From NCBI GenBank assembly GCA_035084275.1, contig CM068757.1, positions 9,548,001 through 9,612,000 on the forward strand: 64,000 nt of DNA. The letters run 5' to 3'. This document shows, one piece after another, positions 1 through 64,000 of the stretch. The translations under genes were made by a program, and so were the position numbers. This DNA comes from Hydrolagus colliei. Lineage: Eukaryota. The notes beneath the pieces are model-generated. The model had not been told where the DNA came from. It saw nothing but the letters and a program-made list of their open reading frames with translations, and ran no database searches. Each line of letters starts with the position of its first letter. Positions within the stretch are counted from its first letter, which is position 1.

Positions 1-184
1 TGGATTAAGATTATTTAAGGCCCACCATTTCCAGGAATCAAACGAAACCTGAGGTTGAAGTGCGAACGGAATCCAGGGGGTCAATGTGAGACCCCAGTGT
101 GAGCCCCTAGATTGATTTTATGATTTGTAACTGGACACAGTGTGGCCCTTTGTAGAATTACAGCATAATGTTAATAATGTTTGT

Positions 185-478
185 GGAGTCCTGTAGCTCA
201 GTGGTTAGAGCACTCGCCTTACAAGCGAGGGACTTGTGTTCAATTCAAGCATGGTGAAACCTTGGGCAAGTTGCCTTGCTCCACATGCCTGATAATAATC
301 CCTCAAAAAGAAAATTGGTCATTTTAATCCACAATTATTTGTGGGGCACTGCTGTGCGCAATTGGCTGCCACAATTCACCCACAGTTAATTCACTTTACA
401 GTATATTATGTGCAGTGCTTTGAGATGTCTTGAAGACGTGAGAAGCGCTATATAAAACACAAGGATTATTATTAATAA
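185..478 (+). mobile_element. tRNA-derived SINE (other copies about 37923-38280, 44034-44320, 49094-49387; minus strand about 48595-48840)
   Basis: tRNA-like head with A box (TAGCTCAGTGG) and B box (GTTCAATTC), shared body and short repeat tail; dispersed copies. Confidence 0.75.
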
Positions 479-499
479 CATGCTACTTGTGTTTTACAG

Positions 500-907
500 T
501 TCCTCCCACGATGACTGAAATCAACATACCCTCTGGTATTGTGCACGGTGTCAATGTGCCTCTGACATGGGAGGTTAATGGCTTCAACCCACGGGCCATT
601 GTAATTGCTGTATTGGTGAAGAGGAAAGTGGATCAGGAAGCAAAGCAACTGTTTCATTGGCAGATCCCAGAGAAAGAAAAGCAGCCAATCCCACATGATA
701 TTACCCCCAGCATTGCTACACAAGTTAACTCCTTCACTGCTGAGGTGGCAACGATTGAAAAGACAGATAAAGGGACTTTCAGTGTGAAGTGCAGCGTTGC
801 CATGTGTGCTGATGTAATCAGGGATAATGATGCTGAATTCACTGTTGAAGTTAAACATCAGGCTCTGGATAATCCTCTCACTAAAGCTATAACATTATGT
901 GTCGCAG
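500..907 (+). CDS. Gene A exon D2, C1-derived Ig domain (VPPTMTEINIPSGIVHG...LTWEVNGFNP...FSVKCSV...EFTVEVKH...LCVA)
   Basis: ttttacag acceptor at 498-499, donor g|gtaaat at 908; 408 nt, open; inside ORF 487..1110. Confidence 0.85.
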
Positions 908-3900
908 GTAAATTCTACCTCTGTATTTTCTCTCTCTCTCTGGTGCTAATATGTGAGTTGAAGTGCAGCATGCTGCTGTGTGTGTCCCTCTATGCTGCAA
1001 TAGTTATTTTTGTTTGTGACAGTGACGTTCTATCACATAGACATCTGTGCCGACAGCCACCCCCCCTTCCCCTCTCTATCCAGGCTCAGTGGATGACTCT
1101 ATCACTTTAAATCGCTCAAACACATTAGCTGAAGTGAACAATGCCATATTAATGCATGTTATTGCTGTTGTGTTTGGGGGCAGCTCTGTTGCAGGTTGAT
1201 GGGGAGGTGATGGGCTCTGTGGTAACGGTCCAGCTCAACATCAGCCTGAAATCTCATCTGTTTTCTTGAGAAACTTAAACAAATCGATTTTGAGATCCTC
1301 AGACTTGCCTACAATTCACCTCTTGCTCTCACACCTCGCTACCTCTCCAATCTGCAAACACCCACTTCTCAACCCACTCCGTTCGCTTGCTCAAACCTTT
1401 GGCATCTTCCTTGAACTGTCCACGAAACTATCGGCAGCCAGGCATTCAACAACGATACCCTGAACCTCTGAAACTCCCTCCCCCAAACTCCAGCTCGCCC
1501 TCCATCTCCATCAATCATTGGATCACACCTGAAGGTTCTACTCTCTGACCATGCCTACCATCACCTCCCCTCTCTCCCCAGCTCAGTATTAAACTACAAT
1601 ATTGCGAAGCTAATCAAGACGTTACCCTGCATGAAAGTTGCTATGTTAAATGGAAGTTGCTATTGTTGAAAGAGTGTGTAACTCTGTCTGAAACCTTGCT
1701 GCAGATTTACATTGTAAACTGTGTGTGAGGCTGTGTGGTGTGTCCTGTAACTGGATTTAATCTTTACATGATATTTGTGTTTGTGTTATAGCTCCTCCCA
1801 TAATTACTGAATGGCCGGCAACCCCTGATATGACACATGGTGACACCTCCACTCTGAGTTGGGCAGTGACACGGTTCAATCCACGTCCCATTGTAATTGT
1901 TGTATTACTGAAGAGAAAAGGGGAGTCGAGATCAAATAAGCTGTTTTATTGGCAGACAGAGAAAGAACAACCAGCAGGAAATAACATTCCTGTTATCCGT
2001 GACACAAAGGATGACTCCATCAATCCAGAGATGGCGATGATTGTACAGGGAAAAAATGGGACATTCAGTGTGAAATGCAGTGTTACCGTGAATGCTGATG
2101 TATCCAGGGATGATGGCGCTGAGTTCACTGTTGAAGTTCAACATGACGCTCTGGAGAATCCTCTCACTGAATCTGTAACATTGCGCGTTAAAGGGTGTAA
2201 GTGCTGCCTCTGTCTGTTCTCTTCTCTCTCTCCCTCACACATCACTGTAGAAACATTCAGGTGAAGGTGATGATTTTACAAACGGGAGTTTGAAATGATC
2301 TGTTAATCTCCAGAGTGAGTTTTGCGGCTGTGTGTGAAGAGAGGCCACATTATTCAGGGCTCCACAGTCACGTGGTTAAAATTATTTTGTACACAATAAA
2401 TAATCTGGTGATTTCTGACAAATACGTAATGTTAAAATATAAAATCAAATGTGTATATATGCATTCATATGGGTGTCAGCTCAGAGCATAAAGCACTCTA
2501 ACCTCTCGTCCATAAGGTTGTGGGTTCACATCACATCAGGATCTGAACCTACAGTCTAGTAGGGACTTGTAATAAGGAAATGAAATGATAATATCTTAAA
2601 GAATTTGATTGTTGACAATGGTTTCAATTTCAAATAATAATTCCCGTTATTACCATCTAGGATGACACTGCAGTGTGTGCTGGGGGGGGGGCTCTGTAAT
2701 GCTGGAGTCTGTTATTTCAGATGTTAAACCATGAACTCATCTGAGTGCTCAGCTAAATGGCCAGCAACCCCTGATAAGACACACTTCAGCACTAAAAGAG
2801 TTGGGAATTTCTCCAGTGTTTTGTCCTCCACCTCTTGCTCTATGTGTATGTCTAGCTCTCTCTCTGTCTCCCTTTCCCCCTTTCTCTCTTCCTTTCTCTT
2901 GTAATCAGTCGGGATAAAATGTAGAATTTGAAATTATTTATTTGTCAAAAGGCCAGTGTGCACCCTGTCTGGGGGCAGCTCTTGCAGGTTACTGGAGGCT
3001 TAGACAGGCTGAGTGCTTATGATGGAGTTTAACATCACTCTACAGCTCCAGCCCGGTGCCCTCTGCCATGACTTGCAGGCTTTTCACTCGTTTCTGTGGA
3101 TTCAGTTCCCAATTTGTATCTGACACAGACATGGACTTGAATGTTTTATGTGGATTTGTCATTTTGTTTTGTAGTTCCTCCTAAAATTACATATACAAAC
3201 CAAAATAAAATGAAACATGGTGAGAAGGCTGAGCTGCAATGGGCAGTGACTGGGTTCACTCCTGGGAAGATCTCGATTGTTTCCAGTCTACGGAGGAAAG
3301 GAGAGGAAGTAAGACAACTGTTTCACTGGGAAGTTCCAAATAAGGAAGCATTTCCAAGGAAGAGAATCCCCTTGAATCTCGAGGACAAATCAAAGAGATC
3401 CAACAATGTTGCCTCCTTCACTGCAGTGGTGCCTAAATGTGAACACGACTCCAAAAAAGGAACCTTCAGAGTAAATTGCAAAATCAACCTGACTCCTGAT
3501 GAGTCCACGGATGATGGAGCTGAATTAATTGTTCAGGTTCAGCATGAGGAATTTCCCGATTTTGTCACTGACAATTTAAAAATACACATTGCTGGAGGTA
3601 GGTTCTGCCATCAATATTGTGTCCTCTCTCTCCCATATGCTCTGAGGCAGTGTTTAGAATAAAGTAACAGTTTCCTCCACAATGGTTCAGCAACTGAGAT
3701 CACCACTCAGTGAAACCCAGAGCCTCTCAGTCCAGAAGGTGGCAGGATATGGCATCTGAGAAATCTCGTCATAGTGCTTAAGATTATCCAAACCAGAGTT
3801 CATATGTGCCATCTACATGTGGAAATTTCCCTTTTTCCAAAATGGAATGCTCACAGTAGTAAACAAACTTGGATCAAGAAGTTGACTAACAGGACTACCT

Positions 3901-6900
3901 CAGGATTGATTTTACTCCGATATTGTCAAGTGCGTTATTGTTCAAACAGAGAGTGAGTTTGTCCCAGTGTCCTGGCCAACTATCCCCGTTATAAAATCTG
4001 TCACTTAATTCATTGCTATTTACAAAATTTATGCATCCTGTTTACCTAATACCAGAGAGCATCAGCTGCACGTTGGCAAGATACAAAGCTTGGAGATCAC
4101 AGAGTATGGGCTAGAATACTACAGGAATTTAAGAAGGGAAATGCGCATAGTTTGCTATTTCCAGTTAGGACCACACCACCTGTTAAGGCTTTGGTTTGCA
4201 GGGTTAACAAGACCTGAATCGGTAGAATCCCTGCTCTCAGTGACTGGTCTTGCTGTCCCAGGCCTGCTGATGAGCCAGGCCGACTGGTTTATAATCAGCA
4301 ATGGCCTGACGAGCTGGGAAACCACTTGGAACAGGAACTGAGACTGAGTCTGAGGATTGGTTTGGTTCCGGTAATGCATTCTCAAGTGCATTATTGTTCA
4401 AACAGAGAAATGAGTTTGTCCCAGTGTCCTGGCCAACAATCCCCGTTATAAAATACATTACTTAATTCACTGCTGTTTGTGGGGCACTGCTGTGTACAAG
4501 TTGGCTGCCACATTTGCCTTCAAGTACAGAGCCAGTGAACCTCACACAAAAATTCTGTGATGCGCTCTGAGACGTCTCAGTGATGTGATAAGGTGTTATA
4601 TCAGTTGCAAGAATTATAAGGATTATGAGAATGTTGTAGCCATCTTATCTCAGAGGAGATACTGCACACCTCTGTTCCCCCTCCCCCCAGGTGGGCTGAG
4701 CTGAGCTGAGGCAGTAGCTGTGCAGCTCTGTTTGGTCTCTGTGGATGAATTGTCTGCCCACATTGACAGTCTGGGCTGAGACGTGAGAAACCCTGGTAAT
4801 TAATAGAGAAAATAATCCAAGCTCACCTCCTGATCAGCACCTTGGATACCTCTCACCTTCACAATATCGGACAGGTCAGATCTCTGCAGCTGGGAAGTAC
4901 ACACACCACACACAGGCTGAGTAACATTATTACAGAGTGTAAGTTATACAGGACTCATTTACATTTAGGTTCCACTGGGTGCTGTGTTCATGTGTCCGTC
5001 TGGCTCACTTGGCAGTGCTCTTGTCTCTGTGTCAGAAGGTATTGAGTTCAAGCCCCACATTGACACACTGGCTGTCACTCCAGTGCAGTGCTGCAATGCT
5101 TATATTGTGTTTCTGTTTGATAGCTCCTCCTCAAATTAATGGACCTTATCCACCCGGGAAAATTCTGCATGCTGTGAAAGACACAGTGACATGTGTAGTT
5201 ACTGGGTTCACTCCTGGGAAAATGACCATAATTTTCAGCCTGAAGAGGAACGGGCAGCAACAGCAAATACAACGACTGTTTCACTGGGAAATTCCCAACA
5301 AGGAAATATTTCAAGAGTCGATAGGAGGAGCTTTTCCTCTGCAGGACCGATCGGATAGAGACAATAAAGATGCGTCCTTCACTGCTTTGGTGCCAAAGTG
5401 TGAACCTATTGGCGATGGGACTTTCAGAGTAAATTGCATCATTGATATGATTCCTGATATTGATATGGATAATGGAGCTGAATTATCTGTTGAGGTTCAT
5501 CATGATGTTATTGTTGGCTCTCTCACTAATACTGCAATATTACTCATTACTACAGGTAGGTTCCTCTATCATTGTTGTGTCTCACTGGCTCTGTGACAAT
5601 GTTTAGGACATTGAAATGATTTGCTCCCCGATGGCCCAGCAGCTGAGGTCATTGCTCAGTACAGGGTTGAGTCGAGTCTCTCAGGCCAGAAGCTCTGAGA
5701 TTCAAGTGCTGGTCTGGGAGCTGATCTGAGCTGACCTGGGCCAGTAGCTGTGCTGGTCTGTTTGTATGTCAGCCTGGAGCTTTGGTAGCACTTTTGCCTC
5801 TGACTCAGAAGGTTGTGAGTTCAAGCCCCACGTCAGGACTTGGAATCACATCGTCTAAGCTGACACTCACTCCAACGCAGTGCTGGATGTCTGTGCATTA
5901 TCGGTGGTGCCGTCCTTTAAATGAGATGTTAAACTGACGTTCTACCCGCTAGTTCAGGTAGACATTGTAGATCCCATAGCGCTATTCAAAAAGAAAAGGG
6001 AAGTTTCTTCAATCCCACAACTAACATAGGTCACTCATCCCATGGTTGTTTCTGGGACATTACAGTATGCAAACTGGTTGCTGTGTTCGCCAACAAAATA
6101 TACAGTGAATCCATTTCACAGTATAACCTGTGTAGCACTTTGAGACATAATAAGGTCTATTTCAAATGATAGGATATTAGAGAATATAATCAAAGCTCAC
6201 GATCACCACAGTGGATATCTCTCACCTCAGATGTATCAGGTCTCAGATGAGATCTCTGCAGCTGGGAAGCAACAGCCTTAATGCTGTGTGCACAGTATGC
6301 AGAGGATAAGACCATAAGATTTAGGAGCAGCAGTAGGCCATTAGGCCTCTCGAGCCTGTCACGCCATTCAATAAGATCATGGCTGATGTTCTAATCTAAC
6401 TCCACCTGCCCACCTTATCCCCATATCCCTTAAAACCTTTATTCATAAGAAATCTATCAGGATGTAAGTACTCGGAGTACATTTTACAGGATGTTGTAGT
6501 TTTTTCTGGGGCAGCTCTATTGCAGGTTGATGGAGAGATGTTGCTGCTCTGTGGTCATGGTGCAGCTTAACACCAGGCTACAGCATTGTCTGCTGTCCTC
6601 AGGAATAATGCGCACATCTGTCTGAAGGTTTGCAGCAGATTTGGATTGTAAATATTGTGTGAAGCAATGCGTGGGTGGTGCAGTGTGTCCTGTAACGGGA
6701 ATATAATCTACATTTGCTGCTTGTGTTTGTTTTATAGCTTCTCCCACAATTACTAAAATCCAGGTCCCCCCGAATATTAAGCACGGTGCCACCTACACTC
6801 TGAATTGGTTAGTGACTGGGTTCCATCCACTGCCCATTGTAATTGGTGTAAAACTGAAGAGAGGAGGGGAGACAAAAGCAAAGAAGCTGTTTAAGTGGCA

Positions 6901-9900
6901 GACAACTGAGAAAATTCCACCACCAGGAGTGATGCCACCAAGGATCCCTATTGAACCCCAATCAAAGGATGATCTCATCACTGCTGAGGAGGCGATGATT
7001 ATACAGGAGAAAACTGGCAATTTCAGAGTGAACTGCAGTGTTACCATGGTTGCTGATGTATCCAACGATGATGGCGCTGAGTTCATTGTTAAAGTTAAAC
7101 ATCAGAACAAAGCTCTCACCGAATCAGTAACATTACACGTTAAAGGCGGTAAGTGCTGACACTGTCTGGTCTCCACACTCTCTCCCTTGCACATCACTGT
7201 AGAAATGTTCTGTTGAATGCAATGACTTTAACAACGAGAATAGTTTGAAATGATCTGTAAGTCTCGAGTGAACATTTGGTCAGTGTCCGGCGGGGGTTGG
7301 GAGGAGCGGGTGACGGGGCTTCGGCCTCGGCCGCCCGGGCAGCGGCAGCAGCAGCGGACTTCAGTGCTGTGCTTACCTTCTGCCGAACCCAGTCTGCCTG
7401 ACTCACTGCCGCTCTCTCTCTCCCGGGCTGCCGTCCTCCCTCCCTCTCTCTCTCTCTCTCTCCCTCTCTCTCTCCCGGCCTGCCTCTCTGCCTATCTCTC
7501 TCTCTCTCTCCCGTGCTTCCGGCCTGCCTCTCTCCCTCTCTCTNNNNNNNNNNNNNNNNNNNNNNNNNNNNNNNNNNNNNNNNNNNNNNNNNNNNNNNNN
7601 NNNNNNNNNNNNNNNNNNNNNNNNNNNNNNNNNNNNNNNNNNNNNNNNNNNNNNNNNNNNNNNNNNNNNNNNNNNNNNNNNNNNNNNNNNNNNNNNNNNN
7701 NNGCTAGCCTCTCTTCCTGCCTGCCTGTCTCCCTCTCTCTCTCCCAGGCTGCCGGCTTGCCTCTCTCCCTCTCTCTCTCCCGGGCTACCGGCCTGCCTCT
7801 CTCCCTCCCTGGCTGCCTGGCTGCCTGCCTTTCTCTCTCTCTCTCTCTCCCTACCTCCCTTCTGCCGACAATATCATTGAAAATGTTTCCGTTTTTTTTC
7901 ACCAAGAAAAGGTCAAAAACGAGGGGTGCGCCTTATACGCGGGTGCGCCTTATACGCGGAGATATACGGTATATTCTGTGAAGAGCTTTGAGATGTCTTG
8001 AAGACATGAGAAGCACTGTATCAAATGCATTATTATTATAAGTCACGTCAGTCAGATGTTCAATGGGGATTTATTATTTTGTACATGGTGGTAAATAATC
8101 TGGTGATTTCTAGGAAATATTTAATATTAAAACACGATATCTTACACCATTATATATGCATAACTATGGGTGTCAGCTCTGAGCATGTTATCCTGTTGTC
8201 CCTTGTCCAGAAGGTTGTGGGTTCACATCATATCAGGACCTGAACTTCCAGTCTAGTGCAGAGACTTGTAATAAGGAAATGAGTGGATCATATCTTATAA
8301 GGAATTTAATTGTTGATGGTTTCAATTTCAAATGACAGTTTCCTTTATTGTAGACTTTCTCAAGTCAATGGATATACTAGTACTAGGCAGTACAGTATCT
8401 AGATAAAGTAGTGCCTAACTCAGGAGAAGCAACCGTGATCAGTTACCCATCGCTTGGGAGAACTCAGGCATTCTCTTACTTATCAGTTTATTTTCCTCTC
8501 TCTCCCTCTCTCTCCCTCTCTCTCTCTCCCACGTTAGCAGTCCATACTTATATGCAGCCTGTTTCAGGAATGTCTCATCGTTAACCCCAAATGTTCCAAG
8601 TTTGTTCCCAGGTGCAAGGTACATAACTGAAGTTATAAACACCCGTACATTAAGTTTGCTCATCTTGCTCATTATGCACTTGATGTACCAAGAAACAATA
8701 TCTGTGAGATCAGTCAGCTTTTTAAGATTGGGGATTTGAACAAAATCAACATATCTGTGAGTTGAATTAGATTGTGTCTCCTGAAAGTTGTTTTCTCACA
8801 CTCAACTTTCAGTTAATCTTTACCCAAGATTACGCCTTGTACGAGAATCAAACCTGACACAAGTGCTCTAACCACTGCCCTACAGGACTAAAACAATCTT
8901 GAATTTTGGTGTAGATCCATATCATGTCTAGAGGACTATCTCAAAGTGCCTCACCAGATTCAAAGTGAAATGGAATAATTGTATGAGTAGACAAATGTGG
9001 CTTCACGATAGCACACGGCAATGTCTCACAAACAGTGATGGAGTGAGTGATCAATTGTATTTGGGTATTTGATGGCCAGAACACCAGAAGAACTTTGTTC
9101 GCTTTTTGAGTAATGCCACATGTGCTTTAATGTCCACCAGAAGAGGCAGGTGGTACTTCGGATTAACATCCATTCGTGGGATGTATCTTTGCAGCTGGGA
9201 AGGAACAGCATTAATATTGTCAACACATTGTGTAGACGATATAAAGACTTCAAGTAACATATTACAGTGTGAACGTTTTACAGGATGATGATGCAGTTGT
9301 GTCTGGGGGCAGCTCTGTTGCAGGTTGATGGGGAGGGGATGGGGTTCTGTGGTCAGGGTGTAGAAATATCACTGTAGAAATATCGAGGTGAAGAATGGCT
9401 TTATTCACAGCTTCACAGTCACATGGTCAAAGGAGGTTTATTATATTGTACACAGTAAATAATTGGTGATTTCTGACAAGAATGTAATATTCTAATATTA
9501 AAACCATTATATATGCATGTAATGTATATGGATGTGAGCTCAGAGCATGTAGCATCTCTTGTCAGAAGGTTGTGGGATCGCATCACATCAGGACCTGAAC
9601 TTACAGTCTGGCATGACACTGTGCAGTGTGTGCTGGGGGAGGCCTGTAGTCTTTTGGTTGAGGTGTTGAACCGCTGTCCCGTCTGCCTGTTCAGCTAAAC
9701 GTTAAAATTCCTACAGCACGATCAAAAAGAGAAGGGAGTTTCTCCCATTGTCTTGGCCTCTATATATATCTCTCCGGCTGTGTGTGCGAATCTCTCTCTT
9801 TATGTCTCTCTATCGCTATATCTCTCATTATCTTGCTCATTCCCACTTTCTCTCTTCTTTTCTCTTGTATTTATTTAGGGAAAAATTTAGAACTTTATTA

Positions 9901-12900
9901 TTCATTTGAATAATGAAATTATTAAATTATTCATTTGTTGAAAGGCCCTGTCTGAGGGCAGCTATTGTATGTTACTGGAGGCTCAGACAGGCTGTGTGCT
10001 AATGATATAGTTTAACATCACTCTACACCTCCAGCCTGGTGCCCTCTGCCATGACATGCAGGCTTTTCACTTGTTTCTGTGAATTTTGTTTCTAGTTTGT
10101 TTCTGACACAGACATAGACTAGAAATGTGGCTGTCTATAGCACACACATGTATCCCACAAATATTCCCCGATTGAGTGACCAGATTATTTGTTGAGCTAT
10201 TATGTCCTGCAGAGAGTGATTGGCCAATCCAGGAACCATCTAACATCTGCTTACTGCTGGGTAAACAGAAGCATGTGGAATAATGAAATTTTTGCCCTGT
10301 AGAAGAATCTACCCTGAGGTTAGATTGAGAGGCGAGTGCTCTAACCAATATGCTACAGGACTCCAATGATAATCCTTGCATTTTGGTACAGCTCCTTACG
10401 ATGTCTTCATTAGATTCACTGTGAAATGGAGTAACTGTGTATTTGTAGGCAAATATGGCAGCACAATTGATAATGTCTCACAAGCAGCCATGCTGATAAT
10501 GTCTCACAAGCAGTGGTCAATTGTATTTGTGGTGGGGGGGATGGGAGGGGGGGGTGGATTGATGGCCAGGACACGGGGAGATCTCCCTTCTCTTTTCGAA
10601 TACAGGTAGTCCCCGCTTAACGAAGGGGTTGATGACTTCGAAACTCCTCGTTAAGCGAAAATTTTGTTAGGTGGGAGGGAGGTCCCTACTGTGTTTCCGT
10701 ACATGAAGAAATTCAGTTTTGTTCCCAGTAATGCCTTGCGCGTAGCCTAGCGCCTAGCGCTACTAATTGCGGTGTACCAACGATACATAAGGTAGGTAGA
10801 ACTGCTATTGAAGGCTGCTATTGAAGAGAGAGACTGTGAGTGAGATTGTGACAGTGAGAGACTCAGAGAGAGAGACAGAAAGAGTCACAGAGAGAGAGAC
10901 TGGGTCAGAGAGAGAAATAGAGAGAGAGAGAGAGAGAGAGAGCGCGACTGAGACAGACAGAGAGAGAGAAAGAGACACAGGGAGAGAGACTGGGACAGAG
11001 AGAGAAATAGAGAGAGAGAGATGGAGAGAGCGTGACCGAGACAGACAGAGAGAGAGAAAGAGACACAGAGAGAGAAAGAGACACAGAGGCAGATTGAGAC
11101 AGAGAGAGAGACTGAGAAACAGAGAGGGAGAAACAGACAGACAGAGAGAGAGAATGTACCTTGTATCGCTTTTGGAAACGATCAAGCCGCCCGCTGCTAG
11201 CAGTAAAAGTCTCCGCTGGCTTTTTCACAGTAGCGTCATATAGTTGCCTAGCATCCTGCTGCTTAATCTCCTCCCATACTGCACTGCTTTCTCTTGGATT
11301 AGGTGGCATGCTGAACTAAGTGTGTATGTATGTAGCTTCCTCGACTGAGACTGCGCTTGTGTTGCGGAGGCTGCCGGGAGACGAGAAGCGCGCAAAATTT
11401 AAACTTTCTTTATAGCGAGCGCAGCCTTCGCTAAGCGCATGGGGGGGTACAAATAGAAACCATCTTTATAGTGAAGTTTCATTAACAGGGCGTGTGTTAA
11501 GCGGGGGCTGCCTGTAGTGACACAGGATTCCTTAACATCCACCTGTGGAGGCAGATAGGACTTTGGTTTAAAATCTCATCTGTGGGTCGTGTCTGTCGTG
11601 GGAAGGAACAGCCTCAATACTGTCAGCACATCGTGCATGTATTGTAAAGACTAGTGTAAAGAGTAACAGTGTGAATATTTTACAGGATGTGTAGTTGTGC
11701 CTGGGGGCAGCTCTGTTGCAGGTTGATGGGGACGTGATGGTCTCTGTGGTCAGGGTCCAGCTTAACACCAGCCTGCAACATCGTCTGCTGTCCTCAGCAA
11801 TAGTGTGCAGCTCTGGATGTCTGAAGCTTTGCTGCAGATTTAGATTGTAAATTGTGTGTGAAGCAATGTGTGAGGCAGTGTCGTGTGTCCTGTAGCTGCA
11901 ATATAATCTTGACATGCTGCTTGTGATTGTTTTGTAGACCCTCCCACAATTACTGAAGTCAATATACCCTCTGATATTAAACACGGAGCCCAAACCACTC
12001 TGAGCTGGTCAGTGACTGGGTTCAATCCACGGTCCATTGGAATTGCTGTATTGCTGAAGAGAGAACGGGAGCAGAACGCACAGCAGCTGTTTTGTTGGCA
12101 GACAACAGAGAAAACACAAGTAGAAAGAAAGAAGTCACTGAAGATTCCAGGAAGCTCTGACATTAACGATGTCTCCATCACTTCGAAGGAGGCAACGATT
12201 GAACGGGAGACAACTGGGAATTTCAGTGTGAAGTGCAGTGTTACCATGGTTGCTGATATGTTCAGGGATGATGGTGCCAAGTTCATTATTAAAGTTGAAC
12301 ATCAGGCTGTTCTTGGGAAAACTCTCATAGAAACTGTACCACTACATGTTAAAGGGGGTAAGTGCTGCCTCTGTCTGGTCTCCTCTCTCCCCCTCACACA
12401 TCACTGTAGAAATATTGAGGTGAAGAGTGGGTTTATTCACGGCTCCACACTCACATGGTCAAAGGGGATTTATTATATTTTACGCAGTAAATAATTGGTG
12501 ATTTCTCACAAATATGTAATACTATAATATTGAAACCATTGTATAGGCATAAATATGGGTGTGAGCTCAGAGCATGTAGCATCTCTTGTCAGAAGGTTGT
12601 GGGATCGCATCACATCAGGATCTGAACTTACAGTCTGGCATGACACTGTGCAGTGTGTGCTGGGGGAGGCCTGTAATCCTGGAGGTGCCGTCTTTTGGTT
12701 GAGGTATTGAACCGCTGTCCCGTCTGCCTGTTCAGCTAAACGTTAAAATTCCTACAGCACGATCAAAAAGAGAAGGGAGTTTCTCCCATTGTCTTGGCCT
12801 CTATATGCATATCTCTCCGGCTGTGTGTGCGAATCTCTCTCTTTATGTCTCTCTATCGCTATATCTCTCATTATCTCGCTCATTCCCACTTTCTCTCTTC

Positions 12901-15900
12901 TTTTCTCTTGTATTTATTTGGGGAAAAATTTAGAACTTTATTATTCATTTGAATTATTAAATTATTAATTTGTTGAAAGGCCAGTGTTCACTCTGTCTGA
13001 GGGCAGCTATTGTATGTTACTGGAGGCTCAGACAGGCTGTGTGCTAATGATATAGTTTAACATCACTCTACACCTCCAGCCTGGTGCCCTCTGCCATGAC
13101 ATGCAGGCTTTTCACTTGTTTCTGTGGATTTTGTTTCTAGTTTGTTTCTGACACGGACATAGACTAGAAATGTGGCTGTCTATAGCACACAGGTGTATCC
13201 CACAAATATTCCCGAATTGAGTGACCAGATTATTATATTTGTTCAGCTGTTATGTCCTGCAGAGAGTGATTGGCCAATCCACGAACCATCTAACATCTGC
13301 TTACTGCTGGGTAAACAGAAGCATGTGGAATAAGGAAATTTTTGCCCTGTGGAAGAATCTACCCTGAGGTTAGATTGAGAGGCGAGTGCTCTAACCAATA
13401 TGCTACAGCACTCCAATGATAATCCTTGCATTGTGGTACAGCTCCTTATGATGTCTTCATTAGATTCACTGTGAAATGGAGTAACTGTGTATTTGTAGGC
13501 AAATATGGCAGTACAATTGATAATGTCTCACAAGCAGCCATGCTGATAATGTCTCACAAGCAGTGGTCAATTGTATTTGTGGTGGGGGGGATGGGAGGGG
13601 GGGTGGATTGATGGCCAGGACACGGGGAGATCTCCCTTCTCTTTTCGAATACAGGTAGTGCCCACTTAACGAAGGGGTTGGGGACTTCGAAACTCCTCGT
13701 TAAGCGAAAATTTCATTAGGCGGGAGGGAGTTCGCTACTGTGTTTCTGTAAATGAAGAAAATCAGTTTCGTTCCCAGTAATGCCTTGCGCGTAGCCTAGC
13801 GCCTAGCGCTACTAATTGCGGTGTACCAACGACGCCATAAGGTAGGTAGAACTGCTATTGAAGGCTGCTATTGAAGAGAGAGACTGTGAGTGAGATTGTG
13901 ACAGTGAGAGACTCAGAGAGAGAGAAAGAGAGAGAGAGAAAGAGAAAGAGAGAGAGAGACTGGGACGGAGAGAGAAATAGAGAGGGAGAGAGAGAGAGAG
14001 CGACCGAGACAGACAGAGGGAGAGAAAGAGACACAGAGAGAGAGACTGAGACAGAGAGAGAGAGAGAGAGCGTGATCGAGACAGACGGAGAGACAGAAAG
14101 AGACCATGGAGAGAGACTGGGACAGAGAGAGAAATAGAGAGCGAGAGAGCGCATGACCGAGACAGACAGAGAGAGAGAGAGAAAGGGACACAGAGAGAGA
14201 AAGAGACACAGAGGGAGACTGAGACAGAGAGAGAGAGACTGAGAAAGAGAGAGACAGAGAGAGGGAGAAACAGACAGACAGAGAGAGAGAATGTACCTTG
14301 TATCGCTTTTGGAAACGATCAAGCCGCCCGCTGCTAGCAGCAAAAGTCTCCGCTGGCTTTTTCAGAGTAGCGTCATATAGTTGCCTAGCATCCTGCCGCT
14401 TAACCTCCTCCCATACTACACTGCTTTCTCTTGGATTAGGTGGCATGCTGAACTAAGTGTGTGTATGTATGTAGCTTCCTCGACTGAGACTGCGCTTGTG
14501 TTGCGGAGGCTGCCGGGAGACGAGAAGCGCGTGCAATTTAAACTTTCTTTATAGTGAGCGCAGCCTTCGCTAAGCGCATGGGGGAGTACAAATAGAAACC
14601 ATCTTTATAGTGAAGCTTCATTAACAGGGCGTGTGTTAAGCGGGGGCTGCCTGTAGTGACACAGGATTCCTTAACATCCACCTGTGGAGGCAGATAGGAC
14701 TTTGGTTTAAAATCTCTGTGGGACGTGTCTGTCGTGTGAAGGAACAGCCTCAATACTGTCAGCACATCGTGCATGTATTGTAAAGACTAGTGTAAAGAGT
14801 AACAGTGTGAATATTTTACAGGATGTGTAGTTGTGCCTGGGGGCAGCTCTGTTGCAGGTTGATGGGGACGTGATGGGCTCTGTGGTCAGGGTCCAGCTTA
14901 ACACCAGCCTGCAACATCGTCTGCTGTCCTCAGCAATAGTGTGCAGCTCTGGATGTCTGAAGCGTTGCTGCAGATTTAGATTGTAAATTGTGTGTGAAGC
15001 AATGTGTGAGGCAGTGTCGTGTGTCCTGTAGCTGGAATATAATCTTGACATGCTGCTTGTGATTGTTTTATAGACTCTCCCACAATTACTGAAGTCAATA
15101 TACCCTCTGATATTAAACACGGAGCCCAAACCACTCTGAGTTGGTCAGTGACTGGGTTCAATCCACGGCCCATTGGAATTACTGTATTGCTGAAGAGAGA
15201 ACGGGAGCAGAACGCACGGCTGCTGTTTTGTTGGCAGACAACAGAGAAAACACAAGCAGAAAGAAAGAAGTCAGTGAAGATTCCAGGAAGCTCTGACATT
15301 AACGATGTATCCATCACTTCAAAGGAGGCAACGATTGAACGGGAGACAACTGGGAATTTCAGTGTGAAGTGCAGTGTTACCATGGTTGCTGATGTATTGC
15401 GGGACAATGGTGCCGAGTTCATTATTCAAGTTGAACATCAGACTATTCTTGGGAAACCTCTCATCAAATCTGTACCACTACATGTTAAAGGGGGTAAGTG
15501 CTGCCTCTGTCTGGTCTCCTATCTCTCCCTCACACATCATTGTAGAAATATTGAGGTGAAGAGTGGCTTTATTCACGGCTCCACACTCACATGGTCAAAG
15601 GGGATTTATTATATTTTACGCAGTAAATAATTGGTGATTTCTGACAAATATGTAATATTATAATATAATATTGAAACCATTGTATAGGCATAAATATGGG
15701 TATGAGCTCAGAGCATGTAGCATCTCTTGTCAGAAGGTTGTGGGATCGCATCACATCAGGACCTGAACTTACAGTCTGGCATGACACTGTGCAGTGTGTG
15801 CTGGGGGAGGTGCCGTCTTTTGGTTGAGGTGTTGAACCGCTGTCCCGTCTGCCTGTTCAGCTAAACGTTAAAATTCCTACAGCACGATCAAAAAGAGAAG

Positions 15901-18784
15901 GGAGTTTCTCCCATTGTCTTGGCCTCCATATATATCTCTCTGGCTGTGTGTGCGAATCTCTCTCTTTATGTCTCTCTATCGCTATATCTCTCATTATCTC
16001 GCTCACTCCCTCTTTCACTCTTCTTTTCTCTTGTATTTATTTTGGGAAAAATTTAGAACTTTATTATTCATTTGAATAATGAAATTATTAAATTATTAAT
16101 TTGTTGAAAGGCCAGTGTTCACCCTGTCTGAGGGCAGCTATTGTATGTTACTGGAGGCTCAGACAGCGTGTGTGGTAATGATATAGTTTAACATCACTCT
16201 ACACCTCCAGCCTGGTGCCCTCTGCCATGACATGCAGGCTTTTCACTTGTTTCTGTGAATTTTGTTTCTAGTTTGTTTCTGACACAGACATAGACTAGAA
16301 ATGTGGCTGTCTATAGCACACAGGTGTATCCCACAAATATTCCCCGATTGAGTGACCAGATTATTATATTTGTTTAGCTGTTATGTCCTGCAGAGAGTGA
16401 TTGGCCAATCCACGAACCATCTAACATCTGCTTACTGCTGGGTAAACAGAAGCATGTGGAATAAGGAAATTTTTGCCTTGTAGAAGAATCTACCCTGAGG
16501 TTAGATTGAGAGGCGAGTGCTCTAACCAATATGCTACAGGACTCCAATGATAAGCCTTGCATTGTGGTACAGCTCCTTATGATGTCTTCATTAGATTCAC
16601 TGTGAAATGGAGTAACTGTGTATTTGTAGGCAAATATGGCAGTACAATTGATAATGTCTCACAAGCAGCCCTGCTGATAATATCTCACAAGCAGTGGTCA
16701 ATTGTATGTGTGGTGGGGGGGATGGGAGGGGGGGTGGATTGATGGCCAGGACACGGGGAGATCTCCCTTCTCTTTTCGAATACAGGTAGTGCCCACTTAA
16801 CGAAGGGGTTGGGGACTTCGAAACTCCTCGTTAAGCGAAAATTTCATTAGGCGGGAGGGAGTTCGCTACTGTGTTTCTGTACATGAAGAAAATCAGTTTC
16901 GTTCCCAGTAATGCCTTGCGCGTAGCCTAGCGCCCAGCGCTACTAATTGCGGTGTACCAACGATGCCATAAGGTAGGTAGAACTGCTATTGAAGGCTGCT
17001 ATTGAAGAGAGAGACTGTGAGTGAGATTGTGACAGTGAGAGACTCAGAGAGAGAGAAAGAGAGAAAGAGAGAGAGAGAAAGAGAAAGAGAGAGAGAGAAA
17101 TAGAGAGGGAGAGAGAGAGAGAGCGACCGAGACAGACAGAGGGAGAGAAAGAGACACAGAGAGAGAGACTGGGTAAGAGAGAGAAATAGAGAGAGAGAGA
17201 GAGAGAGACTGAAACAAACAGCAGAGAGAAGGAGATACAAAGAGAGAGACTGGGACAGAGAGAGAAATAGAGAGAGACAGACAGTGCAACCGAGACAGAC
17301 AGAGAGAAAGAGATACAGAGAGAGAGAGACTGAGACAGAGAGAGAGAGAGAGAGAGCGTGATCGAGACAGACGGAGAGACAGAAAGAGACCAGGGAGAGA
17401 GACTGGGACAGAGAGAGAAATAGAGAGAGAGAGAGCGCATGACCGAGACAGACAGAGAGAGAGAGAGAAAGGGACACAGAGAGAGAAAGAGACACAGAGG
17501 GAGACTGAGACAGAGAGAGAGAGACTGAGAAAGAGAGAGACAGAGAGAGGGAGAAACAGACAGACAGAGAGAGAGAATGTACCTTGTATCGCTTTTGGAA
17601 ACGATCAAGCCGCGGCCGCTGCTAGCAGTAAAAGCCTCCGCTGGCTTTTTCACAGTAGCGTCATATAGTTGCCTAGCATCCTGCTGCTTAACCTCCTCCC
17701 ATACTGCACTGCTTTCTCTTGGATTAGGTGGCATGCTGAACTAAGTGTGTGTATGTATGTAGCTTCCTCGACTGAGACTGCGCTTGTGTTGCGGAGGCTG
17801 CCGGGAGACGAGAAGCGCGTGCAATTTAAACTTTCTTTATAGTGAGCGCAGCCTTCGCTAAGCGCATGGGGGGGTACAAATAGAAACCATCTTTATAGTG
17901 AAGCTTCATTAACAGGGCGTGTGTTAAGCGGGGGCTGCCTGTAGTGACACAGGATTCCTTAACATCCACCTGTGGAGGCAGATAGGACTTTGGTTTAAAA
18001 TCTCATCTGTAGGTCGTGTCTGTCATGGGAAGGAACAGCCTCAATACTGTCAGCACATCGTGCATGTATTGTAAAGACTAGTGTAAAGAGTAACAGTGTG
18101 AATAGTTTACAGGATGTGTAGTTGTGCCTGGGGGCAGCTCTGTTGCAGGTTGATGGGGACGTGATGGGCTCTGTGGTCAGGGTCCAGCTTAACACCAGCC
18201 TGCAACATCGTCTGCTGTCCTCAGCAATAGTGTGCAGCTCTGGATGTCTGAAGCTTTGCTGCAGATTTAGATTGTAAATTGTGTGTGAAGCAATGTGTGA
18301 GGCAGTGTCGTGTGTCCTGTAGCTGCAATATAATCTTGACATGCTGCTTGTGATTGTTTTATAGACTCTCCCACAATTACTGAAGTCAATATACCCTCTG
18401 ATATTAAACACGGAGCCCAAACCACTCTGAGCTGGTCAGTGACTGGGTTCAATCCACAGTCCATTGGAATTGCTGTATTGCTGAAGAGAGAACGGGAGCA
18501 GAACGCACAGCAGCTGTTTTGTTGGCAGACAACAGAGAAAACACAAGCAGAAATAAAGAAGTCACTGAAGATTCCAGGAAGCTCTGACATTAACGATGTC
18601 TCCATCACTTCGAAGGAGGCAACGATTGAACGGGAGACAACTGGGAATTTCCGTGTGAAGTGCAGCGTTACCATGGTTGCTGATATATTCCGGGACATTG
18701 GTGCCGAGTTCATTATTCAAGTTGAACATCAGACTATTCTTGGGAAACCTCTCATCAGATCTGTACCACTACATGTTAAAGGGG
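500..18784 (+). CDS. Gene A (partial, 5' end upstream of window): post-TM C1-derived Ig-domain exon array D2-D3-D4-D5-D6-D7a-D7b-D7c of an NCR3LG1-like gene
   Basis: Eight open exons with AG/GT boundaries, all phase 1-1. D2-D6 are collinear with, and near-identical to, exons D2-D6 of gene B; D7a-c match gene B D7. Confidence 0.8.
1792..2196 (+). CDS. Gene A exon D3, C1-derived Ig domain (APPIITEWPATPDMTHG...LSWAVTRFNP...)
   Basis: gttatag acceptor, donor t|gtaagt at 2197 (paralog has g|gtaagt); 405 nt, open. Confidence 0.85.
3175..3597 (+). CDS. Gene A exon D4, C1-derived Ig domain (VPPKITYTNQNKMKHG...LQWAVTGFTP...)
   Basis: ttttgtag acceptor, donor g|gtaggt; 423 nt, open. Confidence 0.85.
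5124..5555 (+). CDS. Gene A exon D5, C1-derived Ig domain (APPQINGPYPPG...VTCVVTGFTP...)
   Basis: tttgatag acceptor, donor g|gtaggt; 432 nt, open. Confidence 0.85.
6738..7148 (+). CDS. Gene A exon D6, C1-derived Ig domain (ASPTITKIQVPPNIKHG...LNWLVTGFHP...)
   Basis: ttttatag acceptor, donor g|gtaagt; 411 nt, open. Confidence 0.85.
7277..7969. mobile_element. Tc1/mariner-pogo type MITE, left end deleted; contains N gap 7544-7702
   Basis: Right TIR ...GCGCCTTATACGCGGAGATATACGG followed by TA; paralog of 56126-56768. Confidence 0.75.
10603..11514 (-). mobile_element. Tigger/pogo-like non-autonomous element with internal (GA)n-type microsatellite, copy 1
   Basis: TA TSD; TIRs CAGGTAGTCCCCGCTTAAC / GTTAAGCGGGGGCTGCCTG; minus-strand remnant FTASSGRLDRFQKRY resembles the CENP-B/Tigger HTH motif FxASxGWLxRFKxR. 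Confidence 0.8.
11938..12357 (+). CDS. Gene A exon D7a, C1-derived Ig domain (DPPTITEVNIPSDIKHG...LSWSVTGFNP...)
   Basis: ttttgtag acceptor, donor g|gtaagt; 420 nt, open. Confidence 0.85.
13652..14653 (-). mobile_element. Tigger-like element, copy 2
   Basis: Same TIRs and TA TSD at the homologous site of unit 2. Confidence 0.8.
15074..15493 (+). CDS. Gene A exon D7b, tandem copy of D7
   Basis: ttttatag acceptor, donor g|gtaagt; 420 nt, open. Confidence 0.85.
16783..17941 (-). mobile_element. Tigger-like element, copy 3
   Basis: Same TIRs and TA TSD at the homologous site of unit 3; longer microsatellite. Confidence 0.8.
18365..18784 (+). CDS. Gene A exon D7c, tandem copy of D7
   Basis: ttttatag acceptor, donor g|gtaagt; 420 nt, open. 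Confidence 0.85.
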
Positions 18785-20088
18785 GTAAGTGCTGCCTCTG
18801 TCTGGTCTCCTATCTCTCCCTCACACATCACTGTAGAAATATTGAGGTGAAGAGTGGCTTTATTCACGGCTCCACACTCACATGGTCAAAGGGGATTTAT
18901 TATATTTTACGCAGTAAATAATTGGTGATTTCTGACAAATATGTAATATTATGGTAATGATATAGTTTAACATCACTCTACACCTCCATCCTGGTGCCCT
19001 CTGCCATGACATGCAGGCTTTTAACTTGTTTCTGTGGATTTTGTTTCTAGTTTGTGTCTGACACAGACATAGGCTAGAAATGTGGCTGTCTATAGCACAC
19101 AGGTGTATCCCACAAATATTCCCGGATTGAGTGACCAGATTATTTGTTGAGCTGTTATGTCCTGCAGAGAGTGATTGGCCAATCCACGAACCATCTAACA
19201 TCTGCTTACTGCTGGGTAAACAGAAGCATGTGGAATAAGGAAATTTTTGCCTTGTAGAAGAATCTACCCTGAGGTTAGATTGAGAGGCGAGTGCTCTAGC
19301 ATGTGGATTAGGTGTTGAGCCTTTCAGACCAGAAGCCCCAAGTTTCAAGCGCTGGTCTGGTAGCCGATCTGAGCTGTATGGGACAGAAGCTGTGCTGCTC
19401 CATTTGGTTTCTGGGACCCTATGTGTGCAGAGTCTGACGTCGTTCACAATCTGGACTGAAATGTGAGAAACCCAGTGATTAAGGGAGAAAATTATTAAAG
19501 CTCATCTTACGATCAGCAACGTAGATATCTCTCACCTTTCAGATATTGGGCAGATCAGATATGATAATAATAACTGTTGCATTTGGGTATAATGCCTTAT
19601 ATCTGAAGGATGGCTTAAAGTTCTTAATTTAGTGTGAAATGGATTGATTGATTGTGTATTTGAAGCCATACTCGGCAGCACAATTGCATACAGCAAAGTC
19701 CCACAAACATTCATGGAATGAGTGAGCAATTTTATTCGGTGGAATAATTATAGACCAAGACATCAGAAGGATTCCCTTCTCTCTTCGAATATTCCTGTGA
19801 GATCTTTAACATCCACTTGAACACGCAGACGGGACCTCGGTTTAACATCTCATCCAAAGGATGTTTCTCTTCAGCTGGGAGGGAACAGCTTTAATCCTAT
19901 CAACACATTATACAGAGAATATAAAGATTTTGAGCAAATTATACAGGACAGAATTACTATAGCGTGCTGTGCTTATGTATCAGCCTGGCCCAGTTGGTAG
20001 CACTCTTGTCTCTCTGTGTCAGAAGATAATGGTTGACCCTCTCAGTGCAGTGCTGCTGCAATGTTTACAACATGTTTTCATTTGATAA

Positions 20089-20170
20089 TTCCTCCTGAAA
20101 ATACCCAGGGTGTGTCTGTGAGACCATAGTGTCCTGTTACTATATATGTCACTCCGGGGACATATAGGAT
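20089..20170 (+). pseudogene. Decayed remnant of a D5-type exon
   Basis: Flank 19300-20088 resembles the D5 upstream intron (4690-5123). Acceptor tttgatag is mutated to tttgataa. The following ttcctcctgaaaat...gtcactccgggga aligns loosely to the D5 start. Confidence 0.55.
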
Positions 20171-21200
20171 GTTTCAAAAGTCTTTACTGGGGTGATTCTG
20201 AGCCCGTGCTTTGAGGGATGTGACAGCTGAGAAAGAAAGGGGGGCAGATGAGATTGAAAATAAAGGTCTAAAAGGCAAATCTACATGATCGTAATCTCTC
20301 CTTTATCGTATTTTCTCTCATTTATTAACAAATTCACAGAATGGCAGGGACAGGATTCACATTGAAGCCACCCCAGAACATCAGAGATCAGTCCTCTGGT
20401 CTATCGTTTAATCTTTTTTGCTAATTCGATAAATAACATAGATAAAAAGTTTGAGAAAAAAAACTTTAAAATTCTTAATTGTCTTTTTACACAGCTGTGA
20501 AACTGAAGATATAGGATGTTATATATAAAGTTAAAAATTAAATGATACAGAGCAACAAACAGAAGCTTCAGTGTATATTTGTGCATGTGTTAGAGTCAGA
20601 AGAGAGAGTGTGTATGTGAGTGAGGGAGAGTGTGTTTATAGACAAGTGAGAGATCGTGAAGGAGCCTGGGAATGAAACAGTAAGAGAGTGAATGGAAGAG
20701 AGAGCTCAGGCGGGAAGAGATAGAAGGACTGACATAGAGAGGTACTGTTTCACGCAGATAATAACTGTATCCATAAAACACACGCATTGCTAGTCAGAGT
20801 TGGGAAGTCACAGAGAGAATGGAAATGAGAGTTAAAGAGTGAATGAAAGAGAGAATGGGGAGGGAGGGCTAGAGAGAGTAATCAAAGTGCATCTCTTGAG
20901 TGGTATTGTCGATATCTCTCCTTTCGGATATGGGGCAGATCAGATCTCTGTAGCTGGGAAGCTCTCCCTACCACTAACTCAGACTCACCCATAATATCTG
21001 CCATCCGGCTACCTCCCTCTTCCCCTTCTCTCTTATTCAGGGTTGTACCCCATCCCTGAAAGCACTTTGGAGGTATTTACCTGTGTGAAGGACACATTAA
21101 TCATGTTAATTTATTGTTGTTCAATTTTGAGTATATTAATATTGTTTTCTCAATATTAATCCTTTCTGAATAACTTTCTCGCAAATTGTTTCCATTTCAG

Positions 21201-21235
21201 AGCCAACAACAGCAGCTGGTTCAGAAGGGCAGTGA
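21201..21235 (+). CDS. Candidate terminal coding exon of gene A (EPTTAAGSEGQ*)
   Basis: tttccatttcag acceptor; phase-1 reading gives 11 codons then TGA; AATAAA 87 nt downstream. No homology support available. Confidence 0.35.
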
Positions 21236-21321
21236 CTGAACATTACCAGTAGATCAACAACAGGGTAACTAGCTATGTCACTTGCTGTCTTCCAGCTCTC
21301 TCCAGTCACTTTGTTAATTAA

Positions 21322-21327
21322 AATAAA
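21322..21327 (+). terminator. Candidate polyadenylation signal AATAAA
   Basis: Canonical hexamer downstream of the candidate terminal exon, in an AT-rich context. Confidence 0.3.
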
Positions 21328-23889
21328 CTTTATTGATAAAATTAAGAGCTATGATGATGTGTTTGGGGATTAGAATGTGTTGTTTGGGTGATTAATATTT
21401 AGGAAATTCCTTTGCTTTAGATGGTGCAAATAATCGGTCTCCCAGGTCGCAGACACGTGGCATCCCAGGAAAGCATGATGGCCGGTCTAACCTCTCGTCA
21501 CACAAATACTGAGTGTTCGCTACAGCCACTGTCATCATCTCAGCTTTCAATTCTGACAACCACAATGTGAATATTGATCAGCTTTGTCAGTCGCTGAACA
21601 GCGATTAGTAATGTGTCCATTTTTCAGAAATATAAAGAATCTCTGAAATGGTAATTTGTTAAGACCTAAGGCTTAAAGTGGCGATGCTCTGCTTGTATCT
21701 CTTGATTAAGACGCTCGCATATTAATTTTGTTTTTGACTAAGGTGCTTCGGTTGGATGTTTCCCAGATTCCCGCTCTGAGTCAGTCAAATGATTCCCAAA
21801 CCATAATACCTGTGAAGTGGGCACAGTGCTGTCCAGGGACATGCTGCCGGGTTGTCGGCGGATCTGGCTTTGTGACTGTGGCTTCCTTTCAATCCTGAGC
21901 ATAAATTGGATCAACTTCCACATATATGCTTGGGACGTCATCCTGATGAGAAAGGCACTCTATAAATGTAATTGTGTTGTTGTTGTTTTGTTGTGACTGC
22001 ACTGCACTCTCCTGGTTTGTGTCCTACATAACTAACAGCCATCACTTGTCTCTGCAAATTATTTTTCCTATTGTCACCTGTGACGTACACCAAGGTTTCA
22101 TCTTTGGTCCCCTACTTTTCTTTGTATATATGCTCTGCAGAGATTGGATCAACTTCCACATGTATGTTACTTCTCCTCCAGCTGCAACTCCAGGTCCACC
22201 AGTGTATGCAGGTTGCTGCTGTTTAATCCATAAAGCCATGGGTTTTGACAGCATGTGTGGTTTAGTGGCTTGACCTGGATTCATTTCTTGAAACAGTGGG
22301 CCCTTTTGTGTCATGTTATTTAGATGAGATATTAAACCCTCTTTGTACTTGTGCAGATGGCAAGAAGTTGGCTACAATGCTGTATTTTACTGTCATCTTG
22401 ACTGGTGTTTTATTATTATGTATTATTATTGTATTATTATGTAGTACTATTACGTAAATATATAATTTTAAGCCAATTTTTGGTGTGGAAGCTGCACTTC
22501 TTTATCCAAGTCTCTTGTTCACCAATGTGGTCAAGAAGCAGTGAGTGGGAGAAGGAATGTTTTATGATAGTTTTTGTGCTATAAACCAGTGGTGGTGTTG
22601 CAGCTTGTGAGTTGAAGAAAATGTAAAGTAAGTAAGTATAAAGATATCTGTCGTAGCTGCTGCACTTCATGCAGGACAGTCGAAAGATAAAGAAACAATA
22701 ATACTCCCAAGAAGAAGAAAGAAACACAAGTTTTGCTGTGGTAAAATACCTTTCTGTATCTCACACATTGCTGTATACCGTATAAACTTTTCTTAAAAGG
22801 TTTTCTGTGAGCTTGATTATCTCCGTGTCCATAAACATAACAAGACTTAATGTCAAAACAGGTCAATCGTTTCAATTCAATGAAACATAAATAAATGAAA
22901 CTAAGGGAAGCAGCAGTGGGAGTTGCAGAAATGAAAAGGGTAGGAATCATATTCTGCTTGTCAAACAGTGAAGCTTTTGGGGCGTGGGAGGTCAGTCTGA
23001 TGTCCAACACATATTGAAACCCACCACCAGGCTTAGGAGTAACTGTGATTTCTACACATTCTATCTGTATGGAAATCCCAGAGATAGATTGTTGTAACGC
23101 CATGCACACTGTCTCCCTGGAGGGATGCATTCTGCTCAACTAATTCTGGAAAGTATGAGGCGCAGATGGGGAAGAGCCATTCTATGGGGAACATGCGTTG
23201 GGGTAACTGCTGGAGTTTAACCAGCTAAAGCCAGCATAGCTTGCCATTGATATTGCTGCCTGGCAAGCTTTCTCACAACATATCCAGCTAGGACCACCAT
23301 ACCGGATAATAGCCAAGCCTTTACATACCCCAGAGTGGACACACGTAAAGCAAAAATATGAATAATAAATTGGTCACTAAATCCCTTACTGTTTGTGGGA
23401 CATTATTTGTGTGCAATTGGCTGTCACGTTTTGCCCACAATATATATAATCAATATATATATGTAAATGTGAGATGCCTTGTATATCAAATTCAACGATT
23501 ATTATGACATATTGTATGGAATGTAACTATCCCCAAAACCAGGCCTGGCATCTCTCTGAGCCACTGGTGATCTTCAGACAGTTTGTTGGATGGGAAGGAC
23601 CTGCGCCTGCGCCTGTCTGGGTTGGGCACTGATCAAGGAGCCTCTTTAAGGAAGGAATGTCACTGATTGTGTGAGTCTCCGGACAAGCGATGCCTGGAGC
23701 CCAGAAAGGAGTCTTTGCTTCAAGTGCAAATGAACAGTGATGTTTCAGGGCTGTGACTGGGTGTTGGCAGAAGCCAGAACAACACGAGGGGAATGTCAGG
23801 GCTGTGTGTGCTGTGGTCACACGCATCCCTGAGTCTATTGCTGGGGTGTCTGATCTCACCGGCAGGTAAAGTGTGTCAGCGAGACGGCC

Positions 23890-24110
23890 AGAGGTGTCCA
23901 AGCCAGAGGGTAGAGCAGCCTCCCTGCTCCGCTGTGTGTTAACGAGAGTCGCTGAAATGAGATTCATTATCACTCTGGAAATTGAACCTGCCAGAGGGTA
24001 GAGCAGCCTCCCCGCTCCCTTTGTAACATGAACAGCCGGAGTAGCCCCGCTGTGTGTTAATGAGAGTCGCTGCAATGGGCTTTGTTATCACTCTGGAAAC
24101 TGAACCCGAT
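23890..24110. repeat. Short local tandem duplication (about 2 units of 90-120 bp), followed by a CA-rich low-complexity tract to about 24290
   Basis: ccagagggtagagcagcctcccc...ccgctgtgtgttaa.gagagtcgctg...ttatcactctggaaa.tgaacc occurs twice. Confidence 0.7.
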
Positions 24111-26338
24111 GTCAACTTACATCACAATCCTCACACACCTGTACACCCACACAACATATACCCACAACATATGCACACCCACACAACATATACACACACA
24201 CAACATATACACACACCACTCACATGTAACATACACACACAAACCATATACGCACACACAAACAACATACACATATTCACTCAGCAGCTAACATTAACCT
24301 ATGTGTACTTTGCTGGACTTTCCAAAGCTTGGAAAGGGTTGAATCCTCAACTTGCGAAAAAATCACGCGACGTTTTCTATATTCTGCTAAATGACAAGTT
24401 TAAACTCCTGTCTGGGTTGGGAACTGATCATGGAACTGATCCAAAGTGGCCGGAGAGGCCGAAGGGACATCGATTATTGTAGAGCAGTGATTCTCGGTCA
24501 GGCGGCTGAGTTTCAGGGGATTTGGTAACGATCCGATCAATATACTAATGGGCTTCTTGTCACCATGTGTTGTATGTAACCTTAATGTTTGTTGGCAGTG
24601 TTTGCTGACACAGTACTGCCACCTCCTGTTAATAATACAATATATAATAATCCTGTATTTCATATAGCGCCTTATCATGTATAGACACTCACACACATAT
24701 ACATTGTCACATCTGGATCTTTGGATCTAACATTAGGAAACCCAAACTCAGTAGATTTACTGAATAAATCAGAGCTTCTCTCAGAAAATGGAACAGAAGT
24801 TGGCGAGATCTGTTTGTGGATTACAATGTGTTGTTTGGGTAATTAATATATTGAAATTCCCTTTGGTTTAGATGGTGGATATTAAGTTTCAGTTTTCCAG
24901 CCGCCAGGCGGATGGTTTGTGAGGAGAGCGCGATCCCAATCTCTACTTGCTACACACACACACACTACACATCCACTGAGTGTTCGCAACAGCCACAGTC
25001 ATCGTCACGACTTTTGATTCTGACAACCACATTGTGAATATCGATCAGCTTTGTCAGTCACTGAACGGTGATTAGAAATGTATCCGTTTTGCAGAATTTT
25101 GGAGAATCACCGTGAATTGTGTTTATCCCCTTCAGGCCATTTGTTCGACAGTAAATTAGCTGTAATCTTTGCTGTGATCTAAGGGTTAATGTATAAATGC
25201 TTTGCTGTAGTCTGTTATTAAACGCTCACACACTAGTTGTGTTTTTCACTGAGGTGCTTCGGCTGCATGTTTCCCAGATTCCTGCTCCGTGTCCGTTGGT
25301 AGAAAGAATCCCAAACCATGACACACCTCACCGTCAGTGAACCCATGGCCTGTGCCCTGTGAACAACTACAGCAAGTTACATTGGTATAGCTGGATGTGG
25401 CTTCATAAATGTGACTTCTTGTCAACGCTGAGTAACACGGCTGATATCTTCCAGGGGGCATCCTGTTTAACTCATGCCAAAGATTGGAGACCCCAGTGTG
25501 TGCGTTGGGATATTGCTGGAGTTTAACCAGCGAAATTCCTGTAGTTTGCCATTCACAACATCATCTGGTGTGAATGGCAAGGGCCCAGCAGGGCAAAACT
25601 TTGGACAATATTTTTTACTCTATACGCGTCTGATTACCTAGCAGTAAGTAGGAACCTGGGTATTATTTGATTGGCAGATCACTTTACGGTGGGGGGGGGG
25701 GGGGGGGTGTAATAATCCCTTTCAAAAAAACTTATACTAGTAATTTATTTGCTCACTGAATCCACGACTGGCTGTGGGACACTGTTGGTACGATTGGCTG
25801 CCGTGGTTCACCCACAAAATATAGTCAACATATTTTACACTATATTCTGATTGGCTCGTATCAGCGCCTCCGCACCTCAGGCACTGGCAACATCAGCATT
25901 CAAGGCTGCACTCTCCACCTCTCAAAGCCAGTCAGGAATTTGGGCGTCTTGTTCGACCCCGAATTGTCCTTCCTCCCCCAAATCCCAGCGCCTTGGGATG
26001 TCCTCCCGTCGTGAAAGGTGATCTATAAATGTAATTGTGTTGTTGTTGTGATTGTAAGGCGCTGTAGCCAATACAGGGATTATTATTATTATTATTATTA
26101 TAACAATATCTACATTGCAAAGGTTATTGTTGCTGTGAACATCACTACGATTAAATAAGTTGATCTGTCAAGTGCTTTCACACACTATATCTCCCTGCTG
26201 TGCTTCTCCTCGGTTCCTCTTTTCTTTTTCCCACAAATGACGATAACTCGGGATCTGTGTTCCCAGTTTAAAGCTAATCTGCTGTGAATACAATGATAGC
26301 GTTAAACACCATCCCTTTCCGAAAAATCATATACCAGT

Positions 26339-26350
26339 GAAAGTGAAAGC
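26339..26350 (+). promoter_or_regulatory. IRF-E/ISRE-like site GAAAGTGAAAGC upstream of leader copy 1
   Basis: Matches the IRF consensus GAAANNGAAA, about 70 nt upstream of the ATG at 26417. Confidence 0.45.
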
Positions 26351-26416
26351 ACAGCCCCAGTCAGTGCGGCTGGAAGCTGGAGAGAGAGAGTGAGAGACAC
26401 ACAGAGAGAGACAGAC

Positions 26417-26516
26417 ATGTTGAGGGGGACAAACTCGGCTATAATGTCCTCACCCGGTGGAGCTGCCAGGGCGCTGACCCTCGTCCTGATCCTTGGGTCT
26501 TGGATTGCAGGATCAG
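26417..26516 (+). CDS. Leader (signal peptide) exon, copy 1: MLRGTNSAIMSSPGGAARALTLVLILGSWIAGS
   Basis: ATG, hydrophobic core, phase-1 donor g|gtacag; near-identical to 38623-38722. Confidence 0.65.
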
Positions 26517-26824
26517 GTACAGAAAATGCGCAAACGTTAGACTGATTTGCTGTCTCTCAGCGTGGGGAGGGGGAGGGGGTTGGGGGGAGTTGTGGGGGAG
26601 TCACAGCCTGAAGCGTTCTGTGTTTGGAGTTTAGCTGATAATATCAAACACTGTATGAAGAACCCAAAACGGTGTTTGGGTTGTACAACTGGCGACCCGT
26701 GCATTCATTTGTTCATTCATTGATTTCTTTCGAGGCTTGGGACGATTAGATAATATTAAAGCAGAATATTATGAGTAGTAACCATACAGTGTCTTTCATT
26801 AACAGATTATATTCTTTCAACTCA

Positions 26825-28213
26825 CTCAATCCTTGAACCCCTCCAATCAGGTTTCCGCCCTGTTCACAGCTCGGAAACTGCCCTGGTCAAGGTCACTAAT
26901 GACATCTTAACCGCCTGCGACCAGGGCTCCCTCTGCCTCCTCGTCCTCCTTGACCTGTCTGCTGCGTTCGACACAGTCGATCACACCATCCTCCTCCAAC
27001 GTCTTTCCTCCCACCTCAACCTTCAAGGCACAGTCCTTCACTGGTTCCATTCCTACCTGACCCACCGCCTATACTTTGTATCTTCCAACGGTTTCTCCTC
27101 AAACCCCCGCATAGTTTCTCACGGCGTCCCTCAGGGCTCTGTCCTCGCCCCCTCCTTTTCACCATTTACACGCTCCCTCTGGGCGATGTCATCCGCAAAC
27201 ATGGGGTAAATTTCCACGTGTATGTGCATGACACCCAACTGTACCTTTCTGCCTCATCCCTCAACCCCCAGACCATCGATGTTCTGACAGCATGTCTGTC
27301 CGACATCGAGTCCTGGACGAGGGGCAACTTCCTCCAATTGAACGTGAGTAAGACCGAGGCCCTCCTGATCGGCTCAAGCCAGCGCTTCCGCACATCGGGC
27401 GCTGCCAGCCTCAACATCCAAGGCTGTTCTTTCCACCTCACAAAGCCAGTCAGGAACCTCGGCATCAAGTTCGACCAAAAACTCTCCTTCCTCCCCCACA
27501 TCCGTGCCTTGACCGGCACCGCTTACTTCCACCTACGCAACATTGCCAGGCTCCGCGACTATCTTACCCCCCCACGCTGCCGAAACACTCGTGCACGCGT
27601 ACATCACCTCAAGGCTGGACTACGGAAACTCTCTCCTCGTCGGCCTCCCCAGTTCCTCCATTCACAGGCTGCAGGCCATTCAAAACTCTGCAGCCCGTGG
27701 TATTATCCCGCACCCGCCTCAGCGACCACATAACACCCACCCTCGCCCGTCTCCACTGGCTCCCCATCCTCCAGAGGATCGAGTTCAAGATCCTCGTCCT
27801 CACCTTCAAGGCCTTACATGGCCTTGCCCCGCCCTATTTAGCCAACTTGCTCTCCCCCTACAAGCCCACCCGGACCCTCCGTTCAGCAGGACTTGGCTTG
27901 CTCCAAGACCTCCGCCCGAACCGCCCCACCATCGGAGGCCGGGCCTTCAGTTTTTCTGCTCCGACCTTATGGAATTCCATCCCCCAATCCCTGCGTCTTG
28001 TTTCTTCCCTTTCCTCTTTCAAGGCCGGTTTGATGACTTTCCTCTTCGACCGTGCCTTTTGATCCACCCCGAATTCTTCGACCTCCCCTACGCGTTTCAC
28101 TCCTTCCCGTACACTCCCCTCCCAGCTCGGGTCACACGCCTCCTGTGCAGCGCCTTGGGACGTCCTCCCGGCGTGAAAGGTGCTTTATAAGTGTAATTTG
28201 TTGTCGTTGTTGT
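26825..28213 (+). mobile_element. 5'-truncated L2-clade LINE (RT C-terminal part, 3' UTR, (GTT)n tail), frameshifted
   Basis: ORFs 27218..27733 and 27697..28062: [45 protein letters not shown]. Confidence 0.85.
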
Positions 28214-29011
28214 TCCTTGCCTGACACCATGGAGATGTGAAGAGGTGACAAATGGATGCTTGGTCTAGCTGTTCACAACATAAATAGAAAAGGAAATTGG
28301 AAACTGCTGGGAATCGCTCTGGACTGTTACACAATGTTCTGCTGTGTGTTGGCGGTGAGGTCAGGTCTATAACTCAATGTTCAGCAACGTCTCTCTTCAG
28401 TCTTTCTATTCTCTCCCCACAGTAACCCCCCCCCCCCCCACCCCCTGTTATTTCAGGGGCCACCAGCGCAAACAGGAAGCGTTTTGGAGCTGGAGCAAGG
28501 AACAGACATTTTGTAATCTCAGTTTCTAATTTGCTCTATCAGCAGTTGGCTATCAGGTTAACATGGAGGGGAAATCGGGTGGGGTTTTAACTCCAAAGTT
28601 CAAGAGAACTCTCTGCAGCCTGTGTAAATTACGTTGTTGTGATGGATACTGTATGATATTAAGTTGAAGTATTACGCAGTGGGGTAAACTTGTTCAAGGT
28701 GAGCAAAGTCACATGCGCAGTCAAGAAAATAATGAAACTACCCAATTGAGCATTTACCAACAACAAATTGGAATTGTATAAACCCTTTAATGTGGGTAAA
28801 ATATCACAAGGCACTGGGCAAACAGGGTTACGACCGAAGCAGGGGTTGGGATCAGTAGGGATGGAGATCAGGTAGGATAGGGGTAAAATGGTGACCAAAG
28901 GCACGGTTGAGCAGGAGGTTCTTGAGACTTGCTTTAAAGGAGGTAAGTGAGTGCACAAGGCTGCAGGTTCTGAATGAATAGCATTCATGTGGGGGCACAA
29001 ACTCGGCTATA

Positions 29012-29072
29012 ATGTCCTCACCCGGAGGAGCTGCCAAGGCGCTGATCCTCGGGGCTTGGATTGCAGGATCAG
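29012..29072 (+). pseudogene. Leader exon copy 2, degenerate (MSSPGGAAKALILGAWIAGS)
   Basis: First ATG is out of frame; 12-nt deletion in the hydrophobic core; donor g|gtacag intact. Confidence 0.55.
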
Positions 29073-29769
29073 GTACAGAAAATGTGCAAACGTTAGACTG
29101 ATTTGCTGCTGGATCCCACCGCTGAGCGAGACACAGAGTCGTGTTATCAGCACCGCTAACTGGAGGCTGCCCTCGGGGAGCGGTAGGGGTGTTGGGGGAC
29201 ACAGCCTGAAGGGTCTGTGTTTGGGGTTTAGCTGATGATATCAAATATCAAGGGCCTCTTGGATGGTAAACAGGCGGCCCACAGGCCGGATTCCTTTATC
29301 AATTTATTTGATTCTCCCCAGCAAGTTATAAGGGAAAAAACCAAGCCCTGTTTTGTGTGGGAGGCGAGGTCTTCAACTTAATGATCAACACGGACTCTCT
29401 ACAATCTGCACAAATTGTATTGTTGCTATGTGCTGCATATAATATTAAGTTACAGTGAAGCACTGGGGCAGATACATTGGAAAGATTGAAGAGTCTCAGT
29501 TATGAGTACCAATAGCGCCCTTGATGAAGGAACCATCTTGGTGGAATCAACAAGGGACAGTGAGGCTAGGGAAAAGAGAGTGACTGAAGGCGTGGTTGAA
29601 TTGAAGGGTCTTGAGACTTGGCTTGATGGAGGCAATGGAGTGAGCAAGGCAAAGGGAATGTAGGATGGAGTTATAAAGAGTGGGGGCAGAGAGGCTGAAG
29701 GGTGGTGGAGCGTGCAGGGGGGAGGACACAAATGAGGCCAGAGCCTGTTGAGTGGAGGAGAAGACAGAT

Positions 29770-30165
29770 CCAATTGGAGTTAGCACGTCTCAGACACAGG
29801 GAGGAGCAAAGCCGTGGAGGGCTTTGAAGGTGATGAAAAAATAATTTTTAATTCTATCATCTGGGGAATGGGGAGCCAGAGGAGCCGAGTCAGAGTGATA
29901 GGGTCAAGGATTCCGGTGTGGGAGAGAATACAAGCTGCAGGTTGTGAATGAATGGCTGCTTGAGGAGGGAAGAGTTGGGAAACCGATGAGCAGGAATTTG
30001 GAGTTGTCCAATCTAAATGTAAATAAATGCATGGATGAGGAACTCAGTGGGTGGGGGGGGGGGGGAGTCAGGTGATTAGTACATGGAGGTAGGGTGCCAT
30101 CGAGGGTGGAGGCAGAGAGATGGAGTTGGGTGTCATCTGCATACATTTGGAAGCTAACCCCATGT
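29770..30165 (-). mobile_element. Degenerate L2 LINE fragment
   Basis: MYADDTQL motif in ORF 29904..30146. Confidence 0.65.
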
Positions 30166-31005
30166 AGATAACATCGTGGTGGGGTATGAGCAGCTTGGAG
30201 AGGTGGGCAATAAGTGATTTGAAAGTGAGAAGGAGGATATTCTAATCAATCCATTCTGCAACAAGCAGCCAGTGAGGGCTTGCAGACACGGGGGTAATGG
30301 GGGTGCGGAGTCTCAAATACGTGAGGCACAGTCAGCAGAGTTTTGACACAAGCCTCAACCCCTCATTCTCTGGATAACCTGTGGGGTACAATTCAATAGG
30401 CACTAGCTGTGCTGCAGTGCTCTGCCTAAACGGCCATTAATTGCAAATGCACATGAGCATGCTGTTTAACATTCACCCCTTGGTATTGTCACCAAACCCT
30501 TGGGTAGGACTAGATTTTCTTGCTTCAATATTCTTGAAGCAGTAGCTCATCCCAACCTATGAATTTTAATACACTTCAAATGTTCGTTAAAACAAAAAAA
30601 ACTCAGCGATCGACTGACTTTAAAAACTCTTTTCGATTGGAAATCCTATCTGATTAACCACGATTTTAGACCAGAGAGTGAGGGAGGGAGGGAAGGGAGG
30701 GGGTGAGTTGACTTTTAAGGGAACATACATTTTTATCAGAAGAATAATGCTAGGTAGGATCCTGTCAGGTTTCAAATGTTGTTCAGACTTTTAAGGCAGA
30801 TTGCTCTGTGTTTGAGCAGTTTGTATTTATATACATTATATATATGTTAAAAAAAACACACATGATGAATTGGGGTTTAAAGTCGGATTCCAGGAACTTG
30901 TAACGAGGAAAAGGAGAGACAGAGAGAGAGAGAAAGACTTGGAAAAGTCACCTTAAACTCCTATCCAGATTTGTACTCGACTGCTAACGGTAAGGGTACA
31001 GATAT

Positions 31006-31294
31006 ACCTGCCTCTCTCCCTCTCTCTCTCCCGGGCTGCCGGCCTGCCTTTCTCCCTCTCTCTCTCCTGGGCTGCCGGCCTGCCGCTCTCCCTCTCTCTC
31101 TCTCCCTGCATCCCTCTCTCCCTCCCTGGCTGACAGGCTGCCTCTCTCTCTCCCTACCTACCTGTCTCTCCTGTCTCTCCTCCCTTCTGCCGACAATATC
31201 ATTGAAAATGCTTCCGTTTTTTTTCACCAAGAAAAGGTCAAAAACGGGGGGTGCGCCTTATACGCGGGTGCGCCTTATACGCGGAGATATACGG
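31006..31294. mobile_element. Right-end fragment of the same Tc1/pogo-type MITE family as 56126-56768
   Basis: Shares the CT-rich body and the right TIR followed by TA. Confidence 0.7.
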
Positions 31295-31740
31295 TATATA
31301 TTATATTATTCATAGCCATTTGTGGACCATTACTTTCCTCTTGATATGAAACATTGTATTTAAGTTCCTAAATTTGGGGTATCACAGCTCAGGGAGAATA
31401 TGTCATATTTGGAGGATGACCAGCATTGATTGACTAAATTACTGCCAAGGATGAAAGGACCAAGTGGATGGGTGGTTGTGTGTGTGTATATGTGGATGGG
31501 TGAGTGCATGTGTGGATATGTCAGATCAGTCAGTCAGCCAGTCCTGGCAGAATAGACACAACAAATGGGCTAAATAATAAATCGCATACTTGGCATAGGG
31601 CATTTTGTGTCAGGAGGGCGCCCCAAAGTGCTTCAAAGGATACACTGTAAAGTGTAGTAACTGCATGTTTTGTGCATTGAATGGCCTCCTCCTGTTCCTG
31701 ATTAACTACAGCGGTGTTTGAAATTGTTATTCATTCTTAG

Positions 31741-32048
31741 CCACTCCGAAACTGGATGCGATCTGGAAAGCATCAGGGCTGGCGATCACCAAGGAGGAAC
31801 TCGTACTGAACTGCAGAATCCACTCCTTTTCCCCAAAAGCTATTGGCGTTGTGTGGTGCAAAGATGGGGAGGAATTGCCCGAGAGCGTGGAGCTCAGTGA
31901 TCCCATTTGTGGGAAGGATGGCCTGTATTGCTGCTTGAGCACGTTGAGATTAATGCCCATCAAAAATGCTTTTGCCAGCAAGTACACGTGCAGAGTTTAC
32001 CATGAAAGTCTGGCTCAGCCCAAAGAGATGGAGTGGATCCTAGATTGA
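31741..32048 (+). CDS. Orphan canonical C1-set Ig exon ending in a stop (ATPKLDAIW...LVLNCRIHSFSPKAIGVVWCKDG...YTCRVYHESLAQPKEMEWILD*)
   Basis: tcattcttag acceptor at 31739-40; phase-1 reading open for 102 codons with B-strand Cys, C-strand Trp and YxCxVxH motif; TGA at 32046-48. Confidence 0.75.
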
Positions 32049-32804
32049 TTGGGTACGTGAAACAAATAACAACATTTGGTGTGTTCAAGTCCACACTGAT
32101 GCGTAATCTCACATGAGGCACCTCATCTAATCCCAGTCTTTTATTTACGTTCCGAACCCTTTAATCTTCCTCTCGATAAAATTGATCATTCACTTTATAG
32201 CTAATTGGAGGACTTTGCTTGTGTACATTAGCTACTGTGTTTGGTTATAAATACATAATCACTACACTTTAGGTTATATCCTATGGTTATATCGTTTGAG
32301 TCATCTTCCTGATGTGAAAGGCCCTCGATCAAATTCAAGAATAATAATTATTTATACCGATTACAGTCACTATGCAGAAAGCTCTGGGAGTGCATTTTGT
32401 TGCCTTTGGCATTGTTGTAATGCAAATAACTTTTTTTATCTGTAGTCAAACCTGTTTAAGCAGCTGACTCTATTCAGCAACCACCGCTGTCAACAACCAT
32501 ACTGTAACAGCCTGGATATACATTCTACATGCAGCTATAATAATAATGTTTGCATGTGATATAATGCTTTACTGCATTTTGTCTTTGAGATGTCTCAAAG
32601 TGAATTGAGATGAACCCTTACCCAGTCGCCAACAACTTGCATTTACATACTGCCCTCCATGCCGGGCGGTGTCTCAGAGCGCTTCAGAATGGCGGAGCCT
32701 AAGACTTATTTTAAGCTATTTGTTTTTTTTGACCTGCAGATTCATACAGTGAAAGTTCAAGAATTAGCACGGACTAATCCAGTGAGGGAGCAGGATCAAG
32801 AACT

Positions 32805-33170
32805 CAACAACAACAACAACAACAACAAATTACACTTATAAAGCGCCTTTCATGTCGGGAGGACGTCCCAAGGCGCTGCACAGGAGGCGTGTGACCCAAG
32901 CTGGGAGGGGAGTGTTCGGGGAGGGGTGAAACACGTAGGGGAGGTCGAAAAATTCTGGGTGGAACAAAAGGCACGGTCGAAGAGGAAAGTCTTCAAACCG
33001 GCCTTGAAAGAGGAAAGGGAAGAAACGAGACGGAGGGATTGAGGGATGGAATTCCATAAGGTGGGAACGGAAAAACTGAAGGCCCGGCCTCCGATGGTGG
33101 GGCGGTTCGGGCGGGGGGCTTGGAGCAGGCCAAGTCCTGCTGAACGGAGGGTCCGGGTGGGCTTGTAGGG
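32805..33170 (-). mobile_element. L2 LINE 3' end, interrupted by the hAT insertion (resumes 35829 to about 35860)
   Basis: (AAC)n tail; reverse complement matches 27860-28200. Confidence 0.8.
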
Positions 33171-35828
33171 CAGGCCCGTACGCAGGGGGGGTGCGACGGG
33201 TGCGTACGCACCCCCCCAAATTATAAAAGGTCCACATTTTCCGGGGTAGAGAATTGTAATTTTTTATCACATTTAACTACCAAGTAAAGTAAATTTATTG
33301 AGCATTTGTGTAACAATCAGTTCTTCAAAACTATGTAAAAATTATAAACACACATCTTTGAATGTTTTAGTATTAATATAAAATTATCGAGTCGCACACC
33401 AGAATCGGCGTCTAACCCAAAACATACCGCGTCGATAGACGAGTCAATGACTCGGCGAGTCTGTGACTCGTGACTGGATAAACAAGACTCAAATCCTCGT
33501 TGGAAATCATCCCGTATACAGCCACAAGGGACAGCACCACTACTGGAAGTTAAAATCATCTTTTAATCTGATCACCGTAAGTAAAAATTGCTCAAGTTTT
33601 GAGAGGTGTGACTGTAATGCTCGCAAACAATGACAACATATTTACAAGCTTCTGAGAAATTAAAGCTTTTGAGAACCCTACAAAAAAGTTATATGGTGGA
33701 CGGGAATGCCTATCTTTAAAAGAAATACTCATGGACGTAGACCTATGCATTAGCGCCTATTCTACGTGGTGTGTCAATCGGAAATCATCCCGTATACAGT
33801 CACTACATAAAAAGGTAGCACCACTTTGTGGAAGCTGAAATCGTATTTTAATCTGATAAATGTAAGTAAAAATCACTTAAGTTTTGATAGGCGTGTTTCT
33901 GAAATATCATGTTTCTTGTTTTGTCTTGATTATCACATTTGATTTATATTATTAAAAATGTATTCCTGTAATTAAAAATTGCTTTTAGAGACGTCCACTG
34001 GCATGCAAAAAAAAATGACTGCAAAGATAAACAGTGCTACTTTATTTCACATTCAGTTTTGTACCCAGAGTGAAAAAACATCAATGTCGCACGAATTTGG
34101 CATAAAAATAGTTTCACCATCATCTGATCGAGCGAACTCGGGCATTGACAACCACACTTCTCCACTGATCCCTTCTCTCCATGCAGCCTGACAACTCCCG
34201 CCTGCCAATACCCGAATCGCGCTCCAGAGTATCGATGTAGGTTAGGGTCGGTCTACCTCGTGTTCTGTGACCGTGCAATGGTTCCCATAGGATATTAGGA
34301 CTATCGACAGTTTCCTCCCGGCTTCTCCAGCTATGTCCGCTAAACGTAAGACGCCTCTGCAGTAATGTCTGTGATACCAGTGTGGTAGTGTACCATATAG
34401 CTCACTATTTGTCAGATGCTGTCGCCAGTAAACGTTCAGGGCGTCTCTTAGAAGCCTGGTATATACCTCATGAGTCACCTAATCTCCTGGTCAAGGTTTG
34501 CGTAAGTGTCCAGCATTCTGCTGAAGTTGCCGAGCCCCTTATAATTATACAACATAGGTCTACTCATTTCGTTAATGATATCGGAAACATCATAAATGCT
34601 ACTCTGAGCCCTGAGGAGTTGACCAATGCAATTGAAAAACTTGATGTTGCATATAAATACCATCTCTTGACAAGCCACTTCATCCCATCTGAAGATTACA
34701 TTTTCCCGTCACGGTTCCTTCACCATTGTCAGTGCCAGTTCAAGATGAGATACTTGCGAGATTATAAATGGATGGTCTACAGTCCTTCATTAGATGCTGC
34801 CTTTTGCATTCACTGTGCACTGATGGTCCAAACAAGTGAGAGGAAACGGATGGGGGCATTTGTTAATACACCCTTTACCATGTTTTACAAACTAAACGAG
34901 AAGGCGAAGGAACATGAACGAAATGGTTATCACGTAAATTCAATGATTAGATCGGCATCAATGCGCGACTCTGTTGCAAACCCACAACATAAGATAGACA
35001 TTCGTTTGGTCGATGAAAAGAAGAAAAACATTGAAAGAAATCGACATATCATAAGAACAGTTGCCGAAGCTGTATTATTCTGTGGACGTCAGTGCATTGC
35101 ACTTACAGGAGATAATGAAAGAGTCGTGGAAAGTAACACCGTTACGAGTGACGGCACACATTACAAAGGTAATCCGGGAAACTTTCTGGCAGCCCTACAG
35201 ATGATTGCGAAGCATGACGAGGTTCTTCGACATCACCTTGATAGTATTGGGCTCGCAAATAGGAATTCTAAATATACCTCACCTAGAATACAGAACGATA
35301 TCATCACAATCATCGGCCATGATATAATCCGCAGTGATTATTACATTATTGTTCATTACAGTCCGAAAGAAATTGAGTCTTAGGATAACAATGCAGAACA
35401 ACTTATTAATTACTGTCAATCTGTAGTTTATGATCATTTTCTCTTATACGCATACATTTATCAAGCATTCGTCATTGTACTGTTTTAATTGGATTGTAAT
35501 TTACTTTATCGTTCACATTCCGTTCAGCATCGAGTCAACAATCGTGTTTGTTTTTATTGGCGAACACATTCGACCTTCTCAAAAAATTTAGACACGGACT
35601 ACCGGGGAAAATAAAAACACTGAATAAATAATGATGCTCTTAAACACCAAGGGCATGAAACATTTACCGTTCATATTGGATCTTCTGAACCGAATAAATA
35701 AGACCTCAAACTGTGTAAAACGTCGGAGCCTCGAGGGGGTTTCTGGGGCAGCCCGCAAGCCCCCGGCCATTGTTGGTCCCATCACTAGCAATTCGCACCC
35801 CCCATTAAAAATCCTGCGTACGGCCCTG
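33171..35828 (+). mobile_element. hAT-superfamily (Tip100/ZMYM1-THAP12-like) deletion derivative, 16-bp TIRs, 5-bp TSD TAGGG
   Basis: Ends CAGGCCCGTACGCAGG / CCTGCGTACGGCCCTG. ORF 34382..35383 has WMVYSPSLDAAFCIHC (TTF-type Zn finger) and LFCGRQCIAL...GNFL...KYTSPRIQND (DUF4371-like), then stops before the catalytic core. Confidence 0.85.
34200..34478 (-). mobile_element. RTE-clade LINE fragment nested inside the hAT element
   Basis: YTRLLRDALNVYWRQHLTNSELYGTLP...LRLA resembles the post-RT region of RTE LINEs. Confidence 0.65.
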
Positions 35829-37339
35829 TAGGGGGAGAGTAGATTGGTTAAGTAGGGCGGGGCAATGGACTGAATGGGCTACTCTTGGCTCCTTGGTTCC
35901 AATGGGTTGCAGTTTTCTAGTTTTCTCTTTCATCTGTCTTGGAATTTTCCAGCACTTGCTTTCTGGGTGGGTAAAGGAAACTCAATGGGTAGTTTTTGTT
36001 ACACAGAGAACAATCAACAGCTCTTCTGGGCCACCAGGAAGGGTGGTTAAAGCTGGGATACGGAACTCCTTTAAGAAGTGGGTCTGCTTTGGGATGGGAA
36101 GATGATAGTATTTGTTTTCTGGAAAGTTGTGATCAAATGGTCAGATATTCTCTATTCACACTTCTTTTCATTTTAAATAGGGAGCTTTGGGGGAAACATA
36201 GTTGCAATTGTTACATTTTCAAAGTTCACTGTATATACTAATTGACTCAAGATGAGTTTTCTCAGGGGAAAGAGTTGTACATTTTTGGAATGCAAAACAT
36301 CAGTTTCCATTCACATCTTTTATTTCTTGTAAATGGTGTGATTTTCTCCACATTCCATAAACAATTCCACCTAAATAACTTTGTTATCGGTCTTAAGAGT
36401 TTCTAAATATTGGATAGCCAAGAACTAACATTCTATGATCTGTATTTTACTTTGTACTCTGAATAAACACTACGTGCCTTCAGCTATTACCCCACCAAGG
36501 GTCTGGAACTCCCTTCCTCACTCCCTTTGCCTTGCCTCCTCTTTTCCTACTTTCATGTCTCGGCTAAAGACCTTTCTTTTCGATCACGCTTTTGGTCACC
36601 TTCTTTCCCCTCCCCCTGGCTCGGCTATAACAATAACGGATCCCTCTGGATCCGTTATTGTGAAGCGCTCTGAAACGCTGTCCGGCATGGAGGGCACAAT
36701 ATAAATTCAAGTTGGTGTTGTTGAACTGTACATTGTAAATTTAATACAGATGTGGCGCTTATTTCCAGACCACTGTGAATTTTTTTTATTCCAGGTACAT
36801 TACTGATTTAGTTCAGTCTCTTGTAATTCGGGTGAAGATAAAGGGATTGAATAGATCAACTTAAAGGTCCTGCTCTTAAATATAAATCCGTTCTTGCCCT
36901 GACACATTCTTTGCCCTCTGATCTGCTCCTTCTCCACTCCCCCGCCATACACCATACTTTAATTCACTACTCCCCCTAATGTTTGGAATTCCCTGCCGCC
37001 ATACTTCTGTCTTGCCCCCAAACTAAATTCCACCTTAAAACCTATCTGCAACTCTGCTGCAGTTCATAGCATTTTTTCCCTCACAATCTTTGCAGTTTTA
37101 GGCTTGCATTCTAGGCTGGGACTCCAGTGCAGTGGTGGTGGGGTTGCAGCACTTTCAGAGGTGATGTCTTTGGAGTAAATATTAAACTTGGGTCCCATCT
37201 GAGACAGGCAGGAAGGACCAACGTTTTACATCTTATCTAGGGATGGGAGCTCATCTAAAGGAGAGATGAAAGCCATCCAAAGCCAGATGTACTTCAGAAC
37301 CACAAAGTGACCTTGCTGTCATAAAAGAACAAAGGGAAT

Positions 37340-37550
37340 GACGACAACAACAACAACAACAAATTACATTTATAGAGCGCCTTTCACGTCGGGAAGACGT
37401 CCCAAGGCGCTGCACAGGAGGCGTGTGACCCGAGCTGAGAGGGGAGTGTTTGGGAAGGGGTGAAACACGAAGGGGAGGTCGGAAAATACGGGGTGGAACA
37501 AAAGGCACGATCGAAGAGGAAAGTCTTCAAACCGGCCTTGAAAGAGGAAA
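37340..37550 (-). mobile_element. L2 LINE 3' end fragment
   Basis: (AAC)n tail and 3' UTR matching 28010-28210. Confidence 0.75.
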
Positions 37551-38528
37551 TGACAAACGTGCCATTCACTCAGTGGGGTCCTTCGGGACAGCGGCTCGTA
37601 CATATTGTAATCATTCAGGTTAACGGATCATTCAGGTCATGTTCCTGAGTCTCGGGATTTTCCTGGTACAAATGTTTGCTGCCTTTGACTACAATAACAG
37701 CTCATCAAAGATATTGACTACAATAACAGCTCATCAAAGATCTCGAAAAGAGAAGGGAGTTTCTCCCGATCTACTGAACAACAAAATAAATATTTTGGGT
37801 GATTTGTTTCACGGCTGTGTGTGGGACATCACTGTGTGCAATTGAGCTGCCGTGCCGTTTACTTCATAGTAAATCCTATGACGTCTCTGGAGAGACAATC
37901 TCCAGACGTGATAAGATGCTATGGAGCACTGTAACATATTGGTTAGAACACTCAGCCCTCCCGTGAGGACCTGGGTTTGATTCCTGAGCTGGGCAAAACA
38001 TTAGGCGAATTTCCTCCCTTCACACGGCTCTGTTTATCCAGCAGTAAGAAGGAACCCAGTTGCTAGTTGATCAGCGGATTGCTTATTTGGGCGTAATATT
38101 CCCCTAAAAAGAAATGTGTTCACTCAATCCGTGAATGTTTGTGGGACACTCCGGTGCGCAATTGGCTGTTGCGTTTCGCCTGCAAAATATACAGTCGATT
38201 CACTGAACAGTGTAAGCGCTCGGAGACGCCGCGCGGCCTGGAGGGCGCTCTGCAGATCAAAGTTGTTGTTGTTGTAGTCTGCGCAGTGCTTTCAGACATG
38301 TCAAAGAGGTGATAGGCTGCTAATATCAAATACAACGATCATTGAATGCATCAAATGCAAGTATTTTACTTTAACAATCACACAATTAGTCAAGATGACC
38401 CGTGAGACGCTATTGGTCCCTTTCACCAGCCCTCCTGACTTCACACAAATGACGATAACTCGGGATCTGTGTTCGCAGCTTAAAGCTAATCTGCTGTGAA
38501 CACAATGATAGCGTTAAACACCATCCCT

Positions 38529-38537
38529 TTCCGAGAA
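38529..38537 (+). promoter_or_regulatory. GAS-like STAT site TTCCGAGAA upstream of leader copy 3
   Basis: Matches TTCN3GAA, about 85 nt upstream of the ATG at 38623. Confidence 0.35.
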
Positions 38538-38622
38538 ATCATACACCAGTGAAAGCACAGCCCCAGTCAGTTCGGCTGGAAGCTGGAGAGAGAGAGAGAG
38601 ACAGACACAGAGAGAGACAGAC

Positions 38623-38722
38623 ATGTTGAGGGGGACAAACTCGGCTATAATGTCCTCACCCGGTGGAGCTGCCAGGGCGCTGACCCTCGTCCTGATCCTC
38701 GGGGCTTGGATTGCAGGATCAG
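38623..38722 (+). CDS. Gene B leader exon MLRGTNSAIMSSPGGAARALTLVLILGAWIAGS
   Basis: ATG at 38623, donor g|gtacag at 38723; nearest leader upstream of the V exon. Confidence 0.75.
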
Positions 38723-41700
38723 GTACAGAAAATGCGCAAACGTTAGACTGATTTGCTGCTGGATCCCACCGCTGAGCGAGACACAGAGACACACCGCTAA
38801 CTGGAGGCTGCCCTGGGGTGGGGGGGACACAGCCTGAAGGGTCTGTGTTTGGGGTTTAGCTGATAAACAGTGACCGCCGCCCAGCGCATCAATCAGTGAG
38901 TGGCCCCTTTTCGGGGGTCTCTCCATTCTCTCCCCACAGTGGGGTTTACCCTCCCCCCCCCCCCCCCCACCCCCCCGTTATTTCAGTGGTCAGCAGCGCA
39001 AACAGGAAGCGTTTTGGAGCTGGGGCAAGGAACAGACATTTTGTAATCGCAGTTTCAAATTTGCTCTATCAGCAGTTGGCTACCAGGTTAACATGGAGGG
39101 GAAATCGGGTGGGGTTTTTAACTCAAAGTTCAAGAGAGCTCTCTGCAGCCTGTGTAAATTGGGTTGTTGTGATGGATACTGTATAACATGAAGTTTATGT
39201 GTTAAGCGCCGGGGCAGGTGCATTGGAAAGATTGAAGAGCCCAACCCTGTGAAACGCCTCCCAGTTTGAGAGAAACTTACATAAGAATTAGGAGCAGGAG
39301 TGGGCCATTTGGCCCCTCAAGCCTGCCCTGCCATAACTCTAATTAACTGCTCGATCCCCATATCCCCTAATCCCTCTAGTTTAAAAAAATCTATCAAGTC
39401 TCAGCCTTAAAAATGTTCGAGGACTGAGAATCTATACCCTCTGAGTGAAGACATGTTTCTAAAAGGCTGATTCATAATTTTAAGACTATGACCCCTCTGG
39501 TTATAGATTCTCCTACCAGGGGAAACAGTCCCTCATTGTCTACTTTATCCAGCCCTTTAAGAATCTTATAAGTTTCAATAAGATCTCCCCTAATTCTTCT
39601 GTACACTAACATGTCGTTCGCCTTCTTAGTTGCTTGATGTACCTGCAAACTAACTTTTTGTGACTGATGTACAAGGACACCCAAATCCCTCTGAACACTA
39701 ACACTGTCTATTCTCTCCCCTTCTAGAAAATAATCTGTTTTTCTATTTTTGCTACCTAGGTGAATAACTTCACACTTCCCCACATTAAATTCCATCTGCC
39801 ACCTACTTGCCCACTCCCCTAGCCTATCTATATCCTGTTGCAATCTTTTTGCATCATCCTTAGAGTTTACTCTCCCACCTAGTTTAGTGTCATCCACAAA
39901 TTTAGATACGTTACATTCAATGTCCTCGTCTAGATCATTGATGTAAGTTGTAAATAGCTGAGGCCCAAGCACTGATCCTGGTGGCACTCCACTAGTCACA
40001 TCCTGCCAATTCAAGAATGACCCATTTATCCCTTCTCTCTGTTTTCTACCCGTTAGCCACTCTTTCAATCCATGATAATATGCTCCCATTAATCCCGTGG
40101 GCCTTAACCTTGCGCAATAGCCTTTTATGTGGCACTTTGTGAAATGCCTTCTTAAAATCTAAATATACTACATCTGCTGGTTCTCTCCTATCTAACCTGC
40201 TAGATATATCCTCAAAAAAACTCTTAACAGATTAGTTAAGCATGACTTCCCTTTTGTAAAGCCATATTGACTCAGCCTAATCTTGTTATGGTCTTCGAGG
40301 TATCCCATAACGACATCTTTAATTAAGGATTCAAGAATTTTCCCTGTCACTGATGTCAGAATAACTGGTCTATAATTCCCCATCTTTTCTCTCCCACCCT
40401 TCTTAGATAGTGGAGTTATGTTTGCAATCTTCCAATCACTGGGAACCATTCCAGAATCCAGAGAATTTGGGAAGATCAAAGACAAACCACCCACTATTTC
40501 AGTAGCCACCTCTTTTAAAAACCCTAGGATGTAGGCCATCGGGTCCGGGGGATTTATCAGTTCTTAGACCTGACAATTTACCTAAAACCAATTCTTTACT
40601 AATATTAATTTCCCTAAGTTGCTTGCTAACATTGTGTTCTTGGTTCCCCTCTATTCTTGGTAGGCTTTTGGTGTCTTCTAAGGTGAAGACAGTAGCAAAG
40701 TACTTGTTTAATGACTCTGCCATGTCTATGTCCCCAATTACAATTCCCCCTGTCTCTGCCTGTACGGACCCACATTTACCTTTGATAGCTTCTTCCTCTT
40801 TATACATTTGTAAAACCTCTTGCAGTCTGTCTTTATATTCCTTGGTAGTTTGCCTTCATATTCCATTTTCTCCCCTTAATCACTGTTTTGGTTCTCCTTT
40901 GTTGATCCCTAAAGCTATCCCAATCCTCGGGTTTACTACTCATCTTAGCTGTTTTATAGGTTTCTTCTTTTAACTTGATACTTTCCCTAACTGCTCTAGT
41001 TAGCCATGGCTGGACCACCCGTGGCATTCTTATTCTTCAAAGGAATATGTGCTCACTGGGAATTTTGCATTATCTCTTTAAGCGTCTGCCATTGTTGATC
41101 TACTGTCAAATCCTTAAGTCTAATGTCCCAGTCTATTTTAGCTAAATCATCTCTCAAATTTTTCACTCTCTCAGCTGCCACCCAGAGGCCAATTGTTAGT
41201 GTGTCCTGGGGCAGTCATGTAAACTTGTACAAGGTGAGGAAAGTCACATGGCAGCCAAGAAAATAGTGAAAATAACCAATTAAGCATTTATCAACAACAA
41301 ATTACAATTGTATAAAACCTTTAATGTGGGGAGGATATCACAAGGCACTGGGCAAACAGGATTTTGACCAAAGTAGGGGTTGGGATCAGTACAACAACAA
41401 CAATAAAAGTACATTTATAGAGCACCTTTCACGTAGGATGGACTTCCCAAGGCGCTGAACCATCAGATCGGGACCCGAGTAAGGGGGGAAGGGTCAGGGT
41501 AGGGGTAAGGGGATAAAGAGTAGCAAAGAGAAGAGAATTAGGAGGGCAGCAGAAGGCACGGTTGAAGTGGAAGGTCTTGAGACCGGCGTTGAAGGAGGAA
41601 AGGGAGGAAGCGAGGCGAAGGGATTGCGGGATGGAGTTCCAGAGTGTAGGGGCAGAGAGGCTGAAAGCCCGGCCACTGATGGTAAGGCGGTTCGAGCGGG

Positions 41701-44700
41701 GGACATGGAGTAGGGTTGCAAAGCTGTGAATGGCCTTGAAAGTGAGGACGGGGATCTTGAATTAGATCCCCTGGGGGATGGGGAGCCAGTGGAGGCGGGC
41801 GAGGGTGGGAGTGATGTGGTCTTGGAGCTTAGTACGGGAGAGTACATGAGCTGCAGAGCTCTGAATAGTCTGGATCTTGTGAAGGGAGGAGCTGGGAAGG
41901 CTGATGAGGAGAGAGTTCCCGTTGTCAAGCCTTGATGTGATCAACGTGTAAACAAGCGTTTCAGCAGCTTGGGGGGTGAGGCAGTGGTGGAATCTGGCAA
42001 TGTTGTTGAGGTGGTGGAAGGCAGTTCCGGTCATGGTGCAGATTTGGGGGAGGAAGGACAGTCCAGGATTGAACAAGACGACCAGATTTCTGACTGACTT
42101 TGAGAGATGGAGAGTACAGCCTTGGTTGGATGCTTTTGTTGCCAGCGCCTGAGGTGTGGAGGTGCTGACACGAGCCAATTAGGAGGGCCTCCGGCTTGTT
42201 GACATTTAGTTGGAGGAAGTTGTCCCTCGTCCAGGAATCAATGTCAGACAGACACGCAGTCAGAAAGCCAGTAGTCCTGGAGTTGAGGGAGGAAGCGGAA
42301 AGGTAGAGTTGGGTGTCATCCGCATACATGTGGAAATTTACCTCATGTGTTCGGATGATGTCACTGAGGGGGAGAATGTAGAGGGTGAAGAGGAGGGGGG
42401 GGGGCAAGGACAGAGCACTGAGGGACGCCACAAGACGTGCGAGGGCTTGTAGAGTGAGTGATTTGAGAGGAAAGAGCGGAGCTGGGAGGCAACTACTCTT
42501 TCAAGGACAGGAGGAATGGAGGTCAGGGAGGACAGGGGTAAAATGGTGACCACAGGCGTGGTTGAACAAGGAGGGTCTTGAGTCTTCCCAAAGACAGCCC
42601 TGGTCAAAATCTCAAACCACATTCTTAACATCTGATGAGCAAAGTCACATGCGCAGCCAAGGAAATTGGGGAAAATATCTTATTGAGAGTTTCTCCACAA
42701 TCACGGCAACTTACCGTGTATGTAACGTGCTTCAGGAGGGTGGCATCTTGGAGCACTTGACAGCGGCAAGATTTCACGCCAACCTGGAGAGAGAGGGGGG
42801 GTGACCGAAAGTGCGGTCAAAGAGAAAAGTCTTCAATTGCAATTTGAAGACGGACAAAAAAGAGTTGAAATGAAGGGATTGAGGCAGCAAACTCCAGAGG
42901 TTCGGAGTATAATGGCTGAAAACACGGCCACTATATATTCAGTTGAGGGGATGAGGCCGTGCAAAGTGACTCAGTTGAGCTATGGCAGTCGGTAGTGGAG
43001 TGGGTGTGCGTAAGCAGATCGCAGAGGTCGGGAGGGATCAGGGTCGGAATTGATTTGCATGTGAGAGGGAGGATCTTGAAATCGATCTGTTCTGCAATAG
43101 GCAGCCAGTGGAGTCTTGCAGGGACTCGGGTAATTGGGGTGCAGAGTCTCAAATGGGTGAGGACATGGGCGGCAGAGTATTGCCTCAACCCGTTATTCTC
43201 TGGATAACCTTCAGGGTACAATTCCATAGGCACAAGCTGTGCATCAGTGCTCTGCCCAAGGGGTCCATTAATTGCAAATGCACACGAGCATGCTGTTTAA
43301 CATTCACCCCTTGGTGTTGTCAACAAACGCATGGGTAGGACTAGATTCTCTTTCTACAATATTCTTGAAGCAGTAGCTCATCCCAACCTATGAATTTTAA
43401 CCTGCTTCTAATCTCAGATAATCAAACCTGCTATTCTGGTGTTTAAAATGCTCAGTTGTCATCAATGTTTTGGAATGCCTGTTGTTTTTACACAGATGCT
43501 TTGGAGATGACAATATTTAAAGAGCCATTGGAGGTCTTATTGAATGAAGATGTTGTCCTCGAATGTAACGTAACTGGCTTCACTGAGCAGGTTCTCAACC
43601 TTGATATTGTTGCTGTTGAGTGGAATTTGGGCTCCAGTCAAGTCTATTCATTTAATGGAGGGGACATTAGTGCAAAAAGAACAGGAGCAAAAATAATGAG
43701 AGAAAACTTGAAGAGTGGAGATGCCTCACTACATCTCCCGAAGGTGCAGATTTCCGATGAGGGCTATTACACGTGCATTGTTTTTGTGACCCCAGAAAAA
43801 GTGGAAAAGCGTTCGTCCATTGTGGTGCTCGGTAAGTGCAGTGAAGCATCTCACGGGGTGTATTGTGCGGTTTGTAATGGTATATTCATAAGATCGGTTG
43901 AGATGAATCTGGTTCTTCAGGCCATCTGAGTTTATCCATCCAAACTTCCCATCCTTCCATCAATTCATCAGGCTATTTTAATGTCCTGGCTGCAAGCACC
44001 CTGCAAGCAAACTGTTCCAGTTATTAATCTTGTGGAGTCCTGTAGCTCAGTGGTTGGGCCACTTGCCTTGCAAGCAGGAGACCTGGGTTCGATTCCAGGC
44101 AGGGTGAACCTTGCGCCAGTTTCTTTACTCCACACGCCTGATAATAATCCCTCAAAAAAAATTGGTCAATTCAATCTACATCTGTTTGTGAGACACTCCT
44201 GTTTGCAATTGGCTTATCACCCACAAAATATACAGACAATTCACTAACAGTATATTCTGTGAAGTGCTTTGAGATGCCTGGAAGACGTGAAAAACCATGA
44301 TATCAAATGCAAGGATTAATCAGACCTTAGATAAAGAAATACTACCTGGTGTCTGTCCTGAAATTGTCCTTTTCAATTTGTTGTCAGACTCCACAACTGT
44401 GAGGCGCTCTGGGTTGCACTCCTTTGTGAAGTGCACTATACTATGAAAAGGCAAGCTGTTGTTGTTAAACCTATTTCCTCTTGTTCTACCAGCTGGATAC
44501 ATAACATTTAGTTTTGGCTTTATTTTTTCAATCCCATTTGAAATGTTTTCTATATATTCCGCTCAGCGCAAGTTATTTTGACATCTCTCAAGACGGAAAA
44601 GACTTCAGATTGTCTCATCGTTGCTCCTAGCCATGGACAATAGAATTTTGCAGAAATATTTGCCCCAAATTGGGGGGTATTTCGGCTTATGATGCAAGGG

Positions 44701-47700
44701 AATTTGGCAAATTTGTGAAAAATTGCAAGGATTTTTGCTATTGAGAGGTACATAGCAACAATGTACTGCCAAGCCATTTTGTTCACTTCATTGATTAAAA
44801 ACTACAGATAAAGAAACAACAACAAAAACAATTTGCATTTATACAGTGCCCTTCACACTTGTTAGCATCCCTGAGTAATCCCAACGCAGGCTTGAATGGG
44901 GAAATGGGCTTTGCTCATTCCCGAGGCCCCGCTGTTGTGACTGTGGGTGTCGCTCTCTCTCACCTGAGTGTGTGTCCCTCTGTGAGTATGCGTCTCAGCG
45001 TCTGTGTGTGTCAGTGTGTGGTGGCGAGCCCCGAGAGGCAGGAGGTGGTGATCTCCTGGAGCCCCCACCCCCAAATCGAGTGGGTCACCCAGGCTTGTTA
45101 AAGGAAGCATTTTTTTTGGCAGCAATTTAACATGTGTTATTTCTTAATGTTTCGTTTTCATCAATGAAATGTAATAATGTAGGTTGGCAGTAAAATATGC
45201 CTCAATAGCACCAATCAATCCCCCGCAGCCCTGCAAATTTCCTCGCAATTTTGGGCAAATATTTGCACAATTTTCTATTGGCCTTGATTATGATAGGGTA
45301 AATAGTAACATGTTATTTCCACTGGTTGGTGAACCAGTAACAAGATAACACAGGTTTAAGCTAACCACAAGAAGAATGCTGGAGATGTACACAATTAGGA
45401 GAGGTTTTTGACAGTTCAAATGGGAAGAAACATTTCCATGAGTTGGGGTGTCAAGTGACTAGGTAGTATAAGTGTCATAAGATGAGTGATAAGAGAGGTT
45501 AGGCAAACATTTGTCACTCCGAGGTGTTGGGGTGTGGAATAGACTGCCACGGAAGGTGGTAAGAGTCATAACAAGAGTAAAAAGCAGAGTCCATTGTGTT
45601 TCCAGATGTTAATATGGGAGGCTTGAAGGGGTTGGGAGAAAAAGAAAACGCAGTGGAATTCAATGAAAAACATGAGTTGAAAGCTAGAGAGAGACTTGAT
45701 GGGCCAAATGGCCACCTTCCGTAATGCAAATTGATACGATTCTGTGAATTGAAGGGGAGGGTAGAAAAAACGTTTCACCAACCAGCTGCTGTGATGTGGA
45801 ACTCTCTGCCGTTATCCATTCTTGAGGCAGAGTCCGTAAATTCTTTCTGATGCGGGATTAGATGCAACAGCTTGTAATTATACAGCACCCCTTGAGCATG
45901 GTAGCCTCCCAGAGCGCTCAAAAAGAGGAAATTTGTGGGAGTGCAAAGGAAAGTGGCATTAGTTGTGTTCATGGTAAGTAAAGCAGCAGTGCATTTGATG
46001 GATGATCGACCTGTTTCTTGCCTGTAACATTCTATCAGACATTTACACAACTTGATAAGGTGCTCTATCAAATGCAAAGATTATTATTTCACAATATTGT
46101 CTTCCAGTTTGCACTCATGAGCCAAATCATCTTTTGTTTGCCCTTCAATTCCCACTCTCCCACCATCATAATTATCATGTCCAAACGAAATATTCCTACA
46201 GTGTGTTAACCACAAAGCTCAGTTAAAACACATTGATTAGCGTAATTGTAATTAACCTCTCTGCTTAAGCAAGCACTGTTACCACTTAAAATTTCTTAGA
46301 TGAACTAGCAATAATTTCTAGGTCTGCAGTACCTCGGGATTTCTAAAGATGAGGTGCAATTCCTGGTTTCCCGTTGCTGAGGCTGGAGTAAGTATGTATG
46401 TTGTGGGGAGAAGATAAAAATGCTGCTCCAACGAAAATATTAATACAGAGCACTTTTGCGATCTCTACAGCTAAGCCAAAGGTTATCTTGTCTCCACATC
46501 ACATCAAAATCAACAATGGTTCAGAGGCCACTTTGACGTGTGATGTTAATGAATTTTACCCTGAGATGCTCAAGATCAGCTGGGTCAAGGTATCGCATGG
46601 TGCGGAGATGCAAATTACAACAGGTATCTTGACACGAGATGTAGTTACCAACAAGGACAGCACGTTCAGTGTTTCCAGCAAGTTGACAATCAGACCAACC
46701 GTGGACGACAATGGTAATCAGTACAGGTGTGTGGTGCAGCACAGAACATTCAGTGATACTCTTACACTGGAGACAGAGCTGACTGTGGTGATTGAGAATC
46801 CACAGGAACCTGCAGGATATGGACCTGGAGCTGTTATTGGAGGTGTAATCGGTGTTGTCCTGATGGTGATTGTGGTCTTTGTTTTAGCGGCACTTTACTT
46901 TTGGAAGAAAACGAAGCAAGGTAAGGATCTTCACAGCCCTAAACAACAACGGCAGACGTGGGGGTGATTTATTATACACTAAATGGTCTTGTGCACATTT
47001 TCTATTAATAGAGAACAGTCAGCTGACACTTGATCAACTGAAATAGATATTATCCTAATGACAGGCAAAAAGTTTATGTCGAGGCCTCTGCTCTCTGGGA
47101 CATTTACCTGAATCTTTTCTAAAGACTTACCTGCTTGATCGTGCTTTTGATCACGAGCAGCATTCCCTGCTTCCTCTTGCCACCTCACTCAGTGATCCAC
47201 ACTGTAAAGTACTTGTAAGGTACTTTGAGATGACATCAAAAGATACTGCATTAGGGCAAATTGTTGTTATAACTGTGGTGATCATTACCCAGGTTTCTTG
47301 AGAGAATTAGAATATTTGATGTTACTTTTTGTATGTTCCACAGCTCCTCCCAAGATCAATGAAATCAACAAACCCACTCGCTTTATACATGGGCAGCGTG
47401 TCGATCTGAGATGGGAAGTGACTGGTTTCAAACCAAAAGAGATAGAGATCATGATATTACTGACGAGGAAAGGAAAACAGCCACTGGAGCTATTTGTCTG
47501 GAAATTCACAAAGAATAAAAATGAAGGTCAGGTTGAAGAAGGTTTTCATCTCCTGAAAACAAAAAATGGATCTGACGGGGATAATTCGTTCTCTGCTGAC
47601 ACCCCACAATGTGATCAGCTCGAAAAAGGGACCTTCAGGGTAAGGTGTCACTTATGGTTCTGTCCTGATGTATCTGAGGACGATGGAGCTCAAATAACAA

Positions 47701-50700
47701 TGCAAGTTCATCACAAGGCTCTGAAACAGCCTCTCAAAAAATCTGTAACATTAGATGTTGAAGGTAAGATTTGCATTGTGCACCTCCCTACCTCCACCTA
47801 ACCACACCCACATGTCAATGTGCAAACAATGGCAAGAAATAAAAACATGGAAATCCGGGGTATTGATCCTTTCTAATAATAAAAAAAAAAAATTTGGTCA
47901 CTCAATCCAGAATGACAGTGTGAAATTGGCTGCCGGGTTACGCCCATAAAATATGCACTCAATACACTTTACAGTGTATTCTGTTGAGTGCTTTGAGACG
48001 TCTCAACAGTGGGATAAGGCACGATATCAAACACAATAATTATTATTATAATTAGAGGAAACAAGGTTATTCACCCCATCGAGCCTATACTGGTGGTCAC
48101 TCATCCACTGGAGCTATCTCCCTGTATCCCAATTTTCTACTCTTCCCGCTTACCCAATGATGAGCTGCTTCAAAACCACTGCAACATTGTTGAGCTCCAA
48201 GAGTTACCTTATGCCCAGTAACCCTGTGTGGTCAGTTGACAGATTGACTCAGTTGGTGACGCTCTCTCCTGTGGGACAGAAGGTCGTCAGTATTTCAATT
48301 GGCATCTGAAAACCTGCCCTTCACCTCTGGCTATATAGAAGCTACCATAATCTCTGTCACTCTTACTGTGTGTCACTCTCTCTTTCGTTCCCTCTCAGCT
48401 TCGGAGAGAGAAGAGAATAGATTGAGAGGAGAAACAAAAGGGGAGAGAGAAGAGAGAGAGACAGGGAGGGAGAAAGAAGAACACATAAAAACACGGACAG
48501 TTTGTGTTCATACAACGTTTATATGAACATGGAAGTTCTCAGACAATAATAGCCTTGCACATGACATATCACCTGATCATGCCTTTGAGACTTCACAGAA
48601 TAAACTGTAAACAGAGGAATGTGGAGTAAGGAAACTTGCACAATATTTCGCCTGCTGGAAATCGTACCCAGGTCTCTCGCTTATGAGCTACAGGACTCCA
48701 CAGAATATACTGTAAAGCAGATTGATTGTGTAATTTGTGTGCGACGAGCAGCAGCCAATTGTGCACAGCAGTGTCACACAAATAGTCATGGATTAAGTGA
48801 CCAATTTATTATTTTAAAATATTTTTGAAGCAATTATTATCCCTGAAGTACAATCTGAGAATCTACTAATAACCAGGTTCCTACATACAGATGGGTAAAC
48901 AGAGGCGTGTGGATCAAGATAATTTAAGGCCCACCATTTCCAGGAATCAAACGAAACCTGAGGTTGAAGTGCGAACGGAATCCAGGGGATCAATGTGAGA
49001 CCCCAGTGTGAGCCCCTAGATTGATTTTATGATTTGTAACTGGACACAGTGTGGCCCGTTGTAGAATTACAGCATAATGTTAATAATGTTTGTGGAGTCC
49101 TGTAGCTCAGTGGTTAGAGCACTCGCCTTACAAGCGAGCGACTTGTGTTCAATTCAAGCATGGTGAAACCTTGGGCAAGTTTCCTTGCTCCACATGCCTG
49201 ATAATAATCCCTCAAAAAAAAATTGGTCATTTTAATCCACAATTATTTGTGGGGCACTGCTGTGCGCAATTGGCTGCCGCAATTCACCCACAGTTAATTC
49301 ACTTTACAGTATATTATGTGCAGTGCTTTGAGATGTCTTGAAGACGTGAGAAGCGCTATATAAAACACAAGGATTATTATTAATAACATGCTACTTGTGT
49401 TTACAGCTCCTCCCACGATGATTGAAATCAACATACCCTCTGGTATTGTGCACGGTGTCAATGTGCCTCTGACATGGGAGGTTAATGGCTTCAACCCACG
49501 GGCCATTGTAATTGCTGTATTGGTGAAGAGGAAAGTGGATCAGGAAGCAAAGCAACTGTTTGATTGGCAGATCCCAGAGAAAGAAAAGCAGCCAATCCCA
49601 CATGATATTAACCCCAGCATTGCTACACAAGTTAACTCCTTCACTGCTGAGGTGGCGACGATTGAAAAGACAGATAAAGGGACTTTCAGTGTGAAGTGCA
49701 GCGTTGCCATGTGTGCTGATGTAATCAGGGATAATGATGCTGAATTCACTGTTGAAGTTAAACATCAGGCTGTGGATAATCCTCTCACTAAAGCTATAAC
49801 ATTATGTGTCGCAGGTAAATTCTACCTCTGTATTTTCTCTCTCTCTCTGGTGCTAATATGTGTGTTGAAGTGCAGCATGCTGCTGTGTGTGTCCCTCTAT
49901 GCTACAATAGTTATTTTTGTTTGTGACAGTGACGTTCTATCACATAGACATCTGTGCCGACAGCCACCCCCCTTCCCCTCTCTATCCAGGCTCAGTGGAT
50001 GACTCTGTCACTTTAAATCGCTCAAACACATTAGCTGAAGTGAACAATGCCATACTAATGCATGTTATTGCTGTTGTGTTTGGGGGCAGCTCTGTTGCAG
50101 GTTGATGGGGAGGTGATGGGCTCTGTGGTAACAGTCCAGCCCAACATCAGCCTGAAATCTCATCTGTTTTCTTGAGAAACTTAAACAAATCGATTTTGAG
50201 ATCCTCAGACTTGCCTACAATTCACTTCTTGCTCTCACACCTCGCTACCTCTCCAATCTGCAAACACCCACTTCTCAACCCACTCCATTCGCTTGCTCAA
50301 ACCTTTGGCATCTTCCTTGACCTGTCCACGAAACTATCGGCAGCCAGGCATTCAACAACGATACCCTGAACCTCTGAAACTCCCTTCCCCAAACTCCAGC
50401 TCGCCCTCCATCTCCATCAATCATTGGATCACAGCTGAAGGTTCTACTCTCTGACCATGTCTACCATCACCTCCCCTCTCTCCCCAGCTCAGTATCAAAC
50501 TACAATATTGCGAAGCTCATCAAGACGTTACCCTGCATGAAAGTTGCTATGTTAAATGGAAGTTGCTATTGTTGAAAGAGTGTGTAACTCTGTCTGAAGC
50601 CTTGCTGCAGATTCTCATTGTAAATTGTGTGTGAGGCTGTGTGGTGTGTCCTGTAACTGGATTTAATCTTTACATGATATTTGTGTTTGTGTTATAGCTC

Positions 50701-53700
50701 CTCCCATAATTACTGAATGGCCGGCAACCCCTGATATGACACATGGTGACACCTCCACTCTGAGTTGGTCAGTGACACGGTTCAATCCACGTCCCATTGT
50801 AATTGCTGTATTACTGAAGAGAAAAGGGGAGTCAAGATCACAGAAGCTGTGTTATTGGCAGATGGAGAAAGAACAACCAGCAGGAAATCAACCAGTAAAC
50901 ATTCCTGTTAGCCATGACACAAAGGATGACTCCATCAATCCAGAGATGGCAACGATTTTACAGGGAACAAATGGGACTTTCAGTATGAAATGCAGTGTTA
51001 CCATAAATGCTGATGTATCCAGGGATGATGGCGCTGAGTTCACTGTTGAAGTTCAACATGACGCTCTGGAGAATCCTCTCACTGAATCTGTAACATTACG
51101 CGTTAAAGGGGGTAAGTGCTGCCTCTGTCTGTTCTCTTCTCTCTCTCCCTCACACATCAGTGTAGAAATATTCAGGTGAAGGTGATGATTTTACAAACAG
51201 AGGAGTTTGAAATGATCTGTTAATCTCCAGAGTGAGCTTTGCGGCTGTGTGTGAAGAGAGGCCACATTATTCAGGGCTCCACAGTCACATGGTCAAAATT
51301 ATTTTGTACACAATAAATAATCTGGTGATTTCTGACAAATTTGTAACGTTAAAATATAAAATCGAATGTGTATATATGCACTCATATGGGTGTCAGCTCC
51401 GAGCATGAAGCACTCTAACCTCTCGTCCATAAGGTTGTGGGTTCACATCACATCAGGATCTGAACCTACAGTCGAGTAGGGACTTGTAATGAGGAAATTA
51501 AATGATAATATCTTAAAGAATTTGATTGTTGACAATGGTTTCAATTTCAAATAATAATTCCCTTTATTACCATCTAGGATGACACTGCAGTGTGTGCTGG
51601 GGGGGCTCTGTAATGCTGGAGTCTGTTATTTCAGATGTTAAACCATGATCTCATCTGGGTGTTCAGCTAAATGGCCGGCAACCCCTGATAAGACACACTT
51701 CAGCACTAAAACAATTTCTCCAGTGTTGTGTCCTTCATCTCTTGCTCTATGTGTATGTCTAGCTCTCTCTCTGTCTCCCTTTCCCCCTTTCTCTCTTCCT
51801 TTCTCTTGTAATCAGTCGGGATAAAATGTAGAATTTGAAATTATTTATTTGTCAAAAGGCCAGTGTGCACCCTGTCTGGGGGCAGCTCTTGCAGGTTACT
51901 GGAGGCTTAGACAGGCTGAGTGCTTATGATGGAGTTTAACATCACTCTACAGCTCCAGCCTGGTGTCCTCTGCCATGACTTGCAGGCTTTTCACTCGTTT
52001 CTGTGGATTCAGTTTCCAATTTGTATCTGACACAGACATGGACTTGAATGTTTTTATGTGGATTTGTCATTTTGTTTTGTAGTTCCTCCTAAAATTACAT
52101 TTCCAAATCAAAAGAAAATGAAACATGGTAAGAATGCTGAGCTGCAATGGACAGTGACTGGGTTCACTCCTGGGAAGATCTCGATTGTTTCCAGTCTTCG
52201 AAGGAAAGGAGAGGAAGTAAGACAACTGTTTCACTGGGAAATTCCAAATAAGGAAGCATTTCAAAGGAAGAGAATCCCCTGGAATCTTGAGGACAAATCA
52301 GAGAGATCCAACAATGTTGCCTCCTTCACTGCAGTGGTGCCTAAATGTGAACACGACACCAAAGAAGGAACCTTCAGAGTAAATTGCAAAATCAACATGA
52401 CTCCTGATGTGTCCACGGATGATGGAGCTGAATTAATTGTTCAGGTTCAGCATGAGGAATTTCCTGAGTTTGTCACTGACAGTTTAAAAATAAACATTGC
52501 TGGAGGTAGGTTCTGCCGTCAATATTGTGTCCTCTCTGTCCCATATGCTCTGTGGCAGTGTTTAGAATAAAGTAACAGTTTCCTCCACAATGGTTCAGCA
52601 ACTGAGATCACCACTCAGTGAAACCCAGAGCCTCTCAGTCCAGAAGGTGGCAGGATATGGCATCTGAGAAATCTCGTCATAGTGCTTAAGATTATCCAAA
52701 CCAGAGAGTTCATATGTGCCATCTACATGTGGAAATTTCCCTTTTTCCAGAATGGAATGCTCACAGTAGTAAACAAACGTGGATCAAGAACTTGACTAAT
52801 AGGACTACCTCAGGATTGATTTTACTCCGATATTGTCAAGTGCGTTATTGTTCAAACAGAGAGTGAGTTTGTCCCAGTGTCCTGGCCAACGATCCCCATT
52901 ATAAAATCTGTCACTTAATTCATCGCTATTTACAAAAGGTATGCATCCTGTTTACCTGTTACCAGAGAGCATCAGCTGCACGTTGGCAAGATACAAAGCT
53001 TGGAGGTCACAGAGTATGTGCTGGAATACTGTGGGAATTTAAGAAGGGAAATGCGCATAGTTTGCTATTTCTAGTTAGGACCACACCACCTGTTAAGGCT
53101 TTGGTTTGCAGGGTTAACAAGACCTGAATAGGTAGAATCCATGCTCTCAGTGACTGGTCTTGCTGTCCCAGGCCTGCTGATGAGCCAGGCCGACTGGTTT
53201 ATAATGCTGTGTACAAGTTGGCTGACACATTTGACTTCAAGTACAGAGCCAGTGAACTTCACACACAAATTTTGTGATGCGCTCTGAGACGTCTCAGTGA
53301 TGTGATAAGGTGTTATATCAGTTGCAAGAATTATAAGGATTATTAGAATGTTGTAGCCATCTTATCTCAGAGGAGATACTGCACACCTCTGTTCCCCCTC
53401 CCCCCAGGTGGGCTGAGTTGAGCTGAGGCAGTAGCTGTGCAGCTCTGTTTGGTCTCTGTGGGTGAATTGTCTGCCCACATTGATAGTCTGGGCTGAGACA
53501 TGAGAAACCCTGGTAATTAATAGAGAAAATAATCCAAGCTCACCTCCTGATCAGCACCTTGGATACCTCTCACCTTCACAATATCGGACAGGTCAGATCT
53601 CTGCAGCTGGGAAGTACACACACCACACAGAGGGTTTACAGGCTGAGTAACATTATTACAGAGTGTATGTTATACAGGACTCATTTACAGTTTGGTTCCA

Positions 53701-56700
53701 CTGGGTGCTGTGTTCATGAGTCCGTCCGGCACAGTTGGCAGTGCTCTTGTCTCTGTGTCAGAAGGTATTGAGTTCAAGCCCCACATTGACACACTGGCTG
53801 TCACTCCAGTGCAGTGCTGCAATGCTTATATTGTGTTTCTGTTTGATAGCTCCTCCTCAAATTTGTGGACCTTATCCACCCGGGAAAAGTCTGCATGCTG
53901 TGAAAGACACAGTGACATGTGTAGTTATTGGTTTCACTCCTGGGAAAATGACCATAATTTTCAGCCTGAAGAGGAACGGGCAGCAACAGCAAATACAACG
54001 ACTGTTTCACTGGGAAATTCCCAACAAGGAAATATTTCAAGAGTCGATAGGAGGAGCTTTTCCTCTGCAGGACCGATCGGATAGAGACAATAAAGATGCG
54101 TCCTTCACTGCTTTGGTGCCAAAGTGTGAACCTCTTGGCGATGGGACTTTCAGAGTAATTTGCATCATTGATATGATTCCTGATATTGATATGGATAATG
54201 GAGCTGAATTATCTGTTGAGGTTCATCATGATGTTATTGTTGGCTCTCTCACTAATACTGCAATATTACTCATTACTCCAGGTAGGTTCCTCGATCATTG
54301 TTGTGTCTCTCTGTCTCTGTGACAATGTTTAGGACATTGTAATGATTTGCTCCCCGATGGCCCAGCAGCTGAGGTCATTGCTCAGTACAGGGTTGAGTCG
54401 AGTCTCTCAGGCCAGAAGCTCTGAGATTCGAGTTCTGGTCTGGGAGCTGATCTGAGCTGACCTGGGCCAGTAGCTGTGCTGGTCCGTTTGTATGTCAGCC
54501 TGGAGGTTTGGTAGCACTTTTGCCTCTGACTCAGAAGGTTGTGAGTTTAAGCCCCACGTCAGGACTTGGAATCACATCGTCTAAGCTGACACTCACTCCA
54601 ACGCAGTGCTGGATGTCTGTGCATTATCGGTGGTGCCGTCCGTTAAATGAGATGTTAAACTGACGTTCTACCCGCTAGTTCAGGTAGACATTGTAGATCC
54701 CATAGCGCTATTCAAAAAGAAAAGGGAAGTTTCTTCAATCCCACAACTAACATAGGTCACTCATCCCATGGTTGTTTCTGGGACATTACAGTATGCAAAC
54801 TGGTTGCTGTGTTCGCCAACAAAATATGCAGTGAATCCACTTCACAGTATAACCTGTGTAGCACTTTGAGACATAATAAGGTCTATTTCAAATGATAGGA
54901 TATTAGAGAATATAATCAAAGCTCACGATCACCACAGTGGATATCTCTCACCTCAGATGTATCAGGTCTCAGATGAGATCTCTGCAACTGGGAAGCAACA
55001 GCCTTAATGCAGTGTGCACAGTATGCAGAGGATAAGACCATAAGATTTAGGAGCAGCAGTAGGCCATTAGGCCTCTCGAGCCTGCCACGCCATTCAATAA
55101 GATCATGGCTGATGTTCTAATCTAACTCCACCTGCCCACCTTATCCCTTAAAACCTTTATTCATAAGAAATCTATCAGGATGTAAGTACTCGGTGTACAT
55201 TTTACAGGATGTTGTAGTTTTTTCTGGGGCAGCTCTATTGCAGGTTGATGGAGAGATGTTGGGGCTCGGTGGTCGTGGTGCAGCTTAACGCCAGGCTACA
55301 GCATTGTCTGCTGTCCTCAGGAATAATGCGCACATCTGTCTGAAGGTTTGCAGCAGATTTGGATTGTAAATATTGTGTGAAGCAATGCGTGGGTGGTGCA
55401 GTGTGTCCTGTAACGGGAATATAATCTACATTTGCTGCTTGTGTTTGTTTTATAGCTTCTCCCACAATTACTAAAATCCAGGTCCCCCCGAATATTAAGC
55501 ACGGTGCCACCTACACTCTGAATTGGTCAGTGACTGGGTTCCATCCATGGGCCATTGTAATTGGTGTAAAACTGAAGAGAGGAGGGGAGACGAAAGAAAA
55601 GAAGCTGTTCAAGTGGAAGACGACAGAGAAAATTCCACCACCTGGAGTGATGCCAGTAAGGATCCCTATTGAATCCCAATCAAAGGATGATCTCATCACT
55701 TCTGAGGAGGCGATGATTATACAGGAGAAAACTGGCAATTTCAGAGTGAACTGCAGTGTTACCATGGTTCCTGATCTATCCAGCGATGATGGCGCTGAGT
55801 TCATTGTTGAAGTTAAACATCAGAACAAAGCGCTCACCGAAAAAGTAACATTACACGTTAAAGGCGGTAAGTGCTGACACTGTCTGGTCTCCACACTCTC
55901 TCCCTTGCACATCACTGTAGAAATGTTCTGCTGAATGCAATGACTTTAACAACGAGAAGAGTTTGAAATGATCTGTAAGTCTCGAGTGAACATTGAGGCT
56001 GTGTGTGACGAGAGGGCTTGATTCTATTCATTTATTATTAATCCATGACTGTTTGTGGGACACTGCCATACGCAATTGGCTGCTGCCTTTTGCCCACAAA
56101 TATACAGTGAATTCACTTTGCAGTACCGTATATCTCCGCATATAAGGCGCACTTTTTTTCAGGTCGGAAGATCTCGAAAGTGGGGGGTGCGCCCTATACA
56201 CAGGTACAAGCAATTTTGAGCCTCGGAGATACAGTAAACAGGAGGGGCGGCCGGCGCGCTGTCAGCCGGGGTTTGGTCAGTGTCCGGCGGGGGTTGGGAG
56301 GAGCGGGTGACGGGGCTTCGACCTCGGCCGCCCGGGCAGCGGCAGCAGCAGCGGACTTCAGTGCTGTGCATACCTTCTGCCGAACCCAGTCTGCCTCACT
56401 CCCTGCCGCTCTCCCCCTCTCTCTCTCCCGGGCTGCCGGCCTGCCGCTCTCCCCCCCCTCGCTCTCCTGGGCTGATGGCCTGCCTCTCTCCCCCCCTCTC
56501 TCTCCCGGGCTGCCGGCTGCCTCTCTCTCTCTCTCTCTCCCTCTCTCTCTCTCTCCCGGGCTGCCGGCCTGCCTCTCCCTCTCTCTCTCCCGGGCTGACG
56601 GCCTGCCTCTCTCCCTCTCTCCCTCCCTGGCTACCTGGCTGCCTGCCTCTCTCTCTCTCTCTCTCCCTACCTCCCTTCTGCCGACAATATCATTGAAAAT

Positions 56701-59700
56701 GTTTCCGTTTTTTTTCACCAAGAAAAGGTCAAAAACGAGGGGTGCGCCTTATACGCGGAGATATATGGTACATTCTGTGAAGAGCTTTGAGATGTCTAGA
56801 AGACATGAGAAGCACTGTATCAAATGCATTATTATTATAAGTCACGTCACAGGCAGATGTTCAATGGGGATTTATTATTTTATACATGGTGGTAAATAAT
56901 CTGGTGATTTCTAGGAAATATTTAATATTAAAACACGATATCTTACACCATTATATATGCATAACTATGGGTGTCAGCTCTGAGCATGTTATCCTGTTGT
57001 CCCTTGTCCAGAAGGTTGTGGGTTCACATCATATCAGGACCTGAACTTCCAGTCTAGTGCAGAGACTTGTAATAAGGAAATGAGTGGATCATATCTTATA
57101 AGGAATTTAATTGTTGATGGTTTCAATTTCAAATGACAGTTTCCTTTATTGTAGACTTTCTCAAGTCAATGGATATACTAGTACTAGGCAGTATAGTATC
57201 TAGATAAAGTAGTGCCTAACTCAGGAGAAGCAACCGTGATCAGTTACCCATCGCTTGGGAGAACTCAGGCATTCTCTTACTTATCAGTTTATTTTCCTCG
57301 TCTCCCTCTCTCTCCCTCTCTCTCTCTCCCACGTTAGCAGTCCATACTTATATGCAGCCTGTTTCAGGAATGTCTCATCGTTAACTCCAAACGTTCCAAG
57401 TTTGTTCCCAGGTGCAAGGTACATAACTGAAATTATAAACACCCGTACATTAAGTTTGCTCATCTTGCTCATTATGCACTTGATGTACCAAGAAACAATA
57501 TCTGTGAGATCAGTCAGCTTTTTAAGATTGGGGATTTGAACAAAATCAACAGTATCTGTGAGTTGAATTAGCTCGTGTCTCCTGAAAGTTGTTTTCTCAC
57601 ACTCAATTTTCAGTTATTCTTTACCCAAGATTACGCCTTGTACGAGAATCAAACCTGACTTGAGACACAAGTGCTCTAACCACTGCCCTACAGGACTAAA
57701 ACAATCTTGAATTTTGGTGTAGATCCATATCATGTCTAGAGGACTATCTCAAAGTGCCTCACAAGATTCAAAGTGAAATGGAGTAACTGTATCAGTAGAC
57801 AAATGTGGCTTCACGATAGCACACAGCAATGTCTCACAAACAGTGATGGAGTGAGTGATCAATTGTATTTGGGTATTTGATGGCCAAAACACCAGAAGAA
57901 CTTTGTTCGCTTTTTGAGTAATGCCACATGTGCTTTAATGTCCACCGGAAGAGGCAGGTGGTACTTCGGATTAACATCCATTCGTGGGATGTATCTGTGC
58001 AGCTGGGAAGGAACAGCCTTAATATTGTCAACACATTGTGTAGAGGATATAAAGACTTCAAGTAACATATTACAGTGTGAACGTTTTACAGGATGATGAT
58101 GCAGTTGTGTCTGGGGGCAGCTCTGTTGCAGGTTGATGGGGAGGGGATGGGGTTCTGTGGTCAGGGTGTAGAAATATCACTGTAGAAATATCGAGGTGAA
58201 GAATGGCTTTATTCACAGCTTCACACTCACATGGTCAAAGGAGGTTTATTATATTGTACACAGTAAATAATTGGTGATTTCTGACAAGAATGTAATATTA
58301 TAATATTAAAACCATTATATATGCATGTACTGTATATGGATGTGAGCTCAGAGCATGTAGCATCTCTTGTCAGAAGGTTGTGGGATCGCATCACATCAGG
58401 ACCTGAACTTACAGTCTGGCATGACACTGTGCAGTGTGTGCTGGGGGAGGCCTGTAATCCTGGAGGTGCCATCTTTTGGTTGAGGTGTTGAACCGCTGTC
58501 CCGTCTGCCTGTTCAGCTAAACGTTAAAATTCCTACAGCACGATCAAAAAGAGAAGGGAGTTTCTCCCATTGTCTTGGCCTCTATATATATCTCTCCGGC
58601 TGTGTGTGCGAATCTCTCTCTTTGTGTCTCTCTATCGCTATATCTCTCATTATCTCGCTCATTCCCACTTTCTTCTTTTCTCTCGTATTTATTTAGGGAA
58701 AAATTTAGAACTTTATTATTCATTTGAATAATGAAATTATTAAATTATTCATTTGTTGAAAGGCCAGTGTTCACCCTGTCTGAGGGCAGCTATTGTATGT
58801 TACTGGAGGCTCAGACAGGCTGTGTGCTAATGATATAGTTTAACATCACTCTGCACCTCCAGCCTGGTGCCTTCTGCCATGACATGCAGGCTTTTCACTT
58901 GTTTCTGTGGATTTTGTTTCTAGTTTGAGTCTGACACAGACATAGACTAGAAATGTGGTTGTCTATAGCACACAGGTGTTTCCCACAAATATTCCCGGAT
59001 TGAGTGACCAGATTATTATATTTGTTTAGCTATTATGTGCTGCAGAGAGTGATTGGCCAATCCATGAACCATCTAACATCTGCTTACTGCTGGGTAAACA
59101 GAAGCATGTGGAATAATGAAATTTTTGCCCTCGTTAAGTGAAAATTTCATTAGGCGGGAGGGAGGTCCCTACTGTGTTTCTGTGCATGAAGATAATCAGT
59201 TTCATTCCCAGTAATGCCTTGCTCTTAGCCTAGCGCCTAGCGCTACTAATTGCGGTGTACCAACGACGCATAAGGCAGGTAGAACTGCTATTGGAGAGAG
59301 ACTGGGAGTTAGGGAATGGCGATATGGGATTTTTGCGGATATGGATATATCGGTTTGCTCATACCTGCTTAAACCGATCTATCGAGTTTTTGTACTGCGC
59401 ATGCGCGTGCATTCGAAGTGCGCGTGCATTGATGGCGCGCGCGCATTTATGGTGCGCGCTCAGTCGCGGTGCGCGCGCATTGACGGTGCGTCCGCACTGA
59501 CGATGCGCGCACAGTCGCGGTGCACGCACATTTCGAAATGCGTGCTCTAGGTCCAGAAAGTTTGTAATGTTGTTGTCAAGGTCTGTTGATTTATACGATG
59601 TTGTTTGCTCCCTACCTCCCCCTCTCCTTCTCTCCCTCCTCTCCTCTCTCCTTCNNNNNNNNNNNNNNNNNNNNNNNNNNNNNNNNNNNNNNNNNNNNNN

Positions 59701-62504
59701 NNNNNNNNNNNNNNNNNNNNNNNNNNNNNNNNNNNNNNNNNNNNNNNNNNNNNNNNNNNNNNNNNNNNNNNNNNNNNNNNNNNNNNNNNNNNNNNNNNNN
59801 NNNNNNNNNNNNNNNNNNNNNNNNNNNNNNNNNNNNNNNNNNNNNNNNNNNNNNNNNNNNNNNNNNNNNNNNNNNNNNNNTCCCCTCGCTCCTTCTCTCC
59901 CTCCTTTCCCCCTCTCCTTCTCTCCCTCCCTCTCCTCTCTTCCTCTCTCCTTCTCTCCCAACTTTCCCCCTCTCCTTATCTCCCTCCACCTCTAAACACA
60001 AAATAGAACACACACACACCAAAAACAAAATCTAGAGATTTATTCTCCTCCATTTCTTGCTTGAAACTAGCATGTAATGTCCACGTGTAAATGAGATCTA
60101 TTACAATAGAAAAGAGAGAGACAGACAGTCTGACTGTTAGTTAGAAGCCAGATTATCACTGCTGTGTGTGTCTGACTAGACCCACACATAGAAACAGTGA
60201 TAATCTGGCTTCTAACTCTCTCCCACACAAAAATAACACTTACAGCCACAAAATGCCACTTATTTTTATGTAGTCTGAAGTCTGAATTAATGTCCTTCGC
60301 CATTGGCAAGCTCTCCTTTGCTATGCAAAAAGTGACAGCGTTCGTGATACTTTGCCACTTTTTGTCCCCTCTCTGGTACAATGTTCTCTCCTCTTAAATA
60401 AAGCAGGAATTGTTTGAGCTGCACTGGCCCCACTACCTGTCGCTTTCTCCGAAGCGCTGGTTCGACTTCCTGCTGTTGTCGACAATGATTTCGCTCTGAG
60501 GGCAGCGTGCTGGGCGGGGTGGTGCTGCTTAATGTGTTGTCGCAGGTTGCTCGTGCTCGAATCAGATGTCTTAACCAAGACCTTGCAAACTGTACATCTA
60601 TACACACCATTACTGACTGCATTGTTTTCAAAGTAGTCCCATACGGGGCTTCTTTTCCCCATGATGAGAAAGGTAAATTTTCAAACTACAATTTTCAGCG
60701 ATGCCACTTTGTTAACACGCCACGACTCACGTCGAGTATACACGGTAAAGTGTGCGCGCGCATCGGATGTGCGTGCCCGTTAATTGTGCGCGCGCACCGA
60801 ATGTACGCGCATTCCATGCTCTAGATCTAGGAGGTTGCAATGCCGGCGACAAGGTAAGCTGGAAAAGATCGCATTACACTGATAATACCAACAATATTGA
60901 TATATTGCCAGGAACGATATTAAAAATATATCGATGTATATTTTTAAAATCGAATCTCTCGATATAACAGTTTTTTTAGAATCACCATATCGGCATACCG
61001 ATCTGAAAATCATATCGGGTTTAATCGAAAAACCGATTAATCGCCGTTCCCTACTGTGAGTGAGATTGTGACAGTGAGAAACTCAGAGAGAGAGAGAGAA
61101 AGAGACACAGAGAGAGAGACTGGGTCAGAGATAGAAATAGAGAGAGAGAGATCGCGACCGAGACAGACAGAGAGAGAGAAAGAGACACAGAGAGAGAAAT
61201 AGAGAGAGAGAGACACACAGAGGGAGACTGAGACAGAGAGAGAGAGAGATGGAGAAAGAGAGAGACAGGGAGAGGGAGAAACAGACAGACAGAGAGAGAG
61301 AATGTAGCTTGTATCGCTTTTGGAAATGATCAAGCCGCCCGCTGCTAGCAGTAAAAGTCTCCGCTGGCTTTTTCACAGTAGCGTCATATAGTTGCCTAGC
61401 ATCCTGCTGCTTAACCTCCTCTCATACTGCACTGCTTTCTCTTGGATTAGGTGGCATGCTGAACTAAGTGTGTGTATGTATGTAGCTTCCTCGACTGAGA
61501 CTGCGCTTGTGTTGCGGAGGCTGCCGGGAGACGAGAAGCGCGCAAAATTTAAACTTTCTTTATAGCGAGCACAGCCTTCACTAAGCGCATGGGGGGGTAC
61601 AAATAGAAACCATCTTTATAGTGAAGTTTCATTAACAGGGCGTGTGTTAAGCGGGGGCTGCCTGAAGTGACACAGGATTCCTTAACATCCACCTGTGGAG
61701 GCAGATAGGACTTTGGTTTAAAATCTCATCTGTGGGACGTGTCTGTCGTGGGAAGGAACAACCTCAATACTGTCAGCACATCGTGCATGTATTGTAAAGA
61801 CTAGTGTAAAGAGTAACAGTGTGAATATTTTACAGGATGTGTAGTTGTGCCTGGGGGCAGCTCTGTTGCAGGTTGATGGGGACGTGATGGGCTCTGTGGT
61901 CAGGGTCCAGCTTAACACCAGCCTGCAACATCGTCTGCTGTCCTCAGCAATAGTGTGCAGCTCTGGATGTCTGAAGCTTTGCTGCAGATTTAGATTGTAA
62001 ATTGTGTGTGAAGCAATGTGTGAGGCAGTGTCGTGTGTCCTGTAGCTGGAATATAATCTTGACATGCTGCTTGTGATTGTTTTGTAGACCCTCCCACAAT
62101 TACTGAAGTCAATATACCCTCTGATATTAAACACGGAGCCCAAACCACTCTGAGCTGGTCAGTGACTGGGTTCAATCCACGGCCCATTGTAATTGGTGTA
62201 TTCCTGAAAGAATGGGAGCAGAACGCACAGCTGCTGTTTTGTTGGCAAACAACAGAGAAAACACAAGCAGAAAGAAAGAAGTCAGTGAAGATTCCAGGAA
62301 GCTCTGACAGAAACAATGTCGCCATCACTTCGAAGGAGGCAACGATTGAACGGGAGGCAACTGGGAATTTCAGGGTGAAGTGCAGTGTTACCATGGTTGC
62401 TGATATATTCAGGGACAATGGTGCCGAGTTCATTATTCAAGTTGAACATCAGGCTATTCTTGGGAAACCTCTCACCAAATCTGTACCACTACACGTTAAA
62501 GGGG
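38623..62504 (+). CDS. NCR3LG1: Gene B (3' partial): B7-H6/NCR3LG1-like type I membrane protein, L-V-C1-TM-(C1-like)x7 or more
   Basis: Ten phase-compatible open exons in order; V and C1 domains resemble B7-H6 (symbol means NCR3LG1-like, not proven orthologue). Confidence 0.8.
39277..41150 (-). mobile_element. 5'-truncated CR1-clade LINE, frameshifted, in intron 1 of gene B
   Basis: ORFs 39472..40089 (GVPPGSVLGP, FVDDTKLGG, FNVGKC, RDLGV), 40192..40539 and 40499..40807 (KSPGPDGLHP); absent from the paralogous block at 28650. Confidence 0.85.
41393..42600 (-). mobile_element. Degenerate L2 LINE (further fragment about 42790-43140)
   Basis: MYADDTQLYL, SRLDNGNSLL and [13 protein letters not shown] in frameshifted ORFs; (AAC)n tail at 41393. 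Confidence 0.8.
43496..43831 (+). CDS. NCR3LG1: Gene B IgV exon, B7-H6-like
   Basis: LNEDVVLECNV...AVEW...[41 protein letters not shown] parallels human B7-H6 as recalled (LNDNVTIFCNI...[41 protein letters not shown]). acacag acceptor, g|gtaagt donor, 336 nt. Confidence 0.9.
45340..45750 (+). mobile_element. CR1 3' fragment
   Basis: Ends in gggccaaatggccaccttcc, the CR1 3' hairpin-type motif also seen (reverse) near 39300. Confidence 0.55.
46471..46920 (+). CDS. NCR3LG1: Gene B IgC1 + transmembrane exon
   Basis: LTCDVNEFYP...ISW...NKDSTFSVSSKL...YRCVVQH, then hydrophobic GAVIGGVIGVVLMVIVVFVLAALYFW and basic KKTKQ; ctctacag acceptor, g|gtaagg donor; 450 nt. Confidence 0.9.
47344..47763 (+). 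CDS. Gene B exon D1, first post-TM C1-derived domain
   Basis: ccacag acceptor, g|gtaaga donor, 420 nt, open; LRWEVTGFKP...FRVRC...QITMQVHH. Confidence 0.85.
49407..49814 (+). CDS. Gene B exon D2
   Basis: 408 nt, open, AG/GT; paralog of 500-907. Confidence 0.85.
50698..51111 (+). CDS. Gene B exon D3
   Basis: 414 nt, open, AG/GT; 9 nt longer than the gene A copy (in-frame). Confidence 0.85.
52083..52505 (+). CDS. Gene B exon D4
   Basis: 423 nt, open, AG/GT. Confidence 0.85.
53850..54281 (+). CDS. Gene B exon D5
   Basis: 432 nt, open, AG/GT. Confidence 0.85.
55456..55866 (+). CDS. Gene B exon D6
   Basis: 411 nt, open, AG/GT. Confidence 0.85.
56126..56768. mobile_element. Complete Tc1/mariner-pogo type MITE inserted in a SINE
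   Basis: TA TSD; TIRs CCGTATATCTCCGCATATAAGGCGCAC / GTGCGCCTTATACGCGGAGATATATGG. Confidence 0.85.
59129..61664 (-). mobile_element. Tigger-like element, gene B copy: left TIR deleted, interrupted by a hAT insertion
   Basis: Junction atttttgccc|tcgttaag removes the left end; right TIR ends at 61664. Confidence 0.8.
59310..61053 (-). mobile_element. Non-autonomous hAT (ZBED1/Ac-like) element with BED zinc-finger remnant; contains N gap 59655-59880
   Basis: 14-bp TIRs TAGGGAATGGCGAT / ATCGCCGTTCCCTA; 8-bp TSD CTGGGAGT/CTGTGAGT. ORF 60321..60662: RSPVWDYF...CTVC...STSNLRQHIKQHHP, continued after a frameshift by KKWQSITNAVTFCIAKESLP. Confidence 0.9.
62088..62504 (+). CDS. Gene B exon D7
   Basis: 417 nt, open, AG/GT; 3 nt shorter than D7a-c (in-frame). 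Confidence 0.85.
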
Positions 62505-63161
62505 GTAAGTGCTGCCTCTGTCTGGTCTCCTCTCTCTCCCTCACACATCACTGTAGAAATACTGAGGTGAAGAGTGGCTTTATTCACGGCTCCACACTCA
62601 CATGGTCAAAGGGGATTTATTATATTTTACGCAGTAAATTATTGGTGATTTCTGACAAATATGTAATATTATAATATAATATTGAAACCATTGTATAGTC
62701 ATAAATATGGGTATGAGCTCAGTGCATGTAGCATCTCTTGTCAGAAGGTTGTGGGATCGCATCACATCAGGACCTGAACTTACAGTCTGGCATGACACTG
62801 TGCAGTGTGTGCTGGGGGAGGCCTGTAATCCTGGAGGTGCCGTCTTTTGGTTGAGGTGTTGAACCGCTGTCCCGTCTGCCTGTTCCGCTAAACGTTAAAA
62901 TTCCTACAGCACGATCAAAAAGAGAAGGGAGTTTCTCCCTTTGTCTTGGCCTCTCCGGCTGTGTGTATGTCTCTCTTTATGTCTCTCTCTTGCTATCTCT
63001 CTCGTTCGGTCTCTCATTCCCAAATCCTATCGACCTTTCTCTTGTATTTATTTCGGATATAATGTAGAACGTTAAGTTATTTATTTGTCAGTGTGCAATT
63101 TGTCTGGGGGCAGCGTTTGCAGGTTACTGGAGGCTCAGACAGGCTGTGTGCAAATGATGTA

Positions 63162-63768
63162 CCGTATATCTCCGCGTATAAGGCGCACCCGCGTATAAGG
63201 CGCACCCCCCGTTTTTGACCTTTTCTTGGTGAAAAAAAACGGAAGCATTTTCAATGATATTGCCGGCAGAAGGGAGGAGAGACAGGTAGGTAGGGAGAGA
63301 CGCAGGCAGGCAGGGAGGGAGGGAGGGAGGGAGAACGGCAGGCCAGCAGCCCGGGAGAGAGAGAGTGAGAGAGGCAGGCCGGCAGCCCGGGAGAGAGAGA
63401 GGGAGAACGGCAGGTCGGCAGCCCGGGAGAGAGAGACGGAGAGCGGCAGGCAGGCACGCAGGCAGGGAGGGAGGGAGAGAGTGGCAGGGATGGAGAGAGG
63501 CAGACTGGGTTCGGCAGAAGGTAAGCACAGCACTGAAGTCCGCTGCTGCTGCCGCTGCCCGGGCGGCCGAGGCCGAAGCCCCGTCACCCGCTCCTCCCAA
63601 CCCCCGCCGGACACTGACCAAACCCCGGCTGACAGCGCGCCAGCCGCCCCTCCTGTTTACTGTATCTCCGAGGCTCAAAATTGCTTGTACCTGTGTATAG
63701 GGCGCACCCCCAACTTTCGAGATCTTCCGACCTGAAAAAAATTGCGCCTTATACGCGGAGATATACGA
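63162..63768. mobile_element. Same MITE family as 56126-56768, opposite orientation, specific to gene B
   Basis: TA TSD and both TIRs present; empty site ctaatgatatagtttaac in gene A units (about 10000, 13045, 16175). Confidence 0.85.
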
Positions 63769-64000
63769 TAGTTTAACATCACTCTACACCTCCAGCCTGG
63801 TGCCCTCTGCCATGATGTGCAGGCTTTTCACTTGTTTCTGTGGATTTTGTTTCTACTTTGTGTCTGACACAGACATAGACTAGAAATGTGGCTGTCTACA
63901 GCACACAGGTGTATCCCACAAATATTCTCGGATTGAGTGACCAGATTATTATATTTGTTGAGCTGTTATGTCCTGCAGAGAGTGATTGGCCAATCCACGA

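What the first reader, a model, noticed from the sequence alone, without database searches (positions are those of the whole stretch)
38623..62504. B7-H6-like receptor with an apparently cytoplasmic array of at least 7 Ig domains behind the transmembrane helix
Seen: leader, V, and C1+TM (ending KKTKQ) exons are followed in frame by seven open phase-1 Ig-like exons, 975 codons in total. No second TM is visible, and the array runs off the window. Known: the V and C1 resemble B7-H6/NCR3LG1, the NKp30 ligand, whose human tail is retroviral Gag-like rather than Ig; C1-set domains are normally extracellular or luminal. Inference: a type I protein with a small B7-type ectodomain and a roughly 1000-residue cytosolic Ig array, which could act as an intracellular scaffold, sensor or decoy in immunity. 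I do not know of a functional description of this architecture.
Basis: partly seen in the sequence, partly recalled or inferred. Interest (0 to 1): 0.92.

Follow-up and report, generated by a model that had tools for sequence, protein, structure and literature searches.

The report
B7-H6-like gene, Ig modules behind membrane
A cartilaginous-fish B7-H6-like immune-ligand gene really does encode, directly after its membrane anchor, at least seven immunoglobulin-fold modules that have lost their disulfide cysteines. The same layout sits unstudied in gene models from chimaeras to alligators, so it is real, conserved and unexplained, but not unique to this window.

Summary
Leader, V, C1+TM and seven D exons are all AG/GT-bounded and phase 1-1, and they join without a stop (1270 codons; D1-D7 = 975). 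The assembly gap lies in the D6-D7 intron, so it cannot affect the frame.

The D exons are one module type, here called D-alpha. AlphaFold2 gives an Ig fold (pLDDT 90.8) closest to C1-set domains. No module has the F-strand cysteine, and Trp usually replaces the B-strand cysteine.

D-alpha is the first post-membrane module of a conserved 950-1250-residue family. That family is found in chimaera, sharks, rays, coelacanth, lungfish, bichirs, amphibians and alligator, named "uncharacterized" or "NCR3LG1". Here the module is tandemly amplified, as in Callorhinchus and shark paralogs. Compared with the collinear Callorhinchus locus, the reading frames are kept (0 of 5000 simulations stop-free) while dN/dS is about 1.1.

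My best reading (0.6) is a type I B7-H6-like ligand with a cytosolic Ig-module rod. The cytosolic location is inferred, not shown. TM-less predicted isoforms of the long form, and conserved cysteine pairs in two of its later modules, keep an extracellular reading alive. I found no functional description in the literature I could search.

The parts
38623..38722 (+). Leader exon (start codon, signal peptide), phase-1 donor
   Evidence: ATG at 38623, hydrophobic h-region, GT donor after 38722. A 98% identical copy lies at 26417-26522.
43496..43831 (+). V-set exon (B7-type)
   Evidence: Pfam V-set 1e-08. PDB hits CD276 8.2e-14 and B7-H6 7.4e-11. Matches the family ecto-V profile at 7e-41.
46471..46920 (+). 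C1-set domain and transmembrane helix fused in one exon, ending KKTKQ
   Evidence: Pfam C1-set 1.3e-15. Hydropathy 3.16 with a positive C-flank, and no usable phase-1 donor between C1 and TM. Matches the family ecto-C1 profile at 5e-40.
46921..47343 (+). 423-nt intron between the TM exon and D1
   Evidence: no AATAAA/ATTAAA signal and no leader-type ORF with a usable donor. Read-through would add 14 residues and then stop.
47344..47763 (+). D1, D-alpha-type Ig module
   Evidence: D-alpha profile 3.2e-38 against next-best D-beta 4e-19.
49407..49814 (+). D2, D-alpha-type Ig module
   Evidence: 6.6e-32.
50698..51111 (+). D3, D-alpha-type Ig module
   Evidence: 9.5e-35.
52083..52505 (+). D4, D-alpha-type Ig module
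   Evidence: 8.1e-31.
53850..54281 (+). D5, D-alpha-type Ig module (the only type that keeps a B-strand Cys)
   Evidence: 6.9e-26. Pfam C1-set 19.2 bits, below the cut-off.
55456..55866 (+). D6, D-alpha-type Ig module (the one modelled)
   Evidence: 5e-33. AlphaFold2 pLDDT 90.8, pTM 0.85. Foldseek top hits are MHC II beta2 and beta2-microglobulin.
59655..59880 (.). Assembly gap inside the D6-D7 intron
   Evidence: CT-rich flanks. The join is corroborated by collinearity with the upstream copy. Nothing was filled.
62088..62504 (+). D7, D-alpha-type Ig module; last one before the window ends
   Evidence: 1.9e-36. The same unit is triplicated in the upstream copy.
500..18784 (+). Tail of the upstream tandem paralog: eight D-alpha exons. 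D2' 500-907, D3' 1792-2196, D4' 3175-3597, D5' 5124-5555, D6' 6738-7148, D7a about 11938-12357, D7b about 15074-15493, D7c 18365-18784.
   Evidence: 95-97% nucleotide identity to 48910-59131 in exons and introns alike, with splice sites kept.
31741..32048 (+). Canonical C1-set exon of D-gamma type with both cysteines, ending in an in-frame stop two codons before the ancestral donor. It is either the last exon of the upstream gene or a remnant.
   Evidence: Pfam C1-set 5e-15; D-gamma profile 1e-33.

Best explanation
This is a member of a tandemly duplicated, fast-evolving B7-H6-like gene cluster of a holocephalan-type cartilaginous fish.

The primary product is a type I membrane protein. A cleaved signal peptide comes first. 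A small ectodomain follows, made of one B7-type V domain and one C1-set domain, and is presumably a ligand for NKp30-family receptors. Then comes one transmembrane helix and, seven residues later, a head-to-tail string of at least seven (probably ten or more) about 138-residue Ig-fold modules that end up in the cytosol.

The modules are amplified copies of D-alpha, the first post-membrane module of an ancient jawed-vertebrate family. That family has the layout V-C1-TM-alpha-beta-gamma-delta-epsilon-zeta-eta. The modules no longer need a disulfide, because Trp and an aliphatic residue fill the two cysteine positions.

I infer that the array acts as a rod-like, multivalent platform under the membrane. 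Its length and valency change by exon duplication. It would couple the display or signalling of the ectodomain to cytosolic partners. This is comparable in principle to the folded B30.2 tail of butyrophilins or the FnIII tail of integrin beta4.

Shown: exon structure, module fold and type, conservation of the layout, open-frame maintenance, rapid amino-acid change. Inferred: splicing of TM to D1 in this particular gene, cytosolic location, and any function.
For: - All ten exons are phase-compatible, AG/GT-bounded and open.
- The TM-to-D1 intron is only 423 nt, with no polyA signal and no leader ORF.
- The same tight C1TM-to-D1 spacing and fused C1+TM exon occur in two Callorhinchus paralogs. 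RefSeq joins them into single models: XP_042197527.1 (717 aa, complete) and XP_042197504.1 (1309 aa: C1-TM-8 modules-short tail).
- Models that start inside the array begin at an internal Met of a module and have no signal peptide (P0196, P0003).
- The layout V-C1-TM-Ig array is found in 17 of 18 long-form homologs from chimaera to alligator, each with a positively charged C-flank.
- UniProt V9K7L7 (P0159) runs through TM into the array and differs from the RefSeq model at 8 of 1079 residues, so it is an independent sequence.
- D modules: Ig fold at pLDDT 90.8, nearest to C1-set domains. The F-strand Cys is present in 0 of 15 modules and the B-strand Cys in 2 of 15. The F-strand Cys of D-alpha is also absent in 18 of 18 long forms, and delta, epsilon and zeta each keep only one of the pair, whereas the ectodomain V and C1 keep both in 18 of 18.
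- N-glycosylation sequons are enriched in ectodomains (39 against 28.6 expected, z 1.95) but at chance behind the TM (76 against 81).
- AlphaFold2 of the Callorhinchus paralog gives V, C1, one helix (261-285), then beta-sandwiches starting at residue 290.
- Coding constraint: 282 differences in 1638 nt from the Callorhinchus locus gave no stop (9.3 expected; 0 of 5000 simulations), and all 4 indels are in frame. Between the two copies in the window, P(no stop) is 0.03.
Against: - No transcript or protein data for this gene were available, so the 46920-to-47344 splice is predicted only.
- A RefSeq isoform of the Bombina long form lacks exactly the 34-residue TM segment. A Scyliorhinus torazame model also lacks it. 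In the Callorhinchus long form the TM is a separate, skippable exon. A secreted form with the array outside the cell is therefore plausible for the long form.
- D-beta and D-gamma keep both canonical cysteines in nearly all species, and the post-TM regions hold 3.1% Cys. Both are unusual for cytosolic proteins.
- dN/dS of about 1.1 in D1-D4 and 0.93 between the two copies is not what a conserved cytosolic scaffold would show.
- All exons are phase 1-1, so skipping the C1+TM exon would also give an in-frame secreted product.
- The 3' end of the gene lies outside the window.
Confidence: 0.6

Rival explanations
1. The functional array is extracellular. The main long product would skip the membrane-spanning exon (here the whole C1+TM exon; in long forms the small TM exon) and be secreted as a multi-Ig protein. 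TM-containing transcripts would be a separate, short membrane form, and gene predictors chain the two together.
For: - Bombina isoform X2 lacks exactly the TM segment, and the S. torazame model P0011 lacks it too.
- The TM is a separate exon in the Callorhinchus long form.
- A second family caught by the D profile also has both mid-chain-TM models and TM-less models.
- The canonical Cys pairs of D-beta and D-gamma are conserved.
- dN/dS of about 1 is typical of exposed immune surfaces.
- All exons are phase 1-1.
Against: - In this subfamily C1 and TM share one exon with no usable internal donor, in three loci.
- D-alpha modules have no disulfide pair but one invariant unpaired Cys each, which is awkward in the secretory pathway.
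- There is no polyA signal after the TM exon.
- V9K7L7 and 17 of 18 long forms carry TM plus array in one chain.
- Sequons behind the TM are at chance level.
Confidence: 0.22
2. The D array is a separate transcription unit (a leaderless, purely cytosolic multi-Ig protein, or a gene with a first exon not recognised here) that merely lies downstream of a short-tailed B7-H6-like gene.
For: RefSeq splits the collinear Callorhinchus locus into a 'partial' V-C1-TM-D1 model and a following 1139-residue array-only model. Several UniProt/Ensembl models are array-only.
Against: - Those array-only models start at internal methionines of a module. D1 is already inside the upstream model.
- The 423-nt interval has no leader or promoter-like first exon.
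- Phase and spacing are conserved in three loci.
- The complete models P0002 and P0194 span the junction.
Confidence: 0.08
3. The array, or one of the two tandem copies, is a decaying, non-functional by-product of segmental duplication.
For: pN/pS is 0.93 between the two copies, with exons and introns equally diverged. dN/dS is about 1.1 against Callorhinchus. The region is rich in partial duplications, leader-only copies and transposon fragments.
Against: There are no stops or frameshifts in 15 modules. All splice sites are kept. Open-frame maintenance is significant (P = 0.03 within the window; 0 of 5000 simulations against Callorhinchus). All indels are in frame. The 16 invariant core positions are kept.
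Confidence: 0.1

Closest known systems
Human B7-H6 / NCR3LG1 (ligand of NKp30)
   Same: Signal peptide, B7-type V domain, C1-type second domain and a single TM. B7-H6 chains are among the best solved-structure hits of the V exon (7e-11) and of the D-module model (3pv6_A, rank 29). NCBI names the Callorhinchus counterpart 'NCR3LG1-like' and the frog and alligator long forms 'NCR3LG1'.
   Different: Here the tail is a string of folded Ig modules. CD276 scores slightly better than B7-H6 for the V domain. Receptor binding is untested.
Long-form 'uncharacterized / NCR3LG1' models (Callorhinchus LOC103174895 / UniProt V9K7L7; Latimeria LOC102345720; Alligator and Bombina NCR3LG1)
   Same: The ecto V and C1 match their profiles at 1e-40. 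A D-alpha module follows the TM after about 7 residues. There is one Ig module per phase-1 exon.
   Different: Long forms have one D-alpha followed by beta-to-eta modules, an acidic linker and a conserved C-terminus, with the TM on its own exon. The window gene has D-alpha amplified at least seven times, C1 and TM fused in one exon, and no beta or delta-to-eta exons in view.
Callorhinchus milii cluster paralogs LOC121850342 (XP_042197527.1), LOC103173843 (XP_042197504.1), LOC103175084; shark D-alpha expansions (Heterodontus XP_067902348.1, Stegostoma, Scyliorhinus)
   Same: The same subfamily: V-C1TM-(D-alpha)n. The module order D1-D5 is the same, followed by a repeated last unit. The loci are collinear at 76-84% nucleotide identity including introns.
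   Different: Only 52-66% protein identity. Copy number differs (3, 8, and at least 7 here). The shark versions have acidic linkers between modules, which are absent here.
Butyrophilins (V-C-TM-B30.2)
   Same: A B7-related ectodomain joined through one TM to a folded beta-sandwich domain in the cytosol. This is the nearest precedent for how such a protein could work (established knowledge, not tested here).
   Different: No PRY/SPRY domain was found in the parts scanned. The tail here is Ig-fold and repeated.
Integrin beta4 cytoplasmic FnIII array; filamin and titin Ig rods
   Same: 'Extracellular-type' beta-sandwich modules used in tandem, without disulfides, inside the cell as scaffolds (established knowledge).
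   Different: Different fold subclass and no sequence relation. Those scaffolds are conserved, whereas these modules evolve at dN/dS of about 1.
Shark UrIg2 (VJ + nine C1 domains + C-terminal TM; PMC12227049)
   Same: Exon-wise tandem duplication and homogenisation of C1-type modules in a cartilaginous-fish IgSF gene. UrIg2 is the best solved-structure hit of the window's C1 exon (9dmx_A, 1.2e-17).
   Different: In UrIg2 the TM is at the C-terminus, so the whole array is extracellular and keeps its disulfides.

Membership tests
B7 family / B7-H6 (NCR3LG1) | N-terminal V-set domain of B7 type | tested here: met
   Pfam V-set 1e-08. PDB: CD276 8.2e-14, B7-H6 7.4e-11, PD-L2 7.6e-08.
B7 family / B7-H6 (NCR3LG1) | Membrane-proximal C1-type constant domain | tested here: met
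   Pfam C1-set 1.3e-15, against CD80-like C2-set_2 1.2e-05.
B7 family / B7-H6 (NCR3LG1) | Type I single-pass topology (signal peptide plus one TM) | tested here: met
   Leader with h-region; one TM (hydropathy 3.16); KKTK on the C-side. Sequence-based only.
B7 family / B7-H6 (NCR3LG1) | Orthology to NCR3LG1 specifically, rather than another B7 | tested here: inconclusive
   The sources name relatives NCR3LG1(-like), but CD276 outscores B7-H6 for the V domain. No tree or synteny with NCR3LG1 was made.
B7 family / B7-H6 (NCR3LG1) | Binds NKp30-family receptor | not testable with these tools
   No binding data. No NKp30-like gene was seen in the window.
Long-form V-C1-TM-alpha...eta family (LOC103174895 type) | Ecto V and C1 match the family profiles | tested here: met
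   7.2e-41 and 5.2e-40.
Long-form V-C1-TM-alpha...eta family (LOC103174895 type) | D-alpha module directly after the TM | tested here: met
   D1 hits the D-alpha profile at 3.2e-38. All D1-D7 are D-alpha type, and tblastn best matches are to residues 277-411 of P0159.
Long-form V-C1-TM-alpha...eta family (LOC103174895 type) | Modules beta to eta and the conserved C-terminus | tested here: not met
   None lie downstream within the window. The only D-gamma-type exon is at 31741-32048, upstream. The array runs off the window, so absence further on is not shown.
Long-form V-C1-TM-alpha...eta family (LOC103174895 type) | TM on its own small exon | tested here: not met
   C1 and TM share exon 46471-46920. 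They are separate in Callorhinchus L001.
Ig C1-set domain (for the D modules) | Ig beta-sandwich fold closest to C1-set | tested here: met
   AF2 pLDDT 90.8. Foldseek top hits are MHC II beta2 and beta2-microglobulin, E 4e-05 to 3e-04, TM 0.45-0.6. Profile against PDB: IgA/IgM constant, b2m, MHC alpha3.
Ig C1-set domain (for the D modules) | Canonical B-strand Cys to F-strand Cys disulfide | tested here: not met
   F-strand Cys in 0 of 15 modules; B-strand Cys in 2 of 15 (Trp in the others).
Ig C1-set domain (for the D modules) | Reaches Pfam C1-set gathering score | tested here: not met
   Best is D5, 19.2 bits against a cut-off of 21. The others have no Ig hit.
Ig C1-set domain (for the D modules) | F-strand x-V-x-H signature | tested here: met
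   V119 and H121 (D6 numbering) are invariant in 15 of 15 modules.
Butyrophilin | Cytoplasmic B30.2 (PRY/SPRY) domain | tested here: not met
   No SPRY/PRY hit in any exon or ORF scanned. The 3' end of the gene is outside the window.

The most novel reading that the evidence does not exclude
The ancestral B7-H6 of jawed vertebrates is a two-faced molecule. It would carry a small NK-receptor ligand outside the cell and, constitutively inside it, an array of C1-set-derived Ig modules. That would be the first case of the adaptive-immunity C1 domain adapted to the cytosol. In chimaeras and sharks the membrane-proximal module has been amplified and diversified (dN/dS at or above 1). This would make it a multivalent intracellular sensor or decoy surface that links the state of the cell's interior to display of the ligand. 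Mammals later replaced this tail.
Probability: 0.4. Interest if true: 0.82.

Novelty: new variant of a known kind. Interest (0 to 1): 0.62.

Why it matters
B7-H6/NKp30 is one of the oldest NK-type recognition pairs, but how the ligand is controlled from inside the cell is poorly understood.

If the Ig array really sits in the cytosol, it gives two things. It would be a conserved, roughly 450-million-year-old example of C1-type Ig modules working without disulfides inside cells. It would also be a butyrophilin-like "inside-out" design in the B7-H6 lineage.

The question is directly testable with descriptive data: junction reads, glycan and disulfide mapping, and localisation.

If the array is instead secreted, non-mammalian "B7-H6" would be a large soluble multi-Ig protein, which would also change how the family is viewed.

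Either way, public annotations ("uncharacterized", "partial", split models) currently hide a coherent family.

Tried and rejected
1. The search for homologous proteins with the C1+TM exon alone found nothing, because the length filter excludes full-length relatives. With P0164 and P0159 it returned only close chondrichthyan relatives.
2. Exact look-ups of P0167, P0010 and a window ORF in the contig collection found nothing, so no transcript contigs could be retrieved. The species of the window remains undetermined. It is collinear with Callorhinchus scaffold MU249848.1 at only 76-84% identity, so it is either another holocephalan or an old paralog.
3. A search for the short terminal exon of the Callorhinchus 1309-residue model in the window gave only chance matches. 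The 3' end of the upstream copy is undefined.
4. Flajnik et al. 2012 (PMC3709836) is not held. The NCR review gave nothing on the human tail.
5. I considered an internal donor that would remove only the TM and found none usable. I considered a hidden leader exon or polyA site in the TM-D1 intron and found none. I considered the D modules as a non-Ig fold and rejected it on the model and fold search.
6. N-glycosylation sequon counts in the window gene alone are uninformative, being at chance on both sides of the TM.
7. An acidic-dileucine-like motif in shark inter-module linkers is not consistent across species, so I dropped it.


Full report
**1. What is in the sequence**

The window has two N runs, at 7544-7702 and 59655-59880.

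Splice-site inspection gave this model:

| Exon | Coordinates |
|---|---|
| leader | 38623-38722 |
| V | 43496-43831 |
| C1+TM | 46471-46920 |
| D1 | 47344-47763 |
| D2 | 49407-49814 |
| D3 | 50698-51111 |
| D4 | 52083-52505 |
| D5 | 53850-54281 |
| D6 | 55456-55866 |
| D7 | 62088-62504 |

- All exons after the leader are AG/GT-bounded, have lengths divisible by three, and are phase 1-1.
- Joined as they stand they read 1270 codons without a stop. D1-D7 are 975 codons, exactly as reported.
- The joined protein has a typical signal peptide and one strong hydrophobic helix (residues 266-288, hydropathy 3.16).
- That helix is preceded by an acidic/neutral stretch and followed by KKTK. There is no second TM.

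**2. The gap**

- The N run 59655-59880 is inside the D6-D7 intron, so the frame does not depend on it.
- Its flanks are CT-rich microsatellite.
- Both sides are collinear with one uninterrupted stretch of the upstream paralogous copy (56519-59131 with 7707-10298; 61053-63161 with 10833-13054). Order and orientation are therefore corroborated.
- The longer interval here also holds a zf-BED transposon fragment.
- Nothing was filled in. A hidden exon cannot be formally excluded.

**3. What the D exons are**

- Pfam recognises the V exon (V-set 1e-08) and the C1+TM exon (C1-set 1.3e-15), but none of D1-D7 above threshold. The best is D5 at 19.2 bits against a cut-off of 21.
- The seven modules are 30-37% identical to each other, with 16 invariant positions.
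- A profile of them finds, among solved structures, only C1-set domains, and weakly: IgA/IgM constant, beta2-microglobulin and MHC alpha3.
- AlphaFold2 of D6, with the 15 modules of the window as alignment, gives a confident all-beta model (pLDDT 90.8, pTM 0.85).
- The best Foldseek matches of that model are MHC class II beta2 and beta2-microglobulin. V-like folds follow because of an inserted, variable C'-D segment. B7-H6 itself is rank 29.
- The canonical disulfide is gone. The F-strand Cys is absent in 15 of 15 modules. The B-strand Cys is replaced by Trp in 13 of 15. One other Cys, on the E strand, is invariant and unpaired.

**4. Relatives**

The profile search of 1.84 billion representatives gave 248 hits, 138 of them at E below 1e-10.

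*The long form.* Many hits are 950-1250-residue proteins with the same order:
- signal, V, C1, TM, then about seven residues later a D-type module;
- then six or seven more Ig modules, an acidic linker, a last Ig module, and the end. There is no second TM.

The sources call them "uncharacterized protein" or "NCR3LG1". They come from Callorhinchus, sharks, rays, coelacanth, lungfish, bichirs, salamanders, a caecilian, frogs and alligators.

I split this long form into module types, alpha to eta, and built a profile of each.
- All seven D exons are alpha type (1e-26 to 1e-38; the next-best type scores 1e-10 to 1e-19).
- The window's V and C1 match the family's ectodomain profiles at 1e-40.

*The amplified subfamily.* The window gene is therefore a derivative in which the first post-membrane module has been amplified. 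The same has happened elsewhere:
- Callorhinchus: XP_042197527.1 has V-C1TM-3 modules and is complete. XP_042197504.1 has C1-TM-8 modules and a 15-residue tail. XP_007886037.1 is a third model.
- Sharks: Heterodontus has 8 modules, and Stegostoma and Scyliorhinus also have expansions.

*The collinear Callorhinchus locus.* The window is collinear with part of the Callorhinchus cluster on MU249848.1 at 76-84% nucleotide identity, introns included. It is therefore an ortholog from another holocephalan or an old paralog. C1 and TM are fused in one exon there too, with D1 only about 160 nt downstream.

**5. The region**

- Positions 48910-59131 repeat 1-10298 at 95-97% identity, in exons and introns alike. 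This is a recent tandem duplication with a period of about 48.9 kb.
- The first 19 kb of the window are therefore the tail of an upstream copy: D2'-D6' plus three D7-type units.
- By analogy, the gene under study probably continues beyond 64000 with more D7-type units.
- Between the copies lie two leader-exon copies and a canonical D-gamma-type C1 exon. That exon ends in a stop two codons before the ancestral donor.
- The same interval also holds reverse-transcriptase and BED-finger fragments and tRNA-derived SINE-like elements.

**6. Is it coding?**

*Between the two copies in the window:*
- D2-D7 differ at 24 synonymous and 77 non-synonymous sites (pN/pS 0.93). All splice sites are kept and the only indels are in frame.
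- 101 random substitutions would leave the frames open in only 3% of trials.

*Against the Callorhinchus locus:*

| Exon(s) | dN/dS |
|---|---|
| V | 0.56 |
| C1+TM | 1.08 |
| D1-D4 | 1.12 |

- 282 differences in 1638 nt produced no stop, against 9.3 expected. None of 5000 simulations was stop-free. All four indels are in frame.

The modules are thus kept open by selection while their surfaces change fast. The variable part is mainly the inserted C'-D segment.

**7. Where is the array?**

*For a cytosolic location:*
- The signal peptide, a single TM and the positive-inside flank are conserved in 17 of 18 long forms.
- There is no leader ORF and no polyA signal in the 423-nt TM-D1 intron.
- No donor would allow the TM alone to be removed in this subfamily.
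- Array-only database models start at internal methionines without a signal peptide.
- UniProt V9K7L7 runs from the leader through the TM into all modules and differs from the RefSeq model at 8 residues, so it is an independent sequence. That it comes from the elephant-shark transcriptome is my recollection, not a tool result.
- Disulfide loss is selective. V and C1 keep both cysteines in 18 of 18 long forms. Alpha never has the F-strand Cys. Delta, epsilon and zeta each keep only one of the pair.
- Sequons are enriched outside the membrane (z 1.95) and at chance behind it.
- AlphaFold2 of the Callorhinchus paralog shows one helix (261-285) with beta-sandwiches on both sides.

*Against:*
- Beta and gamma keep both cysteines almost everywhere, and Cys content behind the TM is 3.1%.
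- The long-form TM is a separate exon, and a Bombina RefSeq isoform lacks exactly that 34-residue segment.
- A second family picked up by the profile shows the same ambiguity. It has V-C1-C1, then 10-16 C1-like modules. Some models have a mid-chain TM (P0018, P0044, P0049) and others do not (P0033, P0041).
- dN/dS of about 1 is unusual for a scaffold.

My weighting is as follows.

| Reading | Weight |
|---|---|
| Cytosolic array in the main product of this subfamily | about 0.6 |
| Secreted or extracellular array | about 0.2 |
| Separate transcription unit | about 0.1 |
| Decay | about 0.1 |

**8. Mechanism**

Shown: a B7-H6-like ectodomain, a constitutive TM, and an expandable string of disulfide-free Ig modules starting seven residues below the membrane.

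Inferred: the array is a rod-like multivalent platform in the cortex of the cell, whose length and valency change by exon duplication. It would tie display or signalling of the ligand to cytosolic partners. The closest working precedents are the butyrophilin B30.2 tail and the integrin beta4 FnIII tail (established knowledge). The fast evolution would fit a surface engaged by rapidly changing partners, for example pathogen factors. That is speculation.

**9. Literature**

Eight full-text searches and four papers read found no description of Ig modules behind the TM of B7-H6-like proteins. The key 2012 B7H6 paper is not held, so prior mention cannot be excluded.

**10. Verdict**

The gene is a new member of an annotated but unstudied family, and a structural variant of the known B7-H6 kind. 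The topology question is open and directly testable with descriptive data.

Noticed in passing
window 1-10298 and 48910-59131: Recent tandem segmental duplication with a period of about 48.9 kb and 95-97% identity in exons and introns alike. The window therefore holds the tail of one gene copy and the head of the next. Each copy's assembly gap (7544-7702; 59655-59880) is bridged by continuous sequence in the other copy.
   Followed up: yes
window 11900-19250 (exons about 11938-12357, 15074-15493, 18365-18784): The D7-type exon and its spacer form a unit of about 3.1-3.3 kb repeated three times (90-95% identical), with the start of a fourth spacer. This shows exon-level amplification still in progress.
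   Followed up: partly
window 26417-26522, 28992-29078 and 31741-32048: Two extra copies of the leader exon (98% and 85% identical), followed by a canonical D-gamma-type C1-set exon that ends in a stop two codons before the ancestral donor. The phases are compatible with a small secreted leader+C1 product (a beta2-microglobulin-like layout). Alternatively this is the last exon of the upstream gene, or debris.
   Followed up: partly
window 26775-27206 (+), 39475-40158 (-), 41964-42500 (-), 60324-60680 (-), 34271-35380 (+): Fragmentary reverse-transcriptase ORFs (Pfam RVT_1) in the intergenic region and in intron 1. A BED-zinc-finger fragment lies next to the assembly gap. A 370-codon ORF has a weak, sub-threshold DUF4371 hit. 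These are ordinary transposon remains and were not analysed further.
   Followed up: no
window 187-257, 44036-44107, 49096-49166: tRNA-like sequences (Rfam tRNA 37-40 bits; one called tRNA-Ala by ARAGORN) lie at the head of a repeat of about 300 bp. That repeat also occurs twice in the Callorhinchus locus L001 at about 80% identity, so it is a tRNA-derived SINE.
   Followed up: partly
proteins P0018, P0044, P0049 (mid-chain TM) and P0033, P0041 (no TM): A second, distinct family has a signal peptide, V-C1-C1, then 10-16 C1-like modules that keep their cysteine pairs and are joined by an FPWRP-type linker. Some models have a TM between ectodomain and array and others do not. Mid-chain TM followed by a C1 array may be a wider, undescribed theme, or a recurrent annotation artefact.
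   Followed up: partly
proteins P0172 and P0023 (Bombina bombina NCR3LG1 isoforms X1 and X2): The two isoforms differ by exactly a 34-residue segment that contains the TM, so a secreted form of the whole long protein is predicted.
   Followed up: yes
locus L002 10001-25068 (Callorhinchus MU249848.1): RefSeq splits what looks like one gene, collinear with the window gene, into two models. One is a 'partial' NCR3LG1-like model (V-C1TM-D1). The other is a 1139-residue array-only model that starts at an internal Met of a module.
   Followed up: partly
window 59402-59532: GC-rich tandem repeat (17-nt and 51-nt periods) just upstream of the CT-rich microsatellite that borders the assembly gap.
   Followed up: no

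What the first reader, a model, noticed from the sequence alone, without database searches (positions are those of the whole stretch)
47344..62504. Post-TM domains have all lost the canonical Ig disulfide and share a new signature
Seen, by aligning to the gene's own C1 (LTCDVNEFYP...ISW...TFSVSSKL...YRCVVQH). The B-strand Cys is Trp in D1-D4, D6 and D7 (LxWxVxxFxP). The F-strand Cys is Val, Met or Ile in all domains (e.g. EFTVEVKH, QITMQVHH). The C-strand Trp is gone. Instead there is an invariant E-strand Cys (FSVKC/FRVxC) and a nearly invariant L(F)xW motif after a basic KR(K) patch. The V and C1 before the TM keep both Cys. Inference: the fold was re-engineered for the reducing cytosol, with Trp filling the core. 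This independently supports the topology and defines a recognisable domain subfamily.
Basis: partly seen in the sequence, partly recalled or inferred. Interest (0 to 1): 0.78.

Follow-up and report, generated by a model that had tools for sequence, protein, structure and literature searches.

The report
Disulfide-free Ig domains behind B7H6-like membrane anchor
A cartilaginous-fish relative of the immune ligand B7-H6 carries, after its membrane anchor, at least seven copies of an old, uncurated antibody-type domain that has lost the usual internal disulfide; whether that loss is an adaptation to the cell interior is not shown.

Summary
Window 47344-62504 holds seven phase-1/phase-1 exons (D1-D7). 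Each encodes a 136-144-aa divergent C1-set Ig domain, directly downstream of a B7-H6/B7-H3-like V exon and a fused C1+TM exon.

The signature is not special to this gene. This "D domain" is the first domain after the TM in non-mammalian B7H6 proteins, from sharks to reptiles. Loss of the F-strand Cys, the E-strand Cys and the C' Trp are old and family-wide. Cys-to-Trp in strand B is a later, recurrent one-base change.

The 15 copies are seven paralogue types in two ~96.5% identical duplicated arrays.

The "re-engineered for the cytosol" inference is only partly supported. Long-form relatives keep full Cys-Trp-Cys triads in two further post-TM domains. Their TM lies on a separate exon, and RefSeq isoforms in three species lack it. 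In this gene the TM is fused to C1 and cannot be skipped in frame.

The assembly gap lies in an intronic, copy-specific repeat insertion.

The parts
43496..43831 (+). V-set Ig exon of the gene. It keeps both canonical Cys and the Trp.
   Evidence: Pfam V-set 9e-9. AG/GT borders and phase 1-1. V+C1 best PDB match is human B7-H6 at 6e-27, with B7-H3 at 3e-26.
46471..46920 (+). Single exon encoding the C1-set domain, the transmembrane helix (46827-46904, GAVIGGVIGVVLMVIVVFVLAALYFW) and the basic stop-transfer KKTKQ. There is no phase-1 donor between C1 and the TM.
   Evidence: Pfam C1-set 1.6e-15. Sequence and donor CAAG|GTAAGG. The same C1+TM fusion occurs in C. milii LOC121850342.
47344..47763 (+). 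D1 exon. Its reading frame begins 5 residues after the TM. B-strand W, F-strand M.
   Evidence: AF2 pLDDT 83.4 with an Ig sandwich. 64% identical to C. milii cm1.
49407..49814 (+). D2 exon (W / V).
   Evidence: 75% identical to cm2.
50698..51111 (+). D3 exon (W / V).
   Evidence: 62% identical to cm3.
52083..52505 (+). D4 exon (W / V). The C. milii orthologue has Cys at the B position.
53850..54281 (+). D5 exon. The B-strand Cys is retained and the F-strand residue is V.
   Evidence: Weak Pfam C1-set hit, 19.1 bits against a cut-off of 21. 58% identical to cm5.
55456..55866 (+). D6 exon. It is D3-like and has a single Cys, the E-strand one.
59297..61052 (.). Copy-specific intronic insertion. 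It contains the assembly gap (N 59655-59880), CT-rich and GC-rich simple repeats, and a BED zinc-finger ORF (60321-60662, minus strand). It is not part of the coding sequence.
62088..62504 (+). D7 exon (D3-like, W / I). It ends in a good donor, so more exons may lie beyond the window.
500..18784 (+). Upstream paralogous array of eight D exons: uD2 500-907, uD3 1792-2196, uD4 3175-3597, uD5 5124-5555, uD6 6738-7148, uD7a 11938-12357, uD7b 15074-15493, uD7c 18365-18784. It belongs to a second gene copy whose V/C1/TM lie outside the window.
38650..38722 (+). Tentative leader exon (MSSPGGAARALTLVLILGAWIAGS, phase-1 donor). It overlaps a repeated element and is not confirmed.
   Evidence: Scan. The repeat context is visible in the ORF lists.

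Best explanation
The region encodes the tail of a cartilaginous-fish paralogue of B7H6 (NCR3LG1). The gene is a co-orthologue of Callorhinchus milii LOC103173843. The protein is type I: a V and a C1 domain outside the cell, one TM helix, then at least seven tandem copies of the 'D domain'.

The D domain is a divergent C1-set Ig domain. It is the first domain after the TM in non-mammalian B7H6 proteins, from sharks to reptiles. It lost the F-strand Cys and the C-strand Trp in the common ancestor of the lineages sampled. It acquired a buried E-strand Cys and a Trp on an added C' strand. It keeps or replaces the B-strand Cys freely; the change to Trp takes one base.

In this gene the ancestral TM exon is fused to the C1 exon, so the TM is constitutive. 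The later canonical domains of the long form are gone, and the D exon has been amplified. D1-D5 are old and have 1:1 orthologues in C. milii. D6 and D7 are recent D3-like copies.

Shown: exon structure, open frame, homology, Ig fold prediction, the signature and its family-wide distribution, orthology, and selective constraint on the fold positions.

Inferred:
- The array lies in the cytosol and folds without any disulfide. W24, C102 and V/I120 would pack the core, and W53 would stand in for the lost C-strand Trp.
- It acts as a rod or pairing scaffold under the membrane. C1-set domains normally work as pairs. D1 is tethered 5 residues from the bilayer, with its basic KRK patch near the inner leaflet. 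This would couple engagement of the B7H6-like ectodomain to intracellular partners.
For: - Splice phases and the open 1237-aa chain.
- 143 of 148 family models with both an ectodomain C1 and a D domain have a TM between them. The median C1-to-D linker is 39 aa.
- Products carrying TM plus D: C. milii V9K7L7 and nurse-shark B7H6; P0015 and P0186.
- D1-D5 are 58-75% identical to cm1-cm5, against 30-49% off the diagonal.
- hhalign against C1: 96.9%, E 2e-10. PDB profile hits are to C-mu and beta-2-microglobulin.
- AF2 pLDDT 83.4, and Foldseek probability 1.0 to Ig domains.
- Signature frequencies across 131 external D domains.
- The E-strand Cys is present whatever the B residue: 84% with B=C, 85% with B=W, 79% with other residues. 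It is therefore not an obligate disulfide partner.
- Single-Cys domains exist.
- Sequons in 22 long-form relatives: 53 observed against 36.8 expected in the ectodomain, with the only two columns that carry a sequon in 8 or more of the 22; 103 against 100 after the TM, with no such column.
- Half-cystines are conserved in post-TM d4, d5 and d6, where the partner Cys is absent.
- There is no phase-1 donor between C1 and the TM here.
- Amino-acid differences between the two arrays avoid family-conserved columns: 4/168 against 67/648, p = 6e-4.
- None of the 15 exons has a stop or a frameshift.
Against: - No transcript or protein data exist for this species. The leader exon and the 3' end of the gene were not found.
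- Long-form relatives keep complete Cys-Trp-Cys triads in post-TM d2 and d3 over the whole taxon range sampled. That is what disulfide-bonded, non-cytosolic Ig domains look like.
- TM-less RefSeq isoforms exist in Bombina, Rana and Heterodontus, so the D domain may also function outside the cytosol.
- pN/pS between the two arrays is 0.97 (24 synonymous and 80 non-synonymous differences), so constraint on most positions is weak.
- The structural roles of W24, C102 and W53 rest on alignment and strand register, not on inspected coordinates.
- The scaffold/pairing function is conjecture.
Confidence: 0.6

Rival explanations
1. The D domains are really extracellular or lumenal modules. The family's working product would be the TM-skipped, secreted V-C1-D-... 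chain, and the TM-containing form would be secondary. The disulfide-free D core would then have nothing to do with the cytosol.
For: In the long-form C. milii gene the TM is a separate 114-nt phase-1/phase-1 exon. RefSeq X1/X2 isoforms of Bombina NCR3LG1 and Rana LOC120917008 differ exactly by the 34- and 37-aa TM segment, and Heterodontus isoform X3 also lacks it. Post-TM d2 and d3 keep the full canonical triad in at least 95% of 22 relatives.
Against: In this gene, and in C. milii LOC121850342, C1 and the TM are one exon, with no in-frame donor that could skip the TM. 143 of 148 models include the TM. The C. milii V9K7L7 and nurse-shark B7H6 products include it. No column after the TM carries a sequon in 8 or more of the 22 relatives. 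The TM-less isoforms are computed models whose read support I could not inspect.
Confidence: 0.17
2. The loss of the disulfide is neutral history rather than adaptation. The F-strand Cys was lost once, long ago. The B-strand Cys drifts to Trp/Phe/Tyr because one base change suffices and the core tolerates it. The 'signature' simply marks descent from one ancestral exon that was later amplified.
For: The F-Cys is absent in 126/131 D domains across all lineages. The B position is C 53, W 22, F 8, Y 3 in first D domains. W and C alternate between orthologues. The 15 copies collapse to seven types, and D6/D7 are recent D3 copies. Disulfide-free extracellular Ig-like domains exist (general knowledge).
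Against: The E-strand Cys (114/131) and C' Trp (120/131) are conserved far above background, so the replacement core is under selection. Differences between the array copies avoid these columns. W predominates in tandemly amplified D copies, 36 of 41, although these are phylogenetically clustered.
Confidence: 0.25
3. The D exons are not a working part of this gene. They would be a separate downstream gene, or decaying duplicated exons, in one or both arrays.
For: pN/pS is 0.97 between the two arrays, and exon divergence is about equal to intron divergence. The leader and terminal exons were not identified. No expression data exist.
Against: All 15 exons are open, with intact AG/GT borders and only in-frame indels. 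About 4-5 stops would be expected among the 104 substitutions if they were neutral (my estimate). Family-conserved columns are spared. The order D1-D5 is conserved with C. milii at 58-75% identity, and the C. milii model joins C1-TM-D1....
Confidence: 0.07

Closest known systems
B7-H6 / NCR3LG1 (human structures 3PV6, 4ZSO, 6YJP; nurse-shark 'B7H6' entry of 1092 aa)
   Same: The V + C1 ectodomain followed by one TM is shared. Human B7-H6 is the best PDB match at 6e-27. The nurse-shark, frog, salamander, turtle and lizard proteins named NCR3LG1/B7H6 carry the same D domain right after the TM.
   Different: Human B7-H6 has a short tail without Ig domains (general knowledge). Long-form non-mammalian B7H6 has one D domain followed by 6-7 more canonical C1-like domains. 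This gene has only D domains (at least seven) and a fused C1+TM exon. B7-H3 scores almost as well as B7-H6 (3e-26), so the ectodomain alone does not fix orthology.
Immunoglobulin C1-set domain (Pfam PF07654; Ig constant, beta-2-microglobulin, MHC alpha-3)
   Same: The motif GFxPxxIxI is shared, as are the E-F region GTFxVxS...D(D/N)G..Y.C.V.H and the exon phase. Homology is supported by hhalign at 96.9% and by profile hits to C-mu and beta-2-microglobulin.
   Different: There is no B-F disulfide and no C-strand Trp. A ~35-residue insertion forms C'/C'' strands, so Foldseek ranks VH/nanobody domains first, with TM-score ~0.55. The domains score below the Pfam gathering threshold. The predicted location is cytosolic, which would be unprecedented for this set.
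Intracellular disulfide-free Ig-like domains of titin, filamin and myosin-binding proteins (I-set / filamin repeats)
   Same: Tandem beta-sandwich modules that fold in a reducing compartment and act as rods or scaffolds. This is the proposed way of working.
   Different: There is no detectable sequence relationship: no Pfam I-set hit for any D domain. Those proteins are not membrane-anchored by an upstream TM and do not derive from C1-set domains.
UrIg2 of elasmobranchs (V + nine C1 domains + C-terminal TM; PMC12227049)
   Same: A shark non-rearranging IgSF gene with a V domain and a long array of C1-type exons. The array was amplified and homogenised by exon duplication. 9DMX appears among the PDB hits of the C1 domain.
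   Different: All UrIg2 Ig domains precede the TM, are extracellular and have the canonical disulfide. Here the array follows the TM and lacks it.

Membership tests
Ig C1-set domain | Ig beta-sandwich fold | tested here: met
   AF2 model of D1: pLDDT 83.4, pTM 0.79, ten strand segments (3 residues or longer) plus an EF-turn helix. Foldseek gives 452 PDB matches with E below 1e-3, and every one of the 50 matches listed is an antibody-type variable domain.
Ig C1-set domain | Significant sequence match to C1-set profiles | tested here: inconclusive
   hhalign against the family's own ectodomain C1 gives 96.9%, E 2e-10. The PDB profile search hits C-mu at 5e-5. Pfam C1-set is below its cut-off: D5 scores 19.1 against 21 bits, and D1, D2 and D4 (the others scanned) have no C1-set hit.
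Ig C1-set domain | Canonical B-strand Cys to F-strand Cys disulfide | tested here: not met
   The F position is V/M/I in 15/15 domains and the B position is W in 13/15. Three domains have only one Cys.
Ig C1-set domain | Invariant C-strand Trp packing on the disulfide | tested here: not met
   The aligned column is I/V/A/G in the window domains, and W in only 7 of 90 external first-D domains.
B7-H6 / NCR3LG1 family | Membrane-distal V-set plus membrane-proximal C1-set ectodomain homologous to B7-H6 | tested here: met
   Pfam V-set 9e-9 and C1-set 1.6e-15. The top PDB hit is human NCR3LG1 at 6e-27, with B7-H3 close behind.
B7-H6 / NCR3LG1 family | Type I single-pass membrane protein | tested here: inconclusive
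   A 26-residue hydrophobic segment followed by KKTK. The signal-peptide exon is only tentatively located. No experimental topology exists.
B7-H6 / NCR3LG1 family | Shares the post-TM D domain with proteins deposited or annotated as B7H6 in non-mammals | tested here: met
   The D profile hits nurse-shark B7H6, Bombina, Ambystoma, Rhinophrynus, Carettochelys, Rhineura and Lacerta NCR3LG1. The window gene is a D-only paralogue, closest to C. milii LOC103173843.
B7-H6 / NCR3LG1 family | Binds an NKp30 (NCR3)-type receptor | not testable with these tools
   This needs binding assays.
Intracellular I-set / titin-type Ig modules | Sequence membership in I-set or filamin-repeat families | tested here: not met
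   No I-set or filamin hit for any D domain at E up to 1. The resemblance is functional only.

The most novel reading that the evidence does not exclude
Non-mammalian B7H6-type genes place an array of C1-set-derived Ig domains downstream of a TM exon that can be skipped in frame. One gene could then put the same Ig array either in the cytosol (TM included) or outside the cell (TM skipped). In the chimaera-type paralogue seen here, the TM has been fused to the C1 exon and the array reduced to amplified D domains. That would make this the first C1-set-derived Ig module committed to the cytosol, with a Trp/Cys core in place of the disulfide.
Probability: 0.35. Interest if true: 0.82.

Novelty: new variant of a known kind. 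Interest (0 to 1): 0.6.

Why it matters
C1-set Ig domains are regarded as a hallmark of extracellular adaptive-immunity molecules such as Ig, TCR, MHC, beta-2-microglobulin and tapasin. A conserved C1-derived domain that always follows a TM helix would extend where this fold is used. The family runs from sharks to reptiles and includes the proteins annotated as B7H6.

It would also mean that the ancestral B7H6 was a far larger molecule than the mammalian one, with an unexplored intracellular or alternatively secreted part.

The D domain is a naturally disulfide-free Ig scaffold with a defined replacement core (B-strand Trp, E-strand Cys, C' Trp). That is of practical interest for antibody-like binders meant to fold inside cells.

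The domain is missed by Pfam and its carriers are mostly labelled 'uncharacterized protein', so a curated profile would improve the annotation of many vertebrate genomes.

Tried and rejected
- Pfam scan of D1, D2, D4 and D5: no family reached its cut-off, only a sub-threshold C1-set hit for D5.
- A B-strand/E-strand alternative disulfide: rejected, because the E-Cys frequency is the same whether B is C, W or another residue.
- A cryptic donor that could skip the TM in this gene: none exists in phase 1 between C1 and the TM.
- A hidden D exon in the gap: unlikely. The gap is estimated at 226 nt against ~415-nt exons, and it lies in an insertion absent from three paralogous units.
- Signal-peptide exon: only one weak candidate, inside a repeat.
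- Terminal exon: not found. D7 ends in a good donor and the window ends 1.5 kb later.
- Exact-product look-ups for P0021 and P0011 found nothing on record. P0002 and P0157 worked.
- Literature: eight full-text searches found no description of post-TM Ig domains in B7H6 (errored). The paper most likely to mention them, Flajnik et al. 2012, Immunogenetics 64:571, is not held, and neither is Ohta & Flajnik 2015. Prior description therefore cannot be excluded.
- The link between W at the B position and amplified or constitutive-TM genes was not pursued as a statistical test, because the cases are phylogenetically clustered and Heterodontus has W together with a TM-less isoform.
- Model coordinates are not exposed, so burial of W24, C102 and W53 could not be measured.
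Full report
**The gap.** The window has two N runs, 7544-7702 and 59655-59880. The second lies between the D6 and D7 exons. It is flanked on both sides by CT-rich simple sequence. It sits inside a 1.76-kb stretch (59297-61052) that has no counterpart in any of the three paralogous repeat units of the upstream array, where the flanks are 20 bp apart. That stretch also carries GC-rich 17-mer repeats and a BED zinc-finger ORF on the minus strand. No exon of the finding crosses the gap. Each D exon is a closed phase-1/phase-1 unit, so reading-frame continuity across the gap does not arise. Physical continuity depends on the scaffold join, and the order D6 then D7 matches uD6 then uD7a in the other array.

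**What is in the sequence.** On the + strand there is a V-set exon (43496-43831). A second exon (46471-46920) encodes a C1-set domain, a 26-residue hydrophobic helix and KKTKQ. Seven further exons of 408-432 nt follow. All nine have AG/GT borders and lengths divisible by three, and they join in phase 1 into an open 1237-residue chain.
- A profile made from four of the domains finds exactly 15 copies in the window, all on the + strand. It also hits the gene's own C1 domain weakly.
- Eight of the copies form a second array at 500-18784. That array is a segmental duplicate: 48910-59131 is about 96.5% identical to 1-10298. Its last unit is triplicated.
- The '15 domains' are therefore seven paralogue types.

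The alignment of the 15 domains shows these features:
- W at the B-strand Cys position in all domains but D5/uD5.
- V, M or I at the F-strand position.
- An invariant Cys in 'F(S/R)VxC'.
- Invariant L50 and W53, with F51 in 14/15.

A profile-profile comparison with 18 ectodomain C1 domains of relatives gives 96.9% probability (E 2e-10). It places W24 on the B-Cys, C102 on the second Ser of the E-strand 'VSS', and position 120 on the F-Cys.

The AF2 model of D1 (pLDDT 83.4) is an Ig sandwich with extra C'/C'' strands. C102 is in the strand before the EF-turn helix, and L50-W53 are in the C' strand. Foldseek matches Ig domains with probability 1.0. D6, uD6 and uD3 contain one Cys only.

**What the domain is.** The profile finds 261 proteins (E up to 1e-3; 142 below 1e-10) among 1.84 billion representatives.
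- In 143 of 148 models that contain both an ectodomain C1 and a D domain, a TM helix lies between them. The D domain starts a few residues after it.
- The carriers come from sharks, rays, chimaeras, sturgeon, bichirs, coelacanth, lungfish, caecilian, salamanders, frogs, turtles and squamates. No teleost, bird or mammal appeared among the carriers whose source could be read.
- Most are labelled 'uncharacterized protein'. Several are labelled NCR3LG1, and a nurse-shark entry of 1092 aa is deposited as B7H6.
- The V+C1 part of the window gene has human B7-H6 as its best solved relative, with B7-H3 close behind.

The D domain is therefore the juxtamembrane, post-TM domain of non-mammalian B7H6-type proteins. 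Pfam does not recognise it.

**Age of the signature.** Frequencies in 131 D domains from other species:

| Feature | Frequency |
|---|---|
| No Cys at the F-strand position | 126/131 |
| E-strand Cys | 114/131 |
| C' Trp | 120/131 |
| B-strand residue, 90 first post-TM domains | C 53, W 22, F 8, Y 3 |
| B-strand residue, 41 additional tandem copies | W 36, C 5 |

- The E-strand Cys is equally frequent whatever the B residue, so it is not half of an alternative disulfide.
- Cys to Trp needs one base change.
- The window's D4 has W where its C. milii orthologue has C.
- The disulfide-free core with E-Cys and C' Trp is therefore old and under selection. The B-strand Trp is a later, repeatable substitution.

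**Orthology and constraint.** C. milii LOC103173843 (1309 aa) has C1-TM-D1...D5 in the same order. Identity is 64, 75, 62, 67 and 58% on the diagonal, against 30-49% elsewhere. Its terminal repeats are D4-like, whereas the window's D6 and D7 are D3-like.

Between the two arrays in the window, pN/pS is 0.97. The amino-acid differences nevertheless avoid family-conserved columns (4/168 against 67/648, p = 6e-4). No exon has a stop or a frameshift. The fold is conserved and the surfaces change quickly.

**Topology: where the interpretation weakens.**

For a cytosolic tail:
- Signal peptides are present in relatives.
- Basic residues follow the TM.
- The TM-D junction is present in independent products.
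- Sequons are enriched only before the TM, and the only columns that carry a sequon in 8 or more of the 22 relatives lie there.
- Several post-TM domains of long-form relatives keep only one of the two canonical Cys.

Against, or at least unexplained:
- In 22 long-form relatives, post-TM domains d2 and d3 keep B-Cys, C-Trp and F-Cys in at least 95% of sequences.
- In the long-form C. milii gene the TM is a separate 114-nt phase-1/phase-1 exon.
- RefSeq isoform pairs in Bombina and Rana differ by exactly that exon. A Heterodontus isoform of a D-repeat gene also lacks the TM segment.

The family may therefore make both a membrane form with an intracellular Ig array and a secreted form. In the window gene, and in C. 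milii LOC121850342, C1 and the TM are one exon with no in-frame donor between them. Here the TM is obligatory and the array is predicted to be cytosolic.

**Verdict.** The claim that the fold was rebuilt for the cytosol, and that this independently proves the topology, goes beyond the evidence.

The best reading (confidence 0.6) is a cytosolic, disulfide-free, C1-derived Ig array that serves as a rod or pairing scaffold behind a B7H6-like ligand. The function is conjecture.

I found no description of these post-TM domains in the searchable literature. The 2012 B7H6 evolution paper could not be read, so prior mention cannot be excluded.

Noticed in passing
window 1-19250 versus 48910-63087: The two D-exon arrays are segmental duplicates at about 93-97% identity. 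The upstream array carries three tandem copies of the D7 unit, spaced ~3.1-3.3 kb apart. Exon divergence is no lower than intron divergence (pN/pS 0.97).
   Followed up: partly
L002 5367-5480 (C. milii LOC103174895); proteins P0183/P0021, P0184/P0046, P0153: In long-form B7H6-type genes the TM is on a separate exon (114 nt, phase 1-1, in C. milii). RefSeq isoform pairs in Bombina and Rana differ by exactly that exon, and a Heterodontus isoform also lacks the TM segment. Skipping it would turn the whole post-TM Ig array into part of a secreted chain.
   Followed up: partly
proteins P0009, P0011, P0016 and 19 other long-form relatives: Post-TM domains d2 and d3 keep the full Cys-Trp-Cys triad. 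Domains d4 and d5 keep only the B-strand Cys, and d6 keeps only the F-strand Cys. These patterns are conserved from chimaera to frogs. A conserved half-cystine without its partner is unexplained.
   Followed up: partly
proteins P0017 (Dendropsophus, 2158 aa) and P0045/P0178 (Xenopus tropicalis LOC101734116): A second frog family has SP-V-C1-C1-TM followed by a long run of C1-like domains (the D profile matches 15 and 10 stretches). Many of those domains have intact canonical Cys pairs. Post-TM Ig arrays are therefore not confined to the B7H6-type genes.
   Followed up: no
proteins P0040, P0104, P0123, P0130, P0146: A few models place a D-type domain directly after several hydrophobic segments rather than after V-C1-TM. 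These could be exon shuffling or chimeric gene models.
   Followed up: no
window 59297-61052: A 1.76-kb insertion specific to this array's D6-D7 intron. It holds the assembly gap, a GC-rich 17-bp tandem repeat, CT-rich tracts and a BED zinc-finger ORF (60321-60662, minus strand; Pfam zf-BED 1.6e-8). It looks like a transposon remnant.
   Followed up: partly
window 39472-40807 (minus strand) and 34382-35383 (plus strand): Reverse-transcriptase fragments (RVT_1) lie between the tentative leader and the V exon. A 333-aa ORF at 34382-35383 has no Pfam match. The whole 19-43 kb interval between the arrays is repeat-rich.
   Followed up: partly
L001 (C. milii scaffold MU249848.1, 5.61-5.74 Mb): The long-form gene LOC103174895, the D-repeat gene LOC121850342 and an 'NCR3LG1-like' gene lie within about 130 kb of each other on one C. 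milii scaffold. LOC103173843 and LOC103174893 each list a longest contig of the same length. The two architectures therefore sit in one gene cluster.
   Followed up: no
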